DNA from: a virus
Taxonomy: Duplodnaviria > Heunggongvirae > Uroviricota > Caudoviricetes
Strand: one strand, 5' to 3'
Length of the DNA: 64,000 nucleotides
IMG/VR virus record: IMGVR_UViG_3300020045_008999
Span: 64,001-128,000 of that record
Below, in pieces: positions 1 to 64,000 of the stretch. Each line of letters begins with the position of its first letter. Positions within the stretch are counted from its first letter, which is position 1. Below the pieces are notes generated by a model. The model was given only the letters and a program-made list of their open reading frames with translations. It was not told the DNA's origin and made no database searches. Position numbers and translations under genes: made by a program.

Positions 1-221
1 ATGTTCGGGTTTATGATATATTGGTTTTTTTTATTTATTACACTATTTAAGCACAATGTCTGAAAACACCACAGTCATACAACCGAACATGTGGTTAAAC
101 CACTTGAACGACTTTTTAAATGTTGTATGTATTGTATTTGTTCTCATTATTGTATATATTAACTTTTTTTTCTTCCTTTTGATTATTATAGGACAAATGT
201 ATAAAAAAGTTCTGAAATAAA

Positions 222-479
222 CTATTTTTGTGTAGATAAAAATAAAAAAGATCGTTCTATTATTTGTTCTCGATCTTCTTCTGAACACAACATTTCCTCT
301 AATAGGTAATCATCAAACTCATCAAGCCCATTCCCGGTGTTGTTTAGGTTGACTATTTTCTCTATTACCGTATTGATATCCATAGATTCTGAGCCTAAAT
401 CAGAAGTATCAAATACCAATTCACCACTGTCTAATGCTACCACTTGCTGTTCATCTTTTAAGAATGTCCATTTTTTCAT
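222..479 (-). CDS. hypothetical protein
   Basis: 85-aa acidic ORF co-oriented with the upstream gene; no recognisable motif. Confidence 0.6.
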   Translation of the reverse strand: MKKWTFLKDEQQVVALDSGELVFDTSDLGSESMDINTVIEKIVNLNNTGNGLDEFDDYLLEEMLCSEEDREQIIERSFLFLSTQK

Positions 480-508
480 GTTACTTATGTTTTACTTTGT
501 TAACTTTT

Positions 509-1336
509 TTAATGCCACCACCCGTCTGGTATAATAATTGATTGTCGGCGTTGGTGATTGAATTCTGCCAATGCATAATCCACTTTATCATCTGTCTTTA
601 GTAAATGGTAAAAATCAGTAATCATCCAAATAGTGAGTTCAAGTCCATCAACATTTGGTGAGTATCGAATATTTGGTGCATTTACTGGAATCCATTTGGC
701 TGCTTTCATAATGCCCCAATTATGATCAATATTATCCCGATCTCTTTGTAGCATTGGGACATAATCATCCGCAAATGCACTACTGGCTTCGTCATCGCGT
801 AACCATTTGGGTCTACCATTTTTATGTAAAATTTCATCCAAACGCATCGCGATTTCAACTGGTGTTTTTCCCTTCAATACCCCGTGCATCATCCGTAAAG
901 AATTTCGATTTTCTAAATATGTTCTAAGTTCCGGGAAAGTATTCCAGAGATGTTCAGCAAACATAAATTCAGTCATGGTGAGTACGGATACTTCACCACA
1001 CATTTGTGCTCTTTTACTAACATAAAACTCTTCTTCACTAAATTCAATTGACGGAATGGGAATCCCCCATAATTGGTGGAAGCAATCGTGCATTTTGAAC
1101 ATACATGTTTTCAGTGCCGAGTCTAATTCATCGACACCTACTTTTTTAGTATTGGGAATGTCCGACCACCCAATCAACCATTTACACATACCACTATCAA
1201 ACTTAACGCCAGATTCAATTATTCTTGCTACTATAGGATGCCATTCAATAGGGCATAAGATTTTCATAAATGTTTCGATGTCGTTAGACATCGAGGCTTT
1301 TATGACTGGGTGATTATTATTTATATTATTTTCCAT
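509..1336 (-). CDS. hypothetical protein (HDxxH motif)
   Basis: 275-aa ORF; MHDCFHQ could be a metal-binding helix; TATATTTG box at 1341-1348 (-). Confidence 0.75.
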   Translation of the reverse strand: MENNINNNHPVIKASMSNDIETFMKILCPIEWHPIVARIIESGVKFDSGMCKWLIGWSDIPNTKKVGVDELDSALKTCMFKMHDCFHQLWGIPIPSIEFSEEEFYVSKRAQMCGEVSVLTMTEFMFAEHLWNTFPELRTYLENRNSLRMMHGVLKGKTPVEIAMRLDEILHKNGRPKWLRDDEASSAFADDYVPMLQRDRDNIDHNWGIMKAAKWIPVNAPNIRYSPNVDGLELTIWMITDFYHLLKTDDKVDYALAEFNHQRRQSIIIPDGWWH

Positions 1337-1356
1337 AATACAAATATATAAAATAT

Positions 1357-2034
1357 TTATAACAATCCATCTTTTATTTCTTCTAATAAATCATTAAAGT
1401 TTTTCATATTCAATGTTCCATCAGTATTCCATATTTCGAAATGTCGTTGATACTTTAAAACCATTCGAATAGTTGGTGCATCACATGAAGAAATGATATT
1501 TGGTATCTGGCTTCTTTCTGATGTGATCAAATTGCCCATTAATTCAATATCGGTGTTGCCCGCAAATGTCGATATTAATCTAGGATTTTGACCAACTTGT
1601 AAGTTTCCAAGTATTTTTTCCGCGCAACCTACCAATGACTCTAAATTGTTTACAGCTACATTATAATTACCACCTACATGTATAGGTCCATCGATTAGAT
1701 TTACTATTGAATTATGAGTACATATAAAATCGCCATGTATTTTCTTCGGGCAAAATTTTAATGAAGTAATACGATTTCCTGAACAATTAAAGCTGCCACC
1801 TACATATTTAGGACATCCTTTTAAAGTAGATAATGTTTGATTCTTACATATAAAACTACCACCAACTATATTAAATTTAAGTGGAATATTTTTATACTTA
1901 TATCCTAATATAATATTCACATTACCATCAACATTAATAGTGCGGTCGCTATTAATTGTATAATTCCTAATGCCTAATTCTCTACATAATCCATCTATAG
2001 CATTTTTTTCATCCTGAGTAATTATATTCTTCAT
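1357..2034 (-). CDS. LRR-like repeat family protein
   Basis: N-cap MKNIITQDEK..ID, 22-aa GG-F-C--N-LTSL-G-P repeats, C-cap LKYQRHFEIWN..EIKDGLL. Confidence 0.9.
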   Translation of the reverse strand: MKNIITQDEKNAIDGLCRELGIRNYTINSDRTINVDGNVNIILGYKYKNIPLKFNIVGGSFICKNQTLSTLKGCPKYVGGSFNCSGNRITSLKFCPKKIHGDFICTHNSIVNLIDGPIHVGGNYNVAVNNLESLVGCAEKILGNLQVGQNPRLISTFAGNTDIELMGNLITSERSQIPNIISSCDAPTIRMVLKYQRHFEIWNTDGTLNMKNFNDLLEEIKDGLL

Positions 2035-2052
2035 TGTTTATATATAAATAAT

Positions 2053-2085
2053 AAAAAAGTCCAATACGTTAATATTGGACTTTTT
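2053..2085. terminator. intrinsic (bidirectional-type) terminator
   Basis: AAAAAAGTCCAATA-cgttaa-TATTGGACTTTTT perfect hairpin with A/T tails. Confidence 0.8.
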
Positions 2086-2103
2086 ATAAGAATTATGATT
2101 ATT

Positions 2104-2796
2104 TTATTCAATGAGCTTTCTCAATACATCTCTTAATGGGATTAGTGTATTGCTGTGAATGTGGTTATTTTGTTTAATCATGTTGTCTAGTTTGTGTATT
2201 TCGTTCAATATGTCGGCTTTCATTTTATCTAATTCATCTTTCTTAGAAGATCTGATACCCGAAACTGCTTCAATGTACTTGGCAATGATTGTCATTTTTA
2301 CCCGTGTTGCAATAAAATTGAATTTAGCATCGCCTTTTAATATTGGCCTTAGTAATGGATACATATTCACTGGTTTATCCCCCACAATTTCCGCGGCCCG
2401 CTTTACATTAATGCCATGCTCTTCCATTAGTGTTATGAAATCAATTCGTCTGAGTCGTTCGGCAGAATAGGCATTGGCTTGTGTCACAGATAGTCGCAAT
2501 TTTTCCTCATCAACTTCCACCTGGGTTTTAATTGGGTTGAATTTTTCTTTATCAACCACTACATCCCGGAGTTCGCCAATGGAATACGTTTGATCGACAC
2601 CAGGGTTTAAAATTAACGACATGCTATATTCCACATCTTTTGGTAATGAAGCTATGAATTCCATCACATCCTTATGATCAATAAGTTTAGTAATCATAAT
2701 TTCGGCACTGGCAAAGTAAGCCCCAATGTTGGATCCAATTTTACGAACGATGCCCTCTTCTAATGGGATTACTTCGATTTTTACTTGATTTGTCAT
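2104..2796 (-). CDS. hypothetical protein
   Basis: 230-aa ORF ending just before the 2053-2085 terminator. Confidence 0.75.
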   Translation of the reverse strand: MTNQVKIEVIPLEEGIVRKIGSNIGAYFASAEIMITKLIDHKDVMEFIASLPKDVEYSMSLILNPGVDQTYSIGELRDVVVDKEKFNPIKTQVEVDEEKLRLSVTQANAYSAERLRRIDFITLMEEHGINVKRAAEIVGDKPVNMYPLLRPILKGDAKFNFIATRVKMTIIAKYIEAVSGIRSSKKDELDKMKADILNEIHKLDNMIKQNNHIHSNTLIPLRDVLRKLIE

Positions 2797-3090
2797 TTTT
2801 GTATTAATTTAAAATAATATATTTTTATATATAAATATAATCAATAATACAACAAAATCCTATAACTTTAACAAAAATTTATTATTATTGTATTAATTAA
2901 CTGATGATTTATAACAGTGATGGTAAATTAGAAACTTGATTTGGAGTGACTTATAACCGGTTCATTTAATAATTAGTACGCGTAGGTGCCTCTGAATGTG
3001 TATGTAGTTGGCGGGATATTTATGAATTTTAATTTGGAAATGTGGATTATAATCAGTATTTTTACTAATTATAATAACATCTTATAATTT

Positions 3091-3600
3091 ATGACACAGA
3101 ATATAATCGAACAATGGAAGTTTCTTTATGATAGTCGATATTACCAAATATCTAACTTGGGAAATATACGAAGTATTGATCGCGTTACGACATCTAGGAA
3201 TGGGAATCAGGTCTCTCGATCCGGCAGGGTCCTAAGAGTGCGTCGAACCAAAAATGATCCACATATATTCACGTCGGTATCATTTGGTTTTGATGAGTTG
3301 GGTAACAACCTATCATCAACAGTTTACATACATAAGGCAGTAGCCGACCATTTTGTACCAAAACCATTTATGCATGATGTTGGCAGTACACTTACTAATT
3401 ATCAATATGCTACACATATTGAACCGGATTATGAGAATAACACCGAAAGCAATATAATGTGGATTACGTACTATGAACTTATGGAACGGCAGCCACATCG
3501 ACCGGGTGCCGCTCACCGATCTTGGAAAACTCGCCGCGAATTATACGGTAAATCAGGAACTAATAAATTATCAAAAAACAAAAAGCATTCTTTAGTTTAA
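3091..3600 (+). CDS. NUMOD4-domain protein with degenerate HNH motif
   Basis: EQWK..YQISNLGNIRS (NUMOD4); VYIHKAVADHF..THIEPDYENN..NIMW resembles an HNH endonuclease core with substitutions. Confidence 0.75.
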   Translation: MTQNIIEQWKFLYDSRYYQISNLGNIRSIDRVTTSRNGNQVSRSGRVLRVRRTKNDPHIFTSVSFGFDELGNNLSSTVYIHKAVADHFVPKPFMHDVGSTLTNYQYATHIEPDYENNTESNIMWITYYELMERQPHRPGAAHRSWKTRRELYGKSGTNKLSKNKKHSLV

Positions 3601-3613
3601 AGAATGCTTTTTT
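3580..3613. terminator. bidirectional terminator
   Basis: AAAAAGCATTCTTT-agttt-AAAGAATGCTTTTTT between convergent genes. Confidence 0.8.
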
Positions 3614-3614
3614 A

Positions 3615-4010
3615 TTATTGGTTAATATTTATGATTTTAATATTTTCCACACCGGCTAAATACATCGCCATCAATTTGTGGTTGCCATCAATTACTACAT
3701 TCGTATCTAAGTCAACTATGATTGGTTTATTTTTAACTGAATCAATATTTGTGATAAATTGAGATACTAATTCTCGTTGCCATTTTTCAGCATTTTGATC
3801 ATAATTAGATATGAAATTCGGGGTACAAAACTTTCGGATGGGTGAAGTAGCAACACCGAAATCTATATTTTCAAAATCTATTTGTCCTATGAATTGCCAA
3901 ATTAATTCAGTATCATCCGGGTAACATCCAAACACATCAATTAATTTCATTTCATTGATGTGTTTATAAATTACTAAAAAGTCAGTTATTTTAGTTTTTA
4001 TATAAGTCAT
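3615..4010 (-). CDS. ParB/Srx N-terminal-like domain protein
   Basis: PIIVDLDTNVVIDGNHKLMA motif typical of the ParB-N fold. Confidence 0.65.
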   Translation of the reverse strand: MTYIKTKITDFLVIYKHINEMKLIDVFGCYPDDTELIWQFIGQIDFENIDFGVATSPIRKFCTPNFISNYDQNAEKWQRELVSQFITNIDSVKNKPIIVDLDTNVVIDGNHKLMAMYLAGVENIKIININQ

Positions 4011-4046
4011 AATAGGTATTGCTAATTATACTTATATATAAAATAA

Positions 4047-4643
4047 CTATTGCCATTTATCATTCAACATAGTCATCATTGAATTTCGAATTACTACTTC
4101 ACCAATTTTACCAATCGCTGCTTCCATTGAATCGTATTGAGCCTGTGATGTAATTGTAGTGTTGTTTAATTTCTCTATTAATTTTTCTACATGTGATTTT
4201 CCAAAATTAGAAACATTTGTCCCATCGGCCACATCTTTGAACAATTCATTTTCAATTAATTCATAACGAATATCATGAATATTGGCCATTAATGTTTTGA
4301 TCGGGCATGGTACAATTTTTCCAGATTCCGTCATTACTCGAACATTATCACCAACCATTTGTGTGATAATTTCGTTGCTGGTAGTAATGATTAATGCTTC
4401 GCTATATTTAGGTGAAGCAACAATCATAGCTATCAGTGATGATAAACTTGAAACCGGCATAGTATTCTCCGGAAATACAAAAGTATTATTTGCCCATTCT
4501 AGATTATCTTCAAAATAAGCGGACGTGTGGTATGGTGCAACTAAACATTTTATAACCTTACCGTCATAAAACATTTTAGTAGTGCTTTCTTGATTCGCGT
4601 CCATTTGAAATATTGCTGCGGGAATTTTACTAGTTGTGTTCAT
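4047..4643 (-). CDS. hypothetical protein
   Basis: 198-aa ORF with TATATTTG box at 4666-4673 (-). Confidence 0.75.
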   Translation of the reverse strand: MNTTSKIPAAIFQMDANQESTTKMFYDGKVIKCLVAPYHTSAYFEDNLEWANNTFVFPENTMPVSSLSSLIAMIVASPKYSEALIITTSNEIITQMVGDNVRVMTESGKIVPCPIKTLMANIHDIRYELIENELFKDVADGTNVSNFGKSHVEKLIEKLNNTTITSQAQYDSMEAAIGKIGEVVIRNSMMTMLNDKWQ

Positions 4644-4708
4644 TTTTATATGTTTAGAATTTTTACAAATATAATACTAAAATAATTATTTTATACCATT
4701 TTTTGCAT

Positions 4709-4716
4709 TATATTTG
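4709..4716 (+). promoter_or_regulatory. Bacteroidota-type -7 promoter box TAnnTTTG
   Basis: TATATTTG about 30 nt upstream of ATG 4748; motif recurs before many genes. Confidence 0.65.
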
Positions 4717-4747
4717 TGCGTTGAAAAATATTTAAAAATAAACAAAT

Positions 4748-5233
4748 ATGGAAAGTGCTATAAAAATGGAATACATGGGATTGGTTAATTTCACAACCCC
4801 TGATGGATCTAAACAAAAAATTTATAGAGATTTGGTTCTCAAAACAAACACCTCGTTAGTTTCAGAATCAACTGATGATCTAGAAGAATCTATTGAATAC
4901 CTTGGCGAAGTGCAAACACTAAAATTTAAAAAAGGTGATAGCGTAGGTTTTTTATATTGTGCGGATGATTTCGATGACAGCATTTATGACACTGCGTATA
5001 GTTTAGACGCACAAATCACGTTTATCAATGAGGGCTCAATTCAACATAACGGGGAAGATGATGCAAGTGGTGAGGTGAATAGTTATGTCATTATGTTAAA
5101 CGATGAAAAATTTCTATCAGATAGCGGGGAGTTTTCAATAATCACTAAAGAAAATCAAGATAAATCCGAGTTGGATAATATCAATAAGGCTCTTGGCAAA
5201 GATTTCAAAGCAATAATTTGGTCGATGGTGTAG
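4748..5233 (+). CDS. hypothetical protein
   Basis: 161-aa acidic ORF after promoter box. Confidence 0.7.
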   Translation: MESAIKMEYMGLVNFTTPDGSKQKIYRDLVLKTNTSLVSESTDDLEESIEYLGEVQTLKFKKGDSVGFLYCADDFDDSIYDTAYSLDAQITFINEGSIQHNGEDDASGEVNSYVIMLNDEKFLSDSGEFSIITKENQDKSELDNINKALGKDFKAIIWSMV

Positions 5234-5309
5234 TACCCGGCTGGTTTTCTGTTGTGTAAGAAAACCCAAATGTAATGGATTCAGAACAATAAAAACTAAA
5301 TACAAGATT

Positions 5310-5717
5310 ATGCCAAAATCAAATAGTCAAGAAGAGGTTAGTAAGCAAGCAGTTGTAAGTATTTCGGCTGGATTATCAGGGAAAGCGAAAGAAGCGTTTG
5401 AAGATTGGTTATTTACAACTCGAAATGAAGAAATAATCGATGGTGAAGCAAAATATGATCTATATTACATGTTTATGTATATGTTGCCAGAAACTTGTAA
5501 AAACGCATTGATAATAGAATGGTTCGACAGCGAGGAAATATATTGTTATTTTGATTGTCAATGGAGTAGCATTTATAATATATGGTGGAGATTTCATTTA
5601 TCTGGTAAAAGGATAAAAGAGAATATAGTAGTTAGCGATTTTAAAAATAGGCAAGATGCTATAAATGCAAGTATTGAAAAGGCAGTAGAAATCTACAATA
5701 CGGAATCTGGATACTAA
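5310..5717 (+). CDS. hypothetical protein, paralog of 23499..23864
   Basis: Shared FExWL / IxEWFD / AxxxAIExAxxxYN pattern. Confidence 0.7.
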   Translation: MPKSNSQEEVSKQAVVSISAGLSGKAKEAFEDWLFTTRNEEIIDGEAKYDLYYMFMYMLPETCKNALIIEWFDSEEIYCYFDCQWSSIYNIWWRFHLSGKRIKENIVVSDFKNRQDAINASIEKAVEIYNTESGY

Positions 5718-5790
5718 CATATTGTGTAAATTTGTTATAAATATTAGAAAAATTACAAAAGGAAGTAGAATAAATTAATATATACTAAAT

Positions 5791-5862
5791 ATGAAAACTA
5801 TTAACAACACATCTAGTTCGTCAAGACGCTCAATTCCGAGTGAGGTTCATCTGTGTTTATAA
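5791..5862 (+). CDS. putative attenuator leader peptide (MKTINNTSSSSRRSIPSEVHLCL)
   Basis: 23-codon ORF not in the track; TCT AGT TCG TCA AGA CGC TCA run; AATATATA motif at 5777-5784 upstream; terminator and tRNA genes downstream. Confidence 0.7.
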   Translation: MKTINNTSSSSRRSIPSEVHLCL

Positions 5863-5881
5863 TAATCATAAAAATATTATC

Positions 5882-5915
5882 AAACCCCTTGGACTAAAAA
5901 TTCAAGGGGTTTTTT
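5882..5915 (+). terminator. intrinsic terminator (attenuator) upstream of tRNA cluster
   Basis: AAACCCCTTG / CAAGGGGTTT 10-bp stem followed by T tract, 12 nt before the first tRNA. Confidence 0.85.
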
Positions 5916-5927
5916 GTTATAAAAAAT

Positions 5928-6021
5928 GGAGAAATAAGCCGAAAGATTCTGGGTATCGGCAGCATTCTTGAAAAATGTTAATCCTTTAAAGGGTGTGCGG
6001 GTTCGAATCCCGCTTTCTCCG
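5928..6021 (+). tRNA. tRNA-Ser (anticodon UGA)
   Basis: GGAGAAA/TTTCTCC acceptor, GCATT-CTTGAAA-AATGT anticodon arm, long variable arm, GGTTCGAATCC T arm; enlarged D loop. Confidence 0.85.
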
Positions 6022-6026
6022 CAAAT

Positions 6027-6099
6027 AGTTCCAAAGCTCAAATGGACGAGTCCCCGAATACGGATCGGGTGGTTGTGGGTTCGAATCCCATTGGAACTT
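6027..6099 (+). tRNA. tRNA-Arg (anticodon ACG)
   Basis: AGTTCCA/TGGAACT acceptor, GCTC/GAGT D stem, CCCGA-ATACGGA-TCGGG anticodon arm, GTGGG-TTCGAAT-CCCAT T arm; atypical A8 and A32. Confidence 0.8.
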
Positions 6100-6107
6100 C
6101 TAAATAT

Positions 6108-6193
6108 AGGGAAGTAAGCATAGTGGTACTGCAGCGGTTTGCTAAATCGTTCACCGTTCATTCGGTGCGTGGGTTCGAGTCCCACTTTCTCTG
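6108..6193 (+). tRNA. tRNA-Ser (anticodon GCU)
   Basis: AGGGAAG/TTTCTCT acceptor, GCGGT-TTGCTAA-ATCGT anticodon arm, long variable arm, GTGGG-TTCGAGT-CCCAC T arm. Confidence 0.85.
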
Positions 6194-6260
6194 CTAATTT
6201 TTAGTATCATTGTCATTTATTTTATGTATTTTTGTTGTGAAATTAATTTAATTAAATAGT

Positions 6261-6785
6261 ATGGAAAAATTATTTGACGACACGTCGTTTATTGTGGATA
6301 AAAGGCCTTTGGAAATCACCGAGCAGCAAAGAGAATCAATGTTTATAACTTTGGCAAACCAAGTTATTGAATATAATTATTCTAATGATGATGTTGAGAC
6401 CATTGCATATGATTTAGCGCAATTATCAAAGTATGATACTGGATTTGATAGAGCAAAGGATTTGGAAGATAACGGGAATGGTGATTATACATTTGATGGT
6501 GAATTCATAAGTTGGTTGGATAATATGGATTACGAAGAACGATCAATTTTATCAAAAAATGTAAAGTTATGGGTGAGCGTATATAACCCGCAACCTAAAT
6601 TTGAAATAGGTGATGAATTGATAATAAATTCAAGGCTGAACTCAAAAATGCCTGTGGGTTTGGTAATTTATATCACCAGCTTTCTAATGGAAGAAGCATT
6701 GTATACAGTTTCTGCCAATAAAGATGAACAAGGTGGGTATATGATACCATTCGAATACGTAGAGGATAAATGTCGTAAGCTATAA
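6261..6785 (+). CDS. hypothetical protein
   Basis: 174-aa ORF followed by terminator hairpin. Confidence 0.75.
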   Translation: MEKLFDDTSFIVDKRPLEITEQQRESMFITLANQVIEYNYSNDDVETIAYDLAQLSKYDTGFDRAKDLEDNGNGDYTFDGEFISWLDNMDYEERSILSKNVKLWVSVYNPQPKFEIGDELIINSRLNSKMPVGLVIYITSFLMEEALYTVSANKDEQGGYMIPFEYVEDKCRKL

Positions 6786-6797
6786 ATACTATAACCA

Positions 6798-6825
6798 AAA
6801 TAAAGAACCTAATGGTTCTTTATTT
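6798..6825. terminator. bidirectional terminator
   Basis: AAATAAAGAACC-taat-GGTTCTTTATTT between convergent genes. Confidence 0.75.
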
Positions 6826-7014
6826 AATTGTATCGAAGTATTCTCTTATCTCATTTTCATATTCTGGATGCATTTCAATATAAACTTCCAGTTTATCTAA
6901 TTTATCTTCTAAATTGTTTGATTTTGACATGTCTATGTCTGAATAAATGTCATTTAGAATTATATCTAAATCATTAGTATGAGTGCTCTCATTAAATCGC
7001 TTAAGGTGTTTCAT
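6820..7014 (-). CDS. small protein with capsid-targeting-like N terminus
   Basis: Starts MKHLKRFNES; AATATATA motif upstream. Confidence 0.65.
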   Translation of the reverse strand: MKHLKRFNESTHTNDLDIILNDIYSDIDMSKSNNLEDKLDKLEVYIEMHPEYENEIREYFDTIK

Positions 7015-7068
7015 GATTATTTGTTATTTAGTGTATATATTAATTATGTTACGTGCTTTTTGTATAAA

Positions 7069-7617
7069 TTATTCTTTAAATTTTTTAAAAATATATCTGT
7101 GCAAATCGTCGTAACCTAAATTAGGCGAAATTGTTTTTATTGGATTAATTTTTATTTCTAATTCAATATTGAGGGGTTTATTTAATATTTTAGCGGCCAT
7201 ATATCGGTGGTGTCCGTCTTCTATATAAAAACCCCTTTCATGATCTTCATCTTCCCAATAAGAAACATCTATTGGTTCACTTAAATTTATTTTAGATGCC
7301 CATTTAATATTCGATAATCCACTTTGTTTTATTTCCCATTCTACATTCTCTAGATCTTCTACCCATTTTATTTTTAATTCAGATGGCATTAGTTGCTGGA
7401 CATCATCTATATAAAACCCAAATGCTATTCGGTATAATAATTTATTTGAAATTCCACCACTTCGTAATAGTTCTTCATCTGTATTAAATGGTAATAATTC
7501 AGCTTTTAAATCATCAAAATATTTTGAATTTATGTCAGTATTGATATTTGAATTTTCCTTCAAATATTCAAGTAGTGATGTATGTATTGCCTTACCTAAA
7601 TTAAATCGGTTCTTCAT
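7069..7617 (-). CDS. ParB N-terminal-like domain protein
   Basis: EPIDVS..FYIEDGHHRYMAAKIL motif. Confidence 0.7.
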   Translation of the reverse strand: MKNRFNLGKAIHTSLLEYLKENSNINTDINSKYFDDLKAELLPFNTDEELLRSGGISNKLLYRIAFGFYIDDVQQLMPSELKIKWVEDLENVEWEIKQSGLSNIKWASKINLSEPIDVSYWEDEDHERGFYIEDGHHRYMAAKILNKPLNIELEIKINPIKTISPNLGYDDLHRYIFKKFKE

Positions 7618-7710
7618 AATAATATATTTACCAGTATATATAAAATATTTGTAACACTTTCACAACAATAGTAATGTATTTCAGTATATATAATATAAAA
7701 ATATATTATT

Positions 7711-8394
7711 ATGAAATACGTTGGTTCCAAGAATAGATATGCTAAAGCCATATTACCAATTATACTAAAAGGTCGCGGGGATTTACAATATGTAGAACCA
7801 TTTTGTGGTGGTTGTAATTTAATAGATAAAGTAGGAGGTCTGAGACTGGCGAATGATATTAATGGTCCACTTATATCATTGTTGCAAATGTTGGCCGGTG
7901 GATGGTCACCACCACCAGTTACCAAAGAAATGTATAAAACAATACAACATAATAAAGATAGTTACCCAGATTATTTGGTTGCTTATGTTGGATATCAATT
8001 ATCATTTGGTGCAAAGTATTTTGGGGGATATCGATCTGATAAAAGTGGTAAACGGGATTATAGCATAGAGGCTCAAACTAATGTTTTGAAACAAGCTCCC
8101 AATTTAGTTGGTATACAATTTAGTAATATGAATTACTACGATATGGTACTTGAGTCAAAATCGATAATATATTGTGATCCACCATACCGCAATGTCATGG
8201 GTTATGGTATTGAATTTGATCATGATCAATTTTATGACTGGTGTAGAAGTATGAAAAAAGATGGCCATATTGTATATGTGTCCGAATACGATATGCCTGA
8301 TGACTTCACCTGTGTTTGGGAAGTAGAAGTCAATCATAGCATAGACAGTTCAAATAAAATAAAGAAAGCTACTGAACGTTTATTTAAGTTGTAA
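7711..8394 (+). CDS. dam: DNA adenine methyltransferase (Dam/D12 class)
   Basis: KYVGSK, YVEPFCGG, LANDIN and YCDPPY motifs. Confidence 0.85.
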   Translation: MKYVGSKNRYAKAILPIILKGRGDLQYVEPFCGGCNLIDKVGGLRLANDINGPLISLLQMLAGGWSPPPVTKEMYKTIQHNKDSYPDYLVAYVGYQLSFGAKYFGGYRSDKSGKRDYSIEAQTNVLKQAPNLVGIQFSNMNYYDMVLESKSIIYCDPPYRNVMGYGIEFDHDQFYDWCRSMKKDGHIVYVSEYDMPDDFTCVWEVEVNHSIDSSNKIKKATERLFKL

Positions 8395-9039
8395 CATGGA
8401 AATGTGCATTAAGTGGCGACCACTTGTATAATACATTTCATTTAAAATTTTATATTTTAATTTTTTTAGAAACTTTGTACTATTTTTATCAATGCGATGA
8501 GTTAGTAAGATGGTATTGACTATTAATTGATTTATATCATTTACCCGACCAATTGTAAGTCGCCCTTCGAAATCTAAATTGATCGAATCGTCTGGTTTGT
8601 GAGGGAATTTAAATACATCACATCGAATTGCATCATTTACCAGTGGGGATTGGTCTATTTTAATTACTTCTTTGTCATTAATATAATTTACACAATGGGC
8701 CGTTGTTCCCGCTAAAGTGATCAAACGTTTGCCTGGTAATGACTGCAACCATTCGAAATACTCGGATGGTTTATCATAATTGTGTATTATATTATCAGAC
8801 TTACCAAGCATCCAATAAACCCCGCTTCCAATAAAGACCCGGTGATAATCTTTTAATAGGAATTCATATTTGTGTGCTGTTCTGAAAAAAGTACCTCTAA
8901 ATGATTCATAGGACCCCTTGGTTGGGTTGTTTTCATTGTAATATGATTTGGAAAGGTCTCTCAAAATATCACATTGTCTTATTGGTTCATCTTTTATATG
9001 TGTTTTGAAATACTGAAGAACGTGTTGTTTCATTGTCAT
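8380..9039 (-). CDS. hypothetical protein, possible SAM-dependent methyltransferase-like C terminus
   Basis: 219 aa; LITLAG..IKID..CDVF..INLDF loosely fits a class I MTase core; promoter box 9067-9074 (-). Confidence 0.5.
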   Translation of the reverse strand: MTMKQHVLQYFKTHIKDEPIRQCDILRDLSKSYYNENNPTKGSYESFRGTFFRTAHKYEFLLKDYHRVFIGSGVYWMLGKSDNIIHNYDKPSEYFEWLQSLPGKRLITLAGTTAHCVNYINDKEVIKIDQSPLVNDAIRCDVFKFPHKPDDSINLDFEGRLTIGRVNDINQLIVNTILLTHRIDKNSTKFLKKLKYKILNEMYYTSGRHLMHISMLQLK

Positions 9040-9129
9040 AGTTGAATTGGTATTTTTAATTTATTACAAATATATTAAAAATATCAAATAAACCTTATGA
9101 ATATTACTATTAATATATGAATTATTTAA

Positions 9130-9918
9130 TTATTGTAAGCCATCATTGATTTCAGAGATTAGTTCATCAAAATTATGCTCATTTAGTGACAAATCATTAT
9201 TCCAGATTTCAAAATGTCGTTGGTATTTTAGAATTATTCTAATGTGTATAATATTTCTTCTTAGTTGTTCTGGTAGGAATATTGATGCTATAATTATGTT
9301 TCCATTCACTTCGATATCAATATCACCGGAATACGTTGATTTTAAAAATTGTGAGTGACATATGAAATTTCCCTTAATATATTCGGGTGCCCCTAATAAC
9401 GATTCGAATGTATTTCCAGAACATACTAAGTCACCATCTATTTTACTAGGTAGTCCAATTAGGGTGGTTAAATGATTATTGTTACACATAATTCCACCGG
9501 TCACAACGCCAATTGCATTTAGGTTAACTAGCTTATTATTAACACACACTAAATCCCCATTGATTGTAGCTGGTAAACCTTCTAATGATTTTAATAAGTT
9601 ATTGTTGCACTGATAGTCACCAAGTACTATTTGTGGCCCACCGATCAATGATGTTATGATATTATAAGCACATGAGAATTTGCCATGTACTTCTATGGGA
9701 AACCCATTGCATGAAGTCAGTGAGTTGAAGCTAACTTTGAAGTCGCCCCTGATTTTACCAAACTGAATTGTAAAATCAAATAAATCTTTTTTATATAAAT
9801 TAACATTATCATTGACATCGACAGTGCCCAAGGAATTTACTACAACGTCGCGTATTAAATTTTCTCGACAGAATAAATCAATGCGATCTTTCTCATTTTT
9901 GGAAATTAAGTTTTTCAT
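9130..9918 (-). CDS. LRR-like repeat family protein
   Basis: MKNLISKNEKDRID N-cap, 22-aa repeats, LKYQRHFEIWN..EINDGLQ C-cap. Confidence 0.9.
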   Translation of the reverse strand: MKNLISKNEKDRIDLFCRENLIRDVVVNSLGTVDVNDNVNLYKKDLFDFTIQFGKIRGDFKVSFNSLTSCNGFPIEVHGKFSCAYNIITSLIGGPQIVLGDYQCNNNLLKSLEGLPATINGDLVCVNNKLVNLNAIGVVTGGIMCNNNHLTTLIGLPSKIDGDLVCSGNTFESLLGAPEYIKGNFICHSQFLKSTYSGDIDIEVNGNIIIASIFLPEQLRRNIIHIRIILKYQRHFEIWNNDLSLNEHNFDELISEINDGLQ

Positions 9919-9961
9919 TTAATTACGGAATCGTAGTTTATCTATATATAATTTATTGGAT

Positions 9962-10495
9962 TTATATAAAGACCCTGGATCGGTTGAATTTAGAAATTTC
10001 ATCATCACCACTATAATTGTTTGTGAAATCATCCACGTTATTCGATTCTAGAAATAAACGCATAGCTTTAGCGAAATTATAATTAAGTCTATCTATATCG
10101 TTCGGCATAGCACAAATTCCCTCATATATCGCTTCACATTCCTCGGATATAATCATCCCGGTATAGATCCCGGTAAGGTTGTATTTTTTAACAAACACAT
10201 CTGCATTACACCATACCGCAAACACTTCTTTTTTACGAAGAATTGATACCAGTTTAGAATCAATAATCATTCTACCATAACCATATAGACCATGTTGATC
10301 ACCGTGGCCTAACATAATAATTTGGTCATGGGTGTTTAATGCGAGTTTGAGTTCTTTGTGAGATGGATTATGCCAAATAGTGGTATATCCCTTTCCTTTA
10401 TATATTTCATATAAAAAATCAGTACTTGCATCACTTGGGTGTATTACGAGTACTCGTTTATCAACGGTTTTTGTGAATGGGTCGGATATTTCCAT
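9962..10495 (-). CDS. hypothetical protein, possible caspase/gingipain-like His-Cys fold
   Basis: IIMLGHG followed by VFAVWCNA, order of a clan CD catalytic dyad; promoter box 10516-10523 (-). Confidence 0.45.
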   Translation of the reverse strand: MEISDPFTKTVDKRVLVIHPSDASTDFLYEIYKGKGYTTIWHNPSHKELKLALNTHDQIIMLGHGDQHGLYGYGRMIIDSKLVSILRKKEVFAVWCNADVFVKKYNLTGIYTGMIISEECEAIYEGICAMPNDIDRLNYNFAKAMRLFLESNNVDDFTNNYSGDDEISKFNRSRVFI

Positions 10496-10559
10496 ATTTA
10501 GCTATTATTTATGTCCAAATGTAGTGTAAATATCTCAATAAACCTAATATATGTAGTAG

Positions 10560-11156
10560 TTATTGCAATCCTTCTTTGATTTCGTCAATTAAATCGTTGA
10601 AATTATCAATATTTAAAGTGAAGTCATCATTCCATATAAAAAAGTGTCTTTGGTATTTTAAAATTAATCTGATATGTTCTTTATCTGATTCTATTTCTTT
10701 TGGTAAAAGATCCCATTCGATGTAAACCGGGTAGCGAATTTCAGAACCTGTACCTAAATCGATGTCTGTGTCACCGGAATATGTAGTTGTCAAACCCATG
10801 TTGTTACTGACATCAGTATATCCGATTATTGTATTAGGAGCACCTACCAAATTTGTAAGTCTATTTTGGTAGCAGATCAAATCCCCACCTATATAAGTCG
10901 GTAATCCAATTAGTGTTGTTAGATCATTTTTTTGACAATAGAAGCTACCATCAACCCTACCAAACTTGATTGGTATTTCAGTAAGTCGTTTACCTGAAAT
11001 ATTAACATTGTCTGGCACATCCACCAAGCCATCTGAGGTAATAGTATACTTAAATATTTTGTATTTTCTACAAAATTGGTCTATTGAATTTTTTTCACTA
11101 ATTGATATTAAATTTTTCACTAATTTTTCACTAATTTTTCTTATTGATGTTCGCAC
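10560..11156 (-). CDS. LRR-like repeat family protein
   Basis: KNLISISEK N-cap, repeats, LKYQRHFFIWN..EIKEGLQ C-cap; true start may be GTG near 11120. Confidence 0.9.
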   Translation of the reverse strand: MRTSIRKISEKLVKNLISISEKNSIDQFCRKYKIFKYTITSDGLVDVPDNVNISGKRLTEIPIKFGRVDGSFYCQKNDLTTLIGLPTYIGGDLICYQNRLTNLVGAPNTIIGYTDVSNNMGLTTTYSGDTDIDLGTGSEIRYPVYIEWDLLPKEIESDKEHIRLILKYQRHFFIWNDDFTLNIDNFNDLIDEIKEGLQ

Positions 11157-11754
11157 ATTGTTGTGAAGTCAGTACCCTTATAAATAGATTACGTTCATTT
11201 GCATATGATGGCAATTCTGAATTAGTAAAGTACGTATCGAATAAACCAGTCGTTTTTTTCACTTCATAATTTAAGCTCATAGCATAAGCCGTTATTTCAG
11301 AGATACTTCCTTGTGAGAATATTTTATCAACAGGTCCAGAATTCCATTTCGAAACTAATGAATATGTTTGATTTTCAATCGCGTATAATAAACCAATTTT
11401 AAAGTCTTCGAAATCTAATTTGGGTATATCGAACGCGTACTGTGTGTAGTAAGTTTCCAACCCACCAGTCCAACCAGTATCTTCACCAACTCGAATACTA
11501 TATTTATCATTAAATTTATCAATTTCAATTAACAGGCCATGATCAAAACTTATATTTTTGACATTATTAAAATCAAATGGATTACCACTGTAAATATAAT
11601 CAAAATCTTCTAACTCTGAACTATCCACTGATTTAAAATTAATACTTTTTATTAAACTGATCATATCTGCTTTGGGAAATATATCAACCGATTTATGGTT
11701 ACTTTCAACTATAAACTCATTCCATTTTTTTATATTTGATAATTTATCTTTCAT
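11131..11754 (-). CDS. hypothetical protein with capsid-targeting-like N terminus
   Basis: N terminus ..NIKKWNEFIVES; TTTATATATAG motif at 11777-11787 (-). Confidence 0.7.
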   Translation of the reverse strand: MKDKLSNIKKWNEFIVESNHKSVDIFPKADMISLIKSINFKSVDSSELEDFDYIYSGNPFDFNNVKNISFDHGLLIEIDKFNDKYSIRVGEDTGWTGGLETYYTQYAFDIPKLDFEDFKIGLLYAIENQTYSLVSKWNSGPVDKIFSQGSISEITAYAMSLNYEVKKTTGLFDTYFTNSELPSYANERNLFIRVLTSQQCANINKKN

Positions 11755-11825
11755 AATTTTCTTTTTTTATCCTACACTATATATAAATATTATATATTTG
11801 TAAAAATAATATTCAATAGTATATA

Positions 11826-12047
11826 ATGCACCATTGTTACATTTGTTACAGCAGCCCGGTTGAAGAAGAATTCGTATGTGATATATGCGATAATTATTAT
11901 TGTGAAGATTGTAGCTATACATATTCGCTACATTATCAACACCAAGGATCCCGTTGTTATTGGTGTTCGCACCAGTCAAGACAAAGACATTTGAGTAAAG
12001 AAATGATTCGGTCAAACAAAATAAAATTAATATTAGGTACTGAATAA
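11826..12047 (+). CDS. small Cys-rich zinc-finger-like protein
   Basis: Four CxxC pairs; ends with IRSNKIKLILG tag motif. Confidence 0.7.
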   Translation: MHHCYICYSSPVEEEFVCDICDNYYCEDCSYTYSLHYQHQGSRCYWCSHQSRQRHLSKEMIRSNKIKLILGTE

Positions 12048-12071
12048 ATAGGTTTATATAAAATAAAGTCA

Positions 12072-12079
12072 TATATTTG
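12072..12079 (+). promoter_or_regulatory. Bacteroidota-type -7 promoter box
   Basis: TATATTTG(CAC) with no ORF downstream on +. Confidence 0.6.
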
Positions 12080-12089
12080 CACTTCATAT

Positions 12090-12457
12090 AGAGCTAAACA
12101 ATAAGAGCTACCGAATGTAAATATTCTAAGCGTTGAAAGATACGGTTCATGGGTTGTAAATAAAAGTACGCAGTTTGATAGTTTTAATTATCATTTGATA
12201 AAAAAATTACTAATTGTTAAAACCACTGGTGAGGTTGAAAAAGACCTGAATAATAAGTGCCGTTAGTAACTACTTTTGTTATAAAATCAGTACGCAATAA
12301 ACCAGCTCATGATGCAAGCATTGAAAGGGGAACTAAATTGGGACATGTGTTGATATAACACCGGGTGCGACTCCGATCATAGGTTAGTAAGTTAAGAATA
12401 TAATGATTATGACTAACACCAAAACTATGAAACAAGGCCAACACATGTTTATGCTTC
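12090..12457 (+). ncRNA. candidate structured non-coding RNA
   Basis: About 370 nt without ORF; long-range helices 12147-12156/12303-12312, 12343-12352/12439-12448, 12316-12321/12451-12456; own promoter box. Confidence 0.5.
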
Positions 12458-13132
12458 TTATAACAATCCATCTTCAATTTCTGAAATCAATTCATTAAAA
12501 TTTACTTCATTTAACGATAAATCGTCATTCCAAATGCTGTAATGTCGTTGGTATTTAAAAACAATTTTTAAATAATCCTCAGATATTGTTTGTAGTTCAA
12601 GTGGTAGATTAGTCCCAAACATGTATAATTCACCATCTAAGTCAACATCTAACTCATCATCTAAGTATAATGTGTGGAGGTGGCGGTTATTACCAATATG
12701 TAAATCGCCATGTATTTTATGTGGACATCCATTAAGGGTAGTCAACATGTTACTAACTGCAAGGAAATTACCATTTATGACAGATGGTGACCCATTTAAT
12801 TCCTGTAAATTATTAAAACTACATATAAAGTTCTCCCCAACCTCAACCGGGGCATATTTCAAATCTATCAATTGGTTTACGCCACAGTCAAAATCCTTAC
12901 CAACTTTATATGGGGCACCAAATAGTGTGGATATTACATTACCTGAACATATGAAGTCACCACTAACAGTTCCGAATTTCAGGGGCATTTCCTTGAGTCT
13001 TCTACGACTCAATACTACGCTGCCGTTAACATCAACTGTACCATCAGAATTTATAATATAATCAATAATGTTATGCGACTTACATATTTGATCAATGCGA
13101 TCTTTTTCGTCCTTTGATATTAAATTTCTCAT
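12458..13132 (-). CDS. LRR-like repeat family protein
   Basis: MRNLISKDEKDRID N-cap, repeats, FKYQRHYSIWN..EIEDGLL C-cap. Confidence 0.9.
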   Translation of the reverse strand: MRNLISKDEKDRIDQICKSHNIIDYIINSDGTVDVNGSVVLSRRRLKEMPLKFGTVSGDFICSGNVISTLFGAPYKVGKDFDCGVNQLIDLKYAPVEVGENFICSFNNLQELNGSPSVINGNFLAVSNMLTTLNGCPHKIHGDLHIGNNRHLHTLYLDDELDVDLDGELYMFGTNLPLELQTISEDYLKIVFKYQRHYSIWNDDLSLNEVNFNELISEIEDGLL

Positions 13133-13177
13133 ATATTGTATATATTAAAAAAATTATCATATCTTTGTAATTAATAA

Positions 13178-13921
13178 ATGATGCCTAATAATATGATATA
13201 CATACAATCCAATACCGACCGGACGTTACCACATCATTTTGATTGTGCCTGTGCTATGTACGGTGCAATTGAAAACGTCACTGATTATAGATTAACCACC
13301 TTTGAAGAGGTTTCAACGGGTAAGTTTGATATGGTATTGAGGAACCATTTGTTTATTGGTTCGGTTGAATTTATGCGAGAAGTGTTTAATCGCATTGGAT
13401 TATCTGATATTAGACTACCATTAAATTCAAACAGACAAAGTGAACGCATTACCCTTGGAGACGCGTATGAACGCGTAGCTGCCGGTGAAGTACTATTCAT
13501 TAAACCGATTGAGATAAAATTGTTTACCGGCTTGGTATTAGACCGTATGGTATATGGATGTCTTTCTAATTTATCTAGAAGCGTAGAAGTATTGGCATAT
13601 GATGCATTCCCTTACGCGATTGAAACCGAGTGGCGAATTTACGTATATCGAAACGAAATGTATGATGCTAGGAATTATTCAGGCGATTTCACATTATTAC
13701 CGGATTTTGAATACGTGCGAAAGATTATTGAAACAAATAAAACATCATTCCCTAATACATACACTATTGATGTTGGCATGTTAGCAAATGGTGAATGTGT
13801 GGTAATTGAATATAATGATATGTGGGCAATTGGAAACTATGGTGTTCAGAACCGAGATTATATTAAAATGTTGCATGAAAGGTATTTTGATATCATACGC
13901 AATCAATCAAATGTGAAATAA
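13178..13921 (+). CDS. ATP-grasp domain protein (DUF4343/R2K-like)
   Basis: LFIKP, TEWRIYV, YTIDVG..VVIEYND motifs; TATCTTTG box at 13160-13167. Confidence 0.75.
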   Translation: MMPNNMIYIQSNTDRTLPHHFDCACAMYGAIENVTDYRLTTFEEVSTGKFDMVLRNHLFIGSVEFMREVFNRIGLSDIRLPLNSNRQSERITLGDAYERVAAGEVLFIKPIEIKLFTGLVLDRMVYGCLSNLSRSVEVLAYDAFPYAIETEWRIYVYRNEMYDARNYSGDFTLLPDFEYVRKIIETNKTSFPNTYTIDVGMLANGECVVIEYNDMWAIGNYGVQNRDYIKMLHERYFDIIRNQSNVK

Positions 13922-13937
13922 CTAACAGTATAAAAAA

Positions 13938-14174
13938 ATGAGAAAATTTAGAGCATTAAAAAGTGAAAAAGGTCGAGATGATTTCGGAGCATCGGGAATA
14001 ACCTTTGAAGTTGATCAATTAATTGAGGGAAACGTGTATACTGAACAGGATACTAAACATTGGGATGAACGTGCCAAACGCTCAGCTCCTTTTTTTGTAG
14101 ATAGTAACGGGTGTTCCCGGAATATTGCGGACTGTATCAAAAATGGAATTATTGTTGAAATATTCGACTTGTAG
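13938..14174 (+). CDS. hypothetical protein
   Basis: 78-aa ORF in + strand run. Confidence 0.6.
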   Translation: MRKFRALKSEKGRDDFGASGITFEVDQLIEGNVYTEQDTKHWDERAKRSAPFFVDSNGCSRNIADCIKNGIIVEIFDL

Positions 14175-14197
14175 TAGCTATTAAATATATATATAAT

Positions 14198-14467
14198 ATG
14201 TTAAATTACATACGTGAATTGTGGATGTGGTATTCGTTATCAAACCCCAAAAATTGGTATTTATATTCTGAACAAAAATGGAGTCTTGAAATGGACGGTA
14301 TGAGTAAACCAAGAAAGTTTTACAGACACAAAAAACACTCTTATTATATTACTAATGTTTTTATTAAATCACCATTACATATTAGTGATTTAATTAATAG
14401 ATTCTTGTTAGATTATAAAACCAAAAAATTATTAATGGGTGAGACCCTTTATGTCGTAAGCGATTAG
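14198..14467 (+). CDS. hypothetical protein
   Basis: 89-aa ORF in + strand run. Confidence 0.55.
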   Translation: MLNYIRELWMWYSLSNPKNWYLYSEQKWSLEMDGMSKPRKFYRHKKHSYYITNVFIKSPLHISDLINRFLLDYKTKKLLMGETLYVVSD

Positions 14468-14483
14468 TAAAATAAGTAAAAAT

Positions 14484-15068
14484 ATGTCAAATCAATTAGA
14501 GAACAACAACCATGATCTTAGTGGTGATAATGATGCAGTCATTCGTTTTATTGTTGAAAATATAATAGTCGATGGTTTTCCAAGTTCTAATACAATAAAA
14601 CTAAATGGGATTCATAGTGATTGCCAGGTGGTAATTAATGTTTCTGATGAATTTTATTTAGGAAACTCTGAGGAACTGATGACCGAAGGAAAACTTAATT
14701 ATTATTTTCCAATGGGTGAAATGGGTGAGATAATGGGCATGAATTCGATATTTGGTGCATTGCAAGTATTGCACCAAATTTATAAATGGAATCCAGAATG
14801 GAAGGTGTTATTACATTGTCAAGCGGGTAGAAATCGAAGTCCTACAATAAAAGCAGCATTTTATTATATGATGCTTTGTGAACACGAACCAGATTTACTA
14901 AATAATAAATTGATTATTAACTGTGATAAGAATCATTTGCCAAAATTAGAAACCACCGAGTTATTTTTAACTAAGTGTAAAGAAGCATTTGATAACCCAC
15001 AGAATTTTTTTGGGGGAATGTTCGATTGGGTTATGAAAGAATCCGGTTTATCTAAAAATATGTACTAA
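14484..15068 (+). CDS. dual-specificity/tyrosine phosphatase-like protein
   Basis: VLLHCQAGRNRS, intact HCX5R P-loop. Confidence 0.8.
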   Translation: MSNQLENNNHDLSGDNDAVIRFIVENIIVDGFPSSNTIKLNGIHSDCQVVINVSDEFYLGNSEELMTEGKLNYYFPMGEMGEIMGMNSIFGALQVLHQIYKWNPEWKVLLHCQAGRNRSPTIKAAFYYMMLCEHEPDLLNNKLIINCDKNHLPKLETTELFLTKCKEAFDNPQNFFGGMFDWVMKESGLSKNMY

Positions 15069-15094
15069 GAATTTAAATTAACGAAATAAATATT

Positions 15095-15475
15095 ATGAAA
15101 GGAATTATTATAGAATTTAACGAAACCGGTAATTCGGTAATTGATGTTGATTTCGTTTGTAAAAAATGGAATGATCAATTTTTAATATCATCTTGGGCTA
15201 ATAACGATGGTGTACAATACACCTTGGTTATAAATGGTAAGCGGAAAAATACTAGATTGGTCAAAAGCCAAATATCGAATGAACAGGCAGAGGAAGTTAT
15301 TAGGAAATTGGAATTGGTAAATGTTAAAGATTCCACATTTAAAAGTGCAAGTGTTTTTATTTCAAGAAGTTTTGCAATTTCAGAATTGGAAAAATTTAAA
15401 GTGATGAATTATGAAAAGCAACAAGAGTTAAATATGATTTCTGAATATATTCGTAGTTATCGAAATGCACTGTAA
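15095..15475 (+). CDS. hypothetical protein
   Basis: 126-aa ORF. Confidence 0.65.
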   Translation: MKGIIIEFNETGNSVIDVDFVCKKWNDQFLISSWANNDGVQYTLVINGKRKNTRLVKSQISNEQAEEVIRKLELVNVKDSTFKSASVFISRSFAISELEKFKVMNYEKQQELNMISEYIRSYRNAL

Positions 15476-15510
15476 ATATTAAATATTAAATATGGTGCAA
15501 TTCGCTGCAC

Positions 15511-16368
15511 TTATAATAACCCATCTTGAATTTCTTCAATTAGTGATTTGAAATTCTCTTCATCCAGGGATAGGTCATCATTCCATATCATAAATGGTCT
15601 TTGGTATTTTAAAATTAATTGAATTTTATCCCAATTAGATAATAAAAGTTTTGGCAATGATGAGGTAGATGCACCATCAACCGTTACAGACTGAGCGTCT
15701 ATATCACTATTTCCTGAAAAGGTGCTTACGATACCGTTATCTTCTAGGTTTAAATTGTGTTTAATATATTCTGCGCACCCATCAAGTGTTTTTAGATTGT
15801 TGTCACTACAGTCATAATACCCACCAACTGAATTCGGCCCACCTACAAGTGTGGTCAATATATTATTAGTACATGCGAAATATTCACCAACTGTGGTACA
15901 CATCCCAGTTAAGGTTTCTAATTTATTAATGGAGCAATCGTAGTACCCACTAACCGATTCGGGTCCACCGAATAATGATGTTAATTTATTTTCTTCACAA
16001 TCAAAATTTCCGCTTATAGTTTTTGGTGCCCCTTCTAATGTAATTAAATTATTACCAGAACAATAATAATCAGATGCTGATAGTGGACCGCCAACGAGTG
16101 AGGTTATATTATTATATGAGCAACTGAAATATCCACCAATATGTCTTGGTGAATTTAACAATGATTTCAATGCTCCATGTGGGCATGTGAAATTACCACT
16201 TACATTATTAAACTTTATTGGAATTTTAGATGATTCAAGGTGTGAAAAAGTCACATCACCTTTAACGTCAATTGAACCATCTGAATTTATTTCATAATTT
16301 TCTATATTATATGCATTACAAATTTCTATAATACTATCAATTTTGCGCTTGTTCACTAAGTTTTTCAT
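15511..16368 (-). CDS. LRR-like repeat family protein
   Basis: N-cap, long repeat array, LKYQRPFMIWN..EIQDGLL C-cap. Confidence 0.9.
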   Translation of the reverse strand: MKNLVNKRKIDSIIEICNAYNIENYEINSDGSIDVKGDVTFSHLESSKIPIKFNNVSGNFTCPHGALKSLLNSPRHIGGYFSCSYNNITSLVGGPLSASDYYCSGNNLITLEGAPKTISGNFDCEENKLTSLFGGPESVSGYYDCSINKLETLTGMCTTVGEYFACTNNILTTLVGGPNSVGGYYDCSDNNLKTLDGCAEYIKHNLNLEDNGIVSTFSGNSDIDAQSVTVDGASTSSLPKLLLSNWDKIQLILKYQRPFMIWNDDLSLDEENFKSLIEEIQDGLL

Positions 16369-16384
16369 ATGTTATATATTTAAA

Positions 16385-17002
16385 TTATTCTAATCCATCG
16401 TTTATTTCATCTAACAGTTCTTGGAATTTTAACACATTCAGTGATAAATCATCGTTCCAAATCTCAAAATGTCGTTGGTAGCGAAGAATTATAGGCATGT
16501 GGTGGCGATTAATATAGATAAAATTTGGTAAAGCAGCTGCTAACGCATGTATTTTACCGATTAAGTCAATATCAGTGTAACCACTAAATGTATTGTTCAA
16601 TTGGCGATTTACACCACATCTAATATCTATTCCAATATATTCCGGGGCACCCTCTAGAGAGGTCAGTGAATTACCTGATAACCAGATACTACCGCCTACT
16701 GATATTGGTCCTCCGAATAAATTGGTTAAGTGGTTGGAAGAAACATCGAAGTCTAGACCAACAGATCTTGGTGCGTTATGTAAAGTGGTTATTACATTAG
16801 TTGAACATGTGAAGTCACCACTCACTTTGCCAAATTTTATAGGAATCGTAGCCAAATTAAGTCCTTCCATAAATACTGATCCATTCACATTTACAACGGC
16901 TTCTCGATTTGAATCTACGTCAATAGTATAATTCTGTATATTATATTGTTTACACAACATATTGATACGATCTAATTCACCTTTACTAATTATATTTTTC
17001 AT
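16385..17002 (-). CDS. LRR-like repeat family protein
   Basis: N-cap, repeats, LRYQRHFEIWN..EINDGLE C-cap. Confidence 0.9.
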   Translation of the reverse strand: MKNIISKGELDRINMLCKQYNIQNYTIDVDSNREAVVNVNGSVFMEGLNLATIPIKFGKVSGDFTCSTNVITTLHNAPRSVGLDFDVSSNHLTNLFGGPISVGGSIWLSGNSLTSLEGAPEYIGIDIRCGVNRQLNNTFSGYTDIDLIGKIHALAAALPNFIYINRHHMPIILRYQRHFEIWNDDLSLNVLKFQELLDEINDGLE

Positions 17003-17012
17003 AGTTGTCGTA

Positions 17013-17621
17013 TTATTCTAATCCATCGTTTATTTCATCTAGTAAAATATTGAAATTATCAATATTTAACGTCAAGTCACCATTCCATATTTCAAAGTGC
17101 CTCTGGTAACGAAGAATTGTGCGAATGTGGCTTTGATTCTCTTGGACTAAATTTGGTAAATTATAGTTCATGAACATAATAATTTTACCATTAACCTCAA
17201 GATCAATTTCACCTGAATAAGTACTCAGTAATGAATGATTTCCTACCATTGAAAAGTCCTTTCCTATTTTGCGTGGTATGCCAGTCAGGTTTGTTACATT
17301 AGATCGGTTACATGAAAAGTTCCCATCGACAATTTTCGGGCCACCCACTAATGATGATATTTTGGTATTACTACAATGGAAATCACCCTGCACATAAATA
17401 GGTGCACCTTTTAAAGAAGTCAGTGGTAAATCACAGCAATAAAAACCTCCATACACATTTCTAAAATTGATTGGTATTTCGATAATGGGAAACGAATCTA
17501 GATCTATATGCTGTTTAGCATCTATTGAACCATCCGCATTAATTGAATATTCAGTAATATTGTACCGTTTGCACAATGCATCAATTTGATTCATTTGTCG
17601 TTTAGAAATTAAATTTTTCAT
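17013..17621 (-). CDS. LRR-like repeat family protein
   Basis: N-cap, repeats, C-cap; TTTATATATAG motif at 17625-17635 (-). Confidence 0.9.
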   Translation of the reverse strand: MKNLISKRQMNQIDALCKRYNITEYSINADGSIDAKQHIDLDSFPIIEIPINFRNVYGGFYCCDLPLTSLKGAPIYVQGDFHCSNTKISSLVGGPKIVDGNFSCNRSNVTNLTGIPRKIGKDFSMVGNHSLLSTYSGEIDLEVNGKIIMFMNYNLPNLVQENQSHIRTILRYQRHFEIWNGDLTLNIDNFNILLDEINDGLE

Positions 17622-17702
17622 ATCCTATATATAAATTTATAGATGTGGTGTACATCATATTAAAAATAATAGTATATTTGTATTAATTAAAAATATCAAT
17701 AT

Positions 17703-18017
17703 ATGAAAATATTTAATCTCTTTAATAAAAATATAGTTTATAAATCATTTCAGTTATATAAATTGATAAAATTACTAAGTGGGTGGCGAACTAAATATAA
17801 TGTTGATCAATACGATGATGTAATTGGAAAAGCATTTACTATAATAAATAAATTTCGTTTACGAATCGGTAAAATATCACCATCATTTGTATTACCAGAT
17901 GATCAATTGTCAGAAGATTTTATCATTCGTTTTTTTGCTGCGGCAAAAACTAATAATTACGAAGTACTCTCACACAAATTGTCTGGATCTACTAAATTTA
18001 ATTTAATTAAGAAATAA
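17703..18017 (+). CDS. hypothetical protein
   Basis: First gene after TATATTTG box at 17673-17680. Confidence 0.65.
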   Translation: MKIFNLFNKNIVYKSFQLYKLIKLLSGWRTKYNVDQYDDVIGKAFTIINKFRLRIGKISPSFVLPDDQLSEDFIIRFFAAAKTNNYEVLSHKLSGSTKFNLIKK

Positions 18018-18021
18018 AATC

Positions 18022-18315
18022 ATGACACAATTAAAAAAGTTATATAACGGAATAATGAATGATGCGTCAATTCAACGATATTCAATGACATGGGTTGAGG
18101 TAGTTGTTATGATAAAAATGCGCTACAAAACCCCAATTATAAAGACTGATGAAGTATTCACCAACGATTTGCTATTAGATGCACTGTTAGTCACCCGCGG
18201 TAAGCTGCGAAAATTAATTGAATGTATGATCAATGAATTGGAAATTAACAACCAAACATTGTCAGATAAGCAACGTGTAGGTACCCAGCGAAGTCCATTT
18301 GGTATTGGATCTTAA
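18022..18315 (+). CDS. hypothetical protein
   Basis: 97-aa ORF, tight operon spacing. Confidence 0.6.
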   Translation: MTQLKKLYNGIMNDASIQRYSMTWVEVVVMIKMRYKTPIIKTDEVFTNDLLLDALLVTRGKLRKLIECMINELEINNQTLSDKQRVGTQRSPFGIGS

Positions 18316-18324
18316 TTATATAAT

Positions 18325-18741
18325 ATGAAAAAAATACTAAAAGCACTTCGGATAAAAAATTTCGATCATTTAAATATTCAATTTATATCAAGCGACGAAC
18401 CTAATTCATTCCCAATGTTAACTGGTAATTTATATACCAGAGGTGAAGTGGTAAACGATTCGGTTTATACCAATTTAGCGCGAGTAATAGATGGTGATAT
18501 AATAACCGAATATTTGAAAGACATTCTAAATCTTGAAACACATCCACTTATTTCGGAGTTTCTGACAATTGATGATACCCGTCTAAATAATTTGAAGCAG
18601 TATTGTATAAATAATAATTTTGAAACTTCTACATTCGATTATGATATTAAGAAACACCTAGAACATCATATATATTTTGAAATACCATGTGTTCCAGGTA
18701 CAATAGAATCAGAACTTAATAAACTATCAAAGTCAATATAA
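18325..18741 (+). CDS. hypothetical protein
   Basis: 138-aa ORF, tight operon spacing. Confidence 0.65.
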   Translation: MKKILKALRIKNFDHLNIQFISSDEPNSFPMLTGNLYTRGEVVNDSVYTNLARVIDGDIITEYLKDILNLETHPLISEFLTIDDTRLNNLKQYCINNNFETSTFDYDIKKHLEHHIYFEIPCVPGTIESELNKLSKSI

Positions 18742-18742
18742 T

Positions 18743-19135
18743 ATGAGTAATACAAAACAATACATTATAATCCGAAAGGATTTAAATATGTCAACCGGGA
18801 AAATTGCCGCGCAAGCATCTCACGCTTCAATGAAAGTCTTCTTTGATAAAATGCGTGTTGTGTCATCTGAACACGGTGATAATTATATATTTTCACCCAC
18901 AGCAGATGAAATAGAATGGATTACCGGAATGTTTACGAAGGTTGTGTTGGGTGTTAAAAATGAGGGGCAATTACTTAAAGTATATCAATTGGCACTAGAG
19001 GCCGGGTTAAATGTATCCTTAATTAAAGACGCTGGATTAACTGAGTTGGTTGGTGATAATTATACAGCTGTTGCGATTGGTCCAAATACCATAGCCGATT
19101 GTTATCCAATTGTCAATCGTTTGCGATTATTATAA
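18743..19135 (+). CDS. pth2: peptidyl-tRNA hydrolase, Pth2 family
   Basis: KQYIIIRKDLNMSTGKIAAQASHAS, KVVL, IKDAGLTE, TAVAIGP are Pth2 signatures. Confidence 0.9.
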   Translation: MSNTKQYIIIRKDLNMSTGKIAAQASHASMKVFFDKMRVVSSEHGDNYIFSPTADEIEWITGMFTKVVLGVKNEGQLLKVYQLALEAGLNVSLIKDAGLTELVGDNYTAVAIGPNTIADCYPIVNRLRLL

Positions 19136-19160
19136 TTAGTTAAATATAAAATGAAAATAC

Positions 19161-19463
19161 ATGAACCAAGATGTCAATAAAAATAATGCTCTGGATATCA
19201 ACCCGTCAAGTAATTGTGAAGATATTGAATTAATTTCGGCGGATGTCCTAGACGCTGGTACACTGCGTATGGTGTTCAGAATAAAGGGACATTTATTCAA
19301 GCGACTATCAAATCGGTATTATCCAGTAGTATGGAATGATGAAGAAGGGACATTTAACGATTGTTTAGCAATGAAACCAGAACAAGAAAAAGAACTGGAA
19401 GGAATATTCAAGGCGTGGGCAATTACAAACGGAATACAGGAACGATCCTGTTTAAAAAAATAA
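19161..19463 (+). CDS. hypothetical protein
   Basis: 100-aa ORF. Confidence 0.6.
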   Translation: MNQDVNKNNALDINPSSNCEDIELISADVLDAGTLRMVFRIKGHLFKRLSNRYYPVVWNDEEGTFNDCLAMKPEQEKELEGIFKAWAITNGIQERSCLKK

Positions 19464-19468
19464 TAATC

Positions 19469-19864
19469 ATGAAAAATATACAAAATTTTATATCACAACT
19501 CATAACTATTGAATTCATTTCAGATTCTCAATGTTATGGACATTACCCATTTCAAATGTTTGTAGAAACAAGTGATGGTGGGTTTGAATTAAACGCACTC
19601 GCATTGGGTGGTGATGTAGTATCGTGTTACCGAAGAGTAGCATCATATGTTAAGCAAAATGCTAAGCGTATTTACATGTCACTTGATTTTCCGGCCGGTG
19701 GTGATATTGAAAATGATTTCGTTTGTATCTTCTCTTACGAGGGAGGAGAGTTCGAATTGTTTGCAATGCCGTACGATCCAGAAGATGGTACTATGTATGA
19801 TCTGATTTTAGATAGCTCGTATTTAACCACTATTAAGGAACAGTTAATGTATCATATTTCTTAA
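19469..19864 (+). CDS. hypothetical protein
   Basis: Start moved to ATG 19469 to avoid overlap with upstream gene. Confidence 0.65.
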   Translation: MKNIQNFISQLITIEFISDSQCYGHYPFQMFVETSDGGFELNALALGGDVVSCYRRVASYVKQNAKRIYMSLDFPAGGDIENDFVCIFSYEGGEFELFAMPYDPEDGTMYDLILDSSYLTTIKEQLMYHIS

Positions 19865-19867
19865 ATT

Positions 19868-20398
19868 ATGAAGAATTTAAAAGAGATTTCAGAAAAATAT
19901 AAAGATGTTGGACTTGGCCACATCCGTTGGGGTGGCAAAAAGTATTATGAAATTAATTCGGATAAGGAAATTTCGTTAAATTCATATGGCGGATCTGCTG
20001 GATTTGTTTTAAATGATGCCGAACAGGTACAAACATATTATTTCACAGATGCACCATATCTATATTACAAAGGCAAAGAAGAGATAACAAGTGATGAATA
20101 TTACGCGTTACTAGCAGACATTGATGATGATTTAGAAAAAGAAGTAGCGTTGGATTTAAGTTTTGAAAGCGTTTCGACTATCCTGGAATGGGGTCTTACA
20201 CTTGATAATTATTACCCATATCCATGGTACCCTGAAAGAGAAATTACCGCATTTGAATTGATGATGGATATTCCTTTTCACCGAAAGGGGATTATTCTTA
20301 ATGTTTCCGAAACAGGTATGCTGATAGATGCAGTATATAACTTCAGTCTTGCATTATGTCTCGAACTTGCGGAATACTTCAAACCAATATATAAATAA
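19868..20398 (+). CDS. hypothetical protein
   Basis: 176-aa ORF. Confidence 0.7.
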   Translation: MKNLKEISEKYKDVGLGHIRWGGKKYYEINSDKEISLNSYGGSAGFVLNDAEQVQTYYFTDAPYLYYKGKEEITSDEYYALLADIDDDLEKEVALDLSFESVSTILEWGLTLDNYYPYPWYPEREITAFELMMDIPFHRKGIILNVSETGMLIDAVYNFSLALCLELAEYFKPIYK

Positions 20399-20399
20399 T

Positions 20400-20681
20400 A
20401 TGATAAAAATAGTTATTGATTATGGTAAAATAAATAATCTGAAACAACTGATTATTAAAAAATTAATCATACGTCGTGCATACAAAGGATATGTGTGGTA
20501 CGTTAGAAGTGGTGATGCTGAAATAATAGATGATAAAACACCACTACCATTCGGTGAATTTAACCAATTTGATTTTTGGAAAATTGAAATGTCATTCCGA
20601 ATTTATTTCAATAAATACCGAGGTGGGTTGTTTAACGGGAATTATATAAATTTCAAAGGGGTTGTGTTAAATAGAATATAA
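20400..20681 (+). CDS. hypothetical protein
   Basis: Start moved to ATG 20400 directly after upstream stop. Confidence 0.55.
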   Translation: MIKIVIDYGKINNLKQLIIKKLIIRRAYKGYVWYVRSGDAEIIDDKTPLPFGEFNQFDFWKIEMSFRIYFNKYRGGLFNGNYINFKGVVLNRI

Positions 20682-20706
20682 TCATTCAATATTAAATATT
20701 TACAGT

Positions 20707-21288
20707 ATGAAAAGTAGAGAACATATAGTAACAAATGGGCGCGCAGTATTCTACGCATGTTTATGGGAAGATCTCAGAAATGCTGCCTTAGATTGTGGGT
20801 GGGCATTGGGTTTGCATGGTAGTCTAAGTAGTGACATGGATATCATGGCTATGCCATGGGTTGAAAATGCCAAGTCTGTTGATGAAATGATTGAATCACT
20901 AGAAAGTTGTATGACTAAACCAGATGAACGGATATTCAAAACCACTAAAACTACAGCCAAGCCGAATAATCGTATAGTGTACACTATTCATATATTTTCT
21001 GATTTTTATTTAGATATAAATATAATCAACCCGGTTGGACTTGAAGATGATGGGGATGATGAGGTATTGGGTAGTTGTTTTAAATGGTCTACTGAATATT
21101 TCCATGTTGATAATTGTTTCACCATGAATGATTATTTAGATAATCATTTACCACAAGATGCAAATATAGTGTTTACTGATGGTTCATATGCGGAAATAAC
21201 CATTGGTGAACGTAAGTATGCATTAGATGCAAAAGGTGATGGTGATTCATATCACCACATTGTTAATATAATGCAACTATACAACTAA
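20707..21288 (+). CDS. hypothetical protein
   Basis: 193-aa ORF; GLHGSLSSDMD could be a nucleotidyltransferase-like GS..D.D motif (weak). Confidence 0.7.
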   Translation: MKSREHIVTNGRAVFYACLWEDLRNAALDCGWALGLHGSLSSDMDIMAMPWVENAKSVDEMIESLESCMTKPDERIFKTTKTTAKPNNRIVYTIHIFSDFYLDINIINPVGLEDDGDDEVLGSCFKWSTEYFHVDNCFTMNDYLDNHLPQDANIVFTDGSYAEITIGERKYALDAKGDGDSYHHIVNIMQLYN

Positions 21289-21307
21289 AAAAGTAATATT
21301 TTCAATT

Positions 21308-21757
21308 ATGAATAACGAAAAGCAACCCGAAGTAAGTCTAGAAAGCGAACCAATCGAGACCACTATTGAACAACTAGAAAATGATTATGATAGTTGGGAT
21401 TTAGATCAGGAAGATCAGTTAAGTAGTGATTTGATGCACGAATACTATGAAGAACAATATCGTTTAGATGAAAAAAACAAACGAATATCTGATAGAGTTT
21501 TGAAAGTTTTGAAAAGGTTAAAAGGTGATGAATGGTATTCCAATTTAATTGAATATGCTAAAGAGGCAGAAGCCCATAATCCATACTTGATCGTGAGGAA
21601 ACCGCTCGGACAATGGCAAGAGGAATCAGATTACGAATTATTAGGTGGTGTTTGGGTCGATCAATCATCATCTTATCCATGCGAAGATTGTTTTTTCGGA
21701 ACAGTTACTGTTAAAATAGATGATAGACGATGGCTCGAGATGCCATTTTCCTCTTAG
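21308..21757 (+). CDS. hypothetical protein
   Basis: 149-aa acidic ORF. Confidence 0.7.
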   Translation: MNNEKQPEVSLESEPIETTIEQLENDYDSWDLDQEDQLSSDLMHEYYEEQYRLDEKNKRISDRVLKVLKRLKGDEWYSNLIEYAKEAEAHNPYLIVRKPLGQWQEESDYELLGGVWVDQSSSYPCEDCFFGTVTVKIDDRRWLEMPFSS

Positions 21758-21793
21758 CGCATTATTGTGTATCTAACAACTTTGAGATCCCGA

Positions 21794-22486
21794 TTATATA
21801 TTTATAATCGGGATTTCGGTTATAGGTGTATTTCGAATTGAATGTATGCTGGATATGTCATAAAACACAAATTCCGCTGGATTTCGCTTACTAGTTCCCA
21901 TGTTTTTTGAGTGGAAATCATCAATTGGTATGTCATATTTCACACATTCATTATACACATTCATCCATTTAGAAAAAATATATAAAATATTTTCGCGCCC
22001 CAATGATAGTAACCGATCTTTAAAAAATGAATATACATCATCATCCGATGGAACTACACCAGTTCTAATCATTGCAGTTATTGGATTGTGTTTATTCAAA
22101 TAATCAACCATGTGTTTGAGTATCGAATACACTTGGGTGTTTAACTTCTCCATGTGAATTACAAATAATTCACCATAGTGGTGTGGTGATGTGATTCGCT
22201 TTACCTCATGAACTTTAACTAAATTTGGTGAATCTATCCCAATTAATTTATTTGCATAAAATGCCTCTGACTTATCGATGGTTATTTTTAAAACAGTGTC
22301 ATTGCCTAAATCAATCGCACTCCCATTTCCACCAATGCCCAGTGGTGAAATATTCTGATATGTGATTTTCAGTTCACTCAATACTAAGATAGCCCATTCA
22401 TTAATTGGAATATCAATTTCAAAATGTGATTCATCACTAAACTGGTCCCACTGATGATCTTCGAAGCATTTGATATATTTGTTCAT
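21794..22486 (-). CDS. protein kinase-like fold protein
   Basis: LGIGGNGSA glycine loop, VLKIT lysine, DDFHSKNMG catalytic loop, VFYDI; N terminus MNKYIKCFED; TTTTATATATAG at 22507-22518 (-). Confidence 0.75.
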   Translation of the reverse strand: MNKYIKCFEDHQWDQFSDESHFEIDIPINEWAILVLSELKITYQNISPLGIGGNGSAIDLGNDTVLKITIDKSEAFYANKLIGIDSPNLVKVHEVKRITSPHHYGELFVIHMEKLNTQVYSILKHMVDYLNKHNPITAMIRTGVVPSDDDVYSFFKDRLLSLGRENILYIFSKWMNVYNECVKYDIPIDDFHSKNMGTSKRNPAEFVFYDISSIHSIRNTPITEIPIINI

Positions 22487-22713
22487 TTATGACAATCGCG
22501 TTTCATCTATATATAAAAGTTTAGTAATTATTTAGATGGGTTATTGTACCTAGCTGAATTATTTATGAAAATATACAGTTTTCACAATTGAATAATGAAA
22601 TATAAGATTTATATTTGCATTCTAATGAATTAGCAAGTGACTAAAACATTAATAATGTATCCGCAATAGTATCGGTTTACAATTGGCATAAATAAACATT
22701 CAAATCAAATAAC

Positions 22714-22983
22714 ATGAAAATAGATCTAAAATCATTCGCATTTGGAATATTAATAATCGTATTAATATCCGCTGGTACAATTACTTCTGGCATAATTTCA
22801 TTTAAACCGGCCACTGCCAAAGAAGTTAAAGTACTCTCACTGTCAATTACTAATTTAAATACGGAAGATACCGAAAGGAATAAAATGATACTCACTAAAT
22901 ATTTACTAAAAGGATTTGTTATTACAAATACAATTCCGGCTGGAGAGGGATATAGTGTAGTTGTCGTGATGTCGAAATATTAA
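22714..22983 (+). CDS. small membrane-anchored hypothetical protein
   Basis: Hydrophobic N-terminal segment; promoter box 22610-22617. Confidence 0.6.
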   Translation: MKIDLKSFAFGILIIVLISAGTITSGIISFKPATAKEVKVLSLSITNLNTEDTERNKMILTKYLLKGFVITNTIPAGEGYSVVVVMSKY

Positions 22984-22986
22984 GTA

Positions 22987-23412
22987 ATGAGTATGAAATG
23001 CACTGGGATTATTAGAGGCATTATAATCGATTTAATGTTAGATATTCGCATAAGTCCTGCATTAATTTGGTTTGATAGTATTTGGAATGATTTACGTCCA
23101 TACCACACTACCATTTATTCCGAAAAGTGTACGGTTTATGTAAATTCTCATAATCAAGTTATTTTTGTGTATAATGAACGAGATGATTTTGGATGCAACC
23201 GAGATGATTTTTGGATGGTATTACAAAATTTTATATGCAAGGATGATGAAGCATATTACGAAACTCAACATTTGTGTAGTATTTTGATAACCAATAAACT
23301 TTCGAATAGACTAACCATTTTACCATCCTCTTTTTTCTACATGCATGATAAATACCTAGCAAGAGCTAGTATGGCATGTGGTATAGGAACACCGGGTCCA
23401 ATATTTAAATAA
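22987..23412 (+). CDS. N-terminal RxxxIDLxL family protein
   Basis: IIRGIIIDLMLD..LIWFDSIW. Confidence 0.65.
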   Translation: MSMKCTGIIRGIIIDLMLDIRISPALIWFDSIWNDLRPYHTTIYSEKCTVYVNSHNQVIFVYNERDDFGCNRDDFWMVLQNFICKDDEAYYETQHLCSILITNKLSNRLTILPSSFFYMHDKYLARASMACGIGTPGPIFK

Positions 23413-23416
23413 ATTA

Positions 23417-23555
23417 CACAAACGTTCTCTTGATTGTATAAGCTGGTAGAAGTAAGTCAAAATCGTCAAATTATAACTAATAAAAACAGGCACATACTAT
23501 GAATAGCGATAAGAATAATACCCAATTGCCACAATCAAGTGTTAGTAAATCGGTC
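23417..23555. repeat. attC-like hairpin site 1
   Basis: CACAAAC-5nt-CTTGATTGT ... ACAATCAAG-1nt-GTTAGTA; inner 9-bp perfect inverted repeat. Confidence 0.6.
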
Positions 23556-23864
23556 TTGGTTTCCGATAAGTGTAAGTTAGATTTCGAAAAATGGTTAGAC
23601 AAACAAAATGTTGCGCCATACAAAGTAATGTTTTATGATATTCCCGTAATAGTACAAATTGCTTATTTAGTAGAATGGTTTGATATTGTTGGATTAAATA
23701 TTTACACAAAACCAAGATTTCATGACGGCGGATTAAGTTTTGATGGATTTATTGACGGAATGAAAATATCAAAAATAGAAACTGAATATTTTAAATCAAG
23801 AACCGAAGCATTTTTAAAAGCAATAGAATTGGCAAATGTCTTTTATAACGATAATTTCGTTTAG
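23499..23864 (+). CDS. hypothetical protein in cassette-like unit, paralog of 5310..5717
   Basis: FEKWL, LVEWFD, AFLKAIELANVFYN; flanked by near-complementary GTTAGTAAATCGGTC and GACTGTTTGCTAAC. Confidence 0.7.
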   Translation: MNSDKNNTQLPQSSVSKSVLVSDKCKLDFEKWLDKQNVAPYKVMFYDIPVIVQIAYLVEWFDIVGLNIYTKPRFHDGGLSFDGFIDGMKISKIETEYFKSRTEAFLKAIELANVFYNDNFV

Positions 23865-24007
23865 ACTGTTTGCTAACGACCATCGATACATTTCCGGTTT
23901 GTAGTAAATAAGTGAGGTGCTTCGGGTGAAAACAATGGTTATAAATACAAAATAATATTAACACAATACCAAATACAAAAGCTGAAATATAGCGATTGTT
24001 AGTGGCA
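23864..24007. repeat. attC-like hairpin site 2
   Basis: GCTAAC-4nt-ATCGATACATTTC ... GAAATATAGCGAT-1nt-GTTAGTGG; inner arms 11/13 complementary. Confidence 0.65.
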
Positions 24008-24028
24008 TACCACGTAAAACTAGAAATT

Positions 24029-24241
24029 ATGTACTTAAAGAAACAATTTTCAAAAGCGAGATTAGATACTCAATTTGATAGCGGAATTAAATTTGAGCTT
24101 GAATGCGAAAAAATAGCAGATAAACACGCTATTGATTTTGCTAGATATGTTGCTAAAAACCCTAAACTATTCAATAATGGAATATCTATGGAAATGGCAT
24201 TAGAAAAGTTTAAATCAGAAATCAATTTTATGCAATCATAG
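24029..24241 (+). CDS. hypothetical protein in cassette-like unit
   Basis: ATG 24029; flanked by perfect 12-bp inverted repeat 23996-24007 / 24247-24258. Confidence 0.65.
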   Translation: MYLKKQFSKARLDTQFDSGIKFELECEKIADKHAIDFARYVAKNPKLFNNGISMEMALEKFKSEINFMQS

Positions 24242-24280
24242 GCGGTTGCCACTAACAATACTAATGATAATTACAATATA

Positions 24281-24742
24281 ATGGCAGATAACCGAATGAA
24301 TATGCGAAGTGTTAAGATTGATTTGATGTTAAATACTCAATCAAATCCAATTACATTTTGGTTTAATGGGTTTTTAGAAAAATTACACATAGTAGAAGCT
24401 AATGTGTATGGTCCTAGGGATGGTGAATTTATTTACTACATTATAGCAAACGGGCAAAAGCGTTGTATTTTTTATCAAAATAGCAACCGGGATATTACCT
24501 ATTATGATTCTACGTATTACTACACTTATATTGTACCCATAGTTGGATCTGCTCACGGATTCGGTAAACAATTAATTCAAATACTAATGAATTACGCTAT
24601 AGAGCATAATTTAATTAATGGTATCGAATTAATACAAAATAATCGTAAACCAAAACTTTTTGAAAGTCTTACCGATAAAGTTATGATCAAAGGTACTTTA
24701 ATTGGTGATATATTAATTGGATCATTTGTACAGAAGTTTTAA
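24281..24742 (+). CDS. N-terminal RxxxIDLxL family protein
   Basis: MRSVKIDLMLN..VY..DGEFIYY..IFYQ. Confidence 0.7.
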   Translation: MADNRMNMRSVKIDLMLNTQSNPITFWFNGFLEKLHIVEANVYGPRDGEFIYYIIANGQKRCIFYQNSNRDITYYDSTYYYTYIVPIVGSAHGFGKQLIQILMNYAIEHNLINGIELIQNNRKPKLFESLTDKVMIKGTLIGDILIGSFVQKF

Positions 24743-25248
24743 GTTATTTTATTAAATATTAATTTACATGATAAGTTGTGGGCAAGTTTGCGTATGAATG
24801 AACTACTTGCTTTAGTTCCGTGTAATAACGTTGGCTTGCGTATAATTTCAAATGTAAAATCTTCATTCATGTAAATTATCCCAGCATATTCGGGGACATC
24901 TCTTGGATCCACCAAACCTCTTGGGATTACAAAATTGAAATAGTTTGGTACCAAATAAACTACCTCACCCTTTGATATTTTAGTATATTTTTTATTGATT
25001 ATATTAGTATGCTTCAGTTTATTAAAATCTTTTTTAAAATCTGCTTTACTTATCTTAACTTCATATTCATAGATGTAATCCGATTTGGAAACTGAAATCA
25101 CATCACATTCAGAGAGGCCCATTCCGGTGAAATGGGTTGATATTGGTGAGTGTGATTTTTGATACAAATACATACACAGTGCCGCTTCTATATTCTTCGA
25201 TTTTGTATTATCTCTTTTAATTTTAGTTATTGAAGATTTTATACCCAT
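24739..25248 (-). CDS. MmcB-like PD-(D/E)XK nuclease family protein
   Basis: ECDVISV..YEYEVKISKADFKKD motif. Confidence 0.7.
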   Translation of the reverse strand: MGIKSSITKIKRDNTKSKNIEAALCMYLYQKSHSPISTHFTGMGLSECDVISVSKSDYIYEYEVKISKADFKKDFNKLKHTNIINKKYTKISKGEVVYLVPNYFNFVIPRGLVDPRDVPEYAGIIYMNEDFTFEIIRKPTLLHGTKASSSFIRKLAHNLSCKLIFNKIT

Positions 25249-25424
25249 TATTTTTTATATTATTTTATGCAAAATATACATGGTGACATTTCAGTATTTA
25301 ATCCCTTTGAATATTCTGATTAACATTAGATATATATTAAAATATTTCAATATCTTTCTATAACATAAAACAACTTATGGATGCCGACGACACATATTGT
25401 GTAATGTGATAAAAAACGCTGATA

Positions 25425-26072
25425 TTATTGCAGCCCATCGGAAATTTCATCTAGTAATTCTTGGTATTTTACTGTGTTTAATGACATATCATTGTTCCAA
25501 ATTTCAAAGTATCGCTGATATTTCAGTATTATATTAATATGTTCTAAATTCAACGTAGAATCATCATGATCTGGATCATAGTTTACGAAATTTTGAAGTT
25601 CATCCGGAAGATTGTAATTGTTGGCGAATGAACAATATCCACCAATTTTCACATCAACATTACCGGAATAGAGTGAAACCATTTCTCTATTATTGTCAAG
25701 TATTAAATCACCTTCAATACTTTCAGCTATCCCCTCTAATGATCTCAACACATTATAACTACAATCATAATCACCACCGACCGATGTTGGCCCACCTTCT
25801 AATGTGGTTATGTAATTACCACCACATTTAAAATCACCACCCACATGACGTGGACACCCCTCTAGTGTAGTTAAGTCGTTACCGGCAATATTTAAATTAC
25901 CACCAATTTTGTCAAAACGTATAGGAATGTAAGTCATCTTGTCAATCCATATTGATACGGTCATATCAGTATTAACCTCACCATTGGCATTTATTGTGTA
26001 TTCGGTTAATTCAATAGAATTACAAAATGCATCAATTTCGTCTTTTTGCTCTTTCGATATTAGATTTTTCAT
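25425..26072 (-). CDS. LRR-like repeat family protein
   Basis: N-cap, repeats, LKYQRYFEIWN..EISDGLQ C-cap. Confidence 0.9.
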   Translation of the reverse strand: MKNLISKEQKDEIDAFCNSIELTEYTINANGEVNTDMTVSIWIDKMTYIPIRFDKIGGNLNIAGNDLTTLEGCPRHVGGDFKCGGNYITTLEGGPTSVGGDYDCSYNVLRSLEGIAESIEGDLILDNNREMVSLYSGNVDVKIGGYCSFANNYNLPDELQNFVNYDPDHDDSTLNLEHINIILKYQRYFEIWNNDMSLNTVKYQELLDEISDGLQ

Positions 26073-26152
26073 AATCTATATATTACGTAATTTATTTGCA
26101 AATGATAAAAAAAAACAATATATTTGCGTCTATAACTTTTCAAAAATATACA

Positions 26153-26383
26153 ATGTTACAGTCATACAATCCTTTGTCTAAAATCGAATACCAATCAATC
26201 AAAGCCGGTGATACCATCGAGCGAATGTTGACATTTTCTATTCCAATGAATTTAATAGTGCAGTCAGTGTCAGAAACAACCATAGATGCTGGGTGGGTAT
26301 TTGATCGAACAACCGGTATTGAGATTGATGAGGATATTTCTGTCCCTGTATCATATATTTCAAAAATAATCAAACAATATTAG
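26153..26383 (+). CDS. hypothetical protein
   Basis: ATG 26153 downstream of TATATTTG box at 26119-26126. Confidence 0.65.
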   Translation: MLQSYNPLSKIEYQSIKAGDTIERMLTFSIPMNLIVQSVSETTIDAGWVFDRTTGIEIDEDISVPVSYISKIIKQY

Positions 26384-26391
26384 TATTAACT

Positions 26392-26526
26392 ATGGACGAA
26401 ATATGTGAAGTTTTCAATCAATTAAAAAAAGGATATATTAGCATAGAAAATGCTGAGACCCAAATATTAGACTTGTTTAATAGTAGTGCTACCGTTGAAT
26501 GTACATGTTGCTACATGACTACATGA
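26392..26526 (+). CDS. small hypothetical protein (44 aa)
   Basis: ORF below track cutoff filling an operon gap. Confidence 0.4.
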   Translation: MDEICEVFNQLKKGYISIENAETQILDLFNSSATVECTCCYMTT

Positions 26527-26651
26527 AGTCATTCAAACACATGTCCTAAATACTAAAATTGATTAATTATGAGGAATATATTTCGATTAATAACCAATGC
26601 CGAAAAATCTCTTAAAGCACTTGTCAGGGAATCGGTTTTATACCAAGAATT

Positions 26652-26897
26652 ATGAGCGGAAAAAAATCTTTAGGATTTATACTAACAATGGCTATGATGT
26701 CAGAAACAAATTTTGACCGAGAAAACGAAGTAAGAAATTTTAAAACACCAAAGGAAATTAAAAAAGTAATACCTAAAGGTTGTCAAGAATTTAAGTTCAT
26801 ATATGGAACTGGTCAAATTTACGAATGTATTGCAATATCTAAAAAATCAGCAGATAAGAAATTTGAAAACTTTCTTAAACGCAATGTTGATTTTTAA
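26652..26897 (+). CDS. hypothetical protein
   Basis: 81-aa ORF followed by a CACTAAC half-site. Confidence 0.65.
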   Translation: MSGKKSLGFILTMAMMSETNFDRENEVRNFKTPKEIKKVIPKGCQEFKFIYGTGQIYECIAISKKSADKKFENFLKRNVDF

Positions 26898-27037
26898 GCT
26901 GTTCACTAACGTTCTACCTCTTGGTGATGTAGAAAAATCACGAATTATTAATATTTTTACAAGTGTGTAAGGCACAAAATAAATTATAAATTAAGACTGA
27001 ACTTGTCATATTGACAAACGGTTATAAACTACAAAAT

Positions 27038-27421
27038 ATGATAGCACTAACGATTTTAAATACAATTATAATTATTTATTTACTTATAAAAGGGAATAAT
27101 AAATTACACATTACATTCAAGAAAGAACAGTCAAGTTGGGAAAGAACTTTATTAGGTTATTCACTAACTCTTTGGAAAAAACAAGAGTACGGATCAAGTG
27201 GTATCTATACAATTTATATTCCTGTTAAAAACAAGAGAAAAGTAGAATTATCAGAAGAAGTAAGTAGGCTTATTTCAGACCCAACTAATCGAAATTATAC
27301 ATTGAATGCAAAATTCTCTTGGTTAAAAACTTGGGAACAAGTAAGACAGTTTGAAAAAGATTATAGCATAGTGGATAGAAAAATTGTCGAAAGGTTGGTC
27401 GCTAATTTCGTTCCGAAGTAG
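27038..27421 (+). CDS. membrane-anchored hypothetical protein
   Basis: Hydrophobic N terminus from ATG 27038. Confidence 0.65.
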   Translation: MIALTILNTIIIIYLLIKGNNKLHITFKKEQSSWERTLLGYSLTLWKKQEYGSSGIYTIYIPVKNKRKVELSEEVSRLISDPTNRNYTLNAKFSWLKTWEQVRQFEKDYSIVDRKIVERLVANFVPK

Positions 27422-27495
27422 TAACGAAGTCTTGCACATAGCACGAGAATTGTCAACACTTTCAAATAAAATAGAAATCCTAGAACAACTTATAA

Positions 27496-27891
27496 ATGGA
27501 CAGTCGAGAAATAGAGCTCAATAAATTAGGATTTGAGAAAAACGAACACCAACAAAGCTATGGTTTGTATAAATTTAATACATCATGGTACGTAGATTTC
27601 TGGTACATTTTAGAGTATAGTGAGCATGAATGGCACATTCTAATGTCTGATCTAAAATACGATATCGAAATGATTAAATCACAATCTTATGAAGCTTTAA
27701 AAGTAAGTGATGGCTATAAATTAGCACAAAAAGAAAATAAAAAGAAGCTGGTAGATAAATACAATCACTTAAACAGCTTATTGACTCAGGCAAAGCATGT
27801 AAAATTAACGAAGATAATAAACGATGATCTAGTGAGAGATTTGACGATACAAGTTAAACTATTAAAAGAATTGATTGATGCAATTCAATAA
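27496..27891 (+). CDS. hypothetical protein
   Basis: 131-aa ORF. Confidence 0.65.
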   Translation: MDSREIELNKLGFEKNEHQQSYGLYKFNTSWYVDFWYILEYSEHEWHILMSDLKYDIEMIKSQSYEALKVSDGYKLAQKENKKKLVDKYNHLNSLLTQAKHVKLTKIINDDLVRDLTIQVKLLKELIDAIQ

Positions 27892-27922
27892 AAATAATTA
27901 CATGGCACTAACGAAACATTAA

Positions 27923-28255
27923 TTACCACTCACCCTGTAACGAATTTATACTATCCTCACTTTTTGGTAGAGACCAGAAACCACCGGCGTGTGGTGAATA
28001 TAAACGTTGATTAGTCAAGGTATAGACACTTATTGTGGAATTATTCACATCACATACCATTATTGGGGTTAGATGGACTGATGGGATTAAACGTTCTTTT
28101 CTAAAATTTGATGGGATTAATTTACCAGTTGCTAATTTTCTAGCACAAGTGCCATGACCTAAGACATGCATTTTAAGTGTGGGTGAATTTTGATATGGAT
28201 GGGTAGCAATCCCATGGCCGCACCCACATAATATTAAGTCTGTTGTATTATCCAT
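27923..28255 (-). CDS. hypothetical protein
   Basis: 110-aa ORF with CxCxH N terminus. Confidence 0.55.
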   Translation of the reverse strand: MDNTTDLILCGCGHGIATHPYQNSPTLKMHVLGHGTCARKLATGKLIPSNFRKERLIPSVHLTPIMVCDVNNSTISVYTLTNQRLYSPHAGGFWSLPKSEDSINSLQGEW

Positions 28256-28328
28256 TATATATTATATCTTTGTATAGTATACCTCAAATACCTGTCAAAG
28301 TTTCAATTTTGAAAACAAATTTAAAAAT

Positions 28329-28799
28329 ATGCACAAACCAATTAATGAAAATATTGTTATATCGGATATTCCAGATCATGGTAGGTTTGGTGGAATCCGG
28401 AAACATGACATACACACAGGTGTTGATTTATATTGTAACGACCGTGACGTCATATATGCTATGGAAAGTGGTACTATTGTGAATATAGTAGACTTTACCG
28501 GTACCCAAGCCAATTCTCCTTGGTGGGAGGATACTAAGGCCATTTTGGTTGAGGGACCGTCCGGTGTTATTCTATATGGTGAATTATATCCAGGGAATTT
28601 AACAATTGGTGATACCGTTAATGCAGGGAATGTTATCGGGAATGTGAAGCGAGTGTTGCGGAATGATAAAGGACTACCAATGACTATGCTGCACATTGAA
28701 CTGTATTCGAGCGGTTATAGAGGTAGTGGTGAGTGGTGGATAACTGACCGTCCCGAAAAATTATTAAATATTGAACAACTATTGAAACAGGCGTATTGA
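28329..28799 (+). CDS. M23 family peptidase
   Basis: HTGVDL (HxxxD) and LHIEL (distal His) motifs with LytM-like spacing. Confidence 0.8.
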   Translation: MHKPINENIVISDIPDHGRFGGIRKHDIHTGVDLYCNDRDVIYAMESGTIVNIVDFTGTQANSPWWEDTKAILVEGPSGVILYGELYPGNLTIGDTVNAGNVIGNVKRVLRNDKGLPMTMLHIELYSSGYRGSGEWWITDRPEKLLNIEQLLKQAY

Positions 28800-28916
28800 T
28801 TATTAAATGGTGGATTACGACAACATTTAAATATATTTCAATAATAAAGACAACGATAATAGTTATTCTGTCAATAATACTTATCTTTGGTATTATTAAT
28901 ATAAAAAACAATTATT

Positions 28917-29381
28917 ATGGGATTAATCGCGACAGAAGTTTTAAAAGGAAAATCAATACAGAACGAAGTTTTAATTGCTAATTTATTAGCTAGATGTTAC
29001 AATAATCCAAAATTAAAATTTGCGTTAACTGAAATATTAGAACGCAATAATAGTTTGCGAAGTACTGTGAGATATTTAGAATGTGATGATAGTCCATTTG
29101 AGATTGAATTAAAAGAAACTGCGTTTATTGATGTATTTTTTTACCACAAAGATGATTCGGACCATTTTAATAAATTGCATCGATTTTGCGTGACTCCATT
29201 CCGTAAAAATGGATTAGATGGTATCAAAACTAATGATGGAAGGTGTGTGTTGATAGAGAGTATAGTTAACCGACTCAATGATCGCAAAACGCATTACAAC
29301 ATTTGTGTATTTCATCCTAAAAATTGGGTGAGCGGTAAGTTGAAAAAACAACGAGACTATATCAGTACTTTAGAGGATTAA
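28917..29381 (+). CDS. hypothetical protein
   Basis: 154-aa ORF. Confidence 0.65.
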   Translation: MGLIATEVLKGKSIQNEVLIANLLARCYNNPKLKFALTEILERNNSLRSTVRYLECDDSPFEIELKETAFIDVFFYHKDDSDHFNKLHRFCVTPFRKNGLDGIKTNDGRCVLIESIVNRLNDRKTHYNICVFHPKNWVSGKLKKQRDYISTLED

Positions 29382-29469
29382 ATACTTTTTGGTGAGTTTA
29401 ATGAGCATTAGATATACCAGAATTAATTTTATAATTTTTACAATACAACCGACCTAACACTCTAACATA

Positions 29470-29871
29470 ATGAATAATCGAGTAAATCACACGGGTGTTG
29501 TATATAGAACACTCAGTATTGATTTGATTTTATCAAATTACAATAATCCAGTAATTAAATGGTTTCTATCTAATACTAGTGGGTTGGATAGTTTATATGC
29601 GGATCAAATGAAAGTAACAATTATGTTTGAAAGTAATAATCAATATCGAATCAAATATATACTCAAAGATAGTGCAATGTATTGTGATTTAGTTGTATGG
29701 ACAACATTTCCTTATGTGGAAACTAGTAATTATTTTGAGATTGAAGATATGATAAAGTTATTAATGATGCATTTTTTCAACATGGACTTGGATGAAGTAT
29801 CATACTATGGTTATTATATGGGATTGGTGTATAACGATCTTCTAATGGACACACTAAAAACTGGCATATGA
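29470..29871 (+). CDS. N-terminal RxxxIDLxL family protein
   Basis: YRTLSIDLILS..PVIKWF. Confidence 0.65.
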   Translation: MNNRVNHTGVVYRTLSIDLILSNYNNPVIKWFLSNTSGLDSLYADQMKVTIMFESNNQYRIKYILKDSAMYCDLVVWTTFPYVETSNYFEIEDMIKLLMMHFFNMDLDEVSYYGYYMGLVYNDLLMDTLKTGI

Positions 29872-30296
29872 TAATGATAACGGATGATTATAAATCACAA
29901 ATTAGAACATTGGCAATTGACATAATATTAGGCAATCCTAATATATTATACGATTGGTTTGTGGATATAATTGATAATTCAAAATACATTGTTATTAGTC
30001 ACCCACCCAGCAATTTCGGAAAAATATATTATATAACTAATGAGATCGGTGAAAATATCTGGTTATTTTATCATAATACTGACACTGATATATTTCTATG
30101 CAATAAATATTTATATTGGTTATGTTTACCAGTTGAGAGAAAAATAACATATTCAGTAATTCAATTACTGACAACCTTACTTATAAGACATACGTTGAAT
30201 ATTGAAAATGAAGCCCCAACATATGGTACCGATAGTGATGATTACATAATTCAGAGAAATTTAGATGATTATTTAGATTTAGATATCGAAACATAA
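29868..30296 (+). CDS. N-terminal RxxxIDLxL family protein
   Basis: IRTLAIDIILG..WF..WLFYH..YW. Confidence 0.7.
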   Translation: MIMITDDYKSQIRTLAIDIILGNPNILYDWFVDIIDNSKYIVISHPPSNFGKIYYITNEIGENIWLFYHNTDTDIFLCNKYLYWLCLPVERKITYSVIQLLTTLLIRHTLNIENEAPTYGTDSDDYIIQRNLDDYLDLDIET

Positions 30297-30413
30297 GTGG
30301 TATAAATTGCTCACATGGTAAAACAATTGAATTTTGATAATATTTTATTCCAGACAGTCCTTACTATTATAATTATTCATATATTTGTTTTTTATTAATT
30401 TAACTCATAGTAC

Positions 30414-30656
30414 ATGTATAATACCTTGATCACCAACCGTATTACCAAAGCATTCAATAAAATCATTATAATTGTAACATTAGTGGTTATTATACAATCA
30501 TGTAAAGATGAACCCTATTCAGAAGGAATTCATTGGGACTACTCAATATCGTGCCAGGATGGATTCTTGTACAAATCATTGGACAATCATAGAGGCACGA
30601 TACCCGTACTCAATTCTGACGGAACCAGGCTTCGTTGTGGAAAAAAACGATATTAA
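30414..30656 (+). CDS. small putative lipoprotein
   Basis: Hydrophobic stretch ending IIQSC (lipobox-like); promoter box 30380-30387. Confidence 0.55.
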   Translation: MYNTLITNRITKAFNKIIIIVTLVVIIQSCKDEPYSEGIHWDYSISCQDGFLYKSLDNHRGTIPVLNSDGTRLRCGKKRY

Positions 30657-30675
30657 TATCATTAAACCTATAAAA

Positions 30676-30936
30676 ATGCCGCAAGAAGAAACCGCGATGA
30701 CTATACACATCAAGCATTTACAAAAAATGAAGAAGATGGTCATCGATAGCAATATAGATTTAGAGTTGACTGAGATCATTACCGAAACAATTGATGGTTG
30801 TATTGAAAATGCACAAAGTCATTTAGTAAGGGAAAAAAGTCAACTTAGAAAAACATTCAATCAAGTCGGTAAGTGGGCCTCGGAAATTACCAGTGAAGAT
30901 TATTTCAATCAAGAATATACACAAATTTCTAAATAA
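30676..30936 (+). CDS. hypothetical protein
   Basis: Start moved to ATG 30676 to avoid overlap. Confidence 0.55.
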   Translation: MPQEETAMTIHIKHLQKMKKMVIDSNIDLELTEIITETIDGCIENAQSHLVREKSQLRKTFNQVGKWASEITSEDYFNQEYTQISK

Positions 30937-30943
30937 TTATACG

Positions 30944-31270
30944 ATGACTTTTGAAAATGCAAAAAAATTAGCACAATATCATTCATATACTAAAATTGAA
31001 TTATATGAAATTCTCAAGGACGCTCTGGATAAATTGCCCGAGTCTCATTGGCCAATGGCAAGTTCGATCAATCCCTTGTTCGATAATGGATGTTACTTCA
31101 ACAAATGCCGAAAATGGATTGGTTATGATCCGGGGGTGAATGATAATACGTTTGTTGCGGAAATTGTAGTAATACGTATTTTAGAAGTATTTGGTGAATT
31201 TTCTGAAGTGCAGCTTCCGGTTAACAATACCAAGGTTGATATAATCGTGTCCGAAGTACCTACATTATAG
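30944..31270 (+). CDS. hypothetical protein
   Basis: ATG 30944; followed by terminator. Confidence 0.65.
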   Translation: MTFENAKKLAQYHSYTKIELYEILKDALDKLPESHWPMASSINPLFDNGCYFNKCRKWIGYDPGVNDNTFVAEIVVIRILEVFGEFSEVQLPVNNTKVDIIVSEVPTL

Positions 31271-31277
31271 ATTGGTC

Positions 31278-31312
31278 AAAATCCCAACCACTCGGGTAGT
31301 TGGGATTTTTTT
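31278..31312 (+). terminator. intrinsic terminator
   Basis: AAAATCCCAAC ... GTTGGGATTTTTTT hairpin with T tract. Confidence 0.8.
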
Positions 31313-31486
31313 AATATATATTATGGGTGTTCTTCGAATACATCATAGGTGTCGTTTGATTAGTGAAATTTTATCATAAAAAATATAAATCAAATTGAAC
31401 AATAAATTATCAAGTGGTAGAATTATAATGATGATTATTTTTTTTATATCATTATAATTCTATACATTTGTTTAAAAATTTTTAAT

Positions 31487-31750
31487 ATGTTGTATGTAAA
31501 TTCAATCGAAGAACTTCATTTAATAATACCAATTGAAGATTTTGAAGATTTGATAATCAATTCATTATATCTTAAATATGTACTTGATGAATTTCATGTG
31601 CGTGAAGTTTCAATACTATTATTGCAAATTGAGCGAATATACTCTTTTCGATTATCTGGAATTGTAAGGGGATATTTAGTACGTCATTCTTCAACGGTAT
31701 TATTGGCACACCACCGCACCCAAACCATAAACAATATATTAAATTCTTAA
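31487..31750 (+). CDS. small tandem-family protein with C-terminal RxxxIxxIL tag
   Basis: Ends HHRTQTINNILNS; first of five tandem paralogs after TACATTTG box 31463-31470. Confidence 0.7.
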   Translation: MLYVNSIEELHLIIPIEDFEDLIINSLYLKYVLDEFHVREVSILLLQIERIYSFRLSGIVRGYLVRHSSTVLLAHHRTQTINNILNS

Positions 31751-32028
31751 TGTTCAGAACACTCACCACCGTTTTTAACCTAAAGCACTTAAAGAGAATG
31801 CTTACTGAGGAATTTTTAAATAAATTGATACTAGATTCTTTATATATTGATTATGCTATGGTTGGGACTCTTAGTACTAAAGAGTTTTTAACTTTTATAG
31901 CGATTCTAGAAACTTCTTATGACATTAGGACTAATTATCACACTAGATGTGAGATTTGGGATCATGTTATCATTTTACACCGAATACATATGCGAACCGA
32001 GTCAATATATGGCATCATAAAACAATGA
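31750..32028 (+). CDS. small tandem-family protein with C-terminal tag
   Basis: Ends HMRTESIYGIIKQ. Confidence 0.7.
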   Translation: MFRTLTTVFNLKHLKRMLTEEFLNKLILDSLYIDYAMVGTLSTKEFLTFIAILETSYDIRTNYHTRCEIWDHVIILHRIHMRTESIYGIIKQ

Positions 32029-32321
32029 TAAATATGATCATATCAGTGATAAAGAATGATGCTGATTTATATGCAGCAATATCAACGGAATTTTTCGAAA
32101 TACAAGTTATTGATCGATTATACAAATCATATGTCATTTTTGGTGGGTTGTTGACCGCTTGGGATATGTTTAATTTTCAGAGATATCTGGAAGCACTATG
32201 TGGTGTTCTAATCGATGCCGGTTATATGCGTAGAATATCTGGTATAATCGGGAGTATTCTCAAAACACATTCAAGAACGCTTGTAATAAACAGTTTAATA
32301 GATGACACGAATTGTGAATAA
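32025..32321 (+). CDS. small tandem-family protein with C-terminal tag
   Basis: ATG 32025; ends HSRTLVINSLI.. Confidence 0.7.
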   Translation: MINMIISVIKNDADLYAAISTEFFEIQVIDRLYKSYVIFGGLLTAWDMFNFQRYLEALCGVLIDAGYMRRISGIIGSILKTHSRTLVINSLIDDTNCE

Positions 32322-32565
32322 CCATAATGACTTATTTAAGTATATATCACCGGAGGAATACCAGAAAGAAATGATTAATGCAATATATCCGGTGTATGGG
32401 AAATACCATATTGGATTTTACGAAGTGTATATGGCCATCGCTTATATAGAAGAATCTTATAATATATTAATCAGTGATGACTTTGTCTATAATGAACTTC
32501 CAAACATATTAAGTATGTTGAAAATGCACCATCGCTTGACAATAATCAATTCACTGACACTATGA
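32302..32565 (+). CDS. small tandem-family protein with C-terminal tag
   Basis: Ends HHRLTIINSLTL. Confidence 0.7.
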   Translation: MTRIVNNHNDLFKYISPEEYQKEMINAIYPVYGKYHIGFYEVYMAIAYIEESYNILISDDFVYNELPNILSMLKMHHRLTIINSLTL

Positions 32566-32837
32566 TCACTACTACCGCAGAATTTTATCGAAAAATTCCC
32601 CAAAATATTTTCACACAGGCAGTCATATACTATTTTTCAAATACGACAATATTTGAAAAGTCGCGGTCACCTGACACCATTGACAACACCATGTTTTTGT
32701 ATGGTTTGGAGGACGATTACGGAATTGATATTGATGAAATGGTAATTGAGCAATTAATTGCTGATATGAAAAATATTATAATAATTCATATCAGAACCAC
32801 TATAATTAATGACATATTGGGTGTGGATAAATACTAA
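32562..32837 (+). CDS. small tandem-family protein with C-terminal tag
   Basis: Ends HIRTTIINDILG.. Confidence 0.7.
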   Translation: MITTTAEFYRKIPQNIFTQAVIYYFSNTTIFEKSRSPDTIDNTMFLYGLEDDYGIDIDEMVIEQLIADMKNIIIIHIRTTIINDILGVDKY

Positions 32838-32877
32838 AATAATAAATACTTTCATTACATTTGTAAAAAATATAACT

Positions 32878-33159
32878 ATGAGAAATTTAAACATAACTAC
32901 ACTACCAACTGTCAAAGAAGGCTGGGTAGATCGTGATATGATAATGTTACATGCATGTTTTCAATTGTTAACTGATTTCGTTGAAAAGGAAGATGGGTTA
33001 GTGCATAGTAATTATGTGGAACATAAGGAAACAATCGATGAGCTAACTGAATTATATACTTGGTGGAAAAGTAGTTACACATCCGTTACAATTGATGATG
33101 TGGTTGCAGATGAAAATTTGGCCCGTTTAGTAAAACATCGCAGTTTTTTATGGACTTAA
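32878..33159 (+). CDS. hypothetical protein
   Basis: ATG 32878 after a TACATTTG box. Confidence 0.7.
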   Translation: MRNLNITTLPTVKEGWVDRDMIMLHACFQLLTDFVEKEDGLVHSNYVEHKETIDELTELYTWWKSSYTSVTIDDVVADENLARLVKHRSFLWT

Positions 33160-33181
33160 TCGTATCAAATACCACCAACCA

Positions 33182-34192
33182 ATGCAATATATGGAAAGTA
33201 TAGTCCAACTATTACCGAAGCTATCAAATACCTCGATTACCATCGCCGATCGTTTAGCGAATATCTACCGTATGGATATCATCATAAGTAACCGAAGTAG
33301 TGCACAATCATGGAATTTACAAAGACACTACCGGATCATTGAGTCTGTTCGAGTGTTAATTATGTCATTAGAATATCCATATGACTTAGGTGCCAATCTT
33401 GCAACTACACTAACTTATAATTTTAGGAATTCCACATTTACACAATCCGAAGCGGATGCTTTAATCATTGATCAATACCTAGATGAAAGGATTGAACTCG
33501 AGTATATAATTGATATAATCAATTATTATAACAAGGTGTGTGTTAATAATATATGTGAAAAGATAGATATCGATTATTTGTTAAAATGTAACACGCACTA
33601 TATTTTATATAATAATATGGATGCAATCGTTGCTGTACACAAACTTATTGATGGAATGTCAAATGGTAAATATGTTAGAAATAGTGCTGTTGGTAAAATT
33701 ATTAATAATCATTTAATAATCGATGGGGTACCATCTAAATTTAAAATTTCGCAGCGGGATAAATACGCAAGTGAATTGACAAAGTTGACCAACACTTGCT
33801 TAATTGATGAAATACCATTAGTAATGGATAACATTCGGATTGAAAAATGTCGAATACATTACATGGCATTACACAAAGATACATCACCCGAGGAAAAAGC
33901 AGAACTACAAGATCCGTATCTAAAATTCATCGACGATTCAGACTTATTAATGGAGATTATTTATTATATGGATAACAGTTATGAATTATGCGAAAATTTA
34001 TACTCGTGTATAGTGGATATGGTCCGATTTAATAATTATTTAGTAACCAATCGATTATACGCTCAAAATGATATACAGCCCTATGTTGATATGGCTTATA
34101 TAGCGAAAAATTGGATTGGTTCTAATACGGACATAATCAATCATTTGAAAGCGCACTTCCGTATAGATGTTATTAATGGGATATTAAAATAG
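33182..34192 (+). CDS. hypothetical protein, paralog of 35261..36298
   Basis: 336 aa; shared LPxLxxxxITIxDRLxNI and IIExxRVxxMxxEYP; ends FRIDVINGILK. Confidence 0.8.
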   Translation: MQYMESIVQLLPKLSNTSITIADRLANIYRMDIIISNRSSAQSWNLQRHYRIIESVRVLIMSLEYPYDLGANLATTLTYNFRNSTFTQSEADALIIDQYLDERIELEYIIDIINYYNKVCVNNICEKIDIDYLLKCNTHYILYNNMDAIVAVHKLIDGMSNGKYVRNSAVGKIINNHLIIDGVPSKFKISQRDKYASELTKLTNTCLIDEIPLVMDNIRIEKCRIHYMALHKDTSPEEKAELQDPYLKFIDDSDLLMEIIYYMDNSYELCENLYSCIVDMVRFNNYLVTNRLYAQNDIQPYVDMAYIAKNWIGSNTDIINHLKAHFRIDVINGILK

Positions 34193-34297
34193 ACAAATAT
34201 TTCACATAGGAATCAAACCGATAAATAACTCCACTAATTTGAATTCAATAATTGAATTGTGCTCAATTTGTAAATGGGTATTATAATATATAGCTAT

Positions 34298-34903
34298 ATG
34301 AATAACATCATTAGTAAAGAAGAAAAGGATCACATCGACAAAGTGTGTAAGTATTACTGCATCAGTAATTATTCGTTTAATCCGGATGGGTCAATTAATG
34401 TTGATGGTGACGTGAGTATAAGAAATTCAGAACTGAAAATTCTTCCTATTAAATTTGGTAGAGTAAGTGGTGGGTTTAGTTGTAGTAATAATACTCTGAG
34501 GTCACTTGTGGGGGCACCACATACGGTAGGCGGTAACTTCACTTGTTCGTTCAATTATTTGACTTCATTAATAGGGGGTCCTAGTGTGGTGGGTGGTATT
34601 TACACGTGTGGGTATAACCAACTGATTTCACTTAATGGATTAGCAGAGTCAATTGGTGGTATTTTCACTTGCAATGGTACTCGTGCATTAATATCAACTT
34701 ATTCAGGTGACGTGGATGTTGAAATTGCAGGTTATTGTGAAATTGTACAATCGGGAATACCAGAAATAATAGATGAGCATAGACAGTACCTTAATATAAT
34801 TTTAAAATACCAGCGTCATTTCTTGATATGGAATGATGATTTATCACTCAATGAAATCAATTTTCAAGAACTTCTGGATGAGATAAAAGATGGTCTCTTA
34901 TAA
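34298..34903 (+). CDS. LRR-like repeat family protein
   Basis: Family start MNNIISKEEK at 34298; repeats; LKYQRHFLIWN..EIKDGLL. Confidence 0.9.
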   Translation: MNNIISKEEKDHIDKVCKYYCISNYSFNPDGSINVDGDVSIRNSELKILPIKFGRVSGGFSCSNNTLRSLVGAPHTVGGNFTCSFNYLTSLIGGPSVVGGIYTCGYNQLISLNGLAESIGGIFTCNGTRALISTYSGDVDVEIAGYCEIVQSGIPEIIDEHRQYLNIILKYQRHFLIWNDDLSLNEINFQELLDEIKDGLL

Positions 34904-35034
34904 CGGTTGACGGCTATACGATGGTTGGGATAAAATAGCCGTAATTTTTCCGATTAACACAAATTATCCCCGACACAAACAAAACTTTAAATTAAACAAT
35001 TAACCCGACTATTGCATAACCGCTGTTAGCAGTA
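34898..35034. repeat. attC-like hairpin site 3
   Basis: TTATAAC-6nt-(34911-34929) ... (35004-35022)-2nt-GTTAGCA; inner arms 14/19 complementary, all differences transitions. Confidence 0.65.
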
Positions 35035-35052
35035 GTTATAATACGAAACTTT

Positions 35053-35196
35053 ATGGAAAAAGCATTAGAATGGTGGAATAAATTACCAAAATGGAAACAA
35101 GAAAAATACGCAAATGACGAACAATGGACAGATGCTAAAAGTATTACAAATCATCAAATTAAAATGATTTATGATGTGAAAGCAGATAGTTACTAA
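35053..35196 (+). CDS. small protein (47 aa) in cassette-like unit
   Basis: ORF below track cutoff (MEKALEWWNKLP..), flanked by perfect GTTAGCAGTA 35025-35034 / TACTGCTAAC 35201-35210. Confidence 0.65.
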   Translation: MEKALEWWNKLPKWKQEKYANDEQWTDAKSITNHQIKMIYDVKADSY

Positions 35197-35260
35197 TAAT
35201 TACTGCTAACATACTACTTAATCGAATCCCAATAATCATAACACGTACGTCAAATTCCAT

Positions 35261-36298
35261 ATGAAAGATATTATCATAAGTTTACCGAATTTAACACATA
35301 ACAACATTACTATACAAGATAGATTGTCAAATATCAGACATATAGATAGTGCTATGATTAATTTAAGCACAACTAGAGGGGATTTGCAATTCCAAAATAT
35401 AATTATAGAATGCCTTCGAGTAATAGTTATGGCGATCGAATATCCCGGTGATATTACCGAAGATGAGCGTTCATACATCCGAAAATTATTAAACAATCCT
35501 AAATCTTTGAACAGATCATATGCAGATTTAATACTAGATAAATATGTATATGACGTACTACCGGTTGAATATATAGCAGATATAATTAATTATTATAATA
35601 GAATTATCCCAATTGGTAAGTTAGAAGAAAATCCTTCAATAAATAATTGGCCTAGGATATATCGACTTATTACCACCGATACATTGTTAATTAATTGTGA
35701 GAAATATCTTCGTAAGTACAACAAAGAATTTGTTGTGAAGATGCATATGTTAATTGATGAAATAAGTAATGGTACGTATCATAGAAATAATACAGACATT
35801 CCATATAATAATATGCGTTTAATAACAAATGGTTATTGTTCCAGAATGACTATAAAAAACCGCTACAAGTACACTAAGCAGCTTGGACATTATCTCATGA
35901 GATGCCCAATTGCCGAAATTGATTTGTTGGTAGATCACATTGTTGTTGAGAAAATTAGGATGATGTGTATGTTGTTAGCTAGTCAGTCAATACCATTATA
36001 TATTAGAGATATCCATTATTCATACTTAAATGTTGGCAGTTTATCAAATTTCATGATGGATATTTTTGACTATTTTGACGAGCAGTATGAACTGCCAAGT
36101 GATTTATATATTGAAATATTAGACATCATGAAATATTATAATTACTTGACAGATAATAAATTAATTAAACAAAGTAGCAATCATCCACATATTGATATTA
36201 AATACTTGTCTAAGTTTTGGGATGGTGATAGCACGAAGCTAGTTGATTATATAAAGATACAATACCGCGTGGATACTATAAATGATTTAATTTCATAA
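35261..36298 (+). CDS. hypothetical protein, paralog of 33182..34192
   Basis: 345 aa; ends YRVDTINDLIS. Confidence 0.8.
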   Translation: MKDIIISLPNLTHNNITIQDRLSNIRHIDSAMINLSTTRGDLQFQNIIIECLRVIVMAIEYPGDITEDERSYIRKLLNNPKSLNRSYADLILDKYVYDVLPVEYIADIINYYNRIIPIGKLEENPSINNWPRIYRLITTDTLLINCEKYLRKYNKEFVVKMHMLIDEISNGTYHRNNTDIPYNNMRLITNGYCSRMTIKNRYKYTKQLGHYLMRCPIAEIDLLVDHIVVEKIRMMCMLLASQSIPLYIRDIHYSYLNVGSLSNFMMDIFDYFDEQYELPSDLYIEILDIMKYYNYLTDNKLIKQSSNHPHIDIKYLSKFWDGDSTKLVDYIKIQYRVDTINDLIS

Positions 36299-36335
36299 AA
36301 AAATCACCAGGTATTTTATAACACTTGGCGATTTT
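36299..36335. terminator. bidirectional terminator
   Basis: AAAATCACCAGGT ... ACTTGGCGATTTT imperfect hairpin between convergent genes. Confidence 0.6.
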
Positions 36336-36389
36336 AATCAAATCAAATCAAATCAAATCAAATCAAATCAAATCAAATCAAATCAAATC
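36336..36389. repeat. pentanucleotide microsatellite (AATCA)x10+
   Basis: Ten perfect AATCA units plus AATC. Confidence 0.95.
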
Positions 36390-37287
36390 CACATATTCTA
36401 TCAGATATATCTGGGCCACAGAATATTTGTTTTTCCAAAGGTGGGGAATAACCAAGATCTTCTGAAATAGCTGTAGATATTTTATATACTTCCGATGCAC
36501 TTAGTTGTTTTATTTGGAAATTTATATACTGACCATTCCCACTATCCGTCACGTGATACGCGAATACTTCCTCATAATTACTTGAATCCAATGTTCTAGA
36601 GCAAATTTCTGCTTGCCGACTTGAACTTATAATGGCGAACATCAATCGATGTTTCATTTTATCAGTTGGTAAGTTACTAAAACAATCGGTACCTGGTATT
36701 TTTGATAAACCGTAATCCACATATTGGTCGTTTAATAAATCCAAATAATCCGGACTCTGCTCATGCATAATTACTAGGTTGAAAGTGGTTTCTGGCTCAC
36801 TAAAAATAAAATTGATTAGTGATGTATTTTTTTTAGTATTCGATATGATCGAATCAATGACATTATCGTAACAGACTGTCATTTGAGTAATTGATTCGGC
36901 CATGGCATCATAAATATGACGATCTTTATCTATCTTGTTAAAAAGTACACTTTTTGGAATTATGGAATACAAGCCCTCTTTAGTTCGCTTAATTATAATA
37001 TGATCGCGTACCAACGTTTCATATTCCGAATTAGATTTGTAATATTCAAACGGAATATCACCCATTTTTTTACAACCAAATGCTTTACTTTCTTTTAGAG
37101 ATTTGGTATAACTGTCATTGCATGGGCCAACTATATCATATCGATTGAATTCAATCACGTGGTCAAGTAATTCTGATTTAGTCAAGTTTGCATATAAACT
37201 AGGATTCTCTTCTAACTTTTGGATATCAATTGTAGAGCTACGCAGCGGTGCGATGAAATAACATGATTTAATTTTTTTAGCAGTCAT
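36373..37287 (-). CDS. hypothetical protein
   Basis: 304-aa ORF whose last codons and stop lie in the microsatellite. Confidence 0.8.
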   Translation of the reverse strand: MTAKKIKSCYFIAPLRSSTIDIQKLEENPSLYANLTKSELLDHVIEFNRYDIVGPCNDSYTKSLKESKAFGCKKMGDIPFEYYKSNSEYETLVRDHIIIKRTKEGLYSIIPKSVLFNKIDKDRHIYDAMAESITQMTVCYDNVIDSIISNTKKNTSLINFIFSEPETTFNLVIMHEQSPDYLDLLNDQYVDYGLSKIPGTDCFSNLPTDKMKHRLMFAIISSSRQAEICSRTLDSSNYEEVFAYHVTDSGNGQYINFQIKQLSASEVYKISTAISEDLGYSPPLEKQIFCGPDISDRICGFDLI

Positions 37288-37395
37288 ATTTAATACATTT
37301 GAATTATACCGTTATACATCTAAAGCGTCGAAAAGTTTATTTTAGATTTTGATATGTGGTGAAAAAAAGTTATATTTGTATAAAAATATTTTAAT

Positions 37396-37704
37396 ATGCG
37401 ACAAATTACAGTAACGGAACAAAACGAGTGGGAAGGTGAAACTTTTAGTTATATCGTTACCGTGGATGATCAAACAATTGAAGATATCAAAACCGGTTTA
37501 GTAAAATACAAAAATGTAAAAATTGTAGAAAATACTACGTTCACATACGAAAATATTGTGGGGTTAAATGATTCTTCTTCAAATTCATATATGGATAGAT
37601 ACCAGTTCAATGTTTTAGTGTTGCCTGAAGGCGACTTTGATTGGTATTATGATGTTTTTTACAAAGCGACCGGATTGGGCAGAGATACCTCTAGCAAAAT
37701 ATAA
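37396..37704 (+). CDS. hypothetical protein
   Basis: After TATATTTG box 37371-37378. Confidence 0.7.
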   Translation: MRQITVTEQNEWEGETFSYIVTVDDQTIEDIKTGLVKYKNVKIVENTTFTYENIVGLNDSSSNSYMDRYQFNVLVLPEGDFDWYYDVFYKATGLGRDTSSKI

Positions 37705-37743
37705 ACATAATTAGCGTAAAAACTAGTTTTAAAAACACGAAAT

Positions 37744-38028
37744 ATGTCTCCTAAAGAAGAAGCGAAAGAAATATACCAAGTAATATATGGAATGGGTCCA
37801 AAACGCGAAAGTGTGGAAATGATTGAACAAGATAAAATTTTATCAAAAAAATGTGCTTTATATGCCATTGATTTGAAAATAAAATATCATGAATCATTAT
37901 TTGATAAAGGTTTCAAAGATGTTCACATTGCTATGTCTTCGCCAATAAAAACGTATAATCAAATTCTAAATCCTCTATTGAAACACTTACTTGAAGTGAA
38001 AAAAGAGATAGAACAATTGAATGTATAG
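37744..38028 (+). CDS. hypothetical protein
   Basis: 94-aa ORF. Confidence 0.7.
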   Translation: MSPKEEAKEIYQVIYGMGPKRESVEMIEQDKILSKKCALYAIDLKIKYHESLFDKGFKDVHIAMSSPIKTYNQILNPLLKHLLEVKKEIEQLNV

Positions 38029-38099
38029 GCACCTAGGCATTAATAAATAAACCCACCGGTTACTATTATAATGAGTACTGGTTTTTAAAATTTGAACTT

Positions 38100-38588
38100 A
38101 TGGATTTATCAAAATTAATAATTGACATCGATTACCAGAAAGAATACGATTATGAAAAAAGAGTTGATTTATTTAATAAGTACGGTGTTAGTGTGTCCGA
38201 AAAATTCTTTGTACCTATGTGGGCATTGGCAAATTATATAACTTCGCTATGCGGGATAATGACTAAAACCCACTATCCACAATATGGACATGGTCAAAAT
38301 GTTTTGTATGAAATAAACACGGTGGAATTAGAAAATGGATCAGTTCCTAGGATAAAAACTCATGGTGTTAATAAATCTATAATTGACATACATTTCTATA
38401 TACCAAATCTTCCAGAATGTAAATTTTATGGTAGACGACGAAAGGTTTTAAGGTTTAATCTTAAAAATAAAACAATTAATGTGAACAACTATTGCAATAG
38501 TAATTCTAGTAGTTGTTGTATACCTAGGAATTTATACGAGAAGATAGATGAATGGTTGGTGGATTTCGGATATGAAAAATGGTCATAG
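38100..38588 (+). CDS. hypothetical protein
   Basis: 162-aa ORF. Confidence 0.65.
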   Translation: MDLSKLIIDIDYQKEYDYEKRVDLFNKYGVSVSEKFFVPMWALANYITSLCGIMTKTHYPQYGHGQNVLYEINTVELENGSVPRIKTHGVNKSIIDIHFYIPNLPECKFYGRRRKVLRFNLKNKTINVNNYCNSNSSSCCIPRNLYEKIDEWLVDFGYEKWS

Positions 38589-38677
38589 CCCGGTTGTGTT
38601 AATTCGGCGTAACGATATTTTATAAATTTAATATATACCAGGTATTGAACGTTACAAAAAATAAAATAAAATAACAC

Positions 38678-38893
38678 ATGAAAACATTTACCGAAGCAAT
38701 TTCCACAAAGTGCCAAACCCCGAATGCTGAATTTAAAATTGAAATATCAGATAGTAAAGTATTGGTTGAGGTTGGATTGCCTATAAAGATGGATCTAACC
38801 GAAGCTCAGGCTAAATTATTGGAATTGAACATACACAATGCGATGGAACTGGTCCTTGCACCGTTCTTTAATAATTATGATGGCGCGGTTTAA
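38678..38893 (+). CDS. hypothetical protein
   Basis: 71-aa ORF. Confidence 0.6.
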   Translation: MKTFTEAISTKCQTPNAEFKIEISDSKVLVEVGLPIKMDLTEAQAKLLELNIHNAMELVLAPFFNNYDGAV

Positions 38894-38916
38894 TAAAATG
38901 GTATTTAGGTTTTTTA

Positions 38917-39717
38917 TTACATCAACCCGTCTTCAATTTCTTCGATTAGCATCAATAGATTACCCATATTAAGTTCTTGGTCACCATCCCATATTTCAAA
39001 TGGACGCTGGTATTTTAAAATTAATCGAATATGTTTGTTATAAGTAGTTCTGATTGGGTATGGTATGTTCGTCGAACCCCACATTACACCACCATCACCT
39101 AAATCAATATCAGTGTTTCCGGAATACGTACTACTAAGTTTGTTATTGCCAAAGCAATTTAAACCACCACCAATTTTTTCGGCGATGCCCATTAGATTAG
39201 TTATTTTGTTATATGAACAACTATAATCCCCACCGACATTAACCGGTGACCCATCTAAACTTATTAATAGATTAGCTCTGGCATTGAAATCACCACCGAT
39301 TGTATGAGGGCTTCCATCTAGGGTAGTTAGCATATTATCAGCACATATAAAGTCCTCGCCAATTTGTAATGGTGATCCGTATAAGTCAACTAATAGATTA
39401 CCTCTACAATTAAAATCACCCATCACCTCATCGGGTGCCCCGATTAATGATGTTAATCGATTGTTGAATACGAATAAATCCCCACCTACAATTTTAGGAC
39501 ATCCCTCTAAATTAGATAAGTAGTTATCATTACAACCAAAATCACCTGAAACATTATTGAACTTTATTGGTAGTTCAGTTAATTTCATAATAGACAAATC
39601 AACATCACCATCCACATCAATGGAACCATTTGAATTTATTGAATATTTTTTTATGCGATATTTTTCACACACTGAATCGATACGATCCTTTTCTTCTTTA
39701 GATATTAAGTTATTCAT
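38917..39717 (-). CDS. LRR-like repeat family protein
   Basis: N-cap, repeats, LKYQRPFEIWD..EIEDGLM. Confidence 0.9.
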   Translation of the reverse strand: MNNLISKEEKDRIDSVCEKYRIKKYSINSNGSIDVDGDVDLSIMKLTELPIKFNNVSGDFGCNDNYLSNLEGCPKIVGGDLFVFNNRLTSLIGAPDEVMGDFNCRGNLLVDLYGSPLQIGEDFICADNMLTTLDGSPHTIGGDFNARANLLISLDGSPVNVGGDYSCSYNKITNLMGIAEKIGGGLNCFGNNKLSSTYSGNTDIDLGDGGVMWGSTNIPYPIRTTYNKHIRLILKYQRPFEIWDGDQELNMGNLLMLIEEIEDGLM

Positions 39718-39809
39718 ATAACTATATATTATTTAATATGTATAGGTTTATTGTGTTAATAATAAGTGGTTATAACGAATTGTTATGGTACCTATTTCTG
39801 AAATGTTTT

Positions 39810-40412
39810 TCACAGAAGACCATCTTCTATTTCCAACATCAGTATAATAAAGTTTTCGATATTTAGACTTAGGTCATCATTCCAGATTTCGAAATGCCTC
39901 TGATACTTCAAAATCAGTTGGATATGATTGAGATTATTATGCAATGGTCTAGGTAATAATTGATACTCCGGTAGATAATCCCCAATCAATTCAATATCAA
40001 TGTCCCCGGAATAGGTGTTGTTTAATTTATTATCCTGGCTGCATAAATCACCACCAATGGTATGAGGGGCCCCTTCTAATGTAGATAATTGGTTATCATA
40101 ACATACAAAACTCCCACCCACACTTTTTGGACCACCTACCAATGAAGTTAAATCATTCGATGAACAATCGAAGTGACTACCCACCGTAGACGGCGCGCCC
40201 TCTAATGAAGTTATTTTATTGTCACTGCACGAAAAATAACCGGTCACTGTAGCAAACTTTAGTGGGATTCTCTCTAAGTGCCGGTGCCGTAAATCTACAT
40301 CACCATTAACATCAATCGATCCGTCCGAATTAATGCAATAGTTTTCAATTTCGAAGATCGAGCATAATGAATTTATGCTATGAGTATATTTAAAAATACG
40401 TTTGTGTAACAT
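39810..40412 (-). CDS. LRR-like repeat family protein (divergent N terminus)
   Basis: Repeats and C-cap intact; first residues do not follow the MKNLISKEEK pattern. Confidence 0.85.
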   Translation of the reverse strand: MLHKRIFKYTHSINSLCSIFEIENYCINSDGSIDVNGDVDLRHRHLERIPLKFATVTGYFSCSDNKITSLEGAPSTVGSHFDCSSNDLTSLVGGPKSVGGSFVCYDNQLSTLEGAPHTIGGDLCSQDNKLNNTYSGDIDIELIGDYLPEYQLLPRPLHNNLNHIQLILKYQRHFEIWNDDLSLNIENFIILMLEIEDGLL

Positions 40413-40488
40413 CTTTATTATTTATATATTTGTATTCCATTACAAATATAATCATTATATAGTAATTAAACATTATATTAATAATATT

Positions 40489-40929
40489 ATGACAGATATA
40501 TGCCCGGTACTTAGATCTACACAAATCCAAATGATATTAGGTGGGTCGAATCCATTAATTGATTGGTTTCGGTCTTTTTTAAGTAAATTATATGTAATCG
40601 AAATCGATACATACCACACACAAGGTGGTGAGTATATATTTTATATATTAACCACTGAGGGACATAAACAATGGGTATTTTTATATGATAAGTATGCTAA
40701 TGAATTTTGGTTTAACTATGTATTTTTTGAACCAATTTTATCATTGTATAACGTAAAAAATAATTCATACAACATGGCCATAAAACTTATGGTAGATGAT
40801 TGGTTTAAGGACTCTGAAAGGAATTTACCATTTCCGGAAGATGCCTATGGATTTAATATGATAGAAAATGTACTGTTGTATAATACTATAGACGGAATTC
40901 CAGCAAAAGATATGATAATTTTAATATAA
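40489..40929 (+). CDS. N-terminal RxxxIDLxL family protein
   Basis: ATG 40489; LRSTQIQMILG..YH..GGEYIFY..WVFLYD..FWFNY. Confidence 0.75.
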   Translation: MTDICPVLRSTQIQMILGGSNPLIDWFRSFLSKLYVIEIDTYHTQGGEYIFYILTTEGHKQWVFLYDKYANEFWFNYVFFEPILSLYNVKNNSYNMAIKLMVDDWFKDSERNLPFPEDAYGFNMIENVLLYNTIDGIPAKDMIILI

Positions 40930-40943
40930 ATAATACGAATTGG

Positions 40944-41330
40944 ATGGTATCAGTACTAGGGAGAACACTAAAAATTGATTTATTATTAGACAATCCAAAT
41001 GAAATTTCAACATACTTTAATAACATTTGCAAGAATATAATTATTGAAAATACAAATGCATATCATTCAAACGGTGGCGAATATATTTATTACATCAGAA
41101 GAAATAATGGAACTATAAGAATACTATTTTATCATGATGTTTTTCGCGGACTTTTTCGATGCAGCTATTCTTTAATTTGGATACGTATTAAGAAAAATTT
41201 TGATATAAATCGCGATAGTGAGGTCCAACAAATCATCAAAATTTTATTCGAAAATAAATATAACACAATCATACCAACACCACTATACATATTTAAATTC
41301 ATCCCGCTTTATTTACCACACAAATATTAA
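40944..41330 (+). CDS. N-terminal RxxxIDLxL family protein
   Basis: GRTLKIDLLLD..YHSNGGEYIYY..LFYHD. Confidence 0.75.
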   Translation: MVSVLGRTLKIDLLLDNPNEISTYFNNICKNIIIENTNAYHSNGGEYIYYIRRNNGTIRILFYHDVFRGLFRCSYSLIWIRIKKNFDINRDSEVQQIIKILFENKYNTIIPTPLYIFKFIPLYLPHKY

Positions 41331-41334
41331 TTTA

Positions 41335-42249
41335 TCATTCCAGGCCATCTTTAATTTCTGATATTAACTCATTGAAATTCTCATCATTCAAAGTTAAGTC
41401 ATCATTCCAGATACTAAAATAACGTTGATATTTTACGATGGTATTTAGACAATCCTTATTATCAATAAGTGGTTGTGGTAAATTATTACCAATCGAAAAC
41501 ATATCACCATTTATTTCAATATCATCATCGCCGGAATAGGTACTTATCATATTATTATGAGAATATATTAAATCACCTTCGACAATTTTAGGGGCACCCT
41601 CTAATGTTGATAATTTATTATTGTTACAATAAAAGGTACCATTGACTGCATTAGGACTACCGGTCAACGAAGTCAAACCATTATCACTACAATTATATCG
41701 ACCACCTACCGTTGATGGACCACCAACCAGATTATCCAAATTGTTTAAATTACATTCGAAATCCGCAGTAACTTTATCTGGCGAGTACTTTAACGAAACT
41801 AGATTATTGTCATTGCATAAATAGTATCTAATTGTGCTACTAGGACCACCTTTCAATGATGATAGTCTGTTATTAGAACAATTAAATGATAATCTTATAG
41901 TATGTGGAGAGCCGTACAATGATCTTAATTCATTGAGTTGGCACCAATAATTCCCATCCACACTATTAGGACCGTCCTCTAATGAAGTTAATTTGTTGTT
42001 ACCACAATAAAACCCATTTGCGTGTCTTGGAGAACCATTCAATGTAGTTAATCGGTTTGCATTACAGTAAAAATCACCACTTATAACACCAAATTTGATT
42101 GGCAATTCTGTTAAATCTCGATGCCGTAGATCGACATCACCATCAACGTCAACCGAGCCATCATAATCTATAATATAATTCTTTATATTGTATTGTATGC
42201 ATAGGGAATCAATCCGGTCCTTTTCCTGTTTACTTATTAAATTCTTCAT
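41335..42249 (-). CDS. LRR-like repeat family protein
   Basis: 304 aa; N-cap, long repeat array, C-cap. Confidence 0.9.
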   Translation of the reverse strand: MKNLISKQEKDRIDSLCIQYNIKNYIIDYDGSVDVDGDVDLRHRDLTELPIKFGVISGDFYCNANRLTTLNGSPRHANGFYCGNNKLTSLEDGPNSVDGNYWCQLNELRSLYGSPHTIRLSFNCSNNRLSSLKGGPSSTIRYYLCNDNNLVSLKYSPDKVTADFECNLNNLDNLVGGPSTVGGRYNCSDNGLTSLTGSPNAVNGTFYCNNNKLSTLEGAPKIVEGDLIYSHNNMISTYSGDDDIEINGDMFSIGNNLPQPLIDNKDCLNTIVKYQRYFSIWNDDLTLNDENFNELISEIKDGLE

Positions 42250-42268
42250 GGGAGCAACGTGTTTGGTC

Positions 42269-42284
42269 TATATATATATATATA
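42269..42284 (-). promoter_or_regulatory. (TA)8 tract at the TATATA-type motif of an LRR gene
   Basis: Expanded TA dinucleotide run where other copies have TATATA. Confidence 0.45.
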
Positions 42285-42327
42285 AAAATATGTTACAGTG
42301 TGTTTATCATTTAAATAAATACTATAT

Positions 42328-42714
42328 TTGCATGTAAATATAATCAAAATGGATCTTCAAAGTATAATTCGCAAAATAGAAATAGATTCAGTATTAGGAT
42401 TGTCTAATTCTACTATTGAGCATTTCAATAAAATCTGGTCAACTTTACCAGCTACTGACATCATTAATATATACCGTGATGATATTTATAAACCAGAATT
42501 TTTATATTTCGGTATAAATGAATTTAATAACAGTATAAACAGTATTAGTTTTTGGAGACCTTGTAGAGATGAGGATAGTATAATCCATTTTGACTCAGGC
42601 ACATATGTAGAATCATTGGAATATACATTCAATATTGATATACCGGACGGGCATATGTTAGCGGAATACCTACTGGATATTAAATTAAATGAAGTTATGA
42701 ATAATACGAAATGA
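42328..42714 (+). CDS. N-terminal RxxxIDLxL family protein (divergent)
   Basis: IRKIEIDSVLG..FNKIW; promoter box 42323-42330. Confidence 0.65.
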   Translation: MHVNIIKMDLQSIIRKIEIDSVLGLSNSTIEHFNKIWSTLPATDIINIYRDDIYKPEFLYFGINEFNNSINSISFWRPCRDEDSIIHFDSGTYVESLEYTFNIDIPDGHMLAEYLLDIKLNEVMNNTK

Positions 42715-42726
42715 TGTTCACATTTT

Positions 42727-43086
42727 TTACACCATAGTCAAGTGTGCAATTAGATCTTCATACCACCCATTATATTCATCACTCAAAACTTCATTCTCAT
42801 CATAAGTATCTTCCATCAAAACGCAGTCAAAAGTATCTGATAGTTCATCATTCCACAAAGTAGTGGTACATTTATCGATTTTTGATAATATTGCTATAAC
42901 ATTCGTATCATCTTTATACTGTTCTGCCAACTTATCCACCCAACCATTATCACATCGGGCACATGAAAAACTATTGTCCATATTGTTACCAAACCACCCA
43001 TTGTCGAATGATTTTTGAAGTAATGCAATCACATCATCACCCACATTACTTTCAAAGAAAGCATCAAATCGTTTAATTTTATCCAT
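42727..43086 (-). CDS. acidic protein with capsid-targeting-like N terminus
   Basis: Starts MDKIKRFDAFFES; TTTTATATATAG at 43104-43115 (-). Confidence 0.7.
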   Translation of the reverse strand: MDKIKRFDAFFESNVGDDVIALLQKSFDNGWFGNNMDNSFSCARCDNGWVDKLAEQYKDDTNVIAILSKIDKCTTTLWNDELSDTFDCVLMEDTYDENEVLSDEYNGWYEDLIAHLTMV

Positions 43087-43364
43087 AATGAAATATTTTT
43101 ATACTATATATAAAAATAAAATAGTTCAAATACAACAAAAAGACTGGGTGTTTGAAATATAACACATTAAATATTTTTGAATTTGCCTAACCGGGATTAT
43201 TATCAATAATTACTTTTTTAAATGTTCACTTTTTTAATTTAATATTAGGAAATGAACATTATTTATATTACATTTGTTCTATCAATATCACAACACAGAC
43301 TAAGAATTTGCTTACGTCATAAAACGATCAATAATATTTAAATATTAATAAACACATAGAAACC

Positions 43365-43736
43365 ATGGCATATATTACACCAGAAACAGTAAAGGGAATG
43401 AGAAACGAATTGAAAGTATTATTCCCGTCAAAAGACGGGTGGAAACTTTCGTTAACCTGTAGAAATTATTCAACGGTTTCCTGTAATATATTGGCGGCCC
43501 CGGTTGAGCTTAGAAGTGACCCAAGTAAAACAAATGAAAGTGTGAATAACTATTGGATTGAAACACATTACAAAGAAAATAAAGTGGCCAAAGATATATT
43601 GCTGAAAATTAATACAGTATTGAACCAAAATAATTACAATAACTCAGATACGATGACTGACTATTTTGATGTGGGACATTACGTAGCAATTGGAATTGGT
43701 TCCTGGGATAAACCATTCGTACTTAGTAAAAAATAA
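43365..43736 (+). CDS. hypothetical protein
   Basis: 123-aa ORF after TACATTTG box 43269-43276. Confidence 0.7.
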   Translation: MAYITPETVKGMRNELKVLFPSKDGWKLSLTCRNYSTVSCNILAAPVELRSDPSKTNESVNNYWIETHYKENKVAKDILLKINTVLNQNNYNNSDTMTDYFDVGHYVAIGIGSWDKPFVLSKK

Positions 43737-43756
43737 ATCATGTAATAAACCGAATA

Positions 43757-44095
43757 TTGATGGAAATTATTTCAAATAGCGATTCAGCAACATCTTCACC
43801 AATACCAGAATTAATAGTTATAGATTCACCACAAACTTTATTGGATTTTTTAAAGACAAAAAGATGTAGTGAATTCACTACTAAAGATATGACTATATGG
43901 TTAAAGGGCGATTTCAAGTTGTCTAAGATTAAAACTACGAAAATAATACAAGAGCTCAAAACAATGGGTGTTATTGAACGACGAAGCGTAAGTGGCAATT
44001 GTCAAAGTACCTGTGCATCATGTTATGAATATGGATGTGAAGCTGAACCAAGACCACCTATTAATTTTTGGAAGGTATTGCGTTGGTCAATTTAA
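43757..44095 (+). CDS. hypothetical protein, possible winged-helix DNA binder
   Basis: 112 aa; LKTMGVIERR end of a wHTH-like segment; directly upstream of recombinase (weak). Confidence 0.5.
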   Translation: MMEIISNSDSATSSPIPELIVIDSPQTLLDFLKTKRCSEFTTKDMTIWLKGDFKLSKIKTTKIIQELKTMGVIERRSVSGNCQSTCASCYEYGCEAEPRPPINFWKVLRWSI

Positions 44096-44697
44096 AAAGT
44101 ACTAGCTACTCATGTTGTGTAATTTTCACAAAATCGAAAAACATTATGTCCATAAAAAATAGTATTACCACATCTGACTACATCGAATACGACCTCGCTA
44201 CACAAACCGCTATCAAATTAATGAAGTCACCAAAGACCGAATTAATCGCACGGTATATTATAATTGCGATCAATACTGGATTAAGACCGATTGATATCCT
44301 AAATTTAGGCTATGGTGATCTTTCTAAGCAACAAATAGACATCAATGATCATAATGGTGTATTTAGGAAAGGTATTGCTATAAACGACGCTGTACGTGCG
44401 ATTATCCCACTTGATACTTCTCGGGGTTTGTTCACCACTCAAAAGGGTAGTACTATAACGATGCAGCACCTCAATCGACTATTAAAAGAAGCATTTAAAA
44501 ATGACGCAACCAGGATTAATGTTAGTTCGCATTCATTTCGCAAATGTTTTGGAAGACGGGTATTGTCTAATAATAACTATTCAGACATTTCTCTATCATT
44601 TCTTATGAATTTTTACAATCATTCTTCACGTAGTATAACTCGTCAATATTTGGGAATTCATAAAGAAGAATTATCGGATATGCATTTTAATATCTAA
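44068..44697 (+). CDS. tyrosine recombinase (catalytic domain only)
   Basis: INTGLRPIDIL (R), SSHSFRKCFG (HxxR), NHSS..TRQYLG (H, Y); about 200 aa. Confidence 0.85.
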   Translation: MEGIALVNLKSTSYSCCVIFTKSKNIMSIKNSITTSDYIEYDLATQTAIKLMKSPKTELIARYIIIAINTGLRPIDILNLGYGDLSKQQIDINDHNGVFRKGIAINDAVRAIIPLDTSRGLFTTQKGSTITMQHLNRLLKEAFKNDATRINVSSHSFRKCFGRRVLSNNNYSDISLSFLMNFYNHSSRSITRQYLGIHKEELSDMHFNI

Positions 44698-44948
44698 TAT
44701 GTATGTGGATAAACACCACTGTTTACATTGTCCAATGCATCTAATCTATCTTGGTGGCATGATGCTAAATAAACAGTATTATATTGGTCAATATTTGAAA
44801 ATGTACAAAATTTACCAATAGTTACTATACCTTCGTAATCACAAAAACAACACGAATCACCACAATCACATTCGGTAACATTTGAATTTTGACAAAATGG
44901 ACAGGGTTTAATTAACATGTTTTTTGTTTTACGGTTATTCCAATCCAT
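44694..44948 (-). CDS. small Cys-rich hypothetical protein
   Basis: CPFC..CDC..CCFC; likely start ATG 44918. Confidence 0.45.
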   Translation of the reverse strand: MDWNNRKTKNMLIKPCPFCQNSNVTECDCGDSCCFCDYEGIVTIGKFCTFSNIDQYNTVYLASCHQDRLDALDNVNSGVYPHTY

Positions 44949-45753
44949 CTTTAATTTCGCTTAGAAGTATATAAAAATTTTCTTCATTTAATGTAAGATT
45001 ATCATTCCAAATTTCAAAATGTCTTTGGTATTTTAAAATCAATTTAAGATGCTTAATATTATACCGCAGTGAATGTGGTAATCCAGTAAATCCATCTCTT
45101 GTAAAATCTATAAAATTACCAATATCAATATCAATATCACCACTATATGTGGATTCTAATCTAGAACAATTAGTGTGTATAAAATTACCATGAACAATTT
45201 CCGGAAACCCCACCAAGGAAGTTATATAATTGTAACAACAGTGAAAATCGCCTTTTACGATTTTTGGACCACCCAACAAAGTGGTTAATCTATTACGATC
45301 AACTGTTACACTCCCACCAATTGTCTCACTGATTCCATCCAAGTTAGTTATTGGTGTGAACGAACAATAGAACCCGGAACGAACGGTCTTCGGGGACCCC
45401 TTTAATGTAGTTAGGTTTATATTATTAGTACAGAAAAAGCTACCACCTACGAAGTCCGGTGCACCCTCCAGTGTTATTAACAAGTTATGGGTACAGTCGA
45501 AGTCACCTAATACTACAATCGGTCCACCTTTTAATGTGGTTAGCATGCTGGATTGACAATCGAAATCACCATGTATTTTATTAAATCTGAGTGGGAGTGT
45601 GTCTAAATAATGACCCCTTAGTTTTACATCACCATACACATCAATGGACCCATCGATATTAATTACATAGTCTTGAATGTGAAATTGCGAACATAACTTA
45701 GATATTTCAATATGCGACACTAGTTGAGCGGCTGGATTCGAATATTTCTCCAT
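44935..45753 (-). CDS. LRR-like repeat family protein
   Basis: Repeats and LKYQRHFEIWN..EIKDGLE C-cap; extended N terminus. Confidence 0.9.
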   Translation of the reverse strand: MEKYSNPAAQLVSHIEISKLCSQFHIQDYVINIDGSIDVYGDVKLRGHYLDTLPLRFNKIHGDFDCQSSMLTTLKGGPIVVLGDFDCTHNLLITLEGAPDFVGGSFFCTNNINLTTLKGSPKTVRSGFYCSFTPITNLDGISETIGGSVTVDRNRLTTLLGGPKIVKGDFHCCYNYITSLVGFPEIVHGNFIHTNCSRLESTYSGDIDIDIGNFIDFTRDGFTGLPHSLRYNIKHLKLILKYQRHFEIWNDNLTLNEENFYILLSEIKDGLE

Positions 45754-45775
45754 GAGTGCATTGGTTATTAATAAG

Positions 45776-45792
45776 CAAATGTAGTATATTTG
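45776..45792. promoter_or_regulatory. back-to-back TAnnTTTG boxes (near palindrome)
   Basis: CAAATGTA-G-TATATTTG between divergent genes. Confidence 0.55.
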
Positions 45793-45815
45793 TATAACTA
45801 ATCAAAAAATAAATA

Positions 45816-46253
45816 ATGAATAAATTCAATTCACGGGAAAATATTACTAAAAGGAATATTGGTATTGACTTATTATTAGGTCGAAAGAATCAATATGTTC
45901 AGAAATTTAATAAAATATGGAATTCTTTACAAGTTTTAGAAACCAATGTGTATCACAAATCTTTTAGTGGTGAGCTTATTTATTATCATGTAAATTCCCC
46001 AACCAATAGGGAATGGGTATTTTATCACGACACTAGACATGATGTATTATGGTACAGTCCTGAACGATACAATATATATTTTGAAACTGATTTTAATAAT
46101 CTTGAAATACGTGCTATTACAAAAACTATACTAGAATCTATATTTCCACTTTTCACCTCAGTACTGCTGCGTGCAGATCGTAGGACTAGTAATTTAGTAA
46201 CACATACGTTGGATAATAGAATAGATTCGTTGTTATACGGTACGGTTTATTAA
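45816..46253 (+). CDS. N-terminal RxxxIDLxL family protein
   Basis: KRNIGIDLLLG..FNKIW..VYH..GELIYY..WVFYHD. Confidence 0.75.
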   Translation: MNKFNSRENITKRNIGIDLLLGRKNQYVQKFNKIWNSLQVLETNVYHKSFSGELIYYHVNSPTNREWVFYHDTRHDVLWYSPERYNIYFETDFNNLEIRAITKTILESIFPLFTSVLLRADRRTSNLVTHTLDNRIDSLLYGTVY

Positions 46254-46304
46254 CTTTGTGGTTTTTTTTATATATAGATGAATACACAATAGATTACAAT
46301 AATT

Positions 46305-47045
46305 ATGAAGAACTTAGTTAATAAAGAGGAAAAGGATAGAATCGATTTGATATGTGGTGTATATAATATTAAAAAATATACAATAAAATCCGATGGTTAT
46401 ATAGATGTTGCTGGTGACGTCGAGTTGTTCGACAAACATTTAACACAACTTCCTCTAAAATTTGGCAAAATTCGCGGGTCTTTTAAATGTTTTGGCAATG
46501 ATTTAACCACATTACTTGGTGCACCCCACACAGTTGGTTTGCATTTCGAATGCCATGCTAATAAAATAACCTCATTAGAGGGTGGTCCATCATCGGTCGG
46601 TGGTAATTACTCATGTGGATCAAATAAATTAGATTCTTTAATTGGTGTGCCAAGTGTAGTTGGTGGCAGTTTTGACTGCAGTTATAATTCATTATCGACA
46701 TTGATTGGTGGTCCACTAGTGGTTGGTAGTAACTATTATTGTCTTAATAACAGTTTGACGTCACTAGAGGGATTGCCAACTATTCTAAATGCTAACATAA
46801 ATATGAGAACTAATCGAATCCGTACTACATATTCAGGAAATGATGATATTTTATTAAACGGTGCTGAAACAGATGTGTTTACTATAGATCCATATCATTT
46901 GCCTAAAGCAATCACGGATAACATATGGCATCTTGATAAAATTATGAAATATCAGCGATTCTTTGAAATTTGGAATGATGACCTAACATTAAGCGAAGAA
47001 AATTTTAAAGTGCTTCTAGATGAAATAAACGATGGACTAGAGTAG
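46305..47045 (+). CDS. LRR-like repeat family protein
   Basis: N-cap, repeats, C-cap; TTTTATATATAG at 46266-46277. Confidence 0.9.
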   Translation: MKNLVNKEEKDRIDLICGVYNIKKYTIKSDGYIDVAGDVELFDKHLTQLPLKFGKIRGSFKCFGNDLTTLLGAPHTVGLHFECHANKITSLEGGPSSVGGNYSCGSNKLDSLIGVPSVVGGSFDCSYNSLSTLIGGPLVVGSNYYCLNNSLTSLEGLPTILNANINMRTNRIRTTYSGNDDILLNGAETDVFTIDPYHLPKAITDNIWHLDKIMKYQRFFEIWNDDLTLSEENFKVLLDEINDGLE

Positions 47046-47054
47046 TTTTGGTGA

Positions 47055-47651
47055 TTATTCCAACCCATCATTAATCTCGTCCAATAATATTTGAAAATTA
47101 TTGACATTTAAGGTAAGATCATCATTCCAAATTTCATAAAACCGTTGGTACTTTAAAATTGGTTTAATATGATGAACATTATCAATTAATGCCCTGGGTA
47201 ATTTAGTATTTCGCCATTTAATATTTCGTTCTAATTCAATATCAATATTGCCAGAATATGTAGTTTCAAGTGGATTATTACCAATAGCTAGTACACTGAG
47301 TGTTGACGGGATACCCACTAACGATTGTATGAAGTTGTAGGTACAGTGTAACTCCCCACCAATCACATGCGCTAACCCTTCTAATGAAGTTAATTGATTA
47401 AACGAACATATGTATTTATCACCAACGATCTTTGGTCCATTGTGCAATGATGACAATTCATTGTTACTACATATAAATATACCAGAAACACTACCAAATA
47501 CCAATGGCATTTTTGTTAAATTAAAATGTCCTAAATCAACATCACCATCAACATCAACCGTACCATCTTTATTAATGGTGTAGTTATCTATCCAGTATCG
47601 TTTACATATTAAATCAATTCGATCCTTTTCTTTTTTAGTAACTAAATCCAT
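47055..47651 (-). CDS. LRR-like repeat family protein
   Basis: N-cap, repeats, C-cap; convergent with 46305..47045. Confidence 0.9.
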   Translation of the reverse strand: MDLVTKKEKDRIDLICKRYWIDNYTINKDGTVDVDGDVDLGHFNLTKMPLVFGSVSGIFICSNNELSSLHNGPKIVGDKYICSFNQLTSLEGLAHVIGGELHCTYNFIQSLVGIPSTLSVLAIGNNPLETTYSGNIDIELERNIKWRNTKLPRALIDNVHHIKPILKYQRFYEIWNDDLTLNVNNFQILLDEINDGLE

Positions 47652-47902
47652 TAATTAGATTATTAGAATATATATTATTCGCAATTCGATACCAAAAATA
47701 TGAAATTTTACTAACATATCCAAATATTTTCACCAAATACTTGATATATAATTGCATAAAAATCGTTATTATTGTCTTAGTCCGGTCACTATTGGGTGTT
47801 ATATTTTTTTGTTGTATATTTCGACAAATATGCATACATTTGTAACAAAGTTAATTATTTTTATATCATTTAATAATACACATAATCAAACATAGTTAAT
47901 AC

Positions 47903-48475
47903 ATGGTTAATGCACTTAGTAAAGAAGAAAAGGATCAAATTGATTTTATATGTAACGAATATGGGATTAAAAAATATTCAATCAATTCAAATGGGTCGAT
48001 TGATGTCAATGGTGATGTATATTTATCATATAGAAGAATTACTAAATTACCACTGAGATTTAATAATGTAGTTGGTAGTTTTTATTGTAACGAGACTAAT
48101 TTACTTAGTTTGGATGGATCACCTATTAAAGTTAGTAATGGTTTTTTTTGCTCACGTAATTTATTAACCTCATTGGTGGGTGGACCAGCTGATGTTGGTG
48201 GAAATTACGATTGTTCATATAATAAACTAACGTCATTGATGGGTGCTCCGGTTAGTGTCTTCGGTGACTTCTTTTGTACTGTTAATGATTTGACTTCATT
48301 AGAGGGTTCGCCTAATATGGTTGGTGGGAATTTTCACTGTGGTGGTAATAATAAATATCAATTAACATCATTAATGGGAATATCGGAAACTATCGGTGGG
48401 AATTTTTATCCCCATAATGACAATTTAATAAAAATTTATGATCGTATTGAGTCAATCAAAAAACTGTTAAATTAA
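47903..48475 (+). CDS. LRR-like repeat family protein lacking the standard C-cap
   Basis: N-cap and repeats present; ends YDRIESIKKLLN instead of the YQRHF..DGL cap. Confidence 0.85.
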   Translation: MVNALSKEEKDQIDFICNEYGIKKYSINSNGSIDVNGDVYLSYRRITKLPLRFNNVVGSFYCNETNLLSLDGSPIKVSNGFFCSRNLLTSLVGGPADVGGNYDCSYNKLTSLMGAPVSVFGDFFCTVNDLTSLEGSPNMVGGNFHCGGNNKYQLTSLMGISETIGGNFYPHNDNLIKIYDRIESIKKLLN

Positions 48476-48478
48476 CAA

Positions 48479-48997
48479 ATGTCACCCAACGAAATTGAAA
48501 TATTGTGCAAGAAATATAAAATTGAAAACTATTCAATTAATTCAAATGGGTCGATTGATGTGGATGGTGATGTAATATTAATATACATAGACTTAACTGA
48601 ATTACCATTAGTATTCAATAATGTTACTGGTTACTTTTGTTGCAATATCAATAAATTAACTACATTAGTGGGTGGACCATCATCGGTAGGTGGTACTTAT
48701 ACATGTAGTTCAAATAAATTAGAATCATTACTAGGTGCACCAAGTGTAGTTGGTGGAAATTTTGATTGCAGCTATAATTCCTTAATATCAACATATTCTG
48801 GTCTTACTGACATTGAAGTAGGTGGAGATGTTTATTTCATGGACTGTGAATTACCTGAATTGATTGAGAACAATTACATAAACATTAAATTGATTTTAAA
48901 ATATCAGAGGCACTTCGAAATTTGGAATGATGATTTATCATTAAATGTAGAAAATTACCAAATATTACTGGATGAAATTAATGATGGTTTGGAATAA
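48479..48997 (+). CDS. LRR-like repeat family protein
   Basis: Short N-cap, repeats, C-cap. Confidence 0.9.
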   Translation: MSPNEIEILCKKYKIENYSINSNGSIDVDGDVILIYIDLTELPLVFNNVTGYFCCNINKLTTLVGGPSSVGGTYTCSSNKLESLLGAPSVVGGNFDCSYNSLISTYSGLTDIEVGGDVYFMDCELPELIENNYINIKLILKYQRHFEIWNDDLSLNVENYQILLDEINDGLE

Positions 48998-49192
48998 TAT
49001 ATTGGGTGTTTAGATTTTATATATAATGAAATTGAAATAGTATGGTAAATTCAATAACTAACAGGTTGAAACGTACAAGATCGATTCATTAGGGAATAAA
49101 TAGGGAATACTGGCTTATCATTAAATGTGGAAAAAAACAATGGATTAATTTTTGAAATCGAAAATTGGTTGTATTGAAAATAAAAATGTATT

Positions 49193-50236
49193 ATGCAGAA
49201 CTTAATAGATAAAGAAGAAAAAGATCGAATTGATTCCATATGTATGTATTATGGAATTGAAAAATATACAATAAATTCCGATGGTTCGGTTGATGTAAAT
49301 GGATCAATTGATTTATCCAATCGCTTCCTTAATATTTTACCGGTGAAATTTGGTAAAGTGTATGGGAATTTTCTCTGTCATAATAATGCGTTAATTTCAC
49401 TAGAGGGGGCACCACATACCGTTTATGGTAACTTTTATTGCTATAATAATTCATTGCCTACATTAGCCGGTTCACCAAAAACAGTGACTGGTTATTTTTA
49501 TTGTAACCGGAATAATCTAATCACATTGGAATGGGCACCCACCAGTGTAGGGGCTGATTTCATATGTAGTTCTAATGTATTAACATCCTTAAAAGGATCA
49601 CCACAAGTTGTGGGTGGAATTTTTTCATGCGAGAGTAATAAATTGACTTCATTAGTAGGTGCACCAAGTAAAGTTGGTAGTGATTTTGATTGTTCGTATA
49701 ATAAACTAATATCATTAGATGCATGTCCTAGTACGATTCCCGGCGATTTTTGCTGTCATGAAAATCTATTAACATCATTAATAGGGTGTCCTACAACCGT
49801 TGGTAACAATTTTCAGTGTGAATACAATGAATTAACTACATTAGAGGGGTCACCTACAGCTGTGGGTGGTGGTTTTTTTTGTAGAAATAATAGACTAACT
49901 ACCCTAGAGGGCTCGCCCAAACACATCTACGGGGATTTCGATTGTAAGAATAATCTTCTTAAATCATTAGTTGGTTGCCCAGCGCAAATCAACTCACACG
50001 CTTTTTTCAATGGCAATTCGATAAAATCAACATATTCGGGAGATACTGATATCGAAATAAGTTCTAGTGTTGAAACGAGTTCATACTACCTACCATACAT
50101 CATTATACATAATATTACACACATTAAAATAATATTAAAATACCAGAGACACTTTGAAATTTGGAATAATGATTTATCTTTGAATCATGAAAATTTCAAG
50201 GTATTACTGGATGAAATTAACGATGGTTTGGAATAA
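49193..50236 (+). CDS. LRR-like repeat family protein (longest copy)
   Basis: 347 aa; very regular 22-aa repeats between caps. Confidence 0.9.
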   Translation: MQNLIDKEEKDRIDSICMYYGIEKYTINSDGSVDVNGSIDLSNRFLNILPVKFGKVYGNFLCHNNALISLEGAPHTVYGNFYCYNNSLPTLAGSPKTVTGYFYCNRNNLITLEWAPTSVGADFICSSNVLTSLKGSPQVVGGIFSCESNKLTSLVGAPSKVGSDFDCSYNKLISLDACPSTIPGDFCCHENLLTSLIGCPTTVGNNFQCEYNELTTLEGSPTAVGGGFFCRNNRLTTLEGSPKHIYGDFDCKNNLLKSLVGCPAQINSHAFFNGNSIKSTYSGDTDIEISSSVETSSYYLPYIIIHNITHIKIILKYQRHFEIWNNDLSLNHENFKVLLDEINDGLE

Positions 50237-50246
50237 AAAATGGCTT

Positions 50247-50855
50247 ATGCGAAAATCAATTAATATGGTCGAAAATGAACGAATTGATTCAATTTGTGCT
50301 CAATATAAAATTACAAATTATACAATTAATCTAGATGGTACTATTGATATAGATGGTAGTGTTGATTTAAATAATAGAAATCTAACTAAACTACCATTGA
50401 GATTCGGCGTAGTATCTGGAAACTTTCTCTGCTGTCTAAATCAATTAACTACCTTGGTGGGTAGTCCGCGTACAGTTGGTGGTGATTTTTATTCATATAG
50501 TAATAAATTACTACAAAATTTAATAGGCAGTCCTGTTAGTGTCGGTGGTAAGTTTCGTTGTTCCTTTAGTGGATTAACGTCATTGGAGGGATCACCAGCT
50601 AATGTTGGTAAATTATATGATTGTATCAGTAATCCGAATTTAAATAATACATATTCCGGCGGTGTAGATATTGAAGTAGGTGGTGGTTTTAAATCAATCA
50701 ACACCAAATTACCACTACAAATTGTAAATAACATAAAGCATATAAAAACGATTTTAAAATATCAGAGATATTTTTCAATATGGAATGATGATCTATCATT
50801 AAATATTAATAATTTCAATGATTTAATTACTGATATCGAAGAGGGATTGGAATAA
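50247..50855 (+). CDS. LRR-like repeat family protein
   Basis: ATG 50247 (MRKSINMVENERID); repeats; C-cap. Confidence 0.9.
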   Translation: MRKSINMVENERIDSICAQYKITNYTINLDGTIDIDGSVDLNNRNLTKLPLRFGVVSGNFLCCLNQLTTLVGSPRTVGGDFYSYSNKLLQNLIGSPVSVGGKFRCSFSGLTSLEGSPANVGKLYDCISNPNLNNTYSGGVDIEVGGGFKSINTKLPLQIVNNIKHIKTILKYQRYFSIWNDDLSLNINNFNDLITDIEEGLE

Positions 50856-50872
50856 TTACTAAATACACATTT

Positions 50873-51352
50873 ATGAAAGAATTAAATGACAAAGATGTGA
50901 CCCGACAAATATTATTAGTATGCAAGCGAAACCAATTAAAAAAATATACGATTAATTTAGATAAGTCTGTGGATGTCGATGGTGATGTAGATTTAGCTGC
51001 TAGAGATTTGGATAAAATCCCATTAGTATTTGGCAAAGTCACTGGTAATTTTAATTGTTCATACAATATTTTAACTACGTTAGAAGGTTTGCCTCATACG
51101 TTGCATGGTACCATTTATTGTCATAGTAATGAATTAATATCAACATATTCTGGTGATGTTGATATTGATTTACGAGGTAATTTTAAATGTTCAAACAATA
51201 AAAAAATGCCGTTGCTGTTGATGCGAAACTTGACACATATTAAACTGATTTTAAAATATCAGAGATATTTTTCAATATGGAATGATGATCTCTCATTTAA
51301 TGAAGATAATTTTCAAATTTTATTGGACGAAATTAACGATGGATTGGAATGA
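50873..51352 (+). CDS. LRR-like repeat family protein (shortest copy)
   Basis: 159 aa; only one to two repeats between caps. Confidence 0.9.
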   Translation: MKELNDKDVTRQILLVCKRNQLKKYTINLDKSVDVDGDVDLAARDLDKIPLVFGKVTGNFNCSYNILTTLEGLPHTLHGTIYCHSNELISTYSGDVDIDLRGNFKCSNNKKMPLLLMRNLTHIKLILKYQRYFSIWNDDLSFNEDNFQILLDEINDGLE

Positions 51353-51380
51353 AAATTGACAAATTATAGATTAGTATTTA

Positions 51381-52046
51381 TTACATCAGACCGTCTTCAA
51401 TTTCATTTAATAATTCTTGGAAGTTTTCTTCGTTCAATGTTAAGTCATCATTCCATATAAAGAAATGCCTCTGGTATTTTAAAATTAATTTAATGTGTAC
51501 AATATTGTCTACAAATAGAACAGGCAAGCATTGACTATCGAAGTATCCTTCACCACTTATTTCTATATCTACATCCCCCGAATAAGTAGAAATTAACTTG
51601 TTATATGAGCAAATTAAATCACCGCCAATGGTAACCGGAGCACCCTCTAGGGTAGTTAATTGATTTTCGTCACAATAAAAACTACCACCCACAGCTGTAG
51701 GTGCCCCCACTAATGAAGTTAAACCATTGTACCCACATCTGAAATTCCCACCAACAGATGTAGGTGATCCTTCCAATGATGTCAACATATTAATACTACA
51801 ATAAAAATCACCACCAATTATAGTAGGTGATCCCTCTAATGAAGTCAAATCATTATCAAAACAATTAAAGTTACCGGTCATATTACCAAATCGCAATGGT
51901 AATTGTTTTAAGCGTTTATGTTCTAAATCAGCATCTCCCTCAACATCAACCGTCCCATCTTCATTAATGATGTAGTTATCTATCCACTGTCGTTTACATA
52001 TTAAATCAATGCGATTCTTTTCTTCTTTAGTAATTATATTATTCAT
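51381..52046 (-). CDS. LRR-like repeat family protein
   Basis: Family start MNNIITKEEK at 52046; repeats; C-cap. Confidence 0.9.
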   Translation of the reverse strand: MNNIITKEEKNRIDLICKRQWIDNYIINEDGTVDVEGDADLEHKRLKQLPLRFGNMTGNFNCFDNDLTSLEGSPTIIGGDFYCSINMLTSLEGSPTSVGGNFRCGYNGLTSLVGAPTAVGGSFYCDENQLTTLEGAPVTIGGDLICSYNKLISTYSGDVDIEISGEGYFDSQCLPVLFVDNIVHIKLILKYQRHFFIWNDDLTLNEENFQELLNEIEDGLM

Positions 52047-52108
52047 ACGATATATTCTTTTTACCCACATTCAGATATCTACTATTGGTATAATTTCACA
52101 GAATCATA

Positions 52109-52954
52109 TCAACTAATCCAAATTTGCGCATAGCAATAATCGGTTAAGGGACTTTCATTCAATGTACCATAATAATGCTCAAAGCGGGCAATAGTTCCAT
52201 CAACTGGAATTTGTATTATTTCCTTTTCTTCGGCAAATGTAGATTGACTCAAAACTGTTTGCGAGTCGGCCGCTTCCCAACGCCACATACTGAGTGAAAT
52301 ATCACCCATGTCATTATACCCTTTTAATAATTTGCGATATCGTTTACCTTCTTTTGTTTTATCTTCTAAGCAGTCTAAGTTACGGCCTAATATAATATGG
52401 TTCGTATTCTCATTATAATAAACATTTAAGCTCATGTTACCCATTTGTCCATAGGCAATTTGGTTATTTTCTAAATACCATTTGGTAATACGTTTTCGAT
52501 CTTGATAGTAGTTAATATTAAACTGACCATATTCCGGTTCCGGATTTATTTTTTCAGAGAAGTTATTTGTTAAGAACAATAGTCCACTAGGGATGGCAAA
52601 AGAACCAGTGGTTACCTCAGCAATATCATGATCGATTTCTAAATGATTGTATACCGGTGATTCATCACACCAATCATATCTATGGAATTTTATTGTCTTG
52701 ATTTCATCATCTATAAATATACCAACATCATTGATCAGGAAACATGGGATTTTAAAGCGGGTATATGGTAAATTACTCTTAGATAATTCACCAAGAAAAT
52801 ATTTCTCTTGATCATCATACCCAAGAAAGAACTGGCCGTAGTCTACTGTTAAATCACCGGATATTATTCGTTCGCGAATTTCATTGGTAGTTTGAATTTT
52901 TAAACCATGAAATAAACTTTTTGCTATTTTTAATATTTTATTTAAAGAGATCAT
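52109..52954 (-). CDS. hypothetical protein
   Basis: Likely start ATG 52954; 281 aa, no recognised motif. Confidence 0.75.
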   Translation of the reverse strand: MISLNKILKIAKSLFHGLKIQTTNEIRERIISGDLTVDYGQFFLGYDDQEKYFLGELSKSNLPYTRFKIPCFLINDVGIFIDDEIKTIKFHRYDWCDESPVYNHLEIDHDIAEVTTGSFAIPSGLLFLTNNFSEKINPEPEYGQFNINYYQDRKRITKWYLENNQIAYGQMGNMSLNVYYNENTNHIILGRNLDCLEDKTKEGKRYRKLLKGYNDMGDISLSMWRWEAADSQTVLSQSTFAEEKEIIQIPVDGTIARFEHYYGTLNESPLTDYCYAQIWIS

Positions 52955-53029
52955 AGTATAAGTGTTTAGTGTAATATGATTGTTAAGTATGAAATAATTA
53001 TTATACACTAATCTTATGTACCACATATC

Positions 53030-53231
53030 ATAGCGTTTAGAGAATCATCAAATTCACCTGATACCTGGACCAAGTGCTAATGGCAATTCAAACAATACTA
53101 TATCATGAATATCTACGAATCCAACCACATCGACTAAGCCAGTCGATGTAATGGTATAGATCTCAATATTATATTCTTGACATATTGAATCGCTGCGATC
53201 TTTTTTTCACTTTACGAATTAAGTTCCTCAT
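53030..53231 (-). pseudogene. LRR-family pseudogene fragment
   Basis: MRNLIRKVKK, +1 frameshift in A7 run (53201-53207), DRSDSICQEYNIEIYTITSTGLVDVVG..ELPLALG, second frameshift, QVSGEF; rest missing. Confidence 0.75.
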
Positions 53232-53270
53232 ATACTTGTATAAAATATACATAATATTTATCAATGTTGA

Positions 53271-53291
53271 TACAAATGTAGTACATTTGTA
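53271..53291. promoter_or_regulatory. perfect palindrome of two divergent TAnnTTTG boxes
   Basis: TACAAATGTA-G-TACATTTGTA. Confidence 0.65.
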
Positions 53292-53323
53292 TCCATAATA
53301 CAAAGTTAATATAGAAATAATGT

Positions 53324-53788
53324 ATGAATGTCAAATTATTAAGATCAATAAATATCGATTTATTATTAGATCAACATAACCCGATCATCGATAGGTTCAA
53401 TTCGATATGGGTCAATTTACATATTGTGGAAACTAATGTATATCACAAAAACGGCGGTGAATTAGTATATTTCAGGATAGATAAAATGGGGAAGAAAGAG
53501 TGGATTTTCTACCAAGATATGCTAATGAATAAATTTTGGTGCAATTATAATAGATATTGGGTTATTTTAAAAGCTGATTTTAACATAAACTACGATGAAA
53601 TTCAAATAATTACAAAATTATTAGTAAATAATGCAAATTGTAATTTAACAACACCTCCACCAAGTCACACATTAGATACACTTGGTGCAATAGACATCAT
53701 TATTAACAATATTGATGTACCAATACCAATTTTCATACAGCATGACGGATTTGTTAATGTGATAGATACTAAAATAAACGACATATAA
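53324..53788 (+). CDS. N-terminal RxxxIDLxL family protein
   Basis: LRSINIDLLLD..VYHKNGGELVY..EWIFYQD..FWCNY..YW. Confidence 0.8.
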   Translation: MNVKLLRSINIDLLLDQHNPIIDRFNSIWVNLHIVETNVYHKNGGELVYFRIDKMGKKEWIFYQDMLMNKFWCNYNRYWVILKADFNINYDEIQIITKLLVNNANCNLTTPPPSHTLDTLGAIDIIINNIDVPIPIFIQHDGFVNVIDTKINDI

Positions 53789-53847
53789 AATAATAGCATA
53801 ACCTTCGAGTAAACCAATTCACATTTAATTAATCGATAAATATCGCC

Positions 53848-54288
53848 ATGAGTACCATACTAATAAGAACTACACAGATTGATTTATTATTAGGCAATAC
53901 TAATCATGTAATTGATTATTTTAATTCATTGTGGGCCACATTACACATTATAGAAGTTGATGTATATCACAAAAGCGGCGGAGAATTTATATATTATACA
54001 TTAAACAAGCTTGGGAATAAAGAATGGATTTTTTACCAAGATGTCGCCGCAAGTCATTTTTGGTGCAATTATTCTAAATATTGGATCGTTTTTTGTGTAG
54101 AGTTCGATCTTACGTACACTGAAACCCAGACCATTACGAAAATATTAATAGATAATGCATTAAAAATTAGCGTAGAATCTCCTATTGCATTTGGTCTCAA
54201 TAATTATAATGTAATTATAAATTCCAATAACGCAACTGTACACGCCAGTCGAGCAAATTTATGGTCAGAGATTCATAATGTTATATAA
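53848..54288 (+). CDS. N-terminal RxxxIDLxL family protein
   Basis: IRTTQIDLLLG..VYHKSGGEFIYY..EWIFYQD..FWCNY..YW; close paralog of 53324..53788. Confidence 0.8.
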   Translation: MSTILIRTTQIDLLLGNTNHVIDYFNSLWATLHIIEVDVYHKSGGEFIYYTLNKLGNKEWIFYQDVAASHFWCNYSKYWIVFCVEFDLTYTETQTITKILIDNALKISVESPIAFGLNNYNVIINSNNATVHASRANLWSEIHNVI

Positions 54289-54302
54289 TTCTAAGTATTA
54301 CA

Positions 54303-55136
54303 TTATTCTAAACCATCTTTGATTTCGTCAAGTAATACTTGAAAATTCACATCATTCAATGAAAGATCGACATTCCAGATTTCAAAGTGTCGCTGATACT
54401 TCAAGATCAATTTAATATTCTCTATATTATCGATAATCAATTGCGGTAGATTATGCTCGCGGCAATTAAATTCACCGTTAAACTCTATATCAACATTTCC
54501 GGAATAAGTGGATATTATTCCATTTCCATGACAATAAAATGATTCACCCACTGTGCTCGGTGATCCATCTAGTGTAATTATTCGATTTTTAATACAAAGA
54601 AAACTACCACCAATTGTGTCCGGAGCACCCACCAACGAAGTTATTTCATTATGCGAACAAGAAAAATCACCACCAACCGAAACCGGGGATCCCTCTAGTG
54701 AAGTTAATTTATTATCAAAACACGTGAAGTCCCCAGTAACTGTACGTGGTGCACCCACCAACGAGGTTAAATTATTAGAATTGATATCAAATGAACCACC
54801 AATTGTATCCGGAAATCCTTTTAATGACGTTACATAATTATCATAACAATAAAAACCACCACCAACTGTAATAGGACCACCTTCAAGTGAAGTTAATTTA
54901 TTATATGATGCATAAAAATTACCACCTACAATACGTGGCGCACCAAATAAGTTGGTTAATATATTACCATTGCATATAAAGTTTCCACTAACCTTATTAA
55001 AAGTCAATGGCAAAGTTAGCAATTTCTCATATCTTAGATCTACATCCCCATCAACATCAATCGATCCGTCAGAATTTATTAAATAGTTGAAAATTTGGTA
55101 TTGATTACATACCGAAACAATTTGATATTTTTTCAC
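54303..55136 (-). CDS. LRR-like repeat family protein (GTG start or +1 frameshifted from ATG 55158)
   Basis: Repeats and C-cap intact; MNNLINK from ATG 55158 is out of frame by one base. Confidence 0.85.
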   Translation of the reverse strand: MKKYQIVSVCNQYQIFNYLINSDGSIDVDGDVDLRYEKLLTLPLTFNKVSGNFICNGNILTNLFGAPRIVGGNFYASYNKLTSLEGGPITVGGGFYCYDNYVTSLKGFPDTIGGSFDINSNNLTSLVGAPRTVTGDFTCFDNKLTSLEGSPVSVGGDFSCSHNEITSLVGAPDTIGGSFLCIKNRIITLDGSPSTVGESFYCHGNGIISTYSGNVDIEFNGEFNCREHNLPQLIIDNIENIKLILKYQRHFEIWNVDLSLNDVNFQVLLDEIKDGLE

Positions 55137-55271
55137 TTTTATTGATTAAATTATTCATCTATTATATTAATACAGAAGAGTTAAATGCATTCAGAAAGCA
55201 CACATAGAAGCACTAAAAAAAGTAAAGATAATTATTTCCAATCAATATACTATTGTAAAAGTGATAAAAAT

Positions 55272-55952
55272 TTAATCCAATGTAAATATAGATTCCAGCC
55301 CATCATTGATTTCTGCTATTAAATCATTGAAGTTTTCCACATTCAATGACAAATCAGGGTTCCATATATCAAAATATCGCTGGTATTTTAGAATCAATTT
55401 AATCTGGTCCATATTATCGATTATTAGTTGTGGTAGCATAGTATTTTTTAAATAGATATAACCAATTAAGTCTATATCAACATCACCGGAATATGTAGAA
55501 ATTAATTCACTGTTAGAACATTGCCAGTTATTAATTGTGCGTGGTGCTCCATCAAACGAAGTTAATTTATTTTCGAAACAAGAAAAGACACCACTAATTG
55601 TTGTTGGTGATCCCACTAATGAAGTCAGTTTATTATTAGAACAATAGAAATTTCTACCCACCTTTTCCGGAGCACCAAATAATGTAGTCAATTTGTTATA
55701 CCCACAAAGAAAACTACCACCAACCGTAGTCGGACCGCCGGCCAAAGTAGTTAATTCATTACCTGAACAATAAAAATCTCCGGTTACATTGTTGAATACT
55801 AGTGGGAACTCAGTTAAAATTCCACGAGATAAACTGACATTCCCGACAACATCAATTGATCCATCCGAATTTATTGAATAGTTTTGTATTTTATATTTTT
55901 TACAAATTTTATCAATTCGGTCTTTTTCTTCTTTGGTAATTAAATTTTTCAT
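55272..55952 (-). CDS. LRR-like repeat family protein
   Basis: N-cap, repeats, C-cap with short extension. Confidence 0.9.
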   Translation of the reverse strand: MKNLITKEEKDRIDKICKKYKIQNYSINSDGSIDVVGNVSLSRGILTEFPLVFNNVTGDFYCSGNELTTLAGGPTTVGGSFLCGYNKLTTLFGAPEKVGRNFYCSNNKLTSLVGSPTTISGVFSCFENKLTSFDGAPRTINNWQCSNSELISTYSGDVDIDLIGYIYLKNTMLPQLIIDNMDQIKLILKYQRYFDIWNPDLSLNVENFNDLIAEINDGLESIFTLD

Positions 55953-55976
55953 GAGTTAACGCAGTTTGTCTATATA

Positions 55977-56579
55977 TTATTCTAATCCATCTTTAATTTC
56001 ATCAAGTAATATTTGGAAATTTACACCATTCAAGGATAGATCATCATTCCAAATCTCAAAGTGTCGCTGATACTTCAGAATCAGTTTAATATGTTCAATA
56101 TTGTCCTTTAAGGATTGTGGTAGATTACGCAATGAATAGGAAAAGACCCCACCCAACTCCACATCAACATCACCTGAATAAGTAGTGGATAATTTATCAT
56201 CAATGCAAATTAAATCCTTACCTATTGTACCAGGTAAACCCACTAACGAAGTTAAAATATTGTACGAACAACTAAAATTACCACCCACTACAATCGGTGA
56301 GCCCTCTAATGACGTTAATCCATTCCAATGGCATAAAAAACTACCACCAACTGTTTTAGGTGCCCCGTGCAACGAAGCTAAATGGTTTGAGCTACAATAA
56401 AATCCCCCGCTCACATTACCAAATACCAATGGTATTTTTTTTAATTTCTTACTTTGTAAATTAACATCACCATCCACATCTATAGATCCATCGGGGTTAA
56501 TTGAATAGTTTACTATTTTATATTTATTACAAATTGAATCAACACGATCCTTTTCCTCTTTACTAATTAAGTTTTTCAT
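55977..56579 (-). CDS. LRR-like repeat family protein
   Basis: Family start MKNLISKEEK at 56579; TTTTATATATAG at 56584-56595 (-). Confidence 0.9.
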   Translation of the reverse strand: MKNLISKEEKDRVDSICNKYKIVNYSINPDGSIDVDGDVNLQSKKLKKIPLVFGNVSGGFYCSSNHLASLHGAPKTVGGSFLCHWNGLTSLEGSPIVVGGNFSCSYNILTSLVGLPGTIGKDLICIDDKLSTTYSGDVDVELGGVFSYSLRNLPQSLKDNIEHIKLILKYQRHFEIWNDDLSLNGVNFQILLDEIKDGLE

Positions 56580-56664
56580 ATTTCTATATATAAAATTTGG
56601 CATAATGTTAATGACGTTATAAATTTTTTTATATTTGTATTTTATAAAGCTAAATATATAAAAA

Positions 56665-57093
56665 ATGCTTCTTTCGAAAACCATAAAGACTATTTTAACA
56701 TCAATATTTGATATTGATTATGCAAATGACACAAATAAAATTGAATACTTTCGATTCAAAGACAAATCTATTAGTACCGATCAGTTTTATATGGGATATG
56801 ATATCGATTATCAGATAAAAAAACCGTATCTTCTAGTAGGTTATTATTTCGATAACCAACAATCTGGTGAAAGTCATCGCTTGTATTCACTTGAAATTAA
56901 TTACGATCATTTCTCAGATTTCACATATGGTAAAATAATAATGCAAAAAGACTATAAATTACCAATTACTGCATGTAAAATATTTTATGACTTAAACATA
57001 CTAGTATGCTATTATGACATGGGTATTGTTACCATTGCATATGATAGTAAAATGATAGCGAGAAATATTGCAATTGATGATATTTTACAATAA
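56665..57093 (+). CDS. DKSISxDxFY family protein with C-terminal tag
   Basis: FKDKSISTDQFY; ends IARNIAIDDILQ. Confidence 0.75.
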   Translation: MLLSKTIKTILTSIFDIDYANDTNKIEYFRFKDKSISTDQFYMGYDIDYQIKKPYLLVGYYFDNQQSGESHRLYSLEINYDHFSDFTYGKIIMQKDYKLPITACKIFYDLNILVCYYDMGIVTIAYDSKMIARNIAIDDILQ

Positions 57094-57137
57094 TTTCAAA
57101 GACATCGTATATCACTACCACCATCTAAATTCATTTA

Positions 57138-57602
57138 ATGATTCAACAAATTAAACCAGATATTAAATTGAGACAAATTATGAAGTCGGTAGAAAAAATA
57201 CGTAATGTGTTATCATTGATTTTTGACATTATGATGAGTGATGGTACTGATGGAATTGAATACCTTTATTTCAAGGACAAATCAATTAGTAGTGATCGTT
57301 TTTACATAACATACAAAACCGATAGCTATAAAAATAATGGACATGAAATTGACTATTGCTTTGATAATATGAAAAAGGGTGCAAAATCTCGGGACTATTC
57401 ATTAATAATTAATTGTAATAATCTTACCAATGACATAATAGGTGAAATAACTATGAATGATGATTATAAATTATCTATTACTGCCTGTAAATTCTTCTAT
57501 AGATTAAATATAAAAATTTGGTATTTTGAAGATAATGCTCTAATAGAATATGATGGCGCAATGATTCAGAGAAGTATTACTATTGATGATATTTTATTCT
57601 AG
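57138..57602 (+). CDS. DKSISxDxFY family protein with C-terminal tag
   Basis: FKDKSISSDRFY; ends IQRSITIDDILF. Confidence 0.75.
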   Translation: MIQQIKPDIKLRQIMKSVEKIRNVLSLIFDIMMSDGTDGIEYLYFKDKSISSDRFYITYKTDSYKNNGHEIDYCFDNMKKGAKSRDYSLIINCNNLTNDIIGEITMNDDYKLSITACKFFYRLNIKIWYFEDNALIEYDGAMIQRSITIDDILF

Positions 57603-58268
57603 ACCATCTTCAATTTCACCCATCAAATCTTTGAAGTTTTCAATATTTAAAGTTAGATCATCATTCCATATAACGAAATGACGTTGGTACTTCAATATTA
57701 ATGAAATCGTATCCGGATCACATGATAAAATCTCATTTGGTATTTTGCTATTTCTGTTAGTAAGCAAGCGGCCCTTTAATTCAATGTCTGTGTGACCGGA
57801 CATGGTGGTTGATAGTAGATGGTTTTGACTAACTTGTAAATTACCATTTATTGTTTCTGCACAACCCACAAGTGTTTGTATATGGGTATTATATGCGCTG
57901 TAATCACCATTCACATAACTCGGCCCACCTACCAAATCAGATAATGGATTTTGCTCACATAAAAAATCACGATGTATTTTATTAGGTGCAAAATTAATGG
58001 AAACTAGGGCATTATTTGCACAGTCAAAAGTACCACCTACATATTTTGGACAACCTAGTAACGAGGTCAGTGAATTATAATTACAATAAAAACTACCAGT
58101 TACATTATTGAAGCGTAGTGGAATCGCGAGCAACCCGTTGAGACTTATATTGACACTACCATTCACATCTAACGAACCATCCGCATTAATTAAATAGTTT
58201 TTGATGTTGTATTGTTCACATATGGTATCAATTCGATCCTTTTCCTTTTTGCTTATTAAGTTTTGCAT
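57594..58268 (-). CDS. LRR-like repeat family protein
   Basis: N-cap, repeats, C-cap; closest in pattern to 1357..2034. Confidence 0.9.
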   Translation of the reverse strand: MQNLISKKEKDRIDTICEQYNIKNYLINADGSLDVNGSVNISLNGLLAIPLRFNNVTGSFYCNYNSLTSLLGCPKYVGGTFDCANNALVSINFAPNKIHRDFLCEQNPLSDLVGGPSYVNGDYSAYNTHIQTLVGCAETINGNLQVSQNHLLSTTMSGHTDIELKGRLLTNRNSKIPNEILSCDPDTISLILKYQRHFVIWNDDLTLNIENFKDLMGEIEDGLE

Positions 58269-58377
58269 GTACTAGCTTGGGTTATTTACCTATATATAAA
58301 ATTCAGAAGGATATTAAAGTTAACAAAAATGTTCATTATATTTGTACCCGGTCTTGACGATATTAATAAATCTAAAT

Positions 58378-58815
58378 ATGGGTAATATGAATACAAATTA
58401 TAAAATATATGACGTGTTGACTATTATTTTTAATGTGGTAATCAATATTGATGAGGATACAATTGATTATATTCAGTTCACCGATAAATCTATTAGTTCC
58501 GATCGTTTTTATATTACATATGCAAAAACTGTTAAGGGAAAGATAGGTGATCTAGTTGATTGTACATTTGATAATAATAAAATCGGAGATGATAATCGCA
58601 ATTATTCCTTAGAAATTGTGTGTGATAATACTAACAGTTTCAAGTTTGGTGCATTAACAATGGGTGCAGATTATAAACTAACTGTTGATAATTGCCGTTT
58701 CTTCTATGCTTTAAATATATCAATTTCTTATTACAATGATGATATTTCCGATATAATTGAATATGATGAGGTAGCAATTAAGCGAAGTATTACAATCAAT
58801 AATATTTTACAATGA
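58378..58815 (+). CDS. DKSISxDxFY family protein with C-terminal tag
   Basis: FTDKSISSDRFY; ends IKRSITINNILQ. Confidence 0.75.
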   Translation: MGNMNTNYKIYDVLTIIFNVVINIDEDTIDYIQFTDKSISSDRFYITYAKTVKGKIGDLVDCTFDNNKIGDDNRNYSLEIVCDNTNSFKFGALTMGADYKLTVDNCRFFYALNISISYYNDDISDIIEYDEVAIKRSITINNILQ

Positions 58816-58832
58816 CACTATTATCGATGTAC

Positions 58833-59435
58833 CTATTCCAATCCATCTTTAATTTCATCCAGCAGCTCTTTGAAATTATCCTCATTCAATGTAAGGTCTT
58901 CATTCCAGATGTAAAAGTGTCGCTGATATTTTAGAATTAATTTAATATGTTCAATATTGTCCTTTAAGGATTGTGGGAGTTTATTTTGTCCTAAAAAAAT
59001 ATCACCAGTCACTTCAATATCAATATCACCAGAATAAGTACAAATTATATCAGTATTGGTACTGATATAATCACCACGTACTATACTAGGCGATCCTATT
59101 AATGAAGTTAAATTATTATGAGAGCATTTATAATCACCACCCACCTCATTCGGTGACCCCACCAATGATGTTAATTTATTATTAGAACAATTGAAGCCAC
59201 CATCCACAGTAACCGGTGCGCCATCTAATGATGTCAATGCATTTGTATAACAATAAAAATCACCACTCACTTTTCCAAATCGCAATGGTATTTTTGTGAA
59301 AGTTTGCCAAACCAGAGCTACTGACGCATAAACATCTAGCGTGCCATCCACATTGACAGAATATCCTATTATATTATATTTTTTACATATTGAATAAATT
59401 CGATCATTTTCTTCTTTGTTAATTAAGTTAGTCAT
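58833..59435 (-). CDS. LRR-like repeat family protein
   Basis: N-cap, repeats, C-cap; best in-window match to CRISPR spacer 4. Confidence 0.9.
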   Translation of the reverse strand: MTNLINKEENDRIYSICKKYNIIGYSVNVDGTLDVYASVALVWQTFTKIPLRFGKVSGDFYCYTNALTSLDGAPVTVDGGFNCSNNKLTSLVGSPNEVGGDYKCSHNNLTSLIGSPSIVRGDYISTNTDIICTYSGDIDIEVTGDIFLGQNKLPQSLKDNIEHIKLILKYQRHFYIWNEDLTLNEDNFKELLDEIKDGLE

Positions 59436-59548
59436 GACCTATATATAAAACCCGGTAGTTACTGAATGTTCCAGTATATGAATATTTAATAAAAAATGTG
59501 AGTGAATATAACAAATAAATTAGGATATAATCAAATCAATTTTTATGT

Positions 59549-61204
59549 TTGTATTCTAAAATATTAAATATGCCCAGTACCGGAATTTATTTACAATGCG
59601 AGTATAATCTTGCCACAATAGAATACGATAATTTATATTACAGCAAATCAAAAAATAATAGCAATGGGAATATGCTTGCCCTGCAAATCAACAAAGATGG
59701 GTTTATCTTAGGTGATTATGATGCTGCTAAAAATAAACTTTTCAACATAACTAGTCCGTACGACAAATCACTTATTAATGAAGTCGATAATGTAGTAACC
59801 CCATTAGTCATAAATATACAACAAAAGTTATCCCCCACATCATCAGAATATCACCTGATGTTGACTTCCAATAAAATAAGAAATTTAGCATTGGGCATCT
59901 GGAAAAAATCGTATGATCGAATGAAACTAAGAATGCCGAGCAACTATATTTATAAGCATAGGGACGAGGAATATATAACAGTACCTACTTTACACAAGCA
60001 TAAAACCGATCAAGAGTATTTAAGAATAGAAGTCGAAAAGATTCTAGATGATCCTTACTATGTGGTATCAGAATTTGATGTTATAGGAATTTTGCGCGAG
60101 GTAAAGCACCCACTTTTTTATAGCATACCACCGGCCACGTCAGCCGCTACTGTAGGGCATACATTTTCAGAAATTAAATCTTATTTAGCCGCATTAAAAA
60201 AGTGGTTCACTAATACGACAGAAGATATGCCAAAATGCCCCGGGTTCAAAAATAGTAAATCGTTATATAAAATTACATTTCAAGGTACGAGCCAATTAAA
60301 GGTGACTAAGAATATTACACTACCAAGTCTCAAAAAATTTAATTTGTCCGATATAGTACCCATTGTTATACCTTCCAAAGTTACCGGGGACATCAAGACA
60401 GTTAGCTTTGTCCCATGTAGAAAAGGGTTTATGATTAGTATTACTTATAATAATACCCACAAAGCATTAATGGCATATAAGGATGAAACTTGGATGGGTA
60501 TCGATCCGGGTGTTAGAAATGTACTGGCGATAGAAACCGCTAAAACTAGCAGGGTATTTGATGGATCGGCATTCTTATCCGAACAAAAACATTATCAAAA
60601 TAAAAAGGATAAAATGCAGTCTGTTTTAATGACCAACAAGGATAACGTGATAATGGTTGATGGTCTAGTTAGATGTAAAAAAGGTGCACTCAATACCAAA
60701 CGGTTCAGAGCTCTCAGTTTAAAGCATAATAATAAGGTTGACAATTTCGTACATAAAATAACGGCTGAGATTATCAATATTTGTAAAGCTGATGGAATTA
60801 CTAAGATTTTCTTCGGGCAAAATATCAATTGGAAAAAAGGTAAAAAAATGAGTAAAAAGAATCATGTTCAATTTACTGCTATTCCACATGCCAAGATACT
60901 TGAAAAATTAACATACAAGGCAAAATTGATCGGGGTTGAAGTAATTGGACAAGAAGAAAGTTACACTAGTAAATGTTCATTTCTCGACAACGAACCAATA
61001 CGTAAACATTCCTCATATAAAGGAAATCGTAAACTTGGTCTATTTAAAACTGCAAATGGTATAATAATAAACGCCGATAGTAATGCAGCCTTAAACATCG
61101 CAAAAAAATCATTAAATGCACTGGAAGCTAAAGGGCAGATTATTAACCCACTACCAATAAAATGGTCCGGATGTCATCCAAAAAAAGAAAAAATATTCAA
61201 ATAA
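59549..61204 (+). CDS. tnpB: TnpB/Cas12-like RuvC nuclease, CRISPR-adjacent
   Basis: WMGIDPG (RuvC-I), IFFGQNINWK then QEESYTSKCS (rearranged RuvC-II Glu clade), INADSNAALNI (RuvC-III); 551 aa, longer than typical TnpB; ATG also at 59570. Confidence 0.85.
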   Translation: MYSKILNMPSTGIYLQCEYNLATIEYDNLYYSKSKNNSNGNMLALQINKDGFILGDYDAAKNKLFNITSPYDKSLINEVDNVVTPLVINIQQKLSPTSSEYHLMLTSNKIRNLALGIWKKSYDRMKLRMPSNYIYKHRDEEYITVPTLHKHKTDQEYLRIEVEKILDDPYYVVSEFDVIGILREVKHPLFYSIPPATSAATVGHTFSEIKSYLAALKKWFTNTTEDMPKCPGFKNSKSLYKITFQGTSQLKVTKNITLPSLKKFNLSDIVPIVIPSKVTGDIKTVSFVPCRKGFMISITYNNTHKALMAYKDETWMGIDPGVRNVLAIETAKTSRVFDGSAFLSEQKHYQNKKDKMQSVLMTNKDNVIMVDGLVRCKKGALNTKRFRALSLKHNNKVDNFVHKITAEIINICKADGITKIFFGQNINWKKGKKMSKKNHVQFTAIPHAKILEKLTYKAKLIGVEVIGQEESYTSKCSFLDNEPIRKHSSYKGNRKLGLFKTANGIIINADSNAALNIAKKSLNALEAKGQIINPLPIKWSGCHPKKEKIFK

Positions 61205-61229
61205 TGTTGTGTGTGAATATATAAAGATA

Positions 61230-61237
61230 TATATTTG
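61230..61237 (+). promoter_or_regulatory. Bacteroidota-type -7 promoter box
   Basis: TATATTTG(CAC) between nuclease stop and CRISPR array. Confidence 0.6.
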
Positions 61238-61249
61238 CACCAGTAAAAT

Positions 61250-61360
61250 AATAGGTCGTGAGGCCTTAGCATAAGAAATGCATTGCTTGTAAAAGTATTC
61301 ATTGACAATGTAAGTGGCACGGTGTATGCCCAGAATAGAGTTAATATATTAACTTGAACA
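61250..61360 (+). ncRNA. candidate scaffold (omega/tracr-like) RNA or structured leader
   Basis: Consecutive hairpins incl. AGGTC-GTGA-GGCCT (GNRA loop), GGCA/TGCC, AGTTAA-TATA-TTAACT. Confidence 0.4.
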
Positions 61361-61482
61361 AAATACCAAATAAATTGAAATTGATAATCGGTTATTTCAC
61401 AACATAGATATGAGTTTTATTTCATTTTTTATAAAGAGAATTGAAGATAAACCTAGTGTTTGTAAAGCATTGCGAGGGATAG

Positions 61483-61915
61483 GTTGGGGATGACTACAAT
61501 TTGAAAGGTATATCCACCGGCAAATGGAATCAAAATGGGTTTCGGTAAGTTGGGGATGACTACAATTTGAAAGGTATATCCACCTACCGACGTCTTTAAG
61601 TTCAATTACGTTAGTTGGGAATGACCACAATTTGAAAGGTATATCCACCTCGTGTTGATTAATACAGTGTATTTATATTTGTTGGGGATGACCACAATTT
61701 GAAAGGTATATCCACCAAGAACTACTAGAAGAGATTAAAGATGGATGTTGGGGATGACTACAATTTGAAAGGTATAACCACCGTTAGAGTAGTTTAGGTC
61801 TTCTTTGCGATAGTTGGGGATGACCACAATTTGAAAGGTATATCCACCTTGTTTGATCTTGGAATTGTGATGTTTTTGTTGGGGATGATCACAATTGTAA
61901 AAGGCATGTTCCACC
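61483..61915 (+). CRISPR. CRISPR array, 7 repeats / 6 spacers
   Basis: 36-nt GTTGGGGATGAC(T/C)ACAATTTGAAAGGTATATCCACC at 61483, 61549, 61614, 61681, 61747, 61813 and degenerate 61878; spacers 30, 29, 31, 30, 30, 29 nt. Confidence 0.97.
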
Positions 61916-61951
61916 TTATCATAAACGGTACAATAATATTAAAAACCAATT

Positions 61952-62233
61952 ATGAATTACACTAGGCCGAATAATATTGATCATGAAGATACACCAGAAG
62001 ATATTCTTAATGGTGCATTGATTTTTTGTAGAACAATTAGTATTCTTCTTGAAGATAATACGGGAATTATTGTTGGGTTACATGGTGATATGCGAAGTCC
62101 AACAAATAAAAAAAATGCTACTAAAGTTGTTGTATTCAAAAGTCATAACATGATCCATATTGATGATATTTCGGATGAAGAAGAAGAAATATTATTAGAG
62201 GGTCAATTAATCGCAATACAAAAGGGTAATTAA
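61952..62233 (+). CDS. hypothetical protein
   Basis: 93-aa ORF directly after the array; no Cas2/Csx27/Csx28 features recognised. Confidence 0.65.
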   Translation: MNYTRPNNIDHEDTPEDILNGALIFCRTISILLEDNTGIIVGLHGDMRSPTNKKNATKVVVFKSHNMIHIDDISDEEEEILLEGQLIAIQKGN

Positions 62234-62251
62234 TTTTTGATAATTTTCCAT

Positions 62252-63052
62252 CTATTCCAACCCATCTTCAATTTCGGCGATTAGTTCATTAAATTTTCCA
62301 ACATTCAACGAAAGATCATCATTCCAAATCTCAAAATGTCGTTGATACCTCAAAATTATTTTAATATGTTTTAGATTATCAATAAATATTTTAGGTAACA
62401 TATGATCGTAACCGGAATATCCGCCGCCATATTCAATATCGACATCCCCTGAATACGTCGATATAATACTGTTTCTAAAATATTGAATATTGCCACCAAT
62501 TGTGGCAGCACAGCCTTTTAATGAAATAATTGAAGTGTTTCCACCAAAATTATAATCACCACCTACTGTTTTTGGACCACCTACTAAATTAGTTAGGCTA
62601 TTACCAGCACAGTTAAAAGAGCCGGTAACTGTCGATGGACTACCAATTAAATTCAATAGCTTATTCCCGGTACACGTAAATGTACCAGTGATCATATCTG
62701 GAACACCATCAAGTGCTGATATTGCATTCGCGGTTATTATATAATCTCCACCAACAATACTAGGACCACCTACCATCGAAGTTAGATTCCAACTATAAGA
62801 ACAAATGAAATGACCACCCACTGTGTGTGGAAATCCATCGAATGTATATATCCCCAATGAAATACAAGTGAAATCACCTGTGATTTTACCAAATCTTATT
62901 GGTAATTTATTGATTTCCGTATAGTTTTTTAAATTAACGTCACCGTTTACATCAATAGAGCCATCCGAATTTATTGAATAGTTTTGTATTTCATATTTTT
63001 TACAAACTTTATCAATTCTATCTTTTTCTTTTTTAGTGATTAAATTTTTCAT
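62252..63052 (-). CDS. LRR-like repeat family protein
   Basis: N-cap, repeats, C-cap. Confidence 0.9.
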   Translation of the reverse strand: MKNLITKKEKDRIDKVCKKYEIQNYSINSDGSIDVNGDVNLKNYTEINKLPIRFGKITGDFTCISLGIYTFDGFPHTVGGHFICSYSWNLTSMVGGPSIVGGDYIITANAISALDGVPDMITGTFTCTGNKLLNLIGSPSTVTGSFNCAGNSLTNLVGGPKTVGGDYNFGGNTSIISLKGCAATIGGNIQYFRNSIISTYSGDVDIEYGGGYSGYDHMLPKIFIDNLKHIKIILRYQRHFEIWNDDLSLNVGKFNELIAEIEDGLE

Positions 63053-63065
63053 ATACCTATATATT

Positions 63066-63710
63066 TTATTTTAATCCGTCTTTTATTTCTGTTATTAAGT
63101 CATTGAAATTATTTACATTCAATGTAAGATCCTCATTCCAGATTTCAAAGTGTCGCTGATATTTTAAAACTAGGGGTATGTGATCGTGATTATCGTCAAA
63201 TTGTAGTGGTAGATTATTTCCATGTAAGTAAACAGCTCCACCAATTTCTAGGTCAGCATAACCGGTATAAGTGGATGATAATTTATTTCTTTGGCATGAG
63301 AAATCTCCAACCACTACTGTGGGTGCACCCTCTAATGAAGTTATTTGATTAAAGTGGCAGTAGAAATCACCACCAACTGTAGTAGGTGCGCCCTCTAATG
63401 AAGTTAATATACTATACATACATGAAAAATCCCCACCAACGGTAACCGGAGCACCCTCTAATGTAGATAGTTGATTATTATAGCACTGAAAATTACCACC
63501 TACCGATGATGGACCTCCTACTAATGAAGACAAATCATTATTAGAACAATAAAAATCGCCACTTACTTTTCCAAATCGTAATGGTAATGTAGTTAGCAAT
63601 CCTTTGGAAAATTTAACATTACCATCCACATCAATAGAACCATCTGAGTTAATGGTATAATTTTTAATTTTATATTCGGTACAAATTGAATCGATATGGT
63701 CCTTTTCCAC
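63066..63710 (-). CDS. LRR-like repeat family protein (GTG start)
   Basis: Repeats and C-cap intact; in-frame ATG 63737 is separated by a TAA at 63720-63722. Confidence 0.85.
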   Translation of the reverse strand: MEKDHIDSICTEYKIKNYTINSDGSIDVDGNVKFSKGLLTTLPLRFGKVSGDFYCSNNDLSSLVGGPSSVGGNFQCYNNQLSTLEGAPVTVGGDFSCMYSILTSLEGAPTTVGGDFYCHFNQITSLEGAPTVVVGDFSCQRNKLSSTYTGYADLEIGGAVYLHGNNLPLQFDDNHDHIPLVLKYQRHFEIWNEDLTLNVNNFNDLITEIKDGLK

Positions 63711-63778
63711 TTTTATTGATTAAATTATAGGTTTCATATTCATATTTATTAAATATAAATTAAATTTCGCGTCATATA

Positions 63779-64000
63779 CTATTTCAATCCTTCGTCAATA
63801 TCATCTATTAACATCTGAAAGTTTTCCTCGTTCAAGGTTAAATCATCATCCCATATAAAGAAGTGTCGCTGGTACTTTAAGATCAATTTAATGCGATTGT
63901 CATAAAATGGGTCGTGATATAGATTATTAACATAAAGGTAAATACTCCCACCAATTTCAATATCAATATCACCGGAATAAGTAGAAGTTAAATTATTACT
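63779..64000 (-). CDS. LRR-like repeat family protein, 3' part (runs off window)
   Basis: ..LILKYQRHFFIWDDDLTLNEENFQMLIDDIDEGLK-stop read from the minus strand. Confidence 0.85.
   Translation of the reverse strand, partial: SNNLTSTYSGDIDIEIGGSIYLYVNNLYHDPFYDNRIKLILKYQRHFFIWDDDLTLNEENFQMLIDDIDEGLK

Follow-up and report, generated by a model that had tools for sequence, protein, structure and literature searches.

A bacteriophage of about 600 kb gives some 13% of its genome to 100-120 copies of one small leucine-rich repeat (LRR) protein, and these copies probably serve as a putative repertoire of specific intracellular binders. The fuller reading that we favour, and to which we would give about an even chance, is that of a standing repertoire: LRR proteins that are small, soluble and acidic and would be made within the infected cell, each copy with a recognition face of its own. 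This face would lie on the concave beta-side of a solenoid of the cysteine-ladder type with 21-residue units, held between a constant N-terminal cap (N-cap) and a constant acidic C-terminal module (C-cap or C-module). We infer that the copies each bind a different macromolecule, the targets being most likely proteins of the host or of rival elements met in phage-host or phage-phage conflict, and that the family may have grown by local tandem duplication and as whole 21-aa units were gained and lost, with the resulting copies then kept for long.

The family itself is a real and confirmed observation. When the window (the whole 64,000-nt stretch analysed) was searched with cap profiles and tblastn, it yielded 28 complete genes on both strands encoding 159-347 aa, one further gene cut at its end (63779-64000, minus strand) and one decayed N-cap remnant, matching exactly the 28 complete genes, one partial gene and one pseudogene counted in the first-pass annotation; BLASTP clustering of the window's ORFs gave a single 27-member family. 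Of the window, 30% (about 19.5 kb) belongs to the family. The build described in that annotation, an N-cap followed by tandem repeats and a C-cap, is seen in the sequences but does not extend to the member at 47903-48475 (plus strand), whose C-terminus deviates and is of the type found in a second sub-family. The features of the window are as follows.

1357..2034 (-): LRR family gene, 225 aa
9130..9918 (-): LRR family gene, 262 aa
10560..11156 (-): LRR family gene, 198-aa ORF from GTG; canonical N-cap from residue 14
12458..13132 (-): LRR family gene, 224 aa; relative's ortholog 72% identical (P0158)
15511..16368 (-): LRR family gene, 285 aa; relative's ortholog 79% identical (P0064)
16385..17002 (-): LRR family gene, 205 aa
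17013..17621 (-): LRR family gene, 202 aa
25425..26072 (-): LRR family gene, 215 aa
34274..34903 (+): LRR family gene, 209-aa ORF; canonical start at residue 9
38917..39717 (-): LRR family gene, 266 aa
39810..40412 (-): LRR family gene, 200 aa; N-terminal peptide divergent
41335..42249 (-): LRR family gene, 304 aa
44935..45753 (-): LRR family gene, 272 aa; N-terminal peptide divergent
46305..47045 (+): LRR family gene, 246 aa
47055..47651 (-): LRR family gene, 198 aa
47903..48475 (+): LRR gene, 190 aa; family N-cap and repeats, alternative C-terminus of the second sub-family
48479..48997 (+): LRR family gene, 172 aa
49193..50236 (+): LRR family gene, 347 aa, longest in the window; internalin J (3bz5) match, E 4.6e-14
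50187..50855 (+): LRR family gene, 222-aa ORF; canonical N-cap from residue 21
50873..51352 (+): LRR family gene, 159 aa, shortest
51381..52070 (-): LRR family gene, 229-aa ORF; canonical start at residue 9
about 53035..53215 (-): pseudogene remnant (tblastn); decayed N-cap with stop codons, without repeats or C-cap
54303..55136 (-): LRR family gene, 277 aa, GTG start; without the first N-terminal peptide
55272..55952 (-): LRR family gene, 226 aa; query of the genome-wide and phage searches
55977..56684 (-): LRR family gene, 235-aa ORF; canonical start at residue 36
57594..58268 (-): LRR family gene, 224 aa; relative's ortholog 79% identical (P0139)
58833..59435 (-): LRR family gene P0001, 200 aa; AlphaFold2-modelled, pLDDT 95.1
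61717..61746 (+): CRISPR spacer 4 (neighbouring array)
62252..63052 (-): LRR family gene, 266 aa
63066..63710 (-): LRR family gene, 214 aa, GTG start
63779..64000 (-): family gene, C-terminal part, crossing the window end; whole gene at genome 127779-128543, 254 aa

As a separate observation, CRISPR spacer 4 reads as codons of the family C-cap (ELLEEIKDG); its best match to the phage's own family copies is 25/30, and the closest match in its own genome, the C-cap codons of P0001 at 58841-58870, carries 5 mismatches.

The expansion had been put at about 30 copies, which holds for the window, but the window contains only about a quarter of the family, as the genome has about 120 members. Across all 596,785 bp, cap profiles identify both caps in 97 full-length family ORFs, the N-cap alone in a further 18 and the C-cap alone in 2 (one of which belongs to a split gene, genome 136856-137495), and the BLAST cluster holds 120 family ORFs of at least 120 aa. 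Together they amount to 77.7 kb (13% of the genome), all of it within 10-234 kb, an accessory part well removed from the genes for the terminase (378 kb) and the tail sheath (367 kb). These roughly 100 copies are old and intact: among the 97 full-length ORFs the most similar pair of paralogs is 71.4% identical and closest paralogs have a median identity of 59%, and the window holds only the single decayed remnant (tblastn). The family includes tandem arrays with gaps of 10-13 nt, and its nearby genes are the more alike, with a cap identity of 0.72 at distances up to 2 kb and 0.63 at more than 50 kb, as growth by local duplication would produce. The phage's common start-proximal AT-rich motif stands before 59 of the 97 genes and, together with these tight arrays, predicts a capacity for expression; the genes for the tail sheath and the prohead protease have it too, as do about 156 other ORFs throughout the genome, and it thus does not mark a late class. 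The proteins are acidic (median pI 4.72 vs 5.63 for other ORFs), their N-terminus is charged, and no signal-peptide-like or membrane-spanning stretch was found in the family by 19-residue hydropathy (maximum 1.60). In 76 of the 97 copies the first residues, M-K-N-L-I, are conserved at the protein level although their codons vary synonymously; they sit outside the secondary structure of the AlphaFold2 model.

The repeat unit, previously given as 22 aa, is of 21 aa: the proteins form a length ladder of 159/179/200/221/242/263/284/305/326/347 aa, and 351 of the 380 steps from one unit to the next measure 21 aa, with 2-11 repeats per protein. In 476 ungapped 21-aa units the consensus residues are F5 (77%), C7 (90%), N10 (94%), L12 (84%) and L15 (83%). 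The proposed LRR-like solenoid is borne out by the AlphaFold2 model of P0001 (200 aa; pLDDT 95.1, pTM 0.89), which has a periodic strand at F5-x6 of each unit, by VIA-align scores of Z 9-10.4 over 110-165 residues to many LRR structures (YopM, SDS22, IpaH9.8, SspH1, internalins and VLRs at Z about 9-10), and by the only sequence match among solved structures, the internalin J LRR (3bz5, E 4.6e-14), which stays in register over 160 residues. By its repeat core and its modelled curved solenoid the family is a member of the LRR superfamily, and judging from its units, with cysteine at position 7 in 90% of them, it is of the InlJ-type cysteine-ladder kind. A Pfam search with five window members returned no family at the cut-off, LRRNT scoring far below it; precomputed PF12799 (LRR_4) matches exist on a few relatives. 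Assignment to the pentapeptide-repeat proteins was rejected, given the period of 21, the lack of a 5-residue periodicity and fold matches to LRR proteins; the pentapeptide name on some AlphaFold DB relatives is an automatic annotation.

The C-module ends the protein 69 residues after the last repeat and carries a net charge of about -8 over those residues. Modelled alone it reaches a pLDDT of 76, i.e. moderate confidence, and no solved domain was found to resemble it (best Z 3.0). In nearly all of the best 150 matches listed, drawn from 1.84 billion representatives, it is C-terminal, and the proteins are small LRR proteins of about 35-310 aa; the one exception, a 6179-aa protein, shows short, probably spurious matches. 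A C-module without an LRR in front, or fused to another domain, was not found among the matches listed.

It had been claimed that the positions flanking the F-x-C-x-x-N core vary most, and they do: per-position entropy over the repeat units is 3.0-3.7 bits at positions 4, 6, 8 and 9, and 0.5-1.3 bits at core positions 1, 3, 5, 7, 10, 12, 15 and 19 (1.5 at position 17, 2.4 at position 2). Taking positions 4, 6, 8 and 9 as concave, a presumed face assigned from canonical LRR positions within the unit, we find paralogs identical at 18% of concave, 34% of other exposed and 79% of core positions, and at 55-60% in the caps. The first-pass placement of the variable residues on the concave face stands insofar as this face is the least conserved among paralogs, but positions 11, 16, 20 and 21 vary too (3.1-3.6 bits), so the clustering on one face is only relative; moreover, any LRR family of great age is expected to be highly variable at its exposed positions, whether or not its members are binders. 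The concave composition is paratope-like as far as sequence can tell: relative to the phage proteome, His stands at 3.0x, Tyr and Asp at 2.3x each, Asn at 2.1x and Ser at 2.0x, while Lys, Leu, Val and Pro are under-represented.

The caps do stay fixed, as had been stated, and are held so by purifying selection: between paralogs cap codons have a pS of 0.71-0.84, i.e. saturation, and a pN of 0.18-0.22 (0.08 at repeat core positions), and since the synonymous sites are saturated while the cap proteins are conserved, selection and not gene conversion keeps the caps alike. This saturation bars a measure of selection between paralogs. The comparison of orthologs with related phages covers nine protein pairs, one of which, P0084, is probably not a true ortholog, and four DNA pairs, which give dN/dS. 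Orthologs are 71% identical at the concave positions across the nine pairs. Purifying selection throughout, which had been set against a diversified library, describes most of what the four pairs show (gene-wide dN/dS 0.16-0.35; pooled concave sites 0.29); it does not describe the closest pair, which alone exceeds 1 at concave sites (1.92), with 5 of 12 replacements falling on the concave 8% of sites (P = 0.0016). There appears to be no general sign of ongoing diversifying selection. Concave residues that are nearly random among paralogs and mostly kept among orthologs would fit a standing repertoire and not a hypervariable arms-race library, because ortholog dN/dS is only 0.16-0.35 and one pair in four has a concave burst. 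No reverse transcriptase was detected in the genome by the PF00078 profile, under conditions in which control profiles did match, and the family was therefore rejected as a diversity-generating retroelement target.

Related phages carry the family as well (10 copies in 18 kb, 6 in 4.9 kb, 3-5 in 12 kb), in differing gene order. Rare bacterial copies of full architecture lie on integrase-linked chromosomal islands in Flavobacteriia; no phage particle genes were seen in their examined flanks, and one, from Flavobacterium, sits between two type I restriction-modification systems. The C-module is equally conserved in these copies, that of Flavobacterium included. The common docking partner that the first-pass annotation proposes for the cap is hypothetical: the terminal position of the module in nearly all matches listed, together with this conservation, would suit a purely structural role, or a partner in the host, just as well.

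Other explanations must be weighed against a repertoire of intracellular binders. It is conceivable, albeit unlikely, that the proteins form a virion-associated set of interchangeable accessories that dock through their constant cap at a single site of the particle, either as host-recognition adaptors or as head-packaged proteins ejected into the cell infected next, such that the variable face would meet the cell surface or the first defences at entry. The motif shared with the tail sheath and prohead protease genes and the M-K-N-L-I start, unstructured in the model as a targeting peptide might be, are consistent with this, as is the precedent of phage Goslar, whose virion proteins join a constant docking module to variable domains, LRR included (bioRxiv 10.64898/2026.04.21.720040). 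Yet the same motif precedes some 156 further ORFs, the family is remote from the structural genes, solenoids of 2 to 11 repeats would hold their caps at very unlike distances and angles, and the island-borne bacterial copies have full architecture without particle genes in the flanks examined. It also seems rather improbable that the constant part is the business end, with the acidic C-module, or both caps, targeting a single basic partner shared by all copies, for example by mimicking nucleic acid to block a DNA-binding defence enzyme, and with the LRR as a tolerant spacer whose exposed residues drift. The charge of the module, the low pI of the family, the strong conservation of the module even in Flavobacterium and the restriction-modification neighbours of that copy would all be explained; on the other hand, one and the same activity would exist in about 100 redundant copies, and yet all are intact at less than 71% identity, the concave positions are kept in orthologs (71%) instead of drifting and have a non-random composition, the module modelled alone reaches only pLDDT 76 and Z 3.0, and it was not found without an LRR in front among the matches listed.

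That the family has no present function, being the residue of runaway tandem duplication under slack packaging limits, would agree with the tandem arrays, the weak decay of similarity with distance, the one dead remnant in the window and the unlike gene order of relatives. We consider it very improbable, given that 97 frames are intact despite saturated synonymous divergence, that ortholog dN/dS is 0.16-0.35, that core and caps are strongly conserved and that the expansion is common to related phages; the conservation data in particular speak strongly against it.

Among solved structures, the one matched by sequence is InlJ of Listeria monocytogenes (3bz5). It shares the 21-residue period and a first half of the unit reading L-x-C-x-x-N-x-L-T-x-L, and the core cysteine recurs at the equivalent position in almost all repeats (90% of 476 units in the phage). 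The second half of the unit differs, being x-G-x-P-x-x-V-G-G in the phage, and InlJ is secreted and anchored to the cell wall as a large surface protein that has other domains besides, whereas the phage proteins have 159-347 aa, no hydrophobic leader and their own N- and C-caps. Membership in the internalin family, which is recognised by a secretion signal, an internalin N-cap, an inter-repeat Ig-like domain and surface anchoring, was rejected: the N-terminus is charged without a hydrophobic stretch, the end is the family's own C-module, and the five window members have no internalin Pfam domain. The type III effectors IpaH, SspH1 and YopM, whose concave face recognises the target in deposited complexes, rank first in the Foldseek search and near the top in VIA, albeit with TM-scores of only about 0.4; they share short 20-22-residue units, a helical N-terminal cap and intracellular action, the latter predicted on the phage side. 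Unlike IpaH and SspH1, the phage family has no NEL ligase or other catalytic domain, nor is it known to have a secretion signal, and all members end with the C-cap at 159-347 aa with no E3 ligase domain after the LRR, so they were not assigned to the IpaH/SspH (NEL) effectors.

The VLRs of jawless vertebrates, to which the first-pass annotation had compared the family, match in structure, in the capped short LRR solenoid and in concave diversity. VLR diversity is made somatically by cassette copying, whereas each phage variant is a separate, complete germline gene with its own start and stop, orthologs are stable and keep their concave residues, and the caps are unrelated, without disulfide-rich LRRNT/LRRCT (LRRNT far below cut-off), such that VLR membership was rejected; as no reverse transcriptase was found, the analogy is conceptual only.

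Giant eukaryotic viruses carry family expansions of other folds, namely ankyrin, F-box and FNIP repeats, and the presumed role of lineage-specific expansions in large viruses is conflict with the host. Among phages, the zinc ribbon of Bacillus phage G, with about 35 copies, was called unprecedented in a survey of 224 jumbo phages that does not mention LRRs (Iyer et al. 2021, PMC7824862). It is likewise a small binding-type domain amplified in a very large viral genome, and the LRR family has three times its copy number. Lastly, the DUF7941 proteins of chimalliviruses such as phage Goslar, about 10 copies per phage and virion proteins by mass spectrometry, join an N-terminal constant docking module to variable domains, some of them LRR or beta-helix (bioRxiv 10.64898/2026.04.21.720040); that module is probably unrelated to the constant module of the LRR family, and the likeness, by description, is one of logic, the constant docking combined with variable recognition that the first-pass annotation proposes.

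BLASTP clustering of the ORFs in the window returns one 27-member family, and by cap profiles and tblastn the window holds 28 complete genes, one gene cut by its end and one decayed remnant, precisely the count given in the first-pass annotation. The layout proposed there, an N-cap, a variable number of repeats and a C-cap, is likewise seen in the family sequences of the window. The N-cap starts M-K-N-L-I-S-K-E-E-K-D-R-I-D and finishes near D-G-S-I-D-V-x-G-D-V, the tandem unit reads V-G-G-x-F-x-C-x-x-N-x-L-T-S-L-x-G-x-P-x-x, and the C-terminal module (C-module) ends I-L-K-Y-Q-R-H-F-x-I-W-N-D-D-L-x-L-N-x-x-N-F-x-x-L-L-x-E-I-x-D-G-L. The unit, however, is not 22 residues long as had been claimed: the protein lengths form a ladder with a step of 21, and 351 of 380 neighbouring units are spaced by 21 residues. 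Similarly, an expansion of about 30 copies describes the window correctly but not the family as a whole, only about a quarter of which lies there. Both caps are present in 97 ORFs genome-wide, and the BLAST cluster comprises 120 ORFs of at least 120 aa that occupy 77.7 kb, or 13% of the genome, all within 10-234 kb. A further 18 ORFs (one of them at window 47903-48475) share the N-cap and the repeats and have a different C-terminal end. A co-expanded partner family was rejected, since the families next in size in the genome count only 12, 11 and 8 members and show no pairing with the LRR genes. The features concerned are as follows (window positions unless marked otherwise).

63779-64000: family gene cut by the window end (cap profiles and tblastn)
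about 53035-53215: decayed N-cap remnant with stops (tblastn)
genome 10.7-30.7, 44.5, 176, 188-198 and 216-218 kb, and window 47903-48475: second LRR sub-family
22987-23412, 24281-24742, 29868-30296, 40489-40929, 40944-41330, 42349-42714, 45816-46253, 53324-53788 and 53848-54288: ~140-aa family
56665-57093, 57138-57602 and 58378-58815: ~145-aa family, four copies genome-wide

Members of the second sub-family measure 91-203 aa, the 91-aa ORF being a frameshifted family gene, and their C-terminus is of the type E-N-F-x-I-L ... Y-x-R-Y ... I-x-x-I-L. The ~140-aa ORFs, nine in the window and 12 genome-wide, are interleaved with the LRR genes; they carry a conserved N-terminal R-x-I-x-I-D-L-L-L motif and match neither Pfam nor PHROG families. 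The ~145-aa proteins end I-T-I-D-D-I-L, similar to the ends of the second sub-family and the pair 33182-34192 / 35261-36298; genome-wide, the terminal motif I-x-I-D-x-I-L, common to other small families, is not clearly enriched at termini. Among the LRR genes there is also an R2K-clade ATP-grasp protein (13178-13921, + strand; Pfam R2K_2, E 7e-25), and a cluster of three tRNA genes (Ser-TGA, Arg-ACG, Ser-GCT) is found at 5940-6194.

The 596,785-bp IMG/VR record from which the window was taken (bases 64001-128000) is 98% complete by CheckV and has a GC content of 0.32. It encodes a large terminase, a tail sheath and a head maturation protease, which identifies it as a tailed megaphage with a contractile tail. 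No public sequencing runs, RNA runs included, were listed for 10 kb of the window.

The proposal that the repeats build an LRR-like solenoid is borne out by structure prediction and by structural matches to LRR proteins. The AlphaFold2 model of a 200-aa member (58833-59435; 35 aligned relatives) reaches a pLDDT of 95.1 and a pTM of 0.89; it has an N-terminal helix, each unit contributes one short strand at F5-x6, and the C-terminal module is formed of three helices. Foldseek gave weak top matches to the LRR domains of IpaH, SspH1 and lamprey VLRs, and an exhaustive structural comparison gave Z scores of 9-10.4 to YopM, SDS22, IpaH9.8, internalins and other LRR proteins. The only solved relative by sequence is internalin J (3bz5, E 4.6e-14). 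In Pfam scans of five members LRR models stayed below cut-off with nothing above it, and PHROG matches were limited to two families of unknown function, both weak. The proteins lack both a hydrophobic leader and membrane segments, and they are acidic (median pI 4.72, with a net charge of about -8 on the C-module); we therefore read them as probably soluble and cytoplasmic.

Positions 4, 6, 8 and 9 of the unit were assigned to the concave face from the established geometry of LRR proteins, in which the concave sheet is lined by the x residues of L-x-x-L-x-L-x-x-N. Per-position entropy peaks at unit positions 6, 9, 11, 20 and 8 (3.5-3.7 bits), followed by 21, 16 and 4. A gap-free alignment is given by the 13 members that are exactly 200 aa long; paralog identity in it is 79% for the core, 55-60% for the caps and 34% for the remaining exposed positions, and falls to 18% on the concave face, with pN values of 0.08 for the core, 0.44 for other exposed positions and 0.58 for the concave face. 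The claim that the residues flanking the repeat core vary most thus holds in relative terms, but variability extends beyond one face. Compared with the phage proteome, the concave face is rich in His (3.0-fold), Tyr (2.3-fold), Asp (2.3-fold), Asn (2.1-fold) and Ser (2.0-fold) and poor in Lys, Leu, Val and Pro, and the other exposed positions carry ordinary surface residues.

The paralogs are old. No two exceed 71.4% identity, and a copy and its nearest paralog share a median of 59%. The caps are saturated with synonymous differences (pS 0.71-0.84) and show few non-synonymous ones (pN 0.18-0.22), so that they are alike by protein-level selection and not by gene conversion; residues 1-5 keep their amino acids, with synonymous variation free. 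Owing to the same saturation, paralog dN/dS is uninformative as a test of selection and was set aside. As genomic distance grows, the caps become a little less alike (identity 0.72 for genes within 2 kb, 0.63 for those more than 50 kb apart), and repeat number is no more alike in neighbours than in random pairs, which fits old local duplication combined with frequent gain and loss of whole units. There is no reverse transcriptase in the phage genome, and a diversity-generating retroelement (DGR) is thus not the source of the variation.

The expansion recurs on three metagenome contigs of related phages (10 genes in 18 kb on L001, 6 in 4.9 kb on L010 and 3-5 in 12 kb on L009), whose non-family genes share ~74% DNA identity with the phage. 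Some family genes have clear orthologs there, at 72-94% protein identity, higher than to any paralog, and family gene order differs between the genomes. L010, aligned to genome 171-178 kb, carries orthologs of the genes at 175132, 172527 and 177486 in changed order and at DNA identities of 96%, 76% and 86%, from which we conclude that relatives differ by rearrangement and mosaicism of the arrays. In nine ortholog pairs concave identity is 71%, not below whole-protein identity, and gene-wide dN/dS is 0.16-0.35 in the four pairs with DNA. In the closest pair the ratio of concave dN to gene-wide dS rises to 1.92, as the concave face, 8% of the sites, takes 5 of the 12 replacements (P = 0.0016); in the other three it is 0.43, 0.35 and 0.06, and pooled 0.29. 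Given this concave conservation and low dN/dS, the putative copy-specific recognition surfaces are mostly conserved and their change at most episodic, as in a standing repertoire and not a fast arms-race library. The hypervariable arsenal of the first-pass annotation, which had itself named purifying selection throughout as evidence to the contrary, is therefore not sustained by the gene-wide ortholog ratios or by the pooled concave value. Its wider interpretation as a library of binders survives in part: the hypervariable element falls away, but a repertoire of binders is compatible with purifying selection.

The C-module was searched as a 69-residue profile against 1.84 billion representative proteins, and 200 were found. 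It sits at the C-terminal end in nearly all of the 150 matches listed, in proteins of about 35-310 aa, and among these 150 it is never fused to a catalytic or other domain. A search of IMG/VR confirmed no other contig, and a fold search with the C-module alone (model pLDDT 76, of moderate confidence) returned no convincing analogue (best Z 3.0). Since the C-module is equally conserved in bacterial copies, its putative common partner, if there is one, is more likely to be a host component.

Among these bacterial copies, a full-architecture member of 208 aa is present in Flavobacterium erciyesense (WP_210788298), and near-identical genes occur on several metagenome contigs. On contigs L004-L008 the copies each adjoin a 425-aa tyrosine recombinase and a 126-141-aa protein; in Flavobacterium and on one other contig a copy lies between two type I restriction-modification systems; and two convergent copies lie next to the 425-aa tyrosine recombinase on a Flavobacteriia contig that also encodes SprB and PorP. 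One of the restriction-modification-flanked contigs also has a Bro-N protein and a KAP NTPase nearby. The C-module was not found in those searched among 300 other genomes sampled from Flavobacterium's family. Such sparse copies beside recombinases indicate a family that is mainly viral and sporadic on mobile islands, and these relationships support Flavobacteriia as the probable host. A shared neighbour as the partner was rejected: the 506-aa and 450-aa genes beside two bacterial copies show no mutual relationship, and nothing in the phage matches the former.

The window also contains a CRISPR array.

59549-61204, + strand: TnpB-like ORF, 551 aa, with OrfB_IS605 and Cas12f-like TNB domains, directly upstream of the array
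61483-61913: CRISPR array, 7 repeats of 36 nt and six spacers

Spacer 4 reads as family C-cap codons. Its best match in the phage's own genome is 25/30 (5 mismatches), and it has 13 own-genome matches at up to 7 mismatches, as against none for 20 shuffles; no exact match was found in viral_contigs or metagenome_contigs. Spacer 1 matches a DUF5131 gene (L008:15582-15611) at all but 3 positions, and two of these mismatches are synonymous; the gene lies on an integrase-linked island contig of Flavobacteriia that has two LRR family genes. The two matches suggest that the array may be aimed at related elements carrying the family.

An [A/T]ATATATA motif precedes 59 of the 97 family genes, ending 3-5 nt before the ATG in 42 of the 59 and lying 16-29 nt upstream in most others; in tandem arrays the 10-13-nt gaps consist of a stop codon overlapping the motif. 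About 156 other ORFs, the tail sheath and prohead protease genes included, have it too, which shows the family genes to be equipped like other phage genes. Written as [A/T]ATATATA(G), it stands ahead of ~215 ORFs across the whole genome, its end lying 3-4 nt or 17-23 nt from the ATG (for example at window 55953-55976 and 58269-58290), and the overlapping stop in tandem arrays is the TAA of the preceding gene. It could be a promoter for leaderless or short-leader mRNAs or, alternatively, a translation signal. As a marker of expression time it was rejected: structural genes have it just as ~150 other ORFs do, and its absence is confounded by operons.

One phage thus keeps ~100-120 old, selected LRR copies on 13% of its genome, with a copy-specific face that is conserved in relatives. 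If the copies bind specific host or rival proteins, they would explain part of the extra DNA of megaphages, offer ~100 natural baits for Flavobacteriia defence factors, and provide a compact cysteine-ladder, disulfide-free binder scaffold. In a bolder version, which we consider improbable, the ~100 copies would be dedicated inhibitors or adaptors, each for a different host-defence or rival-element protein, forming a germline "antibody shelf" for infecting many Flavobacteriia strains; all of the copies would be passed by their constant acidic C-module to one shared host factor, and possession of the family might characterise elements that compete within these hosts. With its spacers 1 and 4, the array would on this view resemble the CRISPR of phage ICP1, which targets a host island.

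Arsenals of repeat proteins are familiar from bacterial pathogens and from the giant viruses that infect eukaryotes; to our knowledge, they are not well known in bacteriophages. Literature searches for an LRR expansion in a phage found nothing. In the ESM Atlas there are at least 82 more clusters of similar small LRR proteins, 94-100% viral, which makes the class a large and uncharacterised one. LRR proteins go unmentioned in the widest published survey of jumbo phages (224 phages), where the 35-copy zinc-ribbon expansion of phage G is called unprecedented (PMC7824862). The fold itself is ordinary and its sub-type is that of internalin J, with which the family has the 21-residue period and the core cysteine in common. 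Membership tests rejected inclusion in the internalins, NEL effectors, VLRs or DGR targets, and the likeness to VLRs is conceptual only; closest in use are the recognition domains of the IpaH, SspH and YopM effectors.

Follow-up and report, generated by a model that had tools for sequence, protein, structure and literature searches.

In the classical leader-peptide attenuators, trpL, hisL, leuL, thrL, pheL and the multivalent ilvL, a leader carrying regulatory codons is followed by an intrinsic terminator, and formation of a competing antiterminator is set by the position of the ribosome. In the E. coli pheST operon, which encodes phenylalanyl-tRNA synthetase, the pheM leader attenuator controls a decoding component for the codons that it senses. 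T-box riboswitches bind uncharged tRNA directly, have no leader ORF, and are recognised by conserved Stem I and T-box motifs. We know of no attenuator acting on the tRNA genes of phage T4.

A search of the full-text literature, including PMC9723777, PMC7162821 and PMC3082878, found no published case, from phages or any other source, in which tRNA genes are controlled by attenuation, and the word stem 'attenuat' is absent from the paper of Al-Shayeb et al. (PMC7162821). The locus studied here consists of a short ORF rich in serine and arginine codons, a strong terminator and a group of three tRNA genes for the same two amino acids. A preliminary description of this DNA interpreted the arrangement as an attenuator sensing the tRNAs that it controls, and this interpretation is supported by the analysis reported below. 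The element is read as a leader-peptide (ribosome-mediated) transcription attenuator that switches tRNA genes on in response to slow decoding of the matching codons, with a probability of roughly 0.85.

Genome context and promoter-like boxes

The window, that is the whole stretch of 64,000 nucleotides analysed, corresponds to bases 64001-128000 of one 596,785-bp contig (about 597 kb) with a GC content of 31.9%. This contig carries 18 tRNA genes and one tmRNA gene, and the source of the window is an uncultured megaphage. At the DNA level it is closest to two uncultured huge phages, LR745206 (635 kb) and LR756502 (642 kb), both originating from Al-Shayeb et al. 2020 (PMC7162821). All genomes larger than 634 kb have been assigned to the 'Mahaphage' clade, whose predicted hosts are Bacteroidetes (PMC7162821; PMC9723777), and the host of this megaphage is presumed to belong to Bacteroidota. 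A marine sister megaphage, Mar_Mega_1 (OU342829), is mentioned in PMC9723777. The tRNA-Ser of the phage shares about 80% identity with tRNAs of Vibrio phages. The sequencing runs listed as containing the sequence include no RNA run; they are DNA runs with a small share of it, from river, freshwater and biofilm metagenomes. The Ser/Arg unit is flanked by hypothetical genes, with genes for a NUMOD4 endonuclease and a D12 methyltransferase nearby.

Three box motifs precede the leader of this unit (Table 1). The TAAATTTG box probably acts as the promoter. LR745206 and LR756502 together have 14 leaders, of which 10 carry a TA[TC]ATTTG box 26-119 nt on their 5' side, the remaining four being internal units placed behind another tRNA block, and a TAnnTTTG-type box is also present 5' of the leaderless tRNA-Tyr and tmRNA genes of the studied genome. 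The TAnnTTTG motif is not enriched across the window (119 matches vs 104 +/- 11 expected), and for this reason the motif alone was not used as evidence of the host or of a promoter.

The combination of AGGAAG with a TATATAC box 6-14 nt further on occurs at exactly four sites in the 597-kb genome, all of them at tRNA leaders. The TTAATATATAC-type box has about 178 copies in the genome if one mismatch is allowed, mostly 3-30 nt 5' of the ATG of ordinary genes, and is enriched in the window (9 matches vs 3.1 +/- 1.7 expected). It is the general gene-start box of this phage, either a promoter or a translation-initiation element.

Organisation of the Ser/Arg unit

The features of the unit are listed in Table 1, together with those of a neighbouring unit at the beginning of the window. 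The 23-codon ORF and its Ser/Arg run are present as originally described, the peptide containing six Ser and two Arg residues. The run comprises four different Ser codons, then AGA and CGC, and one more Ser codon. The terminator, also noted at the outset as strong, has a 12-pair stem (5882-5912) and a T-run extending to 5915, the hairpin alone having a predicted energy of -15.4 kcal/mol; folding of the whole leader gave -28.8 kcal/mol (z = -3.45 against 200 shuffles). The three tRNA genes expected downstream were found by both ARAGORN and Rfam. Under relaxed wobble the tRNA trio reads six of the seven codons of the run, the exception being AGA, which has no match in tRNA-Arg(ACG), and this agrees with the preliminary description. 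The start, frame, stop and Ser/Arg run of the leader are kept in the orthologues from LR745206, LR756502 and two IMG/VR contigs.

Table 1. Features of the Ser/Arg unit and of the neighbouring unit (positions counted from the first base of the window unless marked as genome)
Feature	Position	Strand	Remarks
Hypothetical CDS, 3' end	5717	+	Followed by AT-rich spacer holding three boxes
Candidate promoter -7 box TAAATTTG (Bacteroidota-type TAnnTTTG motif)	5727..5734	+	57 nt 5' of leader ATG
AAAAGGAAG box	5757..5765	+	AGGAAG-type box
TTAATATATAC box	5775..5785	+	5 nt 5' of leader ATG
Leader ORF, 23 codons + stop (putatively translated)	5791..5862	+	ORF listing; orthologues in relatives
Regulatory codon run TCT AGT TCG TCA AGA CGC TCA (peptide SSSSRRS)	5812..5832	+	Codons 8-14
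Predicted antiterminator strand (segment 2), complementary to terminator 5' arm	5834..5848	+	Duplex energy, mask folding
Intrinsic terminator	5882..5915	+	5' arm 5882-5893, loop, 3' arm 5901-5912, T-run 5910-5915
tRNA-Ser(UGA), 12-nt D-loop insertion	5928..6021	+	Rfam tRNA model 41.3 bits; ARAGORN 5940-6022
tRNA-Arg(ACG)	6027..6100	+	ARAGORN; Rfam 47.4 bits
tRNA-Ser(GCU)	6108..6194	+	ARAGORN; Rfam 44.3 bits
Neighbour unit, terminator 5' arm	1..11	-	Remainder before window start
Neighbour unit, leader ORF, 34 codons, run FKKSFKWF..H..F	43..147	-	5' of tRNA-Trp, Phe, His, Lys
Neighbour unit, TTAATATATAC box	153..163	-	Motif match
Neighbour unit, AAAAGGAAG box	172-180	-	Motif match
Neighbour unit, TACATTTG box	194-201	-	Motif match
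Neighbour unit, tRNA-Trp, Phe, His, Lys	genome 63661-63970		Just outside window

The locus thus has a short ORF with a usable start, a codon run tied to the function of the downstream genes, and a terminator without an intervening promoter, as attenuators of this class do. The preliminary description had named a separate promoter in front of the tRNAs as an observation that would count against attenuation; no promoter-like site was predicted between the leader and the tRNAs (5786-5927, + strand).

Paralogous units in the genome

Reading of the 330 nt located 5' of every tRNA cluster revealed four units composed of a leader, a terminator and tRNA genes, and 16 of the 18 tRNA genes of the phage lie behind them. 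The four units have a common layout: an AGGAAG box, a TATATAC box, an ATG beginning a peptide with M-K/R-T/N, the leader ORF, the terminator, and the tRNAs 10-15 nt past the T-run. Among the 236 strong terminators of the genome, a short ORF of the leader type precedes four, and these are exactly the four units. tRNA-Tyr, tRNA-Met and tmRNA are leaderless and have a promoter-like box directly 5' of the gene.

The leader of the unit with Val, Leu, Ile, Leu, Arg(UCU), Asn, Cys and Thr tRNAs includes 24 consecutive positions without any residue other than N, L, T, I, V, C and R, and the leader of the Gln unit has three Gln codons in a span of seven. When all 2,534 short ORFs of the whole genome were ranked by their runs of codons read by the tRNAs of a given cluster, the leaders, including the Ser/Arg ORF with its own three tRNAs, came 1st to 4th (7.9e-4, 1.2e-3 and 7.9e-4; 0.076 for the single-tRNA Gln unit). 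The same four leaders score low against the codon sets of the other clusters. Each of the 16 tRNAs behind the four leaders has a cognate codon in its own leader.

Units in related huge phages

The tRNA genes of LR745206, LR756502, LR756501 (735 kb) and LR756504 (636 kb) were listed with the Rfam tRNA model and every cluster was examined. A terminator and a short ORF were found 5' of most tRNA sub-clusters in these four huge phages, and a search of IMG/VR contigs with leader-start patterns added eleven more units. Six other pattern matches in IMG/VR (L003, L032, L035, L036, L038 and L040) were rejected as leaders, being ordinary long ORFs or coding sequence. The leader-plus-terminator arrangement recurs before tRNA clusters in at least 35 further units, in LR745206, LR756502, LR756501 and LR756504 (634-735 kb) and in IMG/VR contigs. 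The family, which occurs in megaphages of 597-735 kb, has about 40 members. Where the relatives group their tRNAs differently, the leaders differ correspondingly (Table 2).

Table 2. Codon runs of leaders (as encoded residues) and tRNAs encoded behind them
Run in leader	tRNAs downstream
SKSSSRSSS	Arg/Ser
HK.F.K.HKWF	His/Phe/Trp/Lys
YESYYEE	Glu/Tyr
QQIQQQQ, QQQQQQQ	Gln
PQPQDQDP	Pro/Asp (Gln after them or interleaved)
I.IAVIGNGAGAI, ATA codons	Ile(UAU)/Gly
IINMIQEQMQQIQ	Met/Gln/Ile/Glu
L..NLLNSLCLL	Five Leu
TTIIRNMNNNINRTRTT	Thr/Asn/Arg
IAMIIRMRIIR	Arg/Ile/Met
IAIVEIAVIGGAEEG	Glu/Ala/Ile/Val/Gly
KKQQYKQYQPQYK	Tyr/Gln/Lys
LSLCLSLSLSL	Leu/Ser/Cys
TPAPAVAFRRGTGTGTGT	Arg/Thr/Val/Ala/Gly/Pro

Agreement of leader codons with downstream anticodons

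Covariation of leader codons with downstream anticodons in relatives had been set in advance as a test of the attenuation reading, and its outcome was strongly positive. In a permutation test using wobble rules and the background codon usage of long ORFs, each of the five genomes gave the true leader-to-cluster pairing as the single best, out of 24, 5040, 5040, 6 and 5040 permutations respectively. LR745206 and LR756502 have orthologous units and are not independent of each other in this test; LR756504, with different groupings, is an independent one.

The leaders of 28 units contain 291 cognate codons among 761 in frame 0, vs 116 expected, and shifting these nucleotides to frame +1 or +2 leaves 105 and 79 cognate codons, vs 112 expected. 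Since the excess exists only in frame 0, the signal lies in the codons of the translated frame and not in base composition. Synonymous choice follows the anticodons as well: for Ile, ATA is used in units with Ile(UAU) and ATT in units with Ile(GAU), and for Arg, CGN is used in units with Arg(ACG) or Arg(UCG) and AGA in units with Arg(UCU). In total, 108 of the 119 anticodon species have a cognate codon in the leader of their own unit, vs 48% for the remaining leaders of that genome. The small CDSs located directly 5' of tRNA genes in Vibrio phage Thalassa, taken as a negative control, gave no codon match (z from -1.1 to 1.8).

Terminator and predicted antiterminator

Each unit has a hairpin followed by a U-run, with energies of -11 to -22 kcal/mol, and the last third of each leader ORF includes a segment complementary to the 5' arm of the terminator. 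For the Ser/Arg unit, pairing of 5835-5847 with this arm had been proposed; the segment obtained here, 5834-5848, is almost exactly the same, and its duplex with the arm has -11.7 to -12.2 kcal/mol vs a shuffle mean of -4.6 (p = 0.003). Complementarity to the arm exceeds that of dinucleotide shuffles in most units (Fisher combination of about 5e-17 over 27 units, which are non-independent). It was not above shuffle in the Gln unit of LR745206, in two units of the Pro/Gln/Asp class (IMG/VR copies) and in one of the two Glu/Tyr units, that of LR756502. The pairing of a leader with its own arm is stronger than that with the arms of other units (mean -10.4 vs -7.4 kcal/mol, permutation p = 5e-5). 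The Asn/Leu/Val class has three unrelated terminator sequences, and for every one of them the leader holds a segment that fits it, which is compensatory change. In the MAFFT alignment of five Ser/Arg leaders, the terminator stems of the studied genome and the relatives are one column out of register; because of this misalignment, duplex energies per sequence and across sequences were used instead of column-wise covariation.

The influence of the ribosome was modelled by folding nascent RNA ending before the 3' arm under a 28-nt ribosome mask. Over 27 units, the terminator arm is predicted to be paired upstream with a mean P of 0.73 when the ribosome is on the regulatory run vs 0.42 when it is on the last four codons (Wilcoxon p = 6.6e-7). 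In the Ser/Arg unit, P is 0.85-0.88 with the ribosome on codons 9-11 and 0.01-0.25 with the ribosome at codon 15 to the stop, which bears out the ribosome-position logic initially suggested for this locus. In the untranslated nascent Ser/Arg RNA the antiterminator is already formed (P = 0.69), and a strong 1:2 hairpin is accordingly missing; in the other three units of the genome the terminator arm of untranslated nascent RNA is free (P = 0.07-0.20).

Equilibrium folding of full-length RNA with masks gave no discrimination, the terminator forming at any ribosome position in three of the four units. Because the terminator wins at equilibrium in the full-length RNA, the switch must be kinetic. 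Computation thus predicts a mutually exclusive antiterminator dependent on ribosome position, which is weak or missing in a minority of the related units.

Proposed mechanism and alternative explanations

According to the favoured reading, transcription would start 5' of the leader, probably at the TAAATTTG box, and a ribosome would read the 23-codon leader while RNA polymerase proceeds to the terminator. Slow decoding of Ser (TCN, AGY) and Arg (CGN) codons would make the ribosome stall on codons 8-14, leaving 5834-5848 free to pair with 5882-5893; the terminator would then be blocked and the polymerase would enter the three tRNA genes. If decoding is fast, the ribosome would cover 5834-5848, the terminator would form, and tRNA synthesis would halt. 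The anatomy, the frame-specific codon match, the alternative pairings with their covariation and the lack of a predicted promoter between leader and tRNAs are shown by the present analysis; translation of the leader ORF and regulation of readthrough into the tRNAs are inferred. Since the product is the sensed molecule, such a unit would be a negative-feedback controller of decoding capacity for one codon group. Slow decoding might be caused by a mismatch of host tRNA supply and the AT-rich codon usage of the phage, by loss or cleavage of host tRNAs, or by poor charging; rescue from anticodon nucleases is one of several possible triggers.

The alternative that survives best, although it is quite unlikely, retains the architecture and changes its logic: translation of the leader would be needed for readthrough, by blocking Rho or opening structure, so that good decoding means on, or else the leader would control processing or stability. 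The free arm predicted for untranslated nascent RNA in three of the four units (P values given above) fits this proposal and implies that readthrough of any kind calls for a degree of translation. The ORF of the Asn/Leu/Val class, moreover, extends well past the antiterminator segment, and a ribosome at the stop codon would leave that segment uncovered. However, in most units the antiterminator gains from masks over the regulatory run and loses from masks over later codons, the canonical hairpin with its U-run indicates intrinsic termination, and a run of cognate codons would have no purpose unless stalling is read out.

Strong intrinsic terminators are common in this genome, and in full-length RNA the terminator is thermodynamically dominant, so the hairpin might be viewed as an ordinary terminator or insulator for upstream transcription, with an ORF that is fortuitous or untranslated and tRNAs produced by leaky readthrough or from an unrecognised promoter. 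This is very unlikely, and the explanation was rejected. The Ser/Arg terminator lies 164 nt 3' of the upstream CDS stop, with the leader ORF between them; only 12 nt separate the end of the T-run from the first tRNA (5928), and the stretch from leader to tRNAs has no predicted promoter-like site. The codon match is frame-specific, extends over about 40 units and follows changes in tRNA content, and the Thalassa control indicates that small ORFs beside tRNA genes are not codon-matched by default.

It is extremely improbable that the leader RNA senses tRNA by direct RNA-RNA contact without translation, as T-boxes do, even though these likewise join tRNA sensing to a terminator/antiterminator pair: no T-box or known leader family was matched above threshold here or at 11 related loci, the elements span only about 130-180 nt from the pre-ATG box to the U-run and contain numerous codons for up to eight tRNAs, and the signal is found solely in the frame set by the conserved ATG and stop. 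Finally, the N-terminus M-K/R-T-I/M-N conserved among paralogues would suit functional micropeptides resembling the tRNA sets by coincidence, but this is hardly credible, as past the first five residues only membership in the amino-acid set of the tRNAs is kept while sequence, length and order vary, and the synonymous codons track anticodons, which peptide function does not require; both of these explanations were considered and rejected.

With the attenuation reading retained, a broader picture can be drawn, tentatively and with considerable doubt. The imported decoding system of megaphages might be run through a set of modular closed-loop cassettes, each composed of a sensor and tRNAs, gauging ribosome speed on a checklist of codons and freeing exactly the tRNAs that repair the deficit. 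It could act as an automatic counter to loss of host tRNAs, whether through anticodon-nuclease defences or phage-induced host shut-off. Such cassettes might evolve by reshuffling of tRNAs and rewriting of leaders, and series wiring within one operon may be possible, as with a Pro/Asp unit followed by a Gln unit.

Implications

Ribosome-mediated attenuation belongs to textbook knowledge and was found described only for protein-coding operons; here it apparently governs tRNA genes, the regulator reading the abundance of its own product. If the reading is true, it represents a natural, virus-encoded feedback control of tRNA supply, codon group by codon group, and would account for the way in which huge phages carrying 18 to 66 tRNA genes escape needless tRNA production. 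The leaders would allow prediction, from sequence only, of which phage tRNAs are co-regulated and which codons are treated as being at risk. This bears on the debate about why phages carry tRNAs, in which compensation of codon usage is set against escape from tRNA-targeting defences. The leaders, as compact programmable sensors of decoding speed at chosen codons, could also serve synthetic biology.

Comparison with known systems

Phage-encoded tRNA clusters are shared with the tRNA region of T4 and with the T5-like Vibrio phage Thalassa. In Thalassa, however, the tRNAs are placed among CDSs of 50-95 aa that end a few nt before the tRNA, leaving no room for a terminator, and codon match is lacking.

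Like T-boxes, the phage units would sense the state of tRNA and switch between a terminator and an antiterminator; unlike in T-boxes, the signal is confined to the reading frame of an ORF. No T-box match at E <= 1 was obtained within positions 5000-7000. Other Rfam leader models gave only sub-threshold matches (E <= 1) in this region: 25.1 bits vs a cut-off of 49 for His_leader (RF00514), and 27.3 vs 59 for the trpB motif. At 11 related loci, only tRNA families were detected at the Rfam gathering threshold.

The pheM attenuator is similar in controlling a decoding component; unlike the phage units, its output is a synthetase protein, it senses one amino acid, and it is chromosomal. With trpL, hisL, leuL, thrL, pheL and ilvL the phage units share the short leader, the regulatory codon run, the terminator and the antiterminator. 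As in ilvL and thrL, several amino acids would be sensed together, and as in the trp attenuator, control of the switch would be kinetic. In contrast to the leaders of biosynthetic operons, the phage units would regulate tRNA genes, which encode no protein. Their output would be the sensed molecule, so that the feedback would be exerted on the supply of tRNA and not on the synthesis of amino acids; they are phage-encoded, and a single leader may serve as many as eight tRNA species and seven amino acids. The phage unit falls outside the classical biosynthetic-operon leaders. It is best described as a variant form of ribosome-mediated attenuation that gives feedback control of tRNA supply.

Upstream elements of tRNA leaders and other genes

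At the tRNA leaders of the megaphage genome, a AAAAGGAAG box lies about 9 nt 5' of a TATATAC box, TTAATATATA(N). This arrangement was found at all four leaders, the genome's two others as well as the two in the window, and nowhere else; in the related phages, AAAGGGA-like boxes occupy the equivalent position.

The TATATAC box is strongly enriched in the window, with nine matches compared with 3.1 expected, and occurs at approximately 178 sites across the whole genome, usually with the ATG of an ordinary gene 3-30 nt downstream. The box could serve as a phage-specific promoter yielding near-leaderless mRNAs, or as a translation-initiation element for a host in which Shine-Dalgarno sequences are not used. 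The genome also encodes a large paralogous family, every member of which starts with M-K-N-L-I-(S/N)-K-E-E-K-D-R-I-D. A TATATAC box is located immediately 5' of each member.

The tRNA-Tyr, tRNA-Met and tmRNA genes of the megaphage have no leader, and share a promoter-like box, GTAC(A/C)TTTGT..TATAATAA, which stops 3-8 nt upstream of the mature 5' end.

Positions of upstream boxes, family members and tRNA loci
Feature	Sequence	Position	Strand
AAAAGGAAG box, Ser/Arg leader	window	5757-5765	
AAAAGGAAG box, second leader	window	172-180	-
TTAATATATA(N) box, Ser/Arg leader	window	5775-5785	
Further TTAATATATA(N) matches	window	153, 7034, 13139, 25331, 31311, 38628, 40642, 42464	
Paralogous family member (ORF)	window	9130-9918	-
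Paralogous family, examples among many	genome	157742-164022, 132049, 77148	-
tRNA-Tyr, tRNA-Met and tmRNA genes, first of the two loci that together carry them (L007)	genome	20977-21222	-
tRNA-Tyr, tRNA-Met and tmRNA genes, second of the two loci (L008)	genome	411350-411712	+
Ile/Cys/Asp/Asn/Tyr tRNA cluster (L045)	LR756501.1	185500-188300	-
Two neighbouring tRNAs with CUA anticodon (L051)	LR756501.1	690000-691000	

Variant tRNA units in related phages

Candidate attenuators in series are present at one locus each of LR745206.1 (L017) and LR756502.1 (L023), where a Pro/Asp unit, whose leader also contains Gln codons, is followed by a second short poly-Gln leader with its terminator and then by Gln tRNAs; no promoter-like box was found between the Pro/Asp unit and the poly-Gln leader at either locus. 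At another LR756502.1 locus (L022), which holds an orthologous unit, an acidic ORF, open for at least 55 codons, lies between the attenuator terminator (1794-1823) and the first tRNA (2056), and the putative attenuator would gate a protein gene along with the tRNAs.

Other arrangements occur in the 735-kb phage LR756501. Its Ile/Cys/Asp/Asn/Tyr cluster has no leader ORF ahead of it, and immediately upstream is a structured GC-rich segment of about 90 nt, which might be a regulatory RNA of a different kind. The two tRNAs with CUA anticodons are amber suppressors (labelled Pyl by ARAGORN) directly preceded by a promoter-like box, and the pair hints at recoding of TAG.

The tRNA-Ser(UGA) of the window (5928-6021) holds a 12-nt insertion in its D-loop, and its start is placed at 5940 by ARAGORN versus 5928 by Rfam. 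Many Vibrio phages have tRNAs approximately 80% identical to it; these counterparts are variously annotated as Ser, Leu or Gly.

What the first reader, a model, noticed from the sequence alone, without database searches (positions are those of the whole stretch)
23417..24258. Two consecutive integron-like gene cassettes with attC-like sites
Seen: sites at 23417-23555 and 23864-24007 share the layout (C/T/A)AAC - 4-5 nt - inner arm ... inner arm - 1 nt - GTTAG. Each gene is bracketed by mutually complementary ends: GTTAGTAAATCGGTC (23541) with GACTGTTTGCTAAC (23864) and TTGTTAGTGGCA (23996) with TGCCACTAACAA (24247, perfect 12 bp). Established: complementarity between a cassette's own 5' GTT core and the AAC core after its stop codon is the hallmark of integron cassettes that recombine as single-strand hairpins. 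Inference: the phage acquires accessory genes as cassettes from a Bacteroidota attC-like system (the layout recalls the Rfam Flavo-1 motif, from memory).
Basis: partly seen in the sequence, partly recalled or inferred. Interest (0 to 1): 0.72.

Follow-up and report, generated by a model that had tools for sequence, protein, structure and literature searches.

The report
Integron-type gene cassettes in huge phage
Two small genes in this 597-kb phage are mobile gene cassettes, each led by a folding hairpin site of the integron (attC) kind. The same cassette system fills Flavobacterium phages and Bacteroidota chromosomes, where it sits beside a Xer-like recombinase, so it appears to move genes between hosts, small phages and huge phages.

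Summary

**What the window shows**
- On the window alone the evidence is weak. A 13-nt inverted repeat is expected by chance, and the two sites fold no better than shuffled sequence.
- A covariance model built only from other loci finds both sites: 23870-24005 at 62 bits (E 3e-9) and 23417-23548 at 39 bits (E 6e-5).

**The family the sites belong to**
- They are ~134-nt hairpin elements of the form nnnnTAAC|G, spacer, covarying arms, GTTAnnnn.
- These elements separate nearly every small gene in Flavobacterium phage arrays.
- The 4 nt after each GTTA complement the 4 nt before the next TAAC in 54 of 65 cases (chance 3.7%). This is the integron cassette signature.
- In cultured phages lillamy9-1 and 9-7, a 444-nt cassette is precisely excised and reinserted at TAAC|.
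- Arrays lie directly after a Xer/IntI-like recombinase gene in 31 of 80 Bacteroidota chromosomal loci.

- The cassette border is AAC|G upstream of each gene. Cassette A is 23424-23877 and cassette B is 23878-24256.
- There is no Flavo-1 match.
- The phage holds 13 dispersed elements and no cognate recombinase.

**Prior sightings**
- Earlier notes from this scan describe the same system in other genomes.

The parts
23417..23548 (+). attC-like hairpin site 1, which heads cassette A. The 5' core AAC is at 23421-23423 and is degenerate (AAAC instead of TAAC). The junction is 23423|23424. The arms are CTTGATTGT and ACAATCAAG. The 3' core GTTAG at 23541-23545 lies inside gene A.
   Evidence: Covariance model R1 gives 38.6 bits, E 6.3e-5. 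Homology to L024 3922-4047 begins exactly at AACG. The arms are replaced by a different but still complementary pair in L013.
23424..23877 (+). Cassette A (454 nt): hairpin body, gene A, and its own terminus TTGCTAAC.
   Evidence: The terminus TTGCTAAC complements GTTAGTAA at 7 of 8 positions. Homology to L013, L014 and L015 ends at ...GCTA(AC), with unrelated flanks beyond.
23499..23864 (+). Gene A, 121 aa, function unknown. Its start codon and first ~15 codons lie inside site 1.
   Evidence: ORF list. 35 homologues were found, mostly on phage contigs. The identical relative P0003 occurs in at least 5 different gene contexts. No Pfam family matches.
23870..24005 (+). attC-like hairpin site 2, which heads cassette B. 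The 5' core TAAC is at 23874-23877, the junction is 23877|23878, and the 3' core GTTAG is at 23998-24002.
   Evidence: R1 gives 62.2 bits, E 3.4e-9. It is homologous to L024 4360-4494 and 5121-5256, with compensatory arm changes. The window copy has two stem mismatches and folds at z +0.24, against -5.4 and -3.1 for the L024 copies.
23878..24256 (+). Cassette B (379 nt): hairpin body, gene B, and its own terminus CCACTAAC.
   Evidence: GTTAGTGG (23998-24005) and CCACTAAC (24249-24256) are exactly complementary. Homology to L024 stops exactly after CCACTAAC.
24029..24241 (+). Gene B, 70 aa, function unknown.
   Evidence: It is 88% identical to the 70-aa gene that follows the gene A homologue in L024. 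It is 91% identical at protein level (92% nt) to a lone copy in L016, whose flanks are unrelated.
24247..24259 (+). Terminal half-site of cassette B and right junction with phage DNA (TAAC|AATACT). This is the second arm of the 13-nt perfect inverted repeat.
34897..35210 (+). A third cassette of the same family, outside the finding. The hairpin is 34897-35032, a 47-aa ORF is at 35053-35196, and the exact own terminus CTGCTAAC ends at 35210.
   Evidence: R1 gives 84.1 bits, E 3.8e-13. The terminus lies 178 nt downstream of the hairpin.

Best explanation
Positions 23424-24256 hold two adjacent integron-type gene cassettes inserted between two resident paralogous genes of a 597-kb huge phage.

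**Cassette anatomy.** Each cassette reads G, 3-4 nt spacer, arm ... arm', N, GTTAnnnn, ORF, nnnnTAAC. The ~134-nt hairpin is an attC-type recombination site.

**Proposed mechanism.**
- A tyrosine recombinase of the Xer/IntI lineage binds the folded single strand. This enzyme is encoded beside arrays in Bacteroidota chromosomes and in some phages, but not in this phage.
- It exchanges strands at the AAC|G core, which is G|TT on the complementary strand.
- Excision gives a circle in which the cassette's own nnnnTAAC meets its hairpin body and completes an 8-bp R box with GTTAnnnn.
- Insertion occurs at another core, or at a loosely AAC-containing secondary site.

**In this genome.** Cassettes entered singly or in pairs at dispersed secondary sites (13 elements). 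This resembles SALIN (single attC site lacking an integron integrase) and attG-type (genomic secondary-site) insertion. The enzyme was probably supplied by the Flavobacterium-like host or by a co-infecting phage.

**Shown:** family membership, covarying arms, the flank-complementarity rule, precise excision and insertion in cultured relatives, and linkage of arrays to the recombinase.

**Inferred:** the single-stranded substrate, the identity of the enzyme, and the source and timing of acquisition. Whether the two window sites can still recombine is unknown; they look partly decayed.
For: **1. Family membership.** Model R1, trained without this genome, hits both sites and 13 places in the genome.

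**2. Structure.**
- 15 of 21 stem pairs show compensatory changes.
- 91.4% of cells are paired against 65% in shuffles.
- The covariation score is 0.636 against 0.152 (0 of 500 shuffles reach it) and against 0.08-0.19 for slid controls.
- Two G-T pairs are invariant, and G-U cells outnumber A-C cells 75 to 10. One strand, the gene-sense strand in phages, is therefore the folded one.

**3. Cassette rule.**
- The 4 nt after GTTA complement the 4 nt before the next TAAC in 54 of 65 consecutive pairs. Chance is 3.7% (p about 2e-66).
- Flanks of the same element match in only 3 of 88 cases.

**4. Direct mobility in cultured relatives.**
- Between phages lillamy9-1 and 9-7, which are 100% identical across the rest of the cassette array, a 444-nt cassette is precisely excised: ..ACATAAC|GCTTTG..[cassette]..GTTATAAC|GTTAAAGC.. 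becomes ..ACATAAC|GTTAAAGC..
- It is reinserted at ..CTTATAAC|TACAAT.. with no target duplication.
- Three further cassette gains and losses end at the same core.

**5. Gene-sized mosaicism.**
- Gene A alone is found at 82-89% nt identity in L013-L015, and gene B alone at 92% in L016, with unrelated flanks.
- The identical gene A relative sits behind different upstream cassettes, and the switch falls inside TAAC|G.

**6. Window borders.**
- Homology to L024 starts at AAC|G and ends at CCACTAAC|.
- 6 of 13 genome elements have an exact own terminus within 600 nt. The expected number is 0.14 (P about 8e-10).

**7. Enzyme linkage.** 79 R1 hits fall in 31 of 80 loci that encode ~50%-identical relatives of the recombinase next to the L024 array. 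Almost all lie on one strand directly downstream of that gene.

**8. Recent traffic.** One element of this phage is 91.6% identical to one in the cultured Flavobacterium phage snusmum6-1.
Against: - The two window sites fold no better than shuffled sequence.
- Site 1 has AAAC instead of TAAC and eight non-canonical stem positions.
- Cassette A's ends match at 7 of 8 positions.
- This phage has no relative of the linked recombinase. Its only PF00589 hit, 44068-44697, is 24% identical to that enzyme with E 0.029.
- No empty site or polymorphism could be found for this phage.
- The linked recombinase is below the NCBIfam integron-integrase cut-off, 206 against 265 bits.
- IntegronFinder's attC model could not be run.
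- The hairpins lie in the 5' leaders and first codons of the genes, so an additional RNA role is not excluded.
- Recombinase activity on these sites has never been assayed.
Confidence: 0.85

Rival explanations
1. The hairpins are primarily RNA elements. They would be 5'-leader structures, RNase III-type processing sites or terminators that insulate and regulate each small gene. Under this view the gene-sized mosaicism comes from ordinary homologous recombination between these conserved intergenic repeats, as proposed for promoter stem-loop cassettes of T4-type phages.
For: - The folded strand is the mRNA-sense strand in phages, and G-U pairs are conserved.
- Start codons and A-rich leaders lie in the hairpin loop.
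- Some copies contain a CTTCGG tetraloop-like motif.
Against: - Homologous recombination between repeats does not predict that the 4 nt flanking the cores follow the own-cassette rule (54 of 65 pairs).
- It does not predict insertion at a site that shares only ATAAC with the cassette.
- The arms differ completely between neighbouring elements, so only ~5 nt of homology is available.
- In chromosomes the same elements lie next to a tyrosine recombinase, with ORFs in either orientation.
- No Rfam family matches.
Confidence: 0.07
2. The elements are miniature inverted-repeat transposable elements (MITE-like). Their ~25-bp terminal inverted repeats would be moved by a transposase and merely happen to sit between genes.
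For: The size (~134 nt), the terminal inverted repeats with TAAC/GTTA ends, many copies, and dispersed single copies in this genome.
Against: - What moves is hairpin plus gene, not the hairpin alone.
- There are no target-site duplications.
- Arm sequences are not conserved but covary, which fits structure recognition and not a transposase binding site.
- The flank rule links one element's 3' side to the next element's 5' side.
- The linked enzyme is a tyrosine recombinase.
Confidence: 0.03
3. The window features are chance inverted repeats in AT-rich DNA with no shared origin or function.
For: Within-window statistics are not significant.
Against: - Covariance-model E-values of 3e-9 and 6e-5 come from a model trained elsewhere.
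- The sites are homologous to elements flanking the same genes in L024.
- The cassette termini are exact.
Confidence: 0.01

Closest known systems
Classical integrons, especially sedentary chromosomal integrons (IntI, attI, attC-bounded cassette arrays)
   Same: - Single-gene cassettes.
- An imperfect hairpin site with conserved AAC/GTT outer cores and variable, covarying inner arms.
- Site length of 78-140 nt.
- The cassette's own ends reconstitute the R box.
- Precise excision and insertion without target duplication.
- Arrays adjacent to a tyrosine recombinase of the Xer/IntI lineage.
- One strand folds better than the other.
   Different: - The linked recombinase passes NF040815 ('site-specific tyrosine recombinase/integron integrase', 222 against a cut-off of 220 bits) but not the integron-integrase model TIGR02249 (206 against 265). 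It matches TIGR02249 in two stretches that skip the middle of the profile.
- In chromosomes the recombinase gene points toward the array.
- In phages every ORF is on the strand opposite to the classical one. The hairpin therefore precedes the gene and contains its start codon.
- IntegronFinder surveys reported only lone integrases in Bacteroidetes, plus one complete integron in Salinibacter (PMC9024848).
CALINs in phage genomes (clusters of attC sites lacking an integron integrase; Qi et al. 2023, PMC9892861), including Polaribacter phage P12002L
   Same: - Clusters of attC-type sites without an integrase in phages of Flavobacteriaceae, carrying DNA methyltransferase cassettes.
- The published P12002L_attC1 primer reads ..TGCTAACG, 4 nt, arm ... 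arm', TTGTTAGGCG. This is the same layout.
   Different: - That study found 2 sites per phage with classical attC models.
- P12002L_attC1 was the one site of six that IntI1 did not recombine.
- My model R1 finds nothing in P12002L, so that phage carries a shorter subfamily.
- That study did not report arrays of 11-15 sites, the link to a Xer-like recombinase, or huge-phage insertions.
SALINs (single attC sites lacking an integron integrase) and attG (genomic secondary-site) insertion of integron cassettes (bioRxiv 10.1101/2022.09.11.507474)
   Same: Isolated cassettes inserted outside att sites at many loosely defined genomic sites, far from any integrase. This matches the 13 dispersed elements here, whose left cores are degenerate (AAAC, CAAC, CATC).
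   Different: That work was done with IntI1 in E. coli chromosomes. Here the target is a phage genome and the enzyme is unknown.
Rfam Flavo-1 motif (RF01705)
   Same: Both occur in Bacteroidota, both are intergenic, and both are found in either orientation relative to transcripts (PMC9723704).
   Different: No match at E up to 10 in the window region, or at E up to 1 on four intact arrays.
Promoter stem-loop (PeSL) mobile regulatory cassettes of T4-type phages, and XerCD pdif modules of Acinetobacter plasmids (both recalled from my own knowledge, not checked here)
   Same: Small genes in phage or plasmid plastic regions are bracketed by short repeated sites and are found in many contexts.
   Different: - PeSL shuffling is ascribed to homologous recombination between conserved repeats.
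- pdif sites are 28-bp double-stranded Xer sites, not ~134-nt hairpins with covarying arms and an own-cassette flank rule.

Membership tests
Integron cassette / attC site | Outer cores AAC ... GTT (R''/R') that pair with each other | tested here: met
   TAAC and GTTA are invariant or nearly so in 30 training elements. The window sites have AAAC/GTTAG and TAAC/GTTAG.
Integron cassette / attC site | Structure is conserved while sequence is not: an imperfect hairpin with variable inner arms | tested here: met
   15 of 21 pairs show compensatory changes. The covariation score is 0.636 against 0.152 in shuffles. The window copies themselves are weak folders.
Integron cassette / attC site | In arrays, a cassette's 5' flank after the core complements the core flank of its own downstream site and not that of the adjacent hybrid site | tested here: met
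   54 of 65 own-cassette pairs are 4/4 complementary, against 3 of 88 for the same element. In the window: GTTAGTGG/CCACTAAC is exact and GTTAGTAA/TTGCTAAC matches 7 of 8.
Integron cassette / attC site | Precise excision and insertion at the core without target duplication | tested here: met
   Shown for relatives (lillamy9-1 against 9-7, sniff9-1 and snork6-2). Not observable for this phage.
Integron cassette / attC site | Recognised by the IntegronFinder or HattCI attC models; extrahelical bases and an unpaired central spacer | not testable with these tools
   Those models are not available here. A 3-4 nt one-sided spacer and a recurrent C-A mismatch or bulge are visible, but their equivalence to the classical features is unproven.
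Complete integron | Adjacent IntI integrase carrying the IntI-specific additional domain | tested here: not met
   G000 has no such gene. The recombinase linked to arrays elsewhere scores 206 bits against a cut-off of 265 on TIGR02249 and matches in two stretches. It passes NF040815 at 222 against 220.
Complete integron | attI site and Pc promoter at the head of the array | tested here: inconclusive
   In L066 the first cassette starts at G|TTAGCGG, about 100 nt after the recombinase stop codon. In lillamy9-7 the new cassette entered at the array end that corresponds to this position. No promoter was tested.
CALIN / SALIN (attC sites lacking an integron integrase) | One or more attC sites with no integron integrase nearby | tested here: met
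   There are two sites at 23417-24005 and 13 in the genome, and no cognate recombinase.
Rfam Flavo-1 (RF01705) | Match to the Rfam covariance model | tested here: not met
   No hit.

The most novel reading that the evidence does not exclude
Bacteroidota and their phages share a widespread integron variant that standard integron tools largely miss. It is run by a short Xer-like recombinase that lacks the IntI signature. In phages each cassette carries its hairpin site in front of the gene, with the start codon inside the loop. The system moves single genes between chromosomes, 38-kb siphophages and ~600-kb huge phages. Huge phages collect cassettes at dispersed secondary sites using an enzyme they do not encode.
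Probability: 0.6. Interest if true: 0.85.

Novelty: new variant of a known kind. Interest (0 to 1): 0.74.

Why it matters
Integrons are regarded as largely a proteobacterial gene-capture device. Surveys reported only lone integrases in Bacteroidetes, and only small attC clusters in a few phages.

If this system is what it appears to be, three things follow:
- A major phylum and its viruses have their own cassette exchange network.
- That network would explain the single-gene mosaicism of phage 'hyperplastic' regions.
- It would show how huge phages pick up accessory genes.

The system is also directly testable. The phage isolates and hosts are in culture (lillamy, sniff and snork on Flavobacterium sp. 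LMO6 and LMO9) and already differ by whole cassettes.

Tried and rejected
- **Rfam.** Scans of the window at gathering thresholds, of 22500-25500 at E up to 10, and of four intact arrays at E up to 1 gave no Flavo-1 or other relevant family.
- **Folding of the two window sites.** Folded as ssDNA on both strands, neither beat shuffled sequence. This reflects decay of these copies, not absence of the family.
- **Strict regex scan of the genome.** It showed no enrichment. It was too strict and missed real elements later found by the covariance model.
- **Promoter and terminator scan.** Nothing above shuffles.
- **Empty-site search.**
  - The flanking genes (141 aa and 153 aa) have no relatives in viral or metagenome contigs.
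  - Related huge phages share only the 169-aa gene and are not syntenic.
  - Flanks of four other cassettes found no empty sites among deposited phages.
- **Sequencing runs holding this DNA.** None was listed.
- **P12002L.** No R1 hit, although similar shorter hairpins are visible.
- **Cargo function.** Pfam, PHROGs and the ESM Atlas give nothing for genes A and B or for nine other cassette ORFs.
- **The window's own tyrosine-recombinase-like ORF (44068-44697).** It is too distant from the array-linked enzyme to count as cognate.

Full report
**Setting.** The window is bases 64001-128000 of a 596,785-bp viral record at about 31% G+C. This is a huge phage. Its nearest deposited relatives are the 635-642-kb uncultured phages LR745206 and LR756502. 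The finding covers two small same-strand genes: gene A (23499-23864, 121 aa) and gene B (24029-24241, 70 aa). They lie between two weakly paralogous resident genes, 22987-23412 and 24281-24742.

**Checking the observation.** Judged on the window alone, it does not exceed chance:
- Perfect 13-mer inverted repeats within 400 nt occur in 73% of Markov shuffles.
- Both sites fold as ssDNA no better than shuffles.
- A strict pattern scan of the genome is not enriched.
- Rfam has no match, including Flavo-1.

**What changed the picture.**
- Gene A alone recurs at 82-89% nucleotide identity in three viral contigs, and gene B alone at 92% in a fourth. All have unrelated flanks.
- In a Flavobacterium sp. 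contig (L024) the A and B homologues are adjacent. The ~134-nt intergenic element of 23870-24005 recurs there twice, with compensatory arm changes, and folds strongly at z -5.4 and -3.1.
- The site upstream of gene A has the same outer layout in L013 but entirely different, still complementary arms.
- A scan of the fetched loci showed that nearly every intergenic gap in these phage arrays holds an element of the form [A/C]TAACG, 3-4 nt, arm ... arm', N, GTTA[G/T]nnnn on the gene strand.

**Is it a real structured family?**
- An alignment of 30 elements, none from this genome, gives 21 consensus pairs, 15 of them with compensatory changes.
- 91.4% of cells are paired against 65% in shuffles.
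- The covariation score is 0.636 against 0.152 (0 of 500 shuffles reach it) and 0.08-0.19 for slid controls.
- Two G-T pairs are invariant, and G-U cells outnumber A-C cells 75 to 10. The gene-sense strand is therefore the one selected to fold.
- The covariance model R1 built from this alignment scores the window's site 2 at 62.2 bits (E 3.4e-9) and site 1 at 38.6 bits (E 6.3e-5). It also finds an unreported element at 34897-35032 at 84.1 bits.
- Genome-wide it finds 13 elements, dispersed singly or in pairs.

**Is it a cassette system?** Three independent lines say yes.

1. *The flank rule.* The 4 nt after each GTTA complement the 4 nt before the next element's TAAC in 54 of 65 consecutive pairs. 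Chance is 3.7% (p about 2e-66). The two flanks of the same element match only at chance level, 3 of 88. This is the signature of integron cassettes, whose ends meet in the excised circle.

2. *Nucleotide-level mobility in cultured phages.* Flavobacterium phages lillamy9-1 and lillamy9-7 are 100% identical across the rest of the cassette array.
   - A 444-nt unit (hairpin + gp015 + GTTATAAC) has left ..TTTTACATAAC|G.. and leaves a precise joint behind.
   - It sits in 9-7 at ..CTTGCTTATAAC|TACAAT.., with no target duplication.
   - Three other cassette gains and losses among lillamy, sniff and snork phages end at the same core.

3. *Context switching.* The identical gene A relative, with its upstream hairpin, follows different upstream cassettes. 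The left flank (GTTATAAC or CATATAAC) tracks the upstream cassette, so the switch lies in TAAC|G.

From these it follows that a cassette is G, hairpin body, GTTAnnnn, ORF, nnnnTAAC. On the complementary strand the crossover is the classical G|TT. Phage ORFs are therefore antisense to the classical integron orientation, the hairpin precedes the gene, and the hairpin often contains its start codon.

**The enzyme.**
- The complete lillamy9-1 genome has no tyrosine recombinase.
- L024 has a split Xer-like one next to its array.
- I fetched 80 genomic loci that encode ~50%-identical relatives of that protein across Bacteroidota. These include Flavobacterium, Pedobacter, Arundinibacter, Aquimarina, Maribacter, Seonamhaeicola and Chitinophaga, and also MAGs labelled Bacteroidales and Ignavibacteria.
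- R1 finds 79 elements in 31 of these loci. Almost all lie on one strand and start 0.4-1 kb after the recombinase stop codon.
- In F. saccharophilum the 347-aa protein passes NF040815 ('site-specific tyrosine recombinase/integron integrase', 222 against 220 bits). It fails the integron-integrase model TIGR02249 (206 against 265, in two stretches).
- In that genome the first cassette begins at G|TTAGCGG about 100 nt after the gene, and that sequence matches the first element's CCGCTAAC.
- Enzyme identity and a single-stranded substrate remain inferences.

**The window in this light.**
- Cassette A is 23424-23877 and cassette B is 23878-24256.
- Homology to L024 begins exactly at AAC|G and ends exactly after CCACTAAC.
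- B's ends are exactly complementary. A's match at 7 of 8 positions.
- Site 1 has a degenerate AAAC core, as expected for a junction with a secondary site.
- Both hairpins carry stem mismatches, so they may no longer be recombinogenic.
- Cassette A is chimeric. Its hairpin body resembles L024 (83%) and its ORF body resembles L013 (92%), with the switch at the GTTAG at 23541. It could reflect rare exchange at the other core, or short homologous exchange.
- Of the 13 genome elements, 6 have an exact own terminus 160-410 nt downstream. The expected number is 0.14 (P about 8e-10). Three more, including cassette A, have a terminus with one mismatch within 600 nt.
- Their left cores vary (TAAC, AAAC, CAAC, CATC). 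This fits insertion at loosely defined secondary sites.
- One element is 91.6% identical to one in the cultured Flavobacterium phage snusmum6-1. This points to a Flavobacterium-like host and to recent traffic.
- The phage's only tyrosine-recombinase-like ORF (44068-44697) is not a close relative of the linked enzyme.

**Comparison with the literature.**
- IntegronFinder surveys found only lone integrases in Bacteroidetes, and later one complete integron in Salinibacter (PMC9024848).
- Qi et al. 2023 reported small attC clusters in 17 phages, including Polaribacter phage P12002L. Their attC1 primer has the same TAACG ... TGTTAGGCG layout, and it was the one site of six that IntI1 did not recombine (PMC9892861).
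- Isolated cassettes inserted at genomic attG sites (SALINs) are known for IntI1 (bioRxiv 10.1101/2022.09.11.507474).
- I found no paper describing large arrays of this site type, its Xer-like partner, or huge-phage insertions. The library does not hold every journal.

**Earlier notes from this scan.** Notes from other genomes describe the same system. I read them after reaching this reading. They agree with it but are not independent evidence.

**Verdict.**
- The region is a two-cassette, integrase-less insertion of a Bacteroidota integron variant.
- Rival readings are weaker. RNA-only elements, MITEs and chance cannot explain the flank rule, the precise hairpin-plus-gene movements or the recombinase linkage.
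- The cargo genes have no recognisable function.

Noticed in passing
window 34897-35210: A third cassette of the same family, scoring higher than the two in the finding: R1 84.1 bits, a 47-aa ORF at 35053-35196, and an exact terminus CTGCTAAC. It is inserted so that the stop codon of the upstream resident gene lies in CTTATAAC.
   Followed up: partly
window 26903-27028: A weak R1 hit (36.7 bits, E 0.0013) reading TCACTAACG...GGTTATAAA. No matching cassette terminus was found. It may be a decayed element.
   Followed up: partly
G000 genome coordinates 30990, 185497, 205006, 263166, 282786, 425785, 572178, 585814, 586166 (loci L031-L041): Nine further elements lie outside the window. Most head a single small ORF (69-122 aa, no Pfam family). 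The one at 185497 is 91.6% identical to an element of Flavobacterium phage snusmum6-1.
   Followed up: partly
window 23541 (cassette A): Cassette A is chimeric. The hairpin body and first codons resemble L024, and the ORF body resembles L013. The switch is at GTTAG, which suggests occasional exchange at the second core.
   Followed up: partly
window 44068-44697 (+): A 209-aa tyrosine-recombinase-like ORF (PF00589 at 37.8 bits). It is only distantly related to the array-linked recombinase, and its role is unknown.
   Followed up: partly
window 25425-26072 (-), 44935-45753 (-), about 34780-34903 (+); inverted repeats at 46964/47124 and 51275/51446: A multi-copy resident gene family has repeat-rich bodies and a conserved C-terminal ..YQR.FEIWN.. 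motif. The long perfect inverted repeats that share TGGAATGATGA probably reflect convergent copies of this family.
   Followed up: no
window 6027-6099 and 6108-6193 (+): Two adjacent tRNA genes (Rfam RF00005, 47 and 44 bits).
   Followed up: no
L025/L026 (Flavobacterium phages lillamy9-1 and 9-7), L027, L028: Natural isolates differ by one cassette translocation, two deletions and one ~1.2-kb insertion carrying a DNA methyltransferase gene. All are bounded by TAAC|G. This is a ready experimental system.
   Followed up: yes
L066 9470-17588 (Flavobacterium saccharophilum DSM 1811): A chromosomal array of at least 9 elements starts ~100 nt after a 347-aa Xer/IntI-like recombinase gene that points toward the array. 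Cassette ORFs there occur in both orientations.
   Followed up: partly
L019 1-3386: A block of three cassettes (212, 75 and 89 aa) is duplicated in tandem within one phage contig.
   Followed up: no
window 24739-25248 (-): A 169-aa protein (PHROG 2776; weak match to a 'DNA repair protein' family) is the only gene near the finding that is shared at 70-76% identity with related huge phages. In those phages its neighbours differ.
   Followed up: partly
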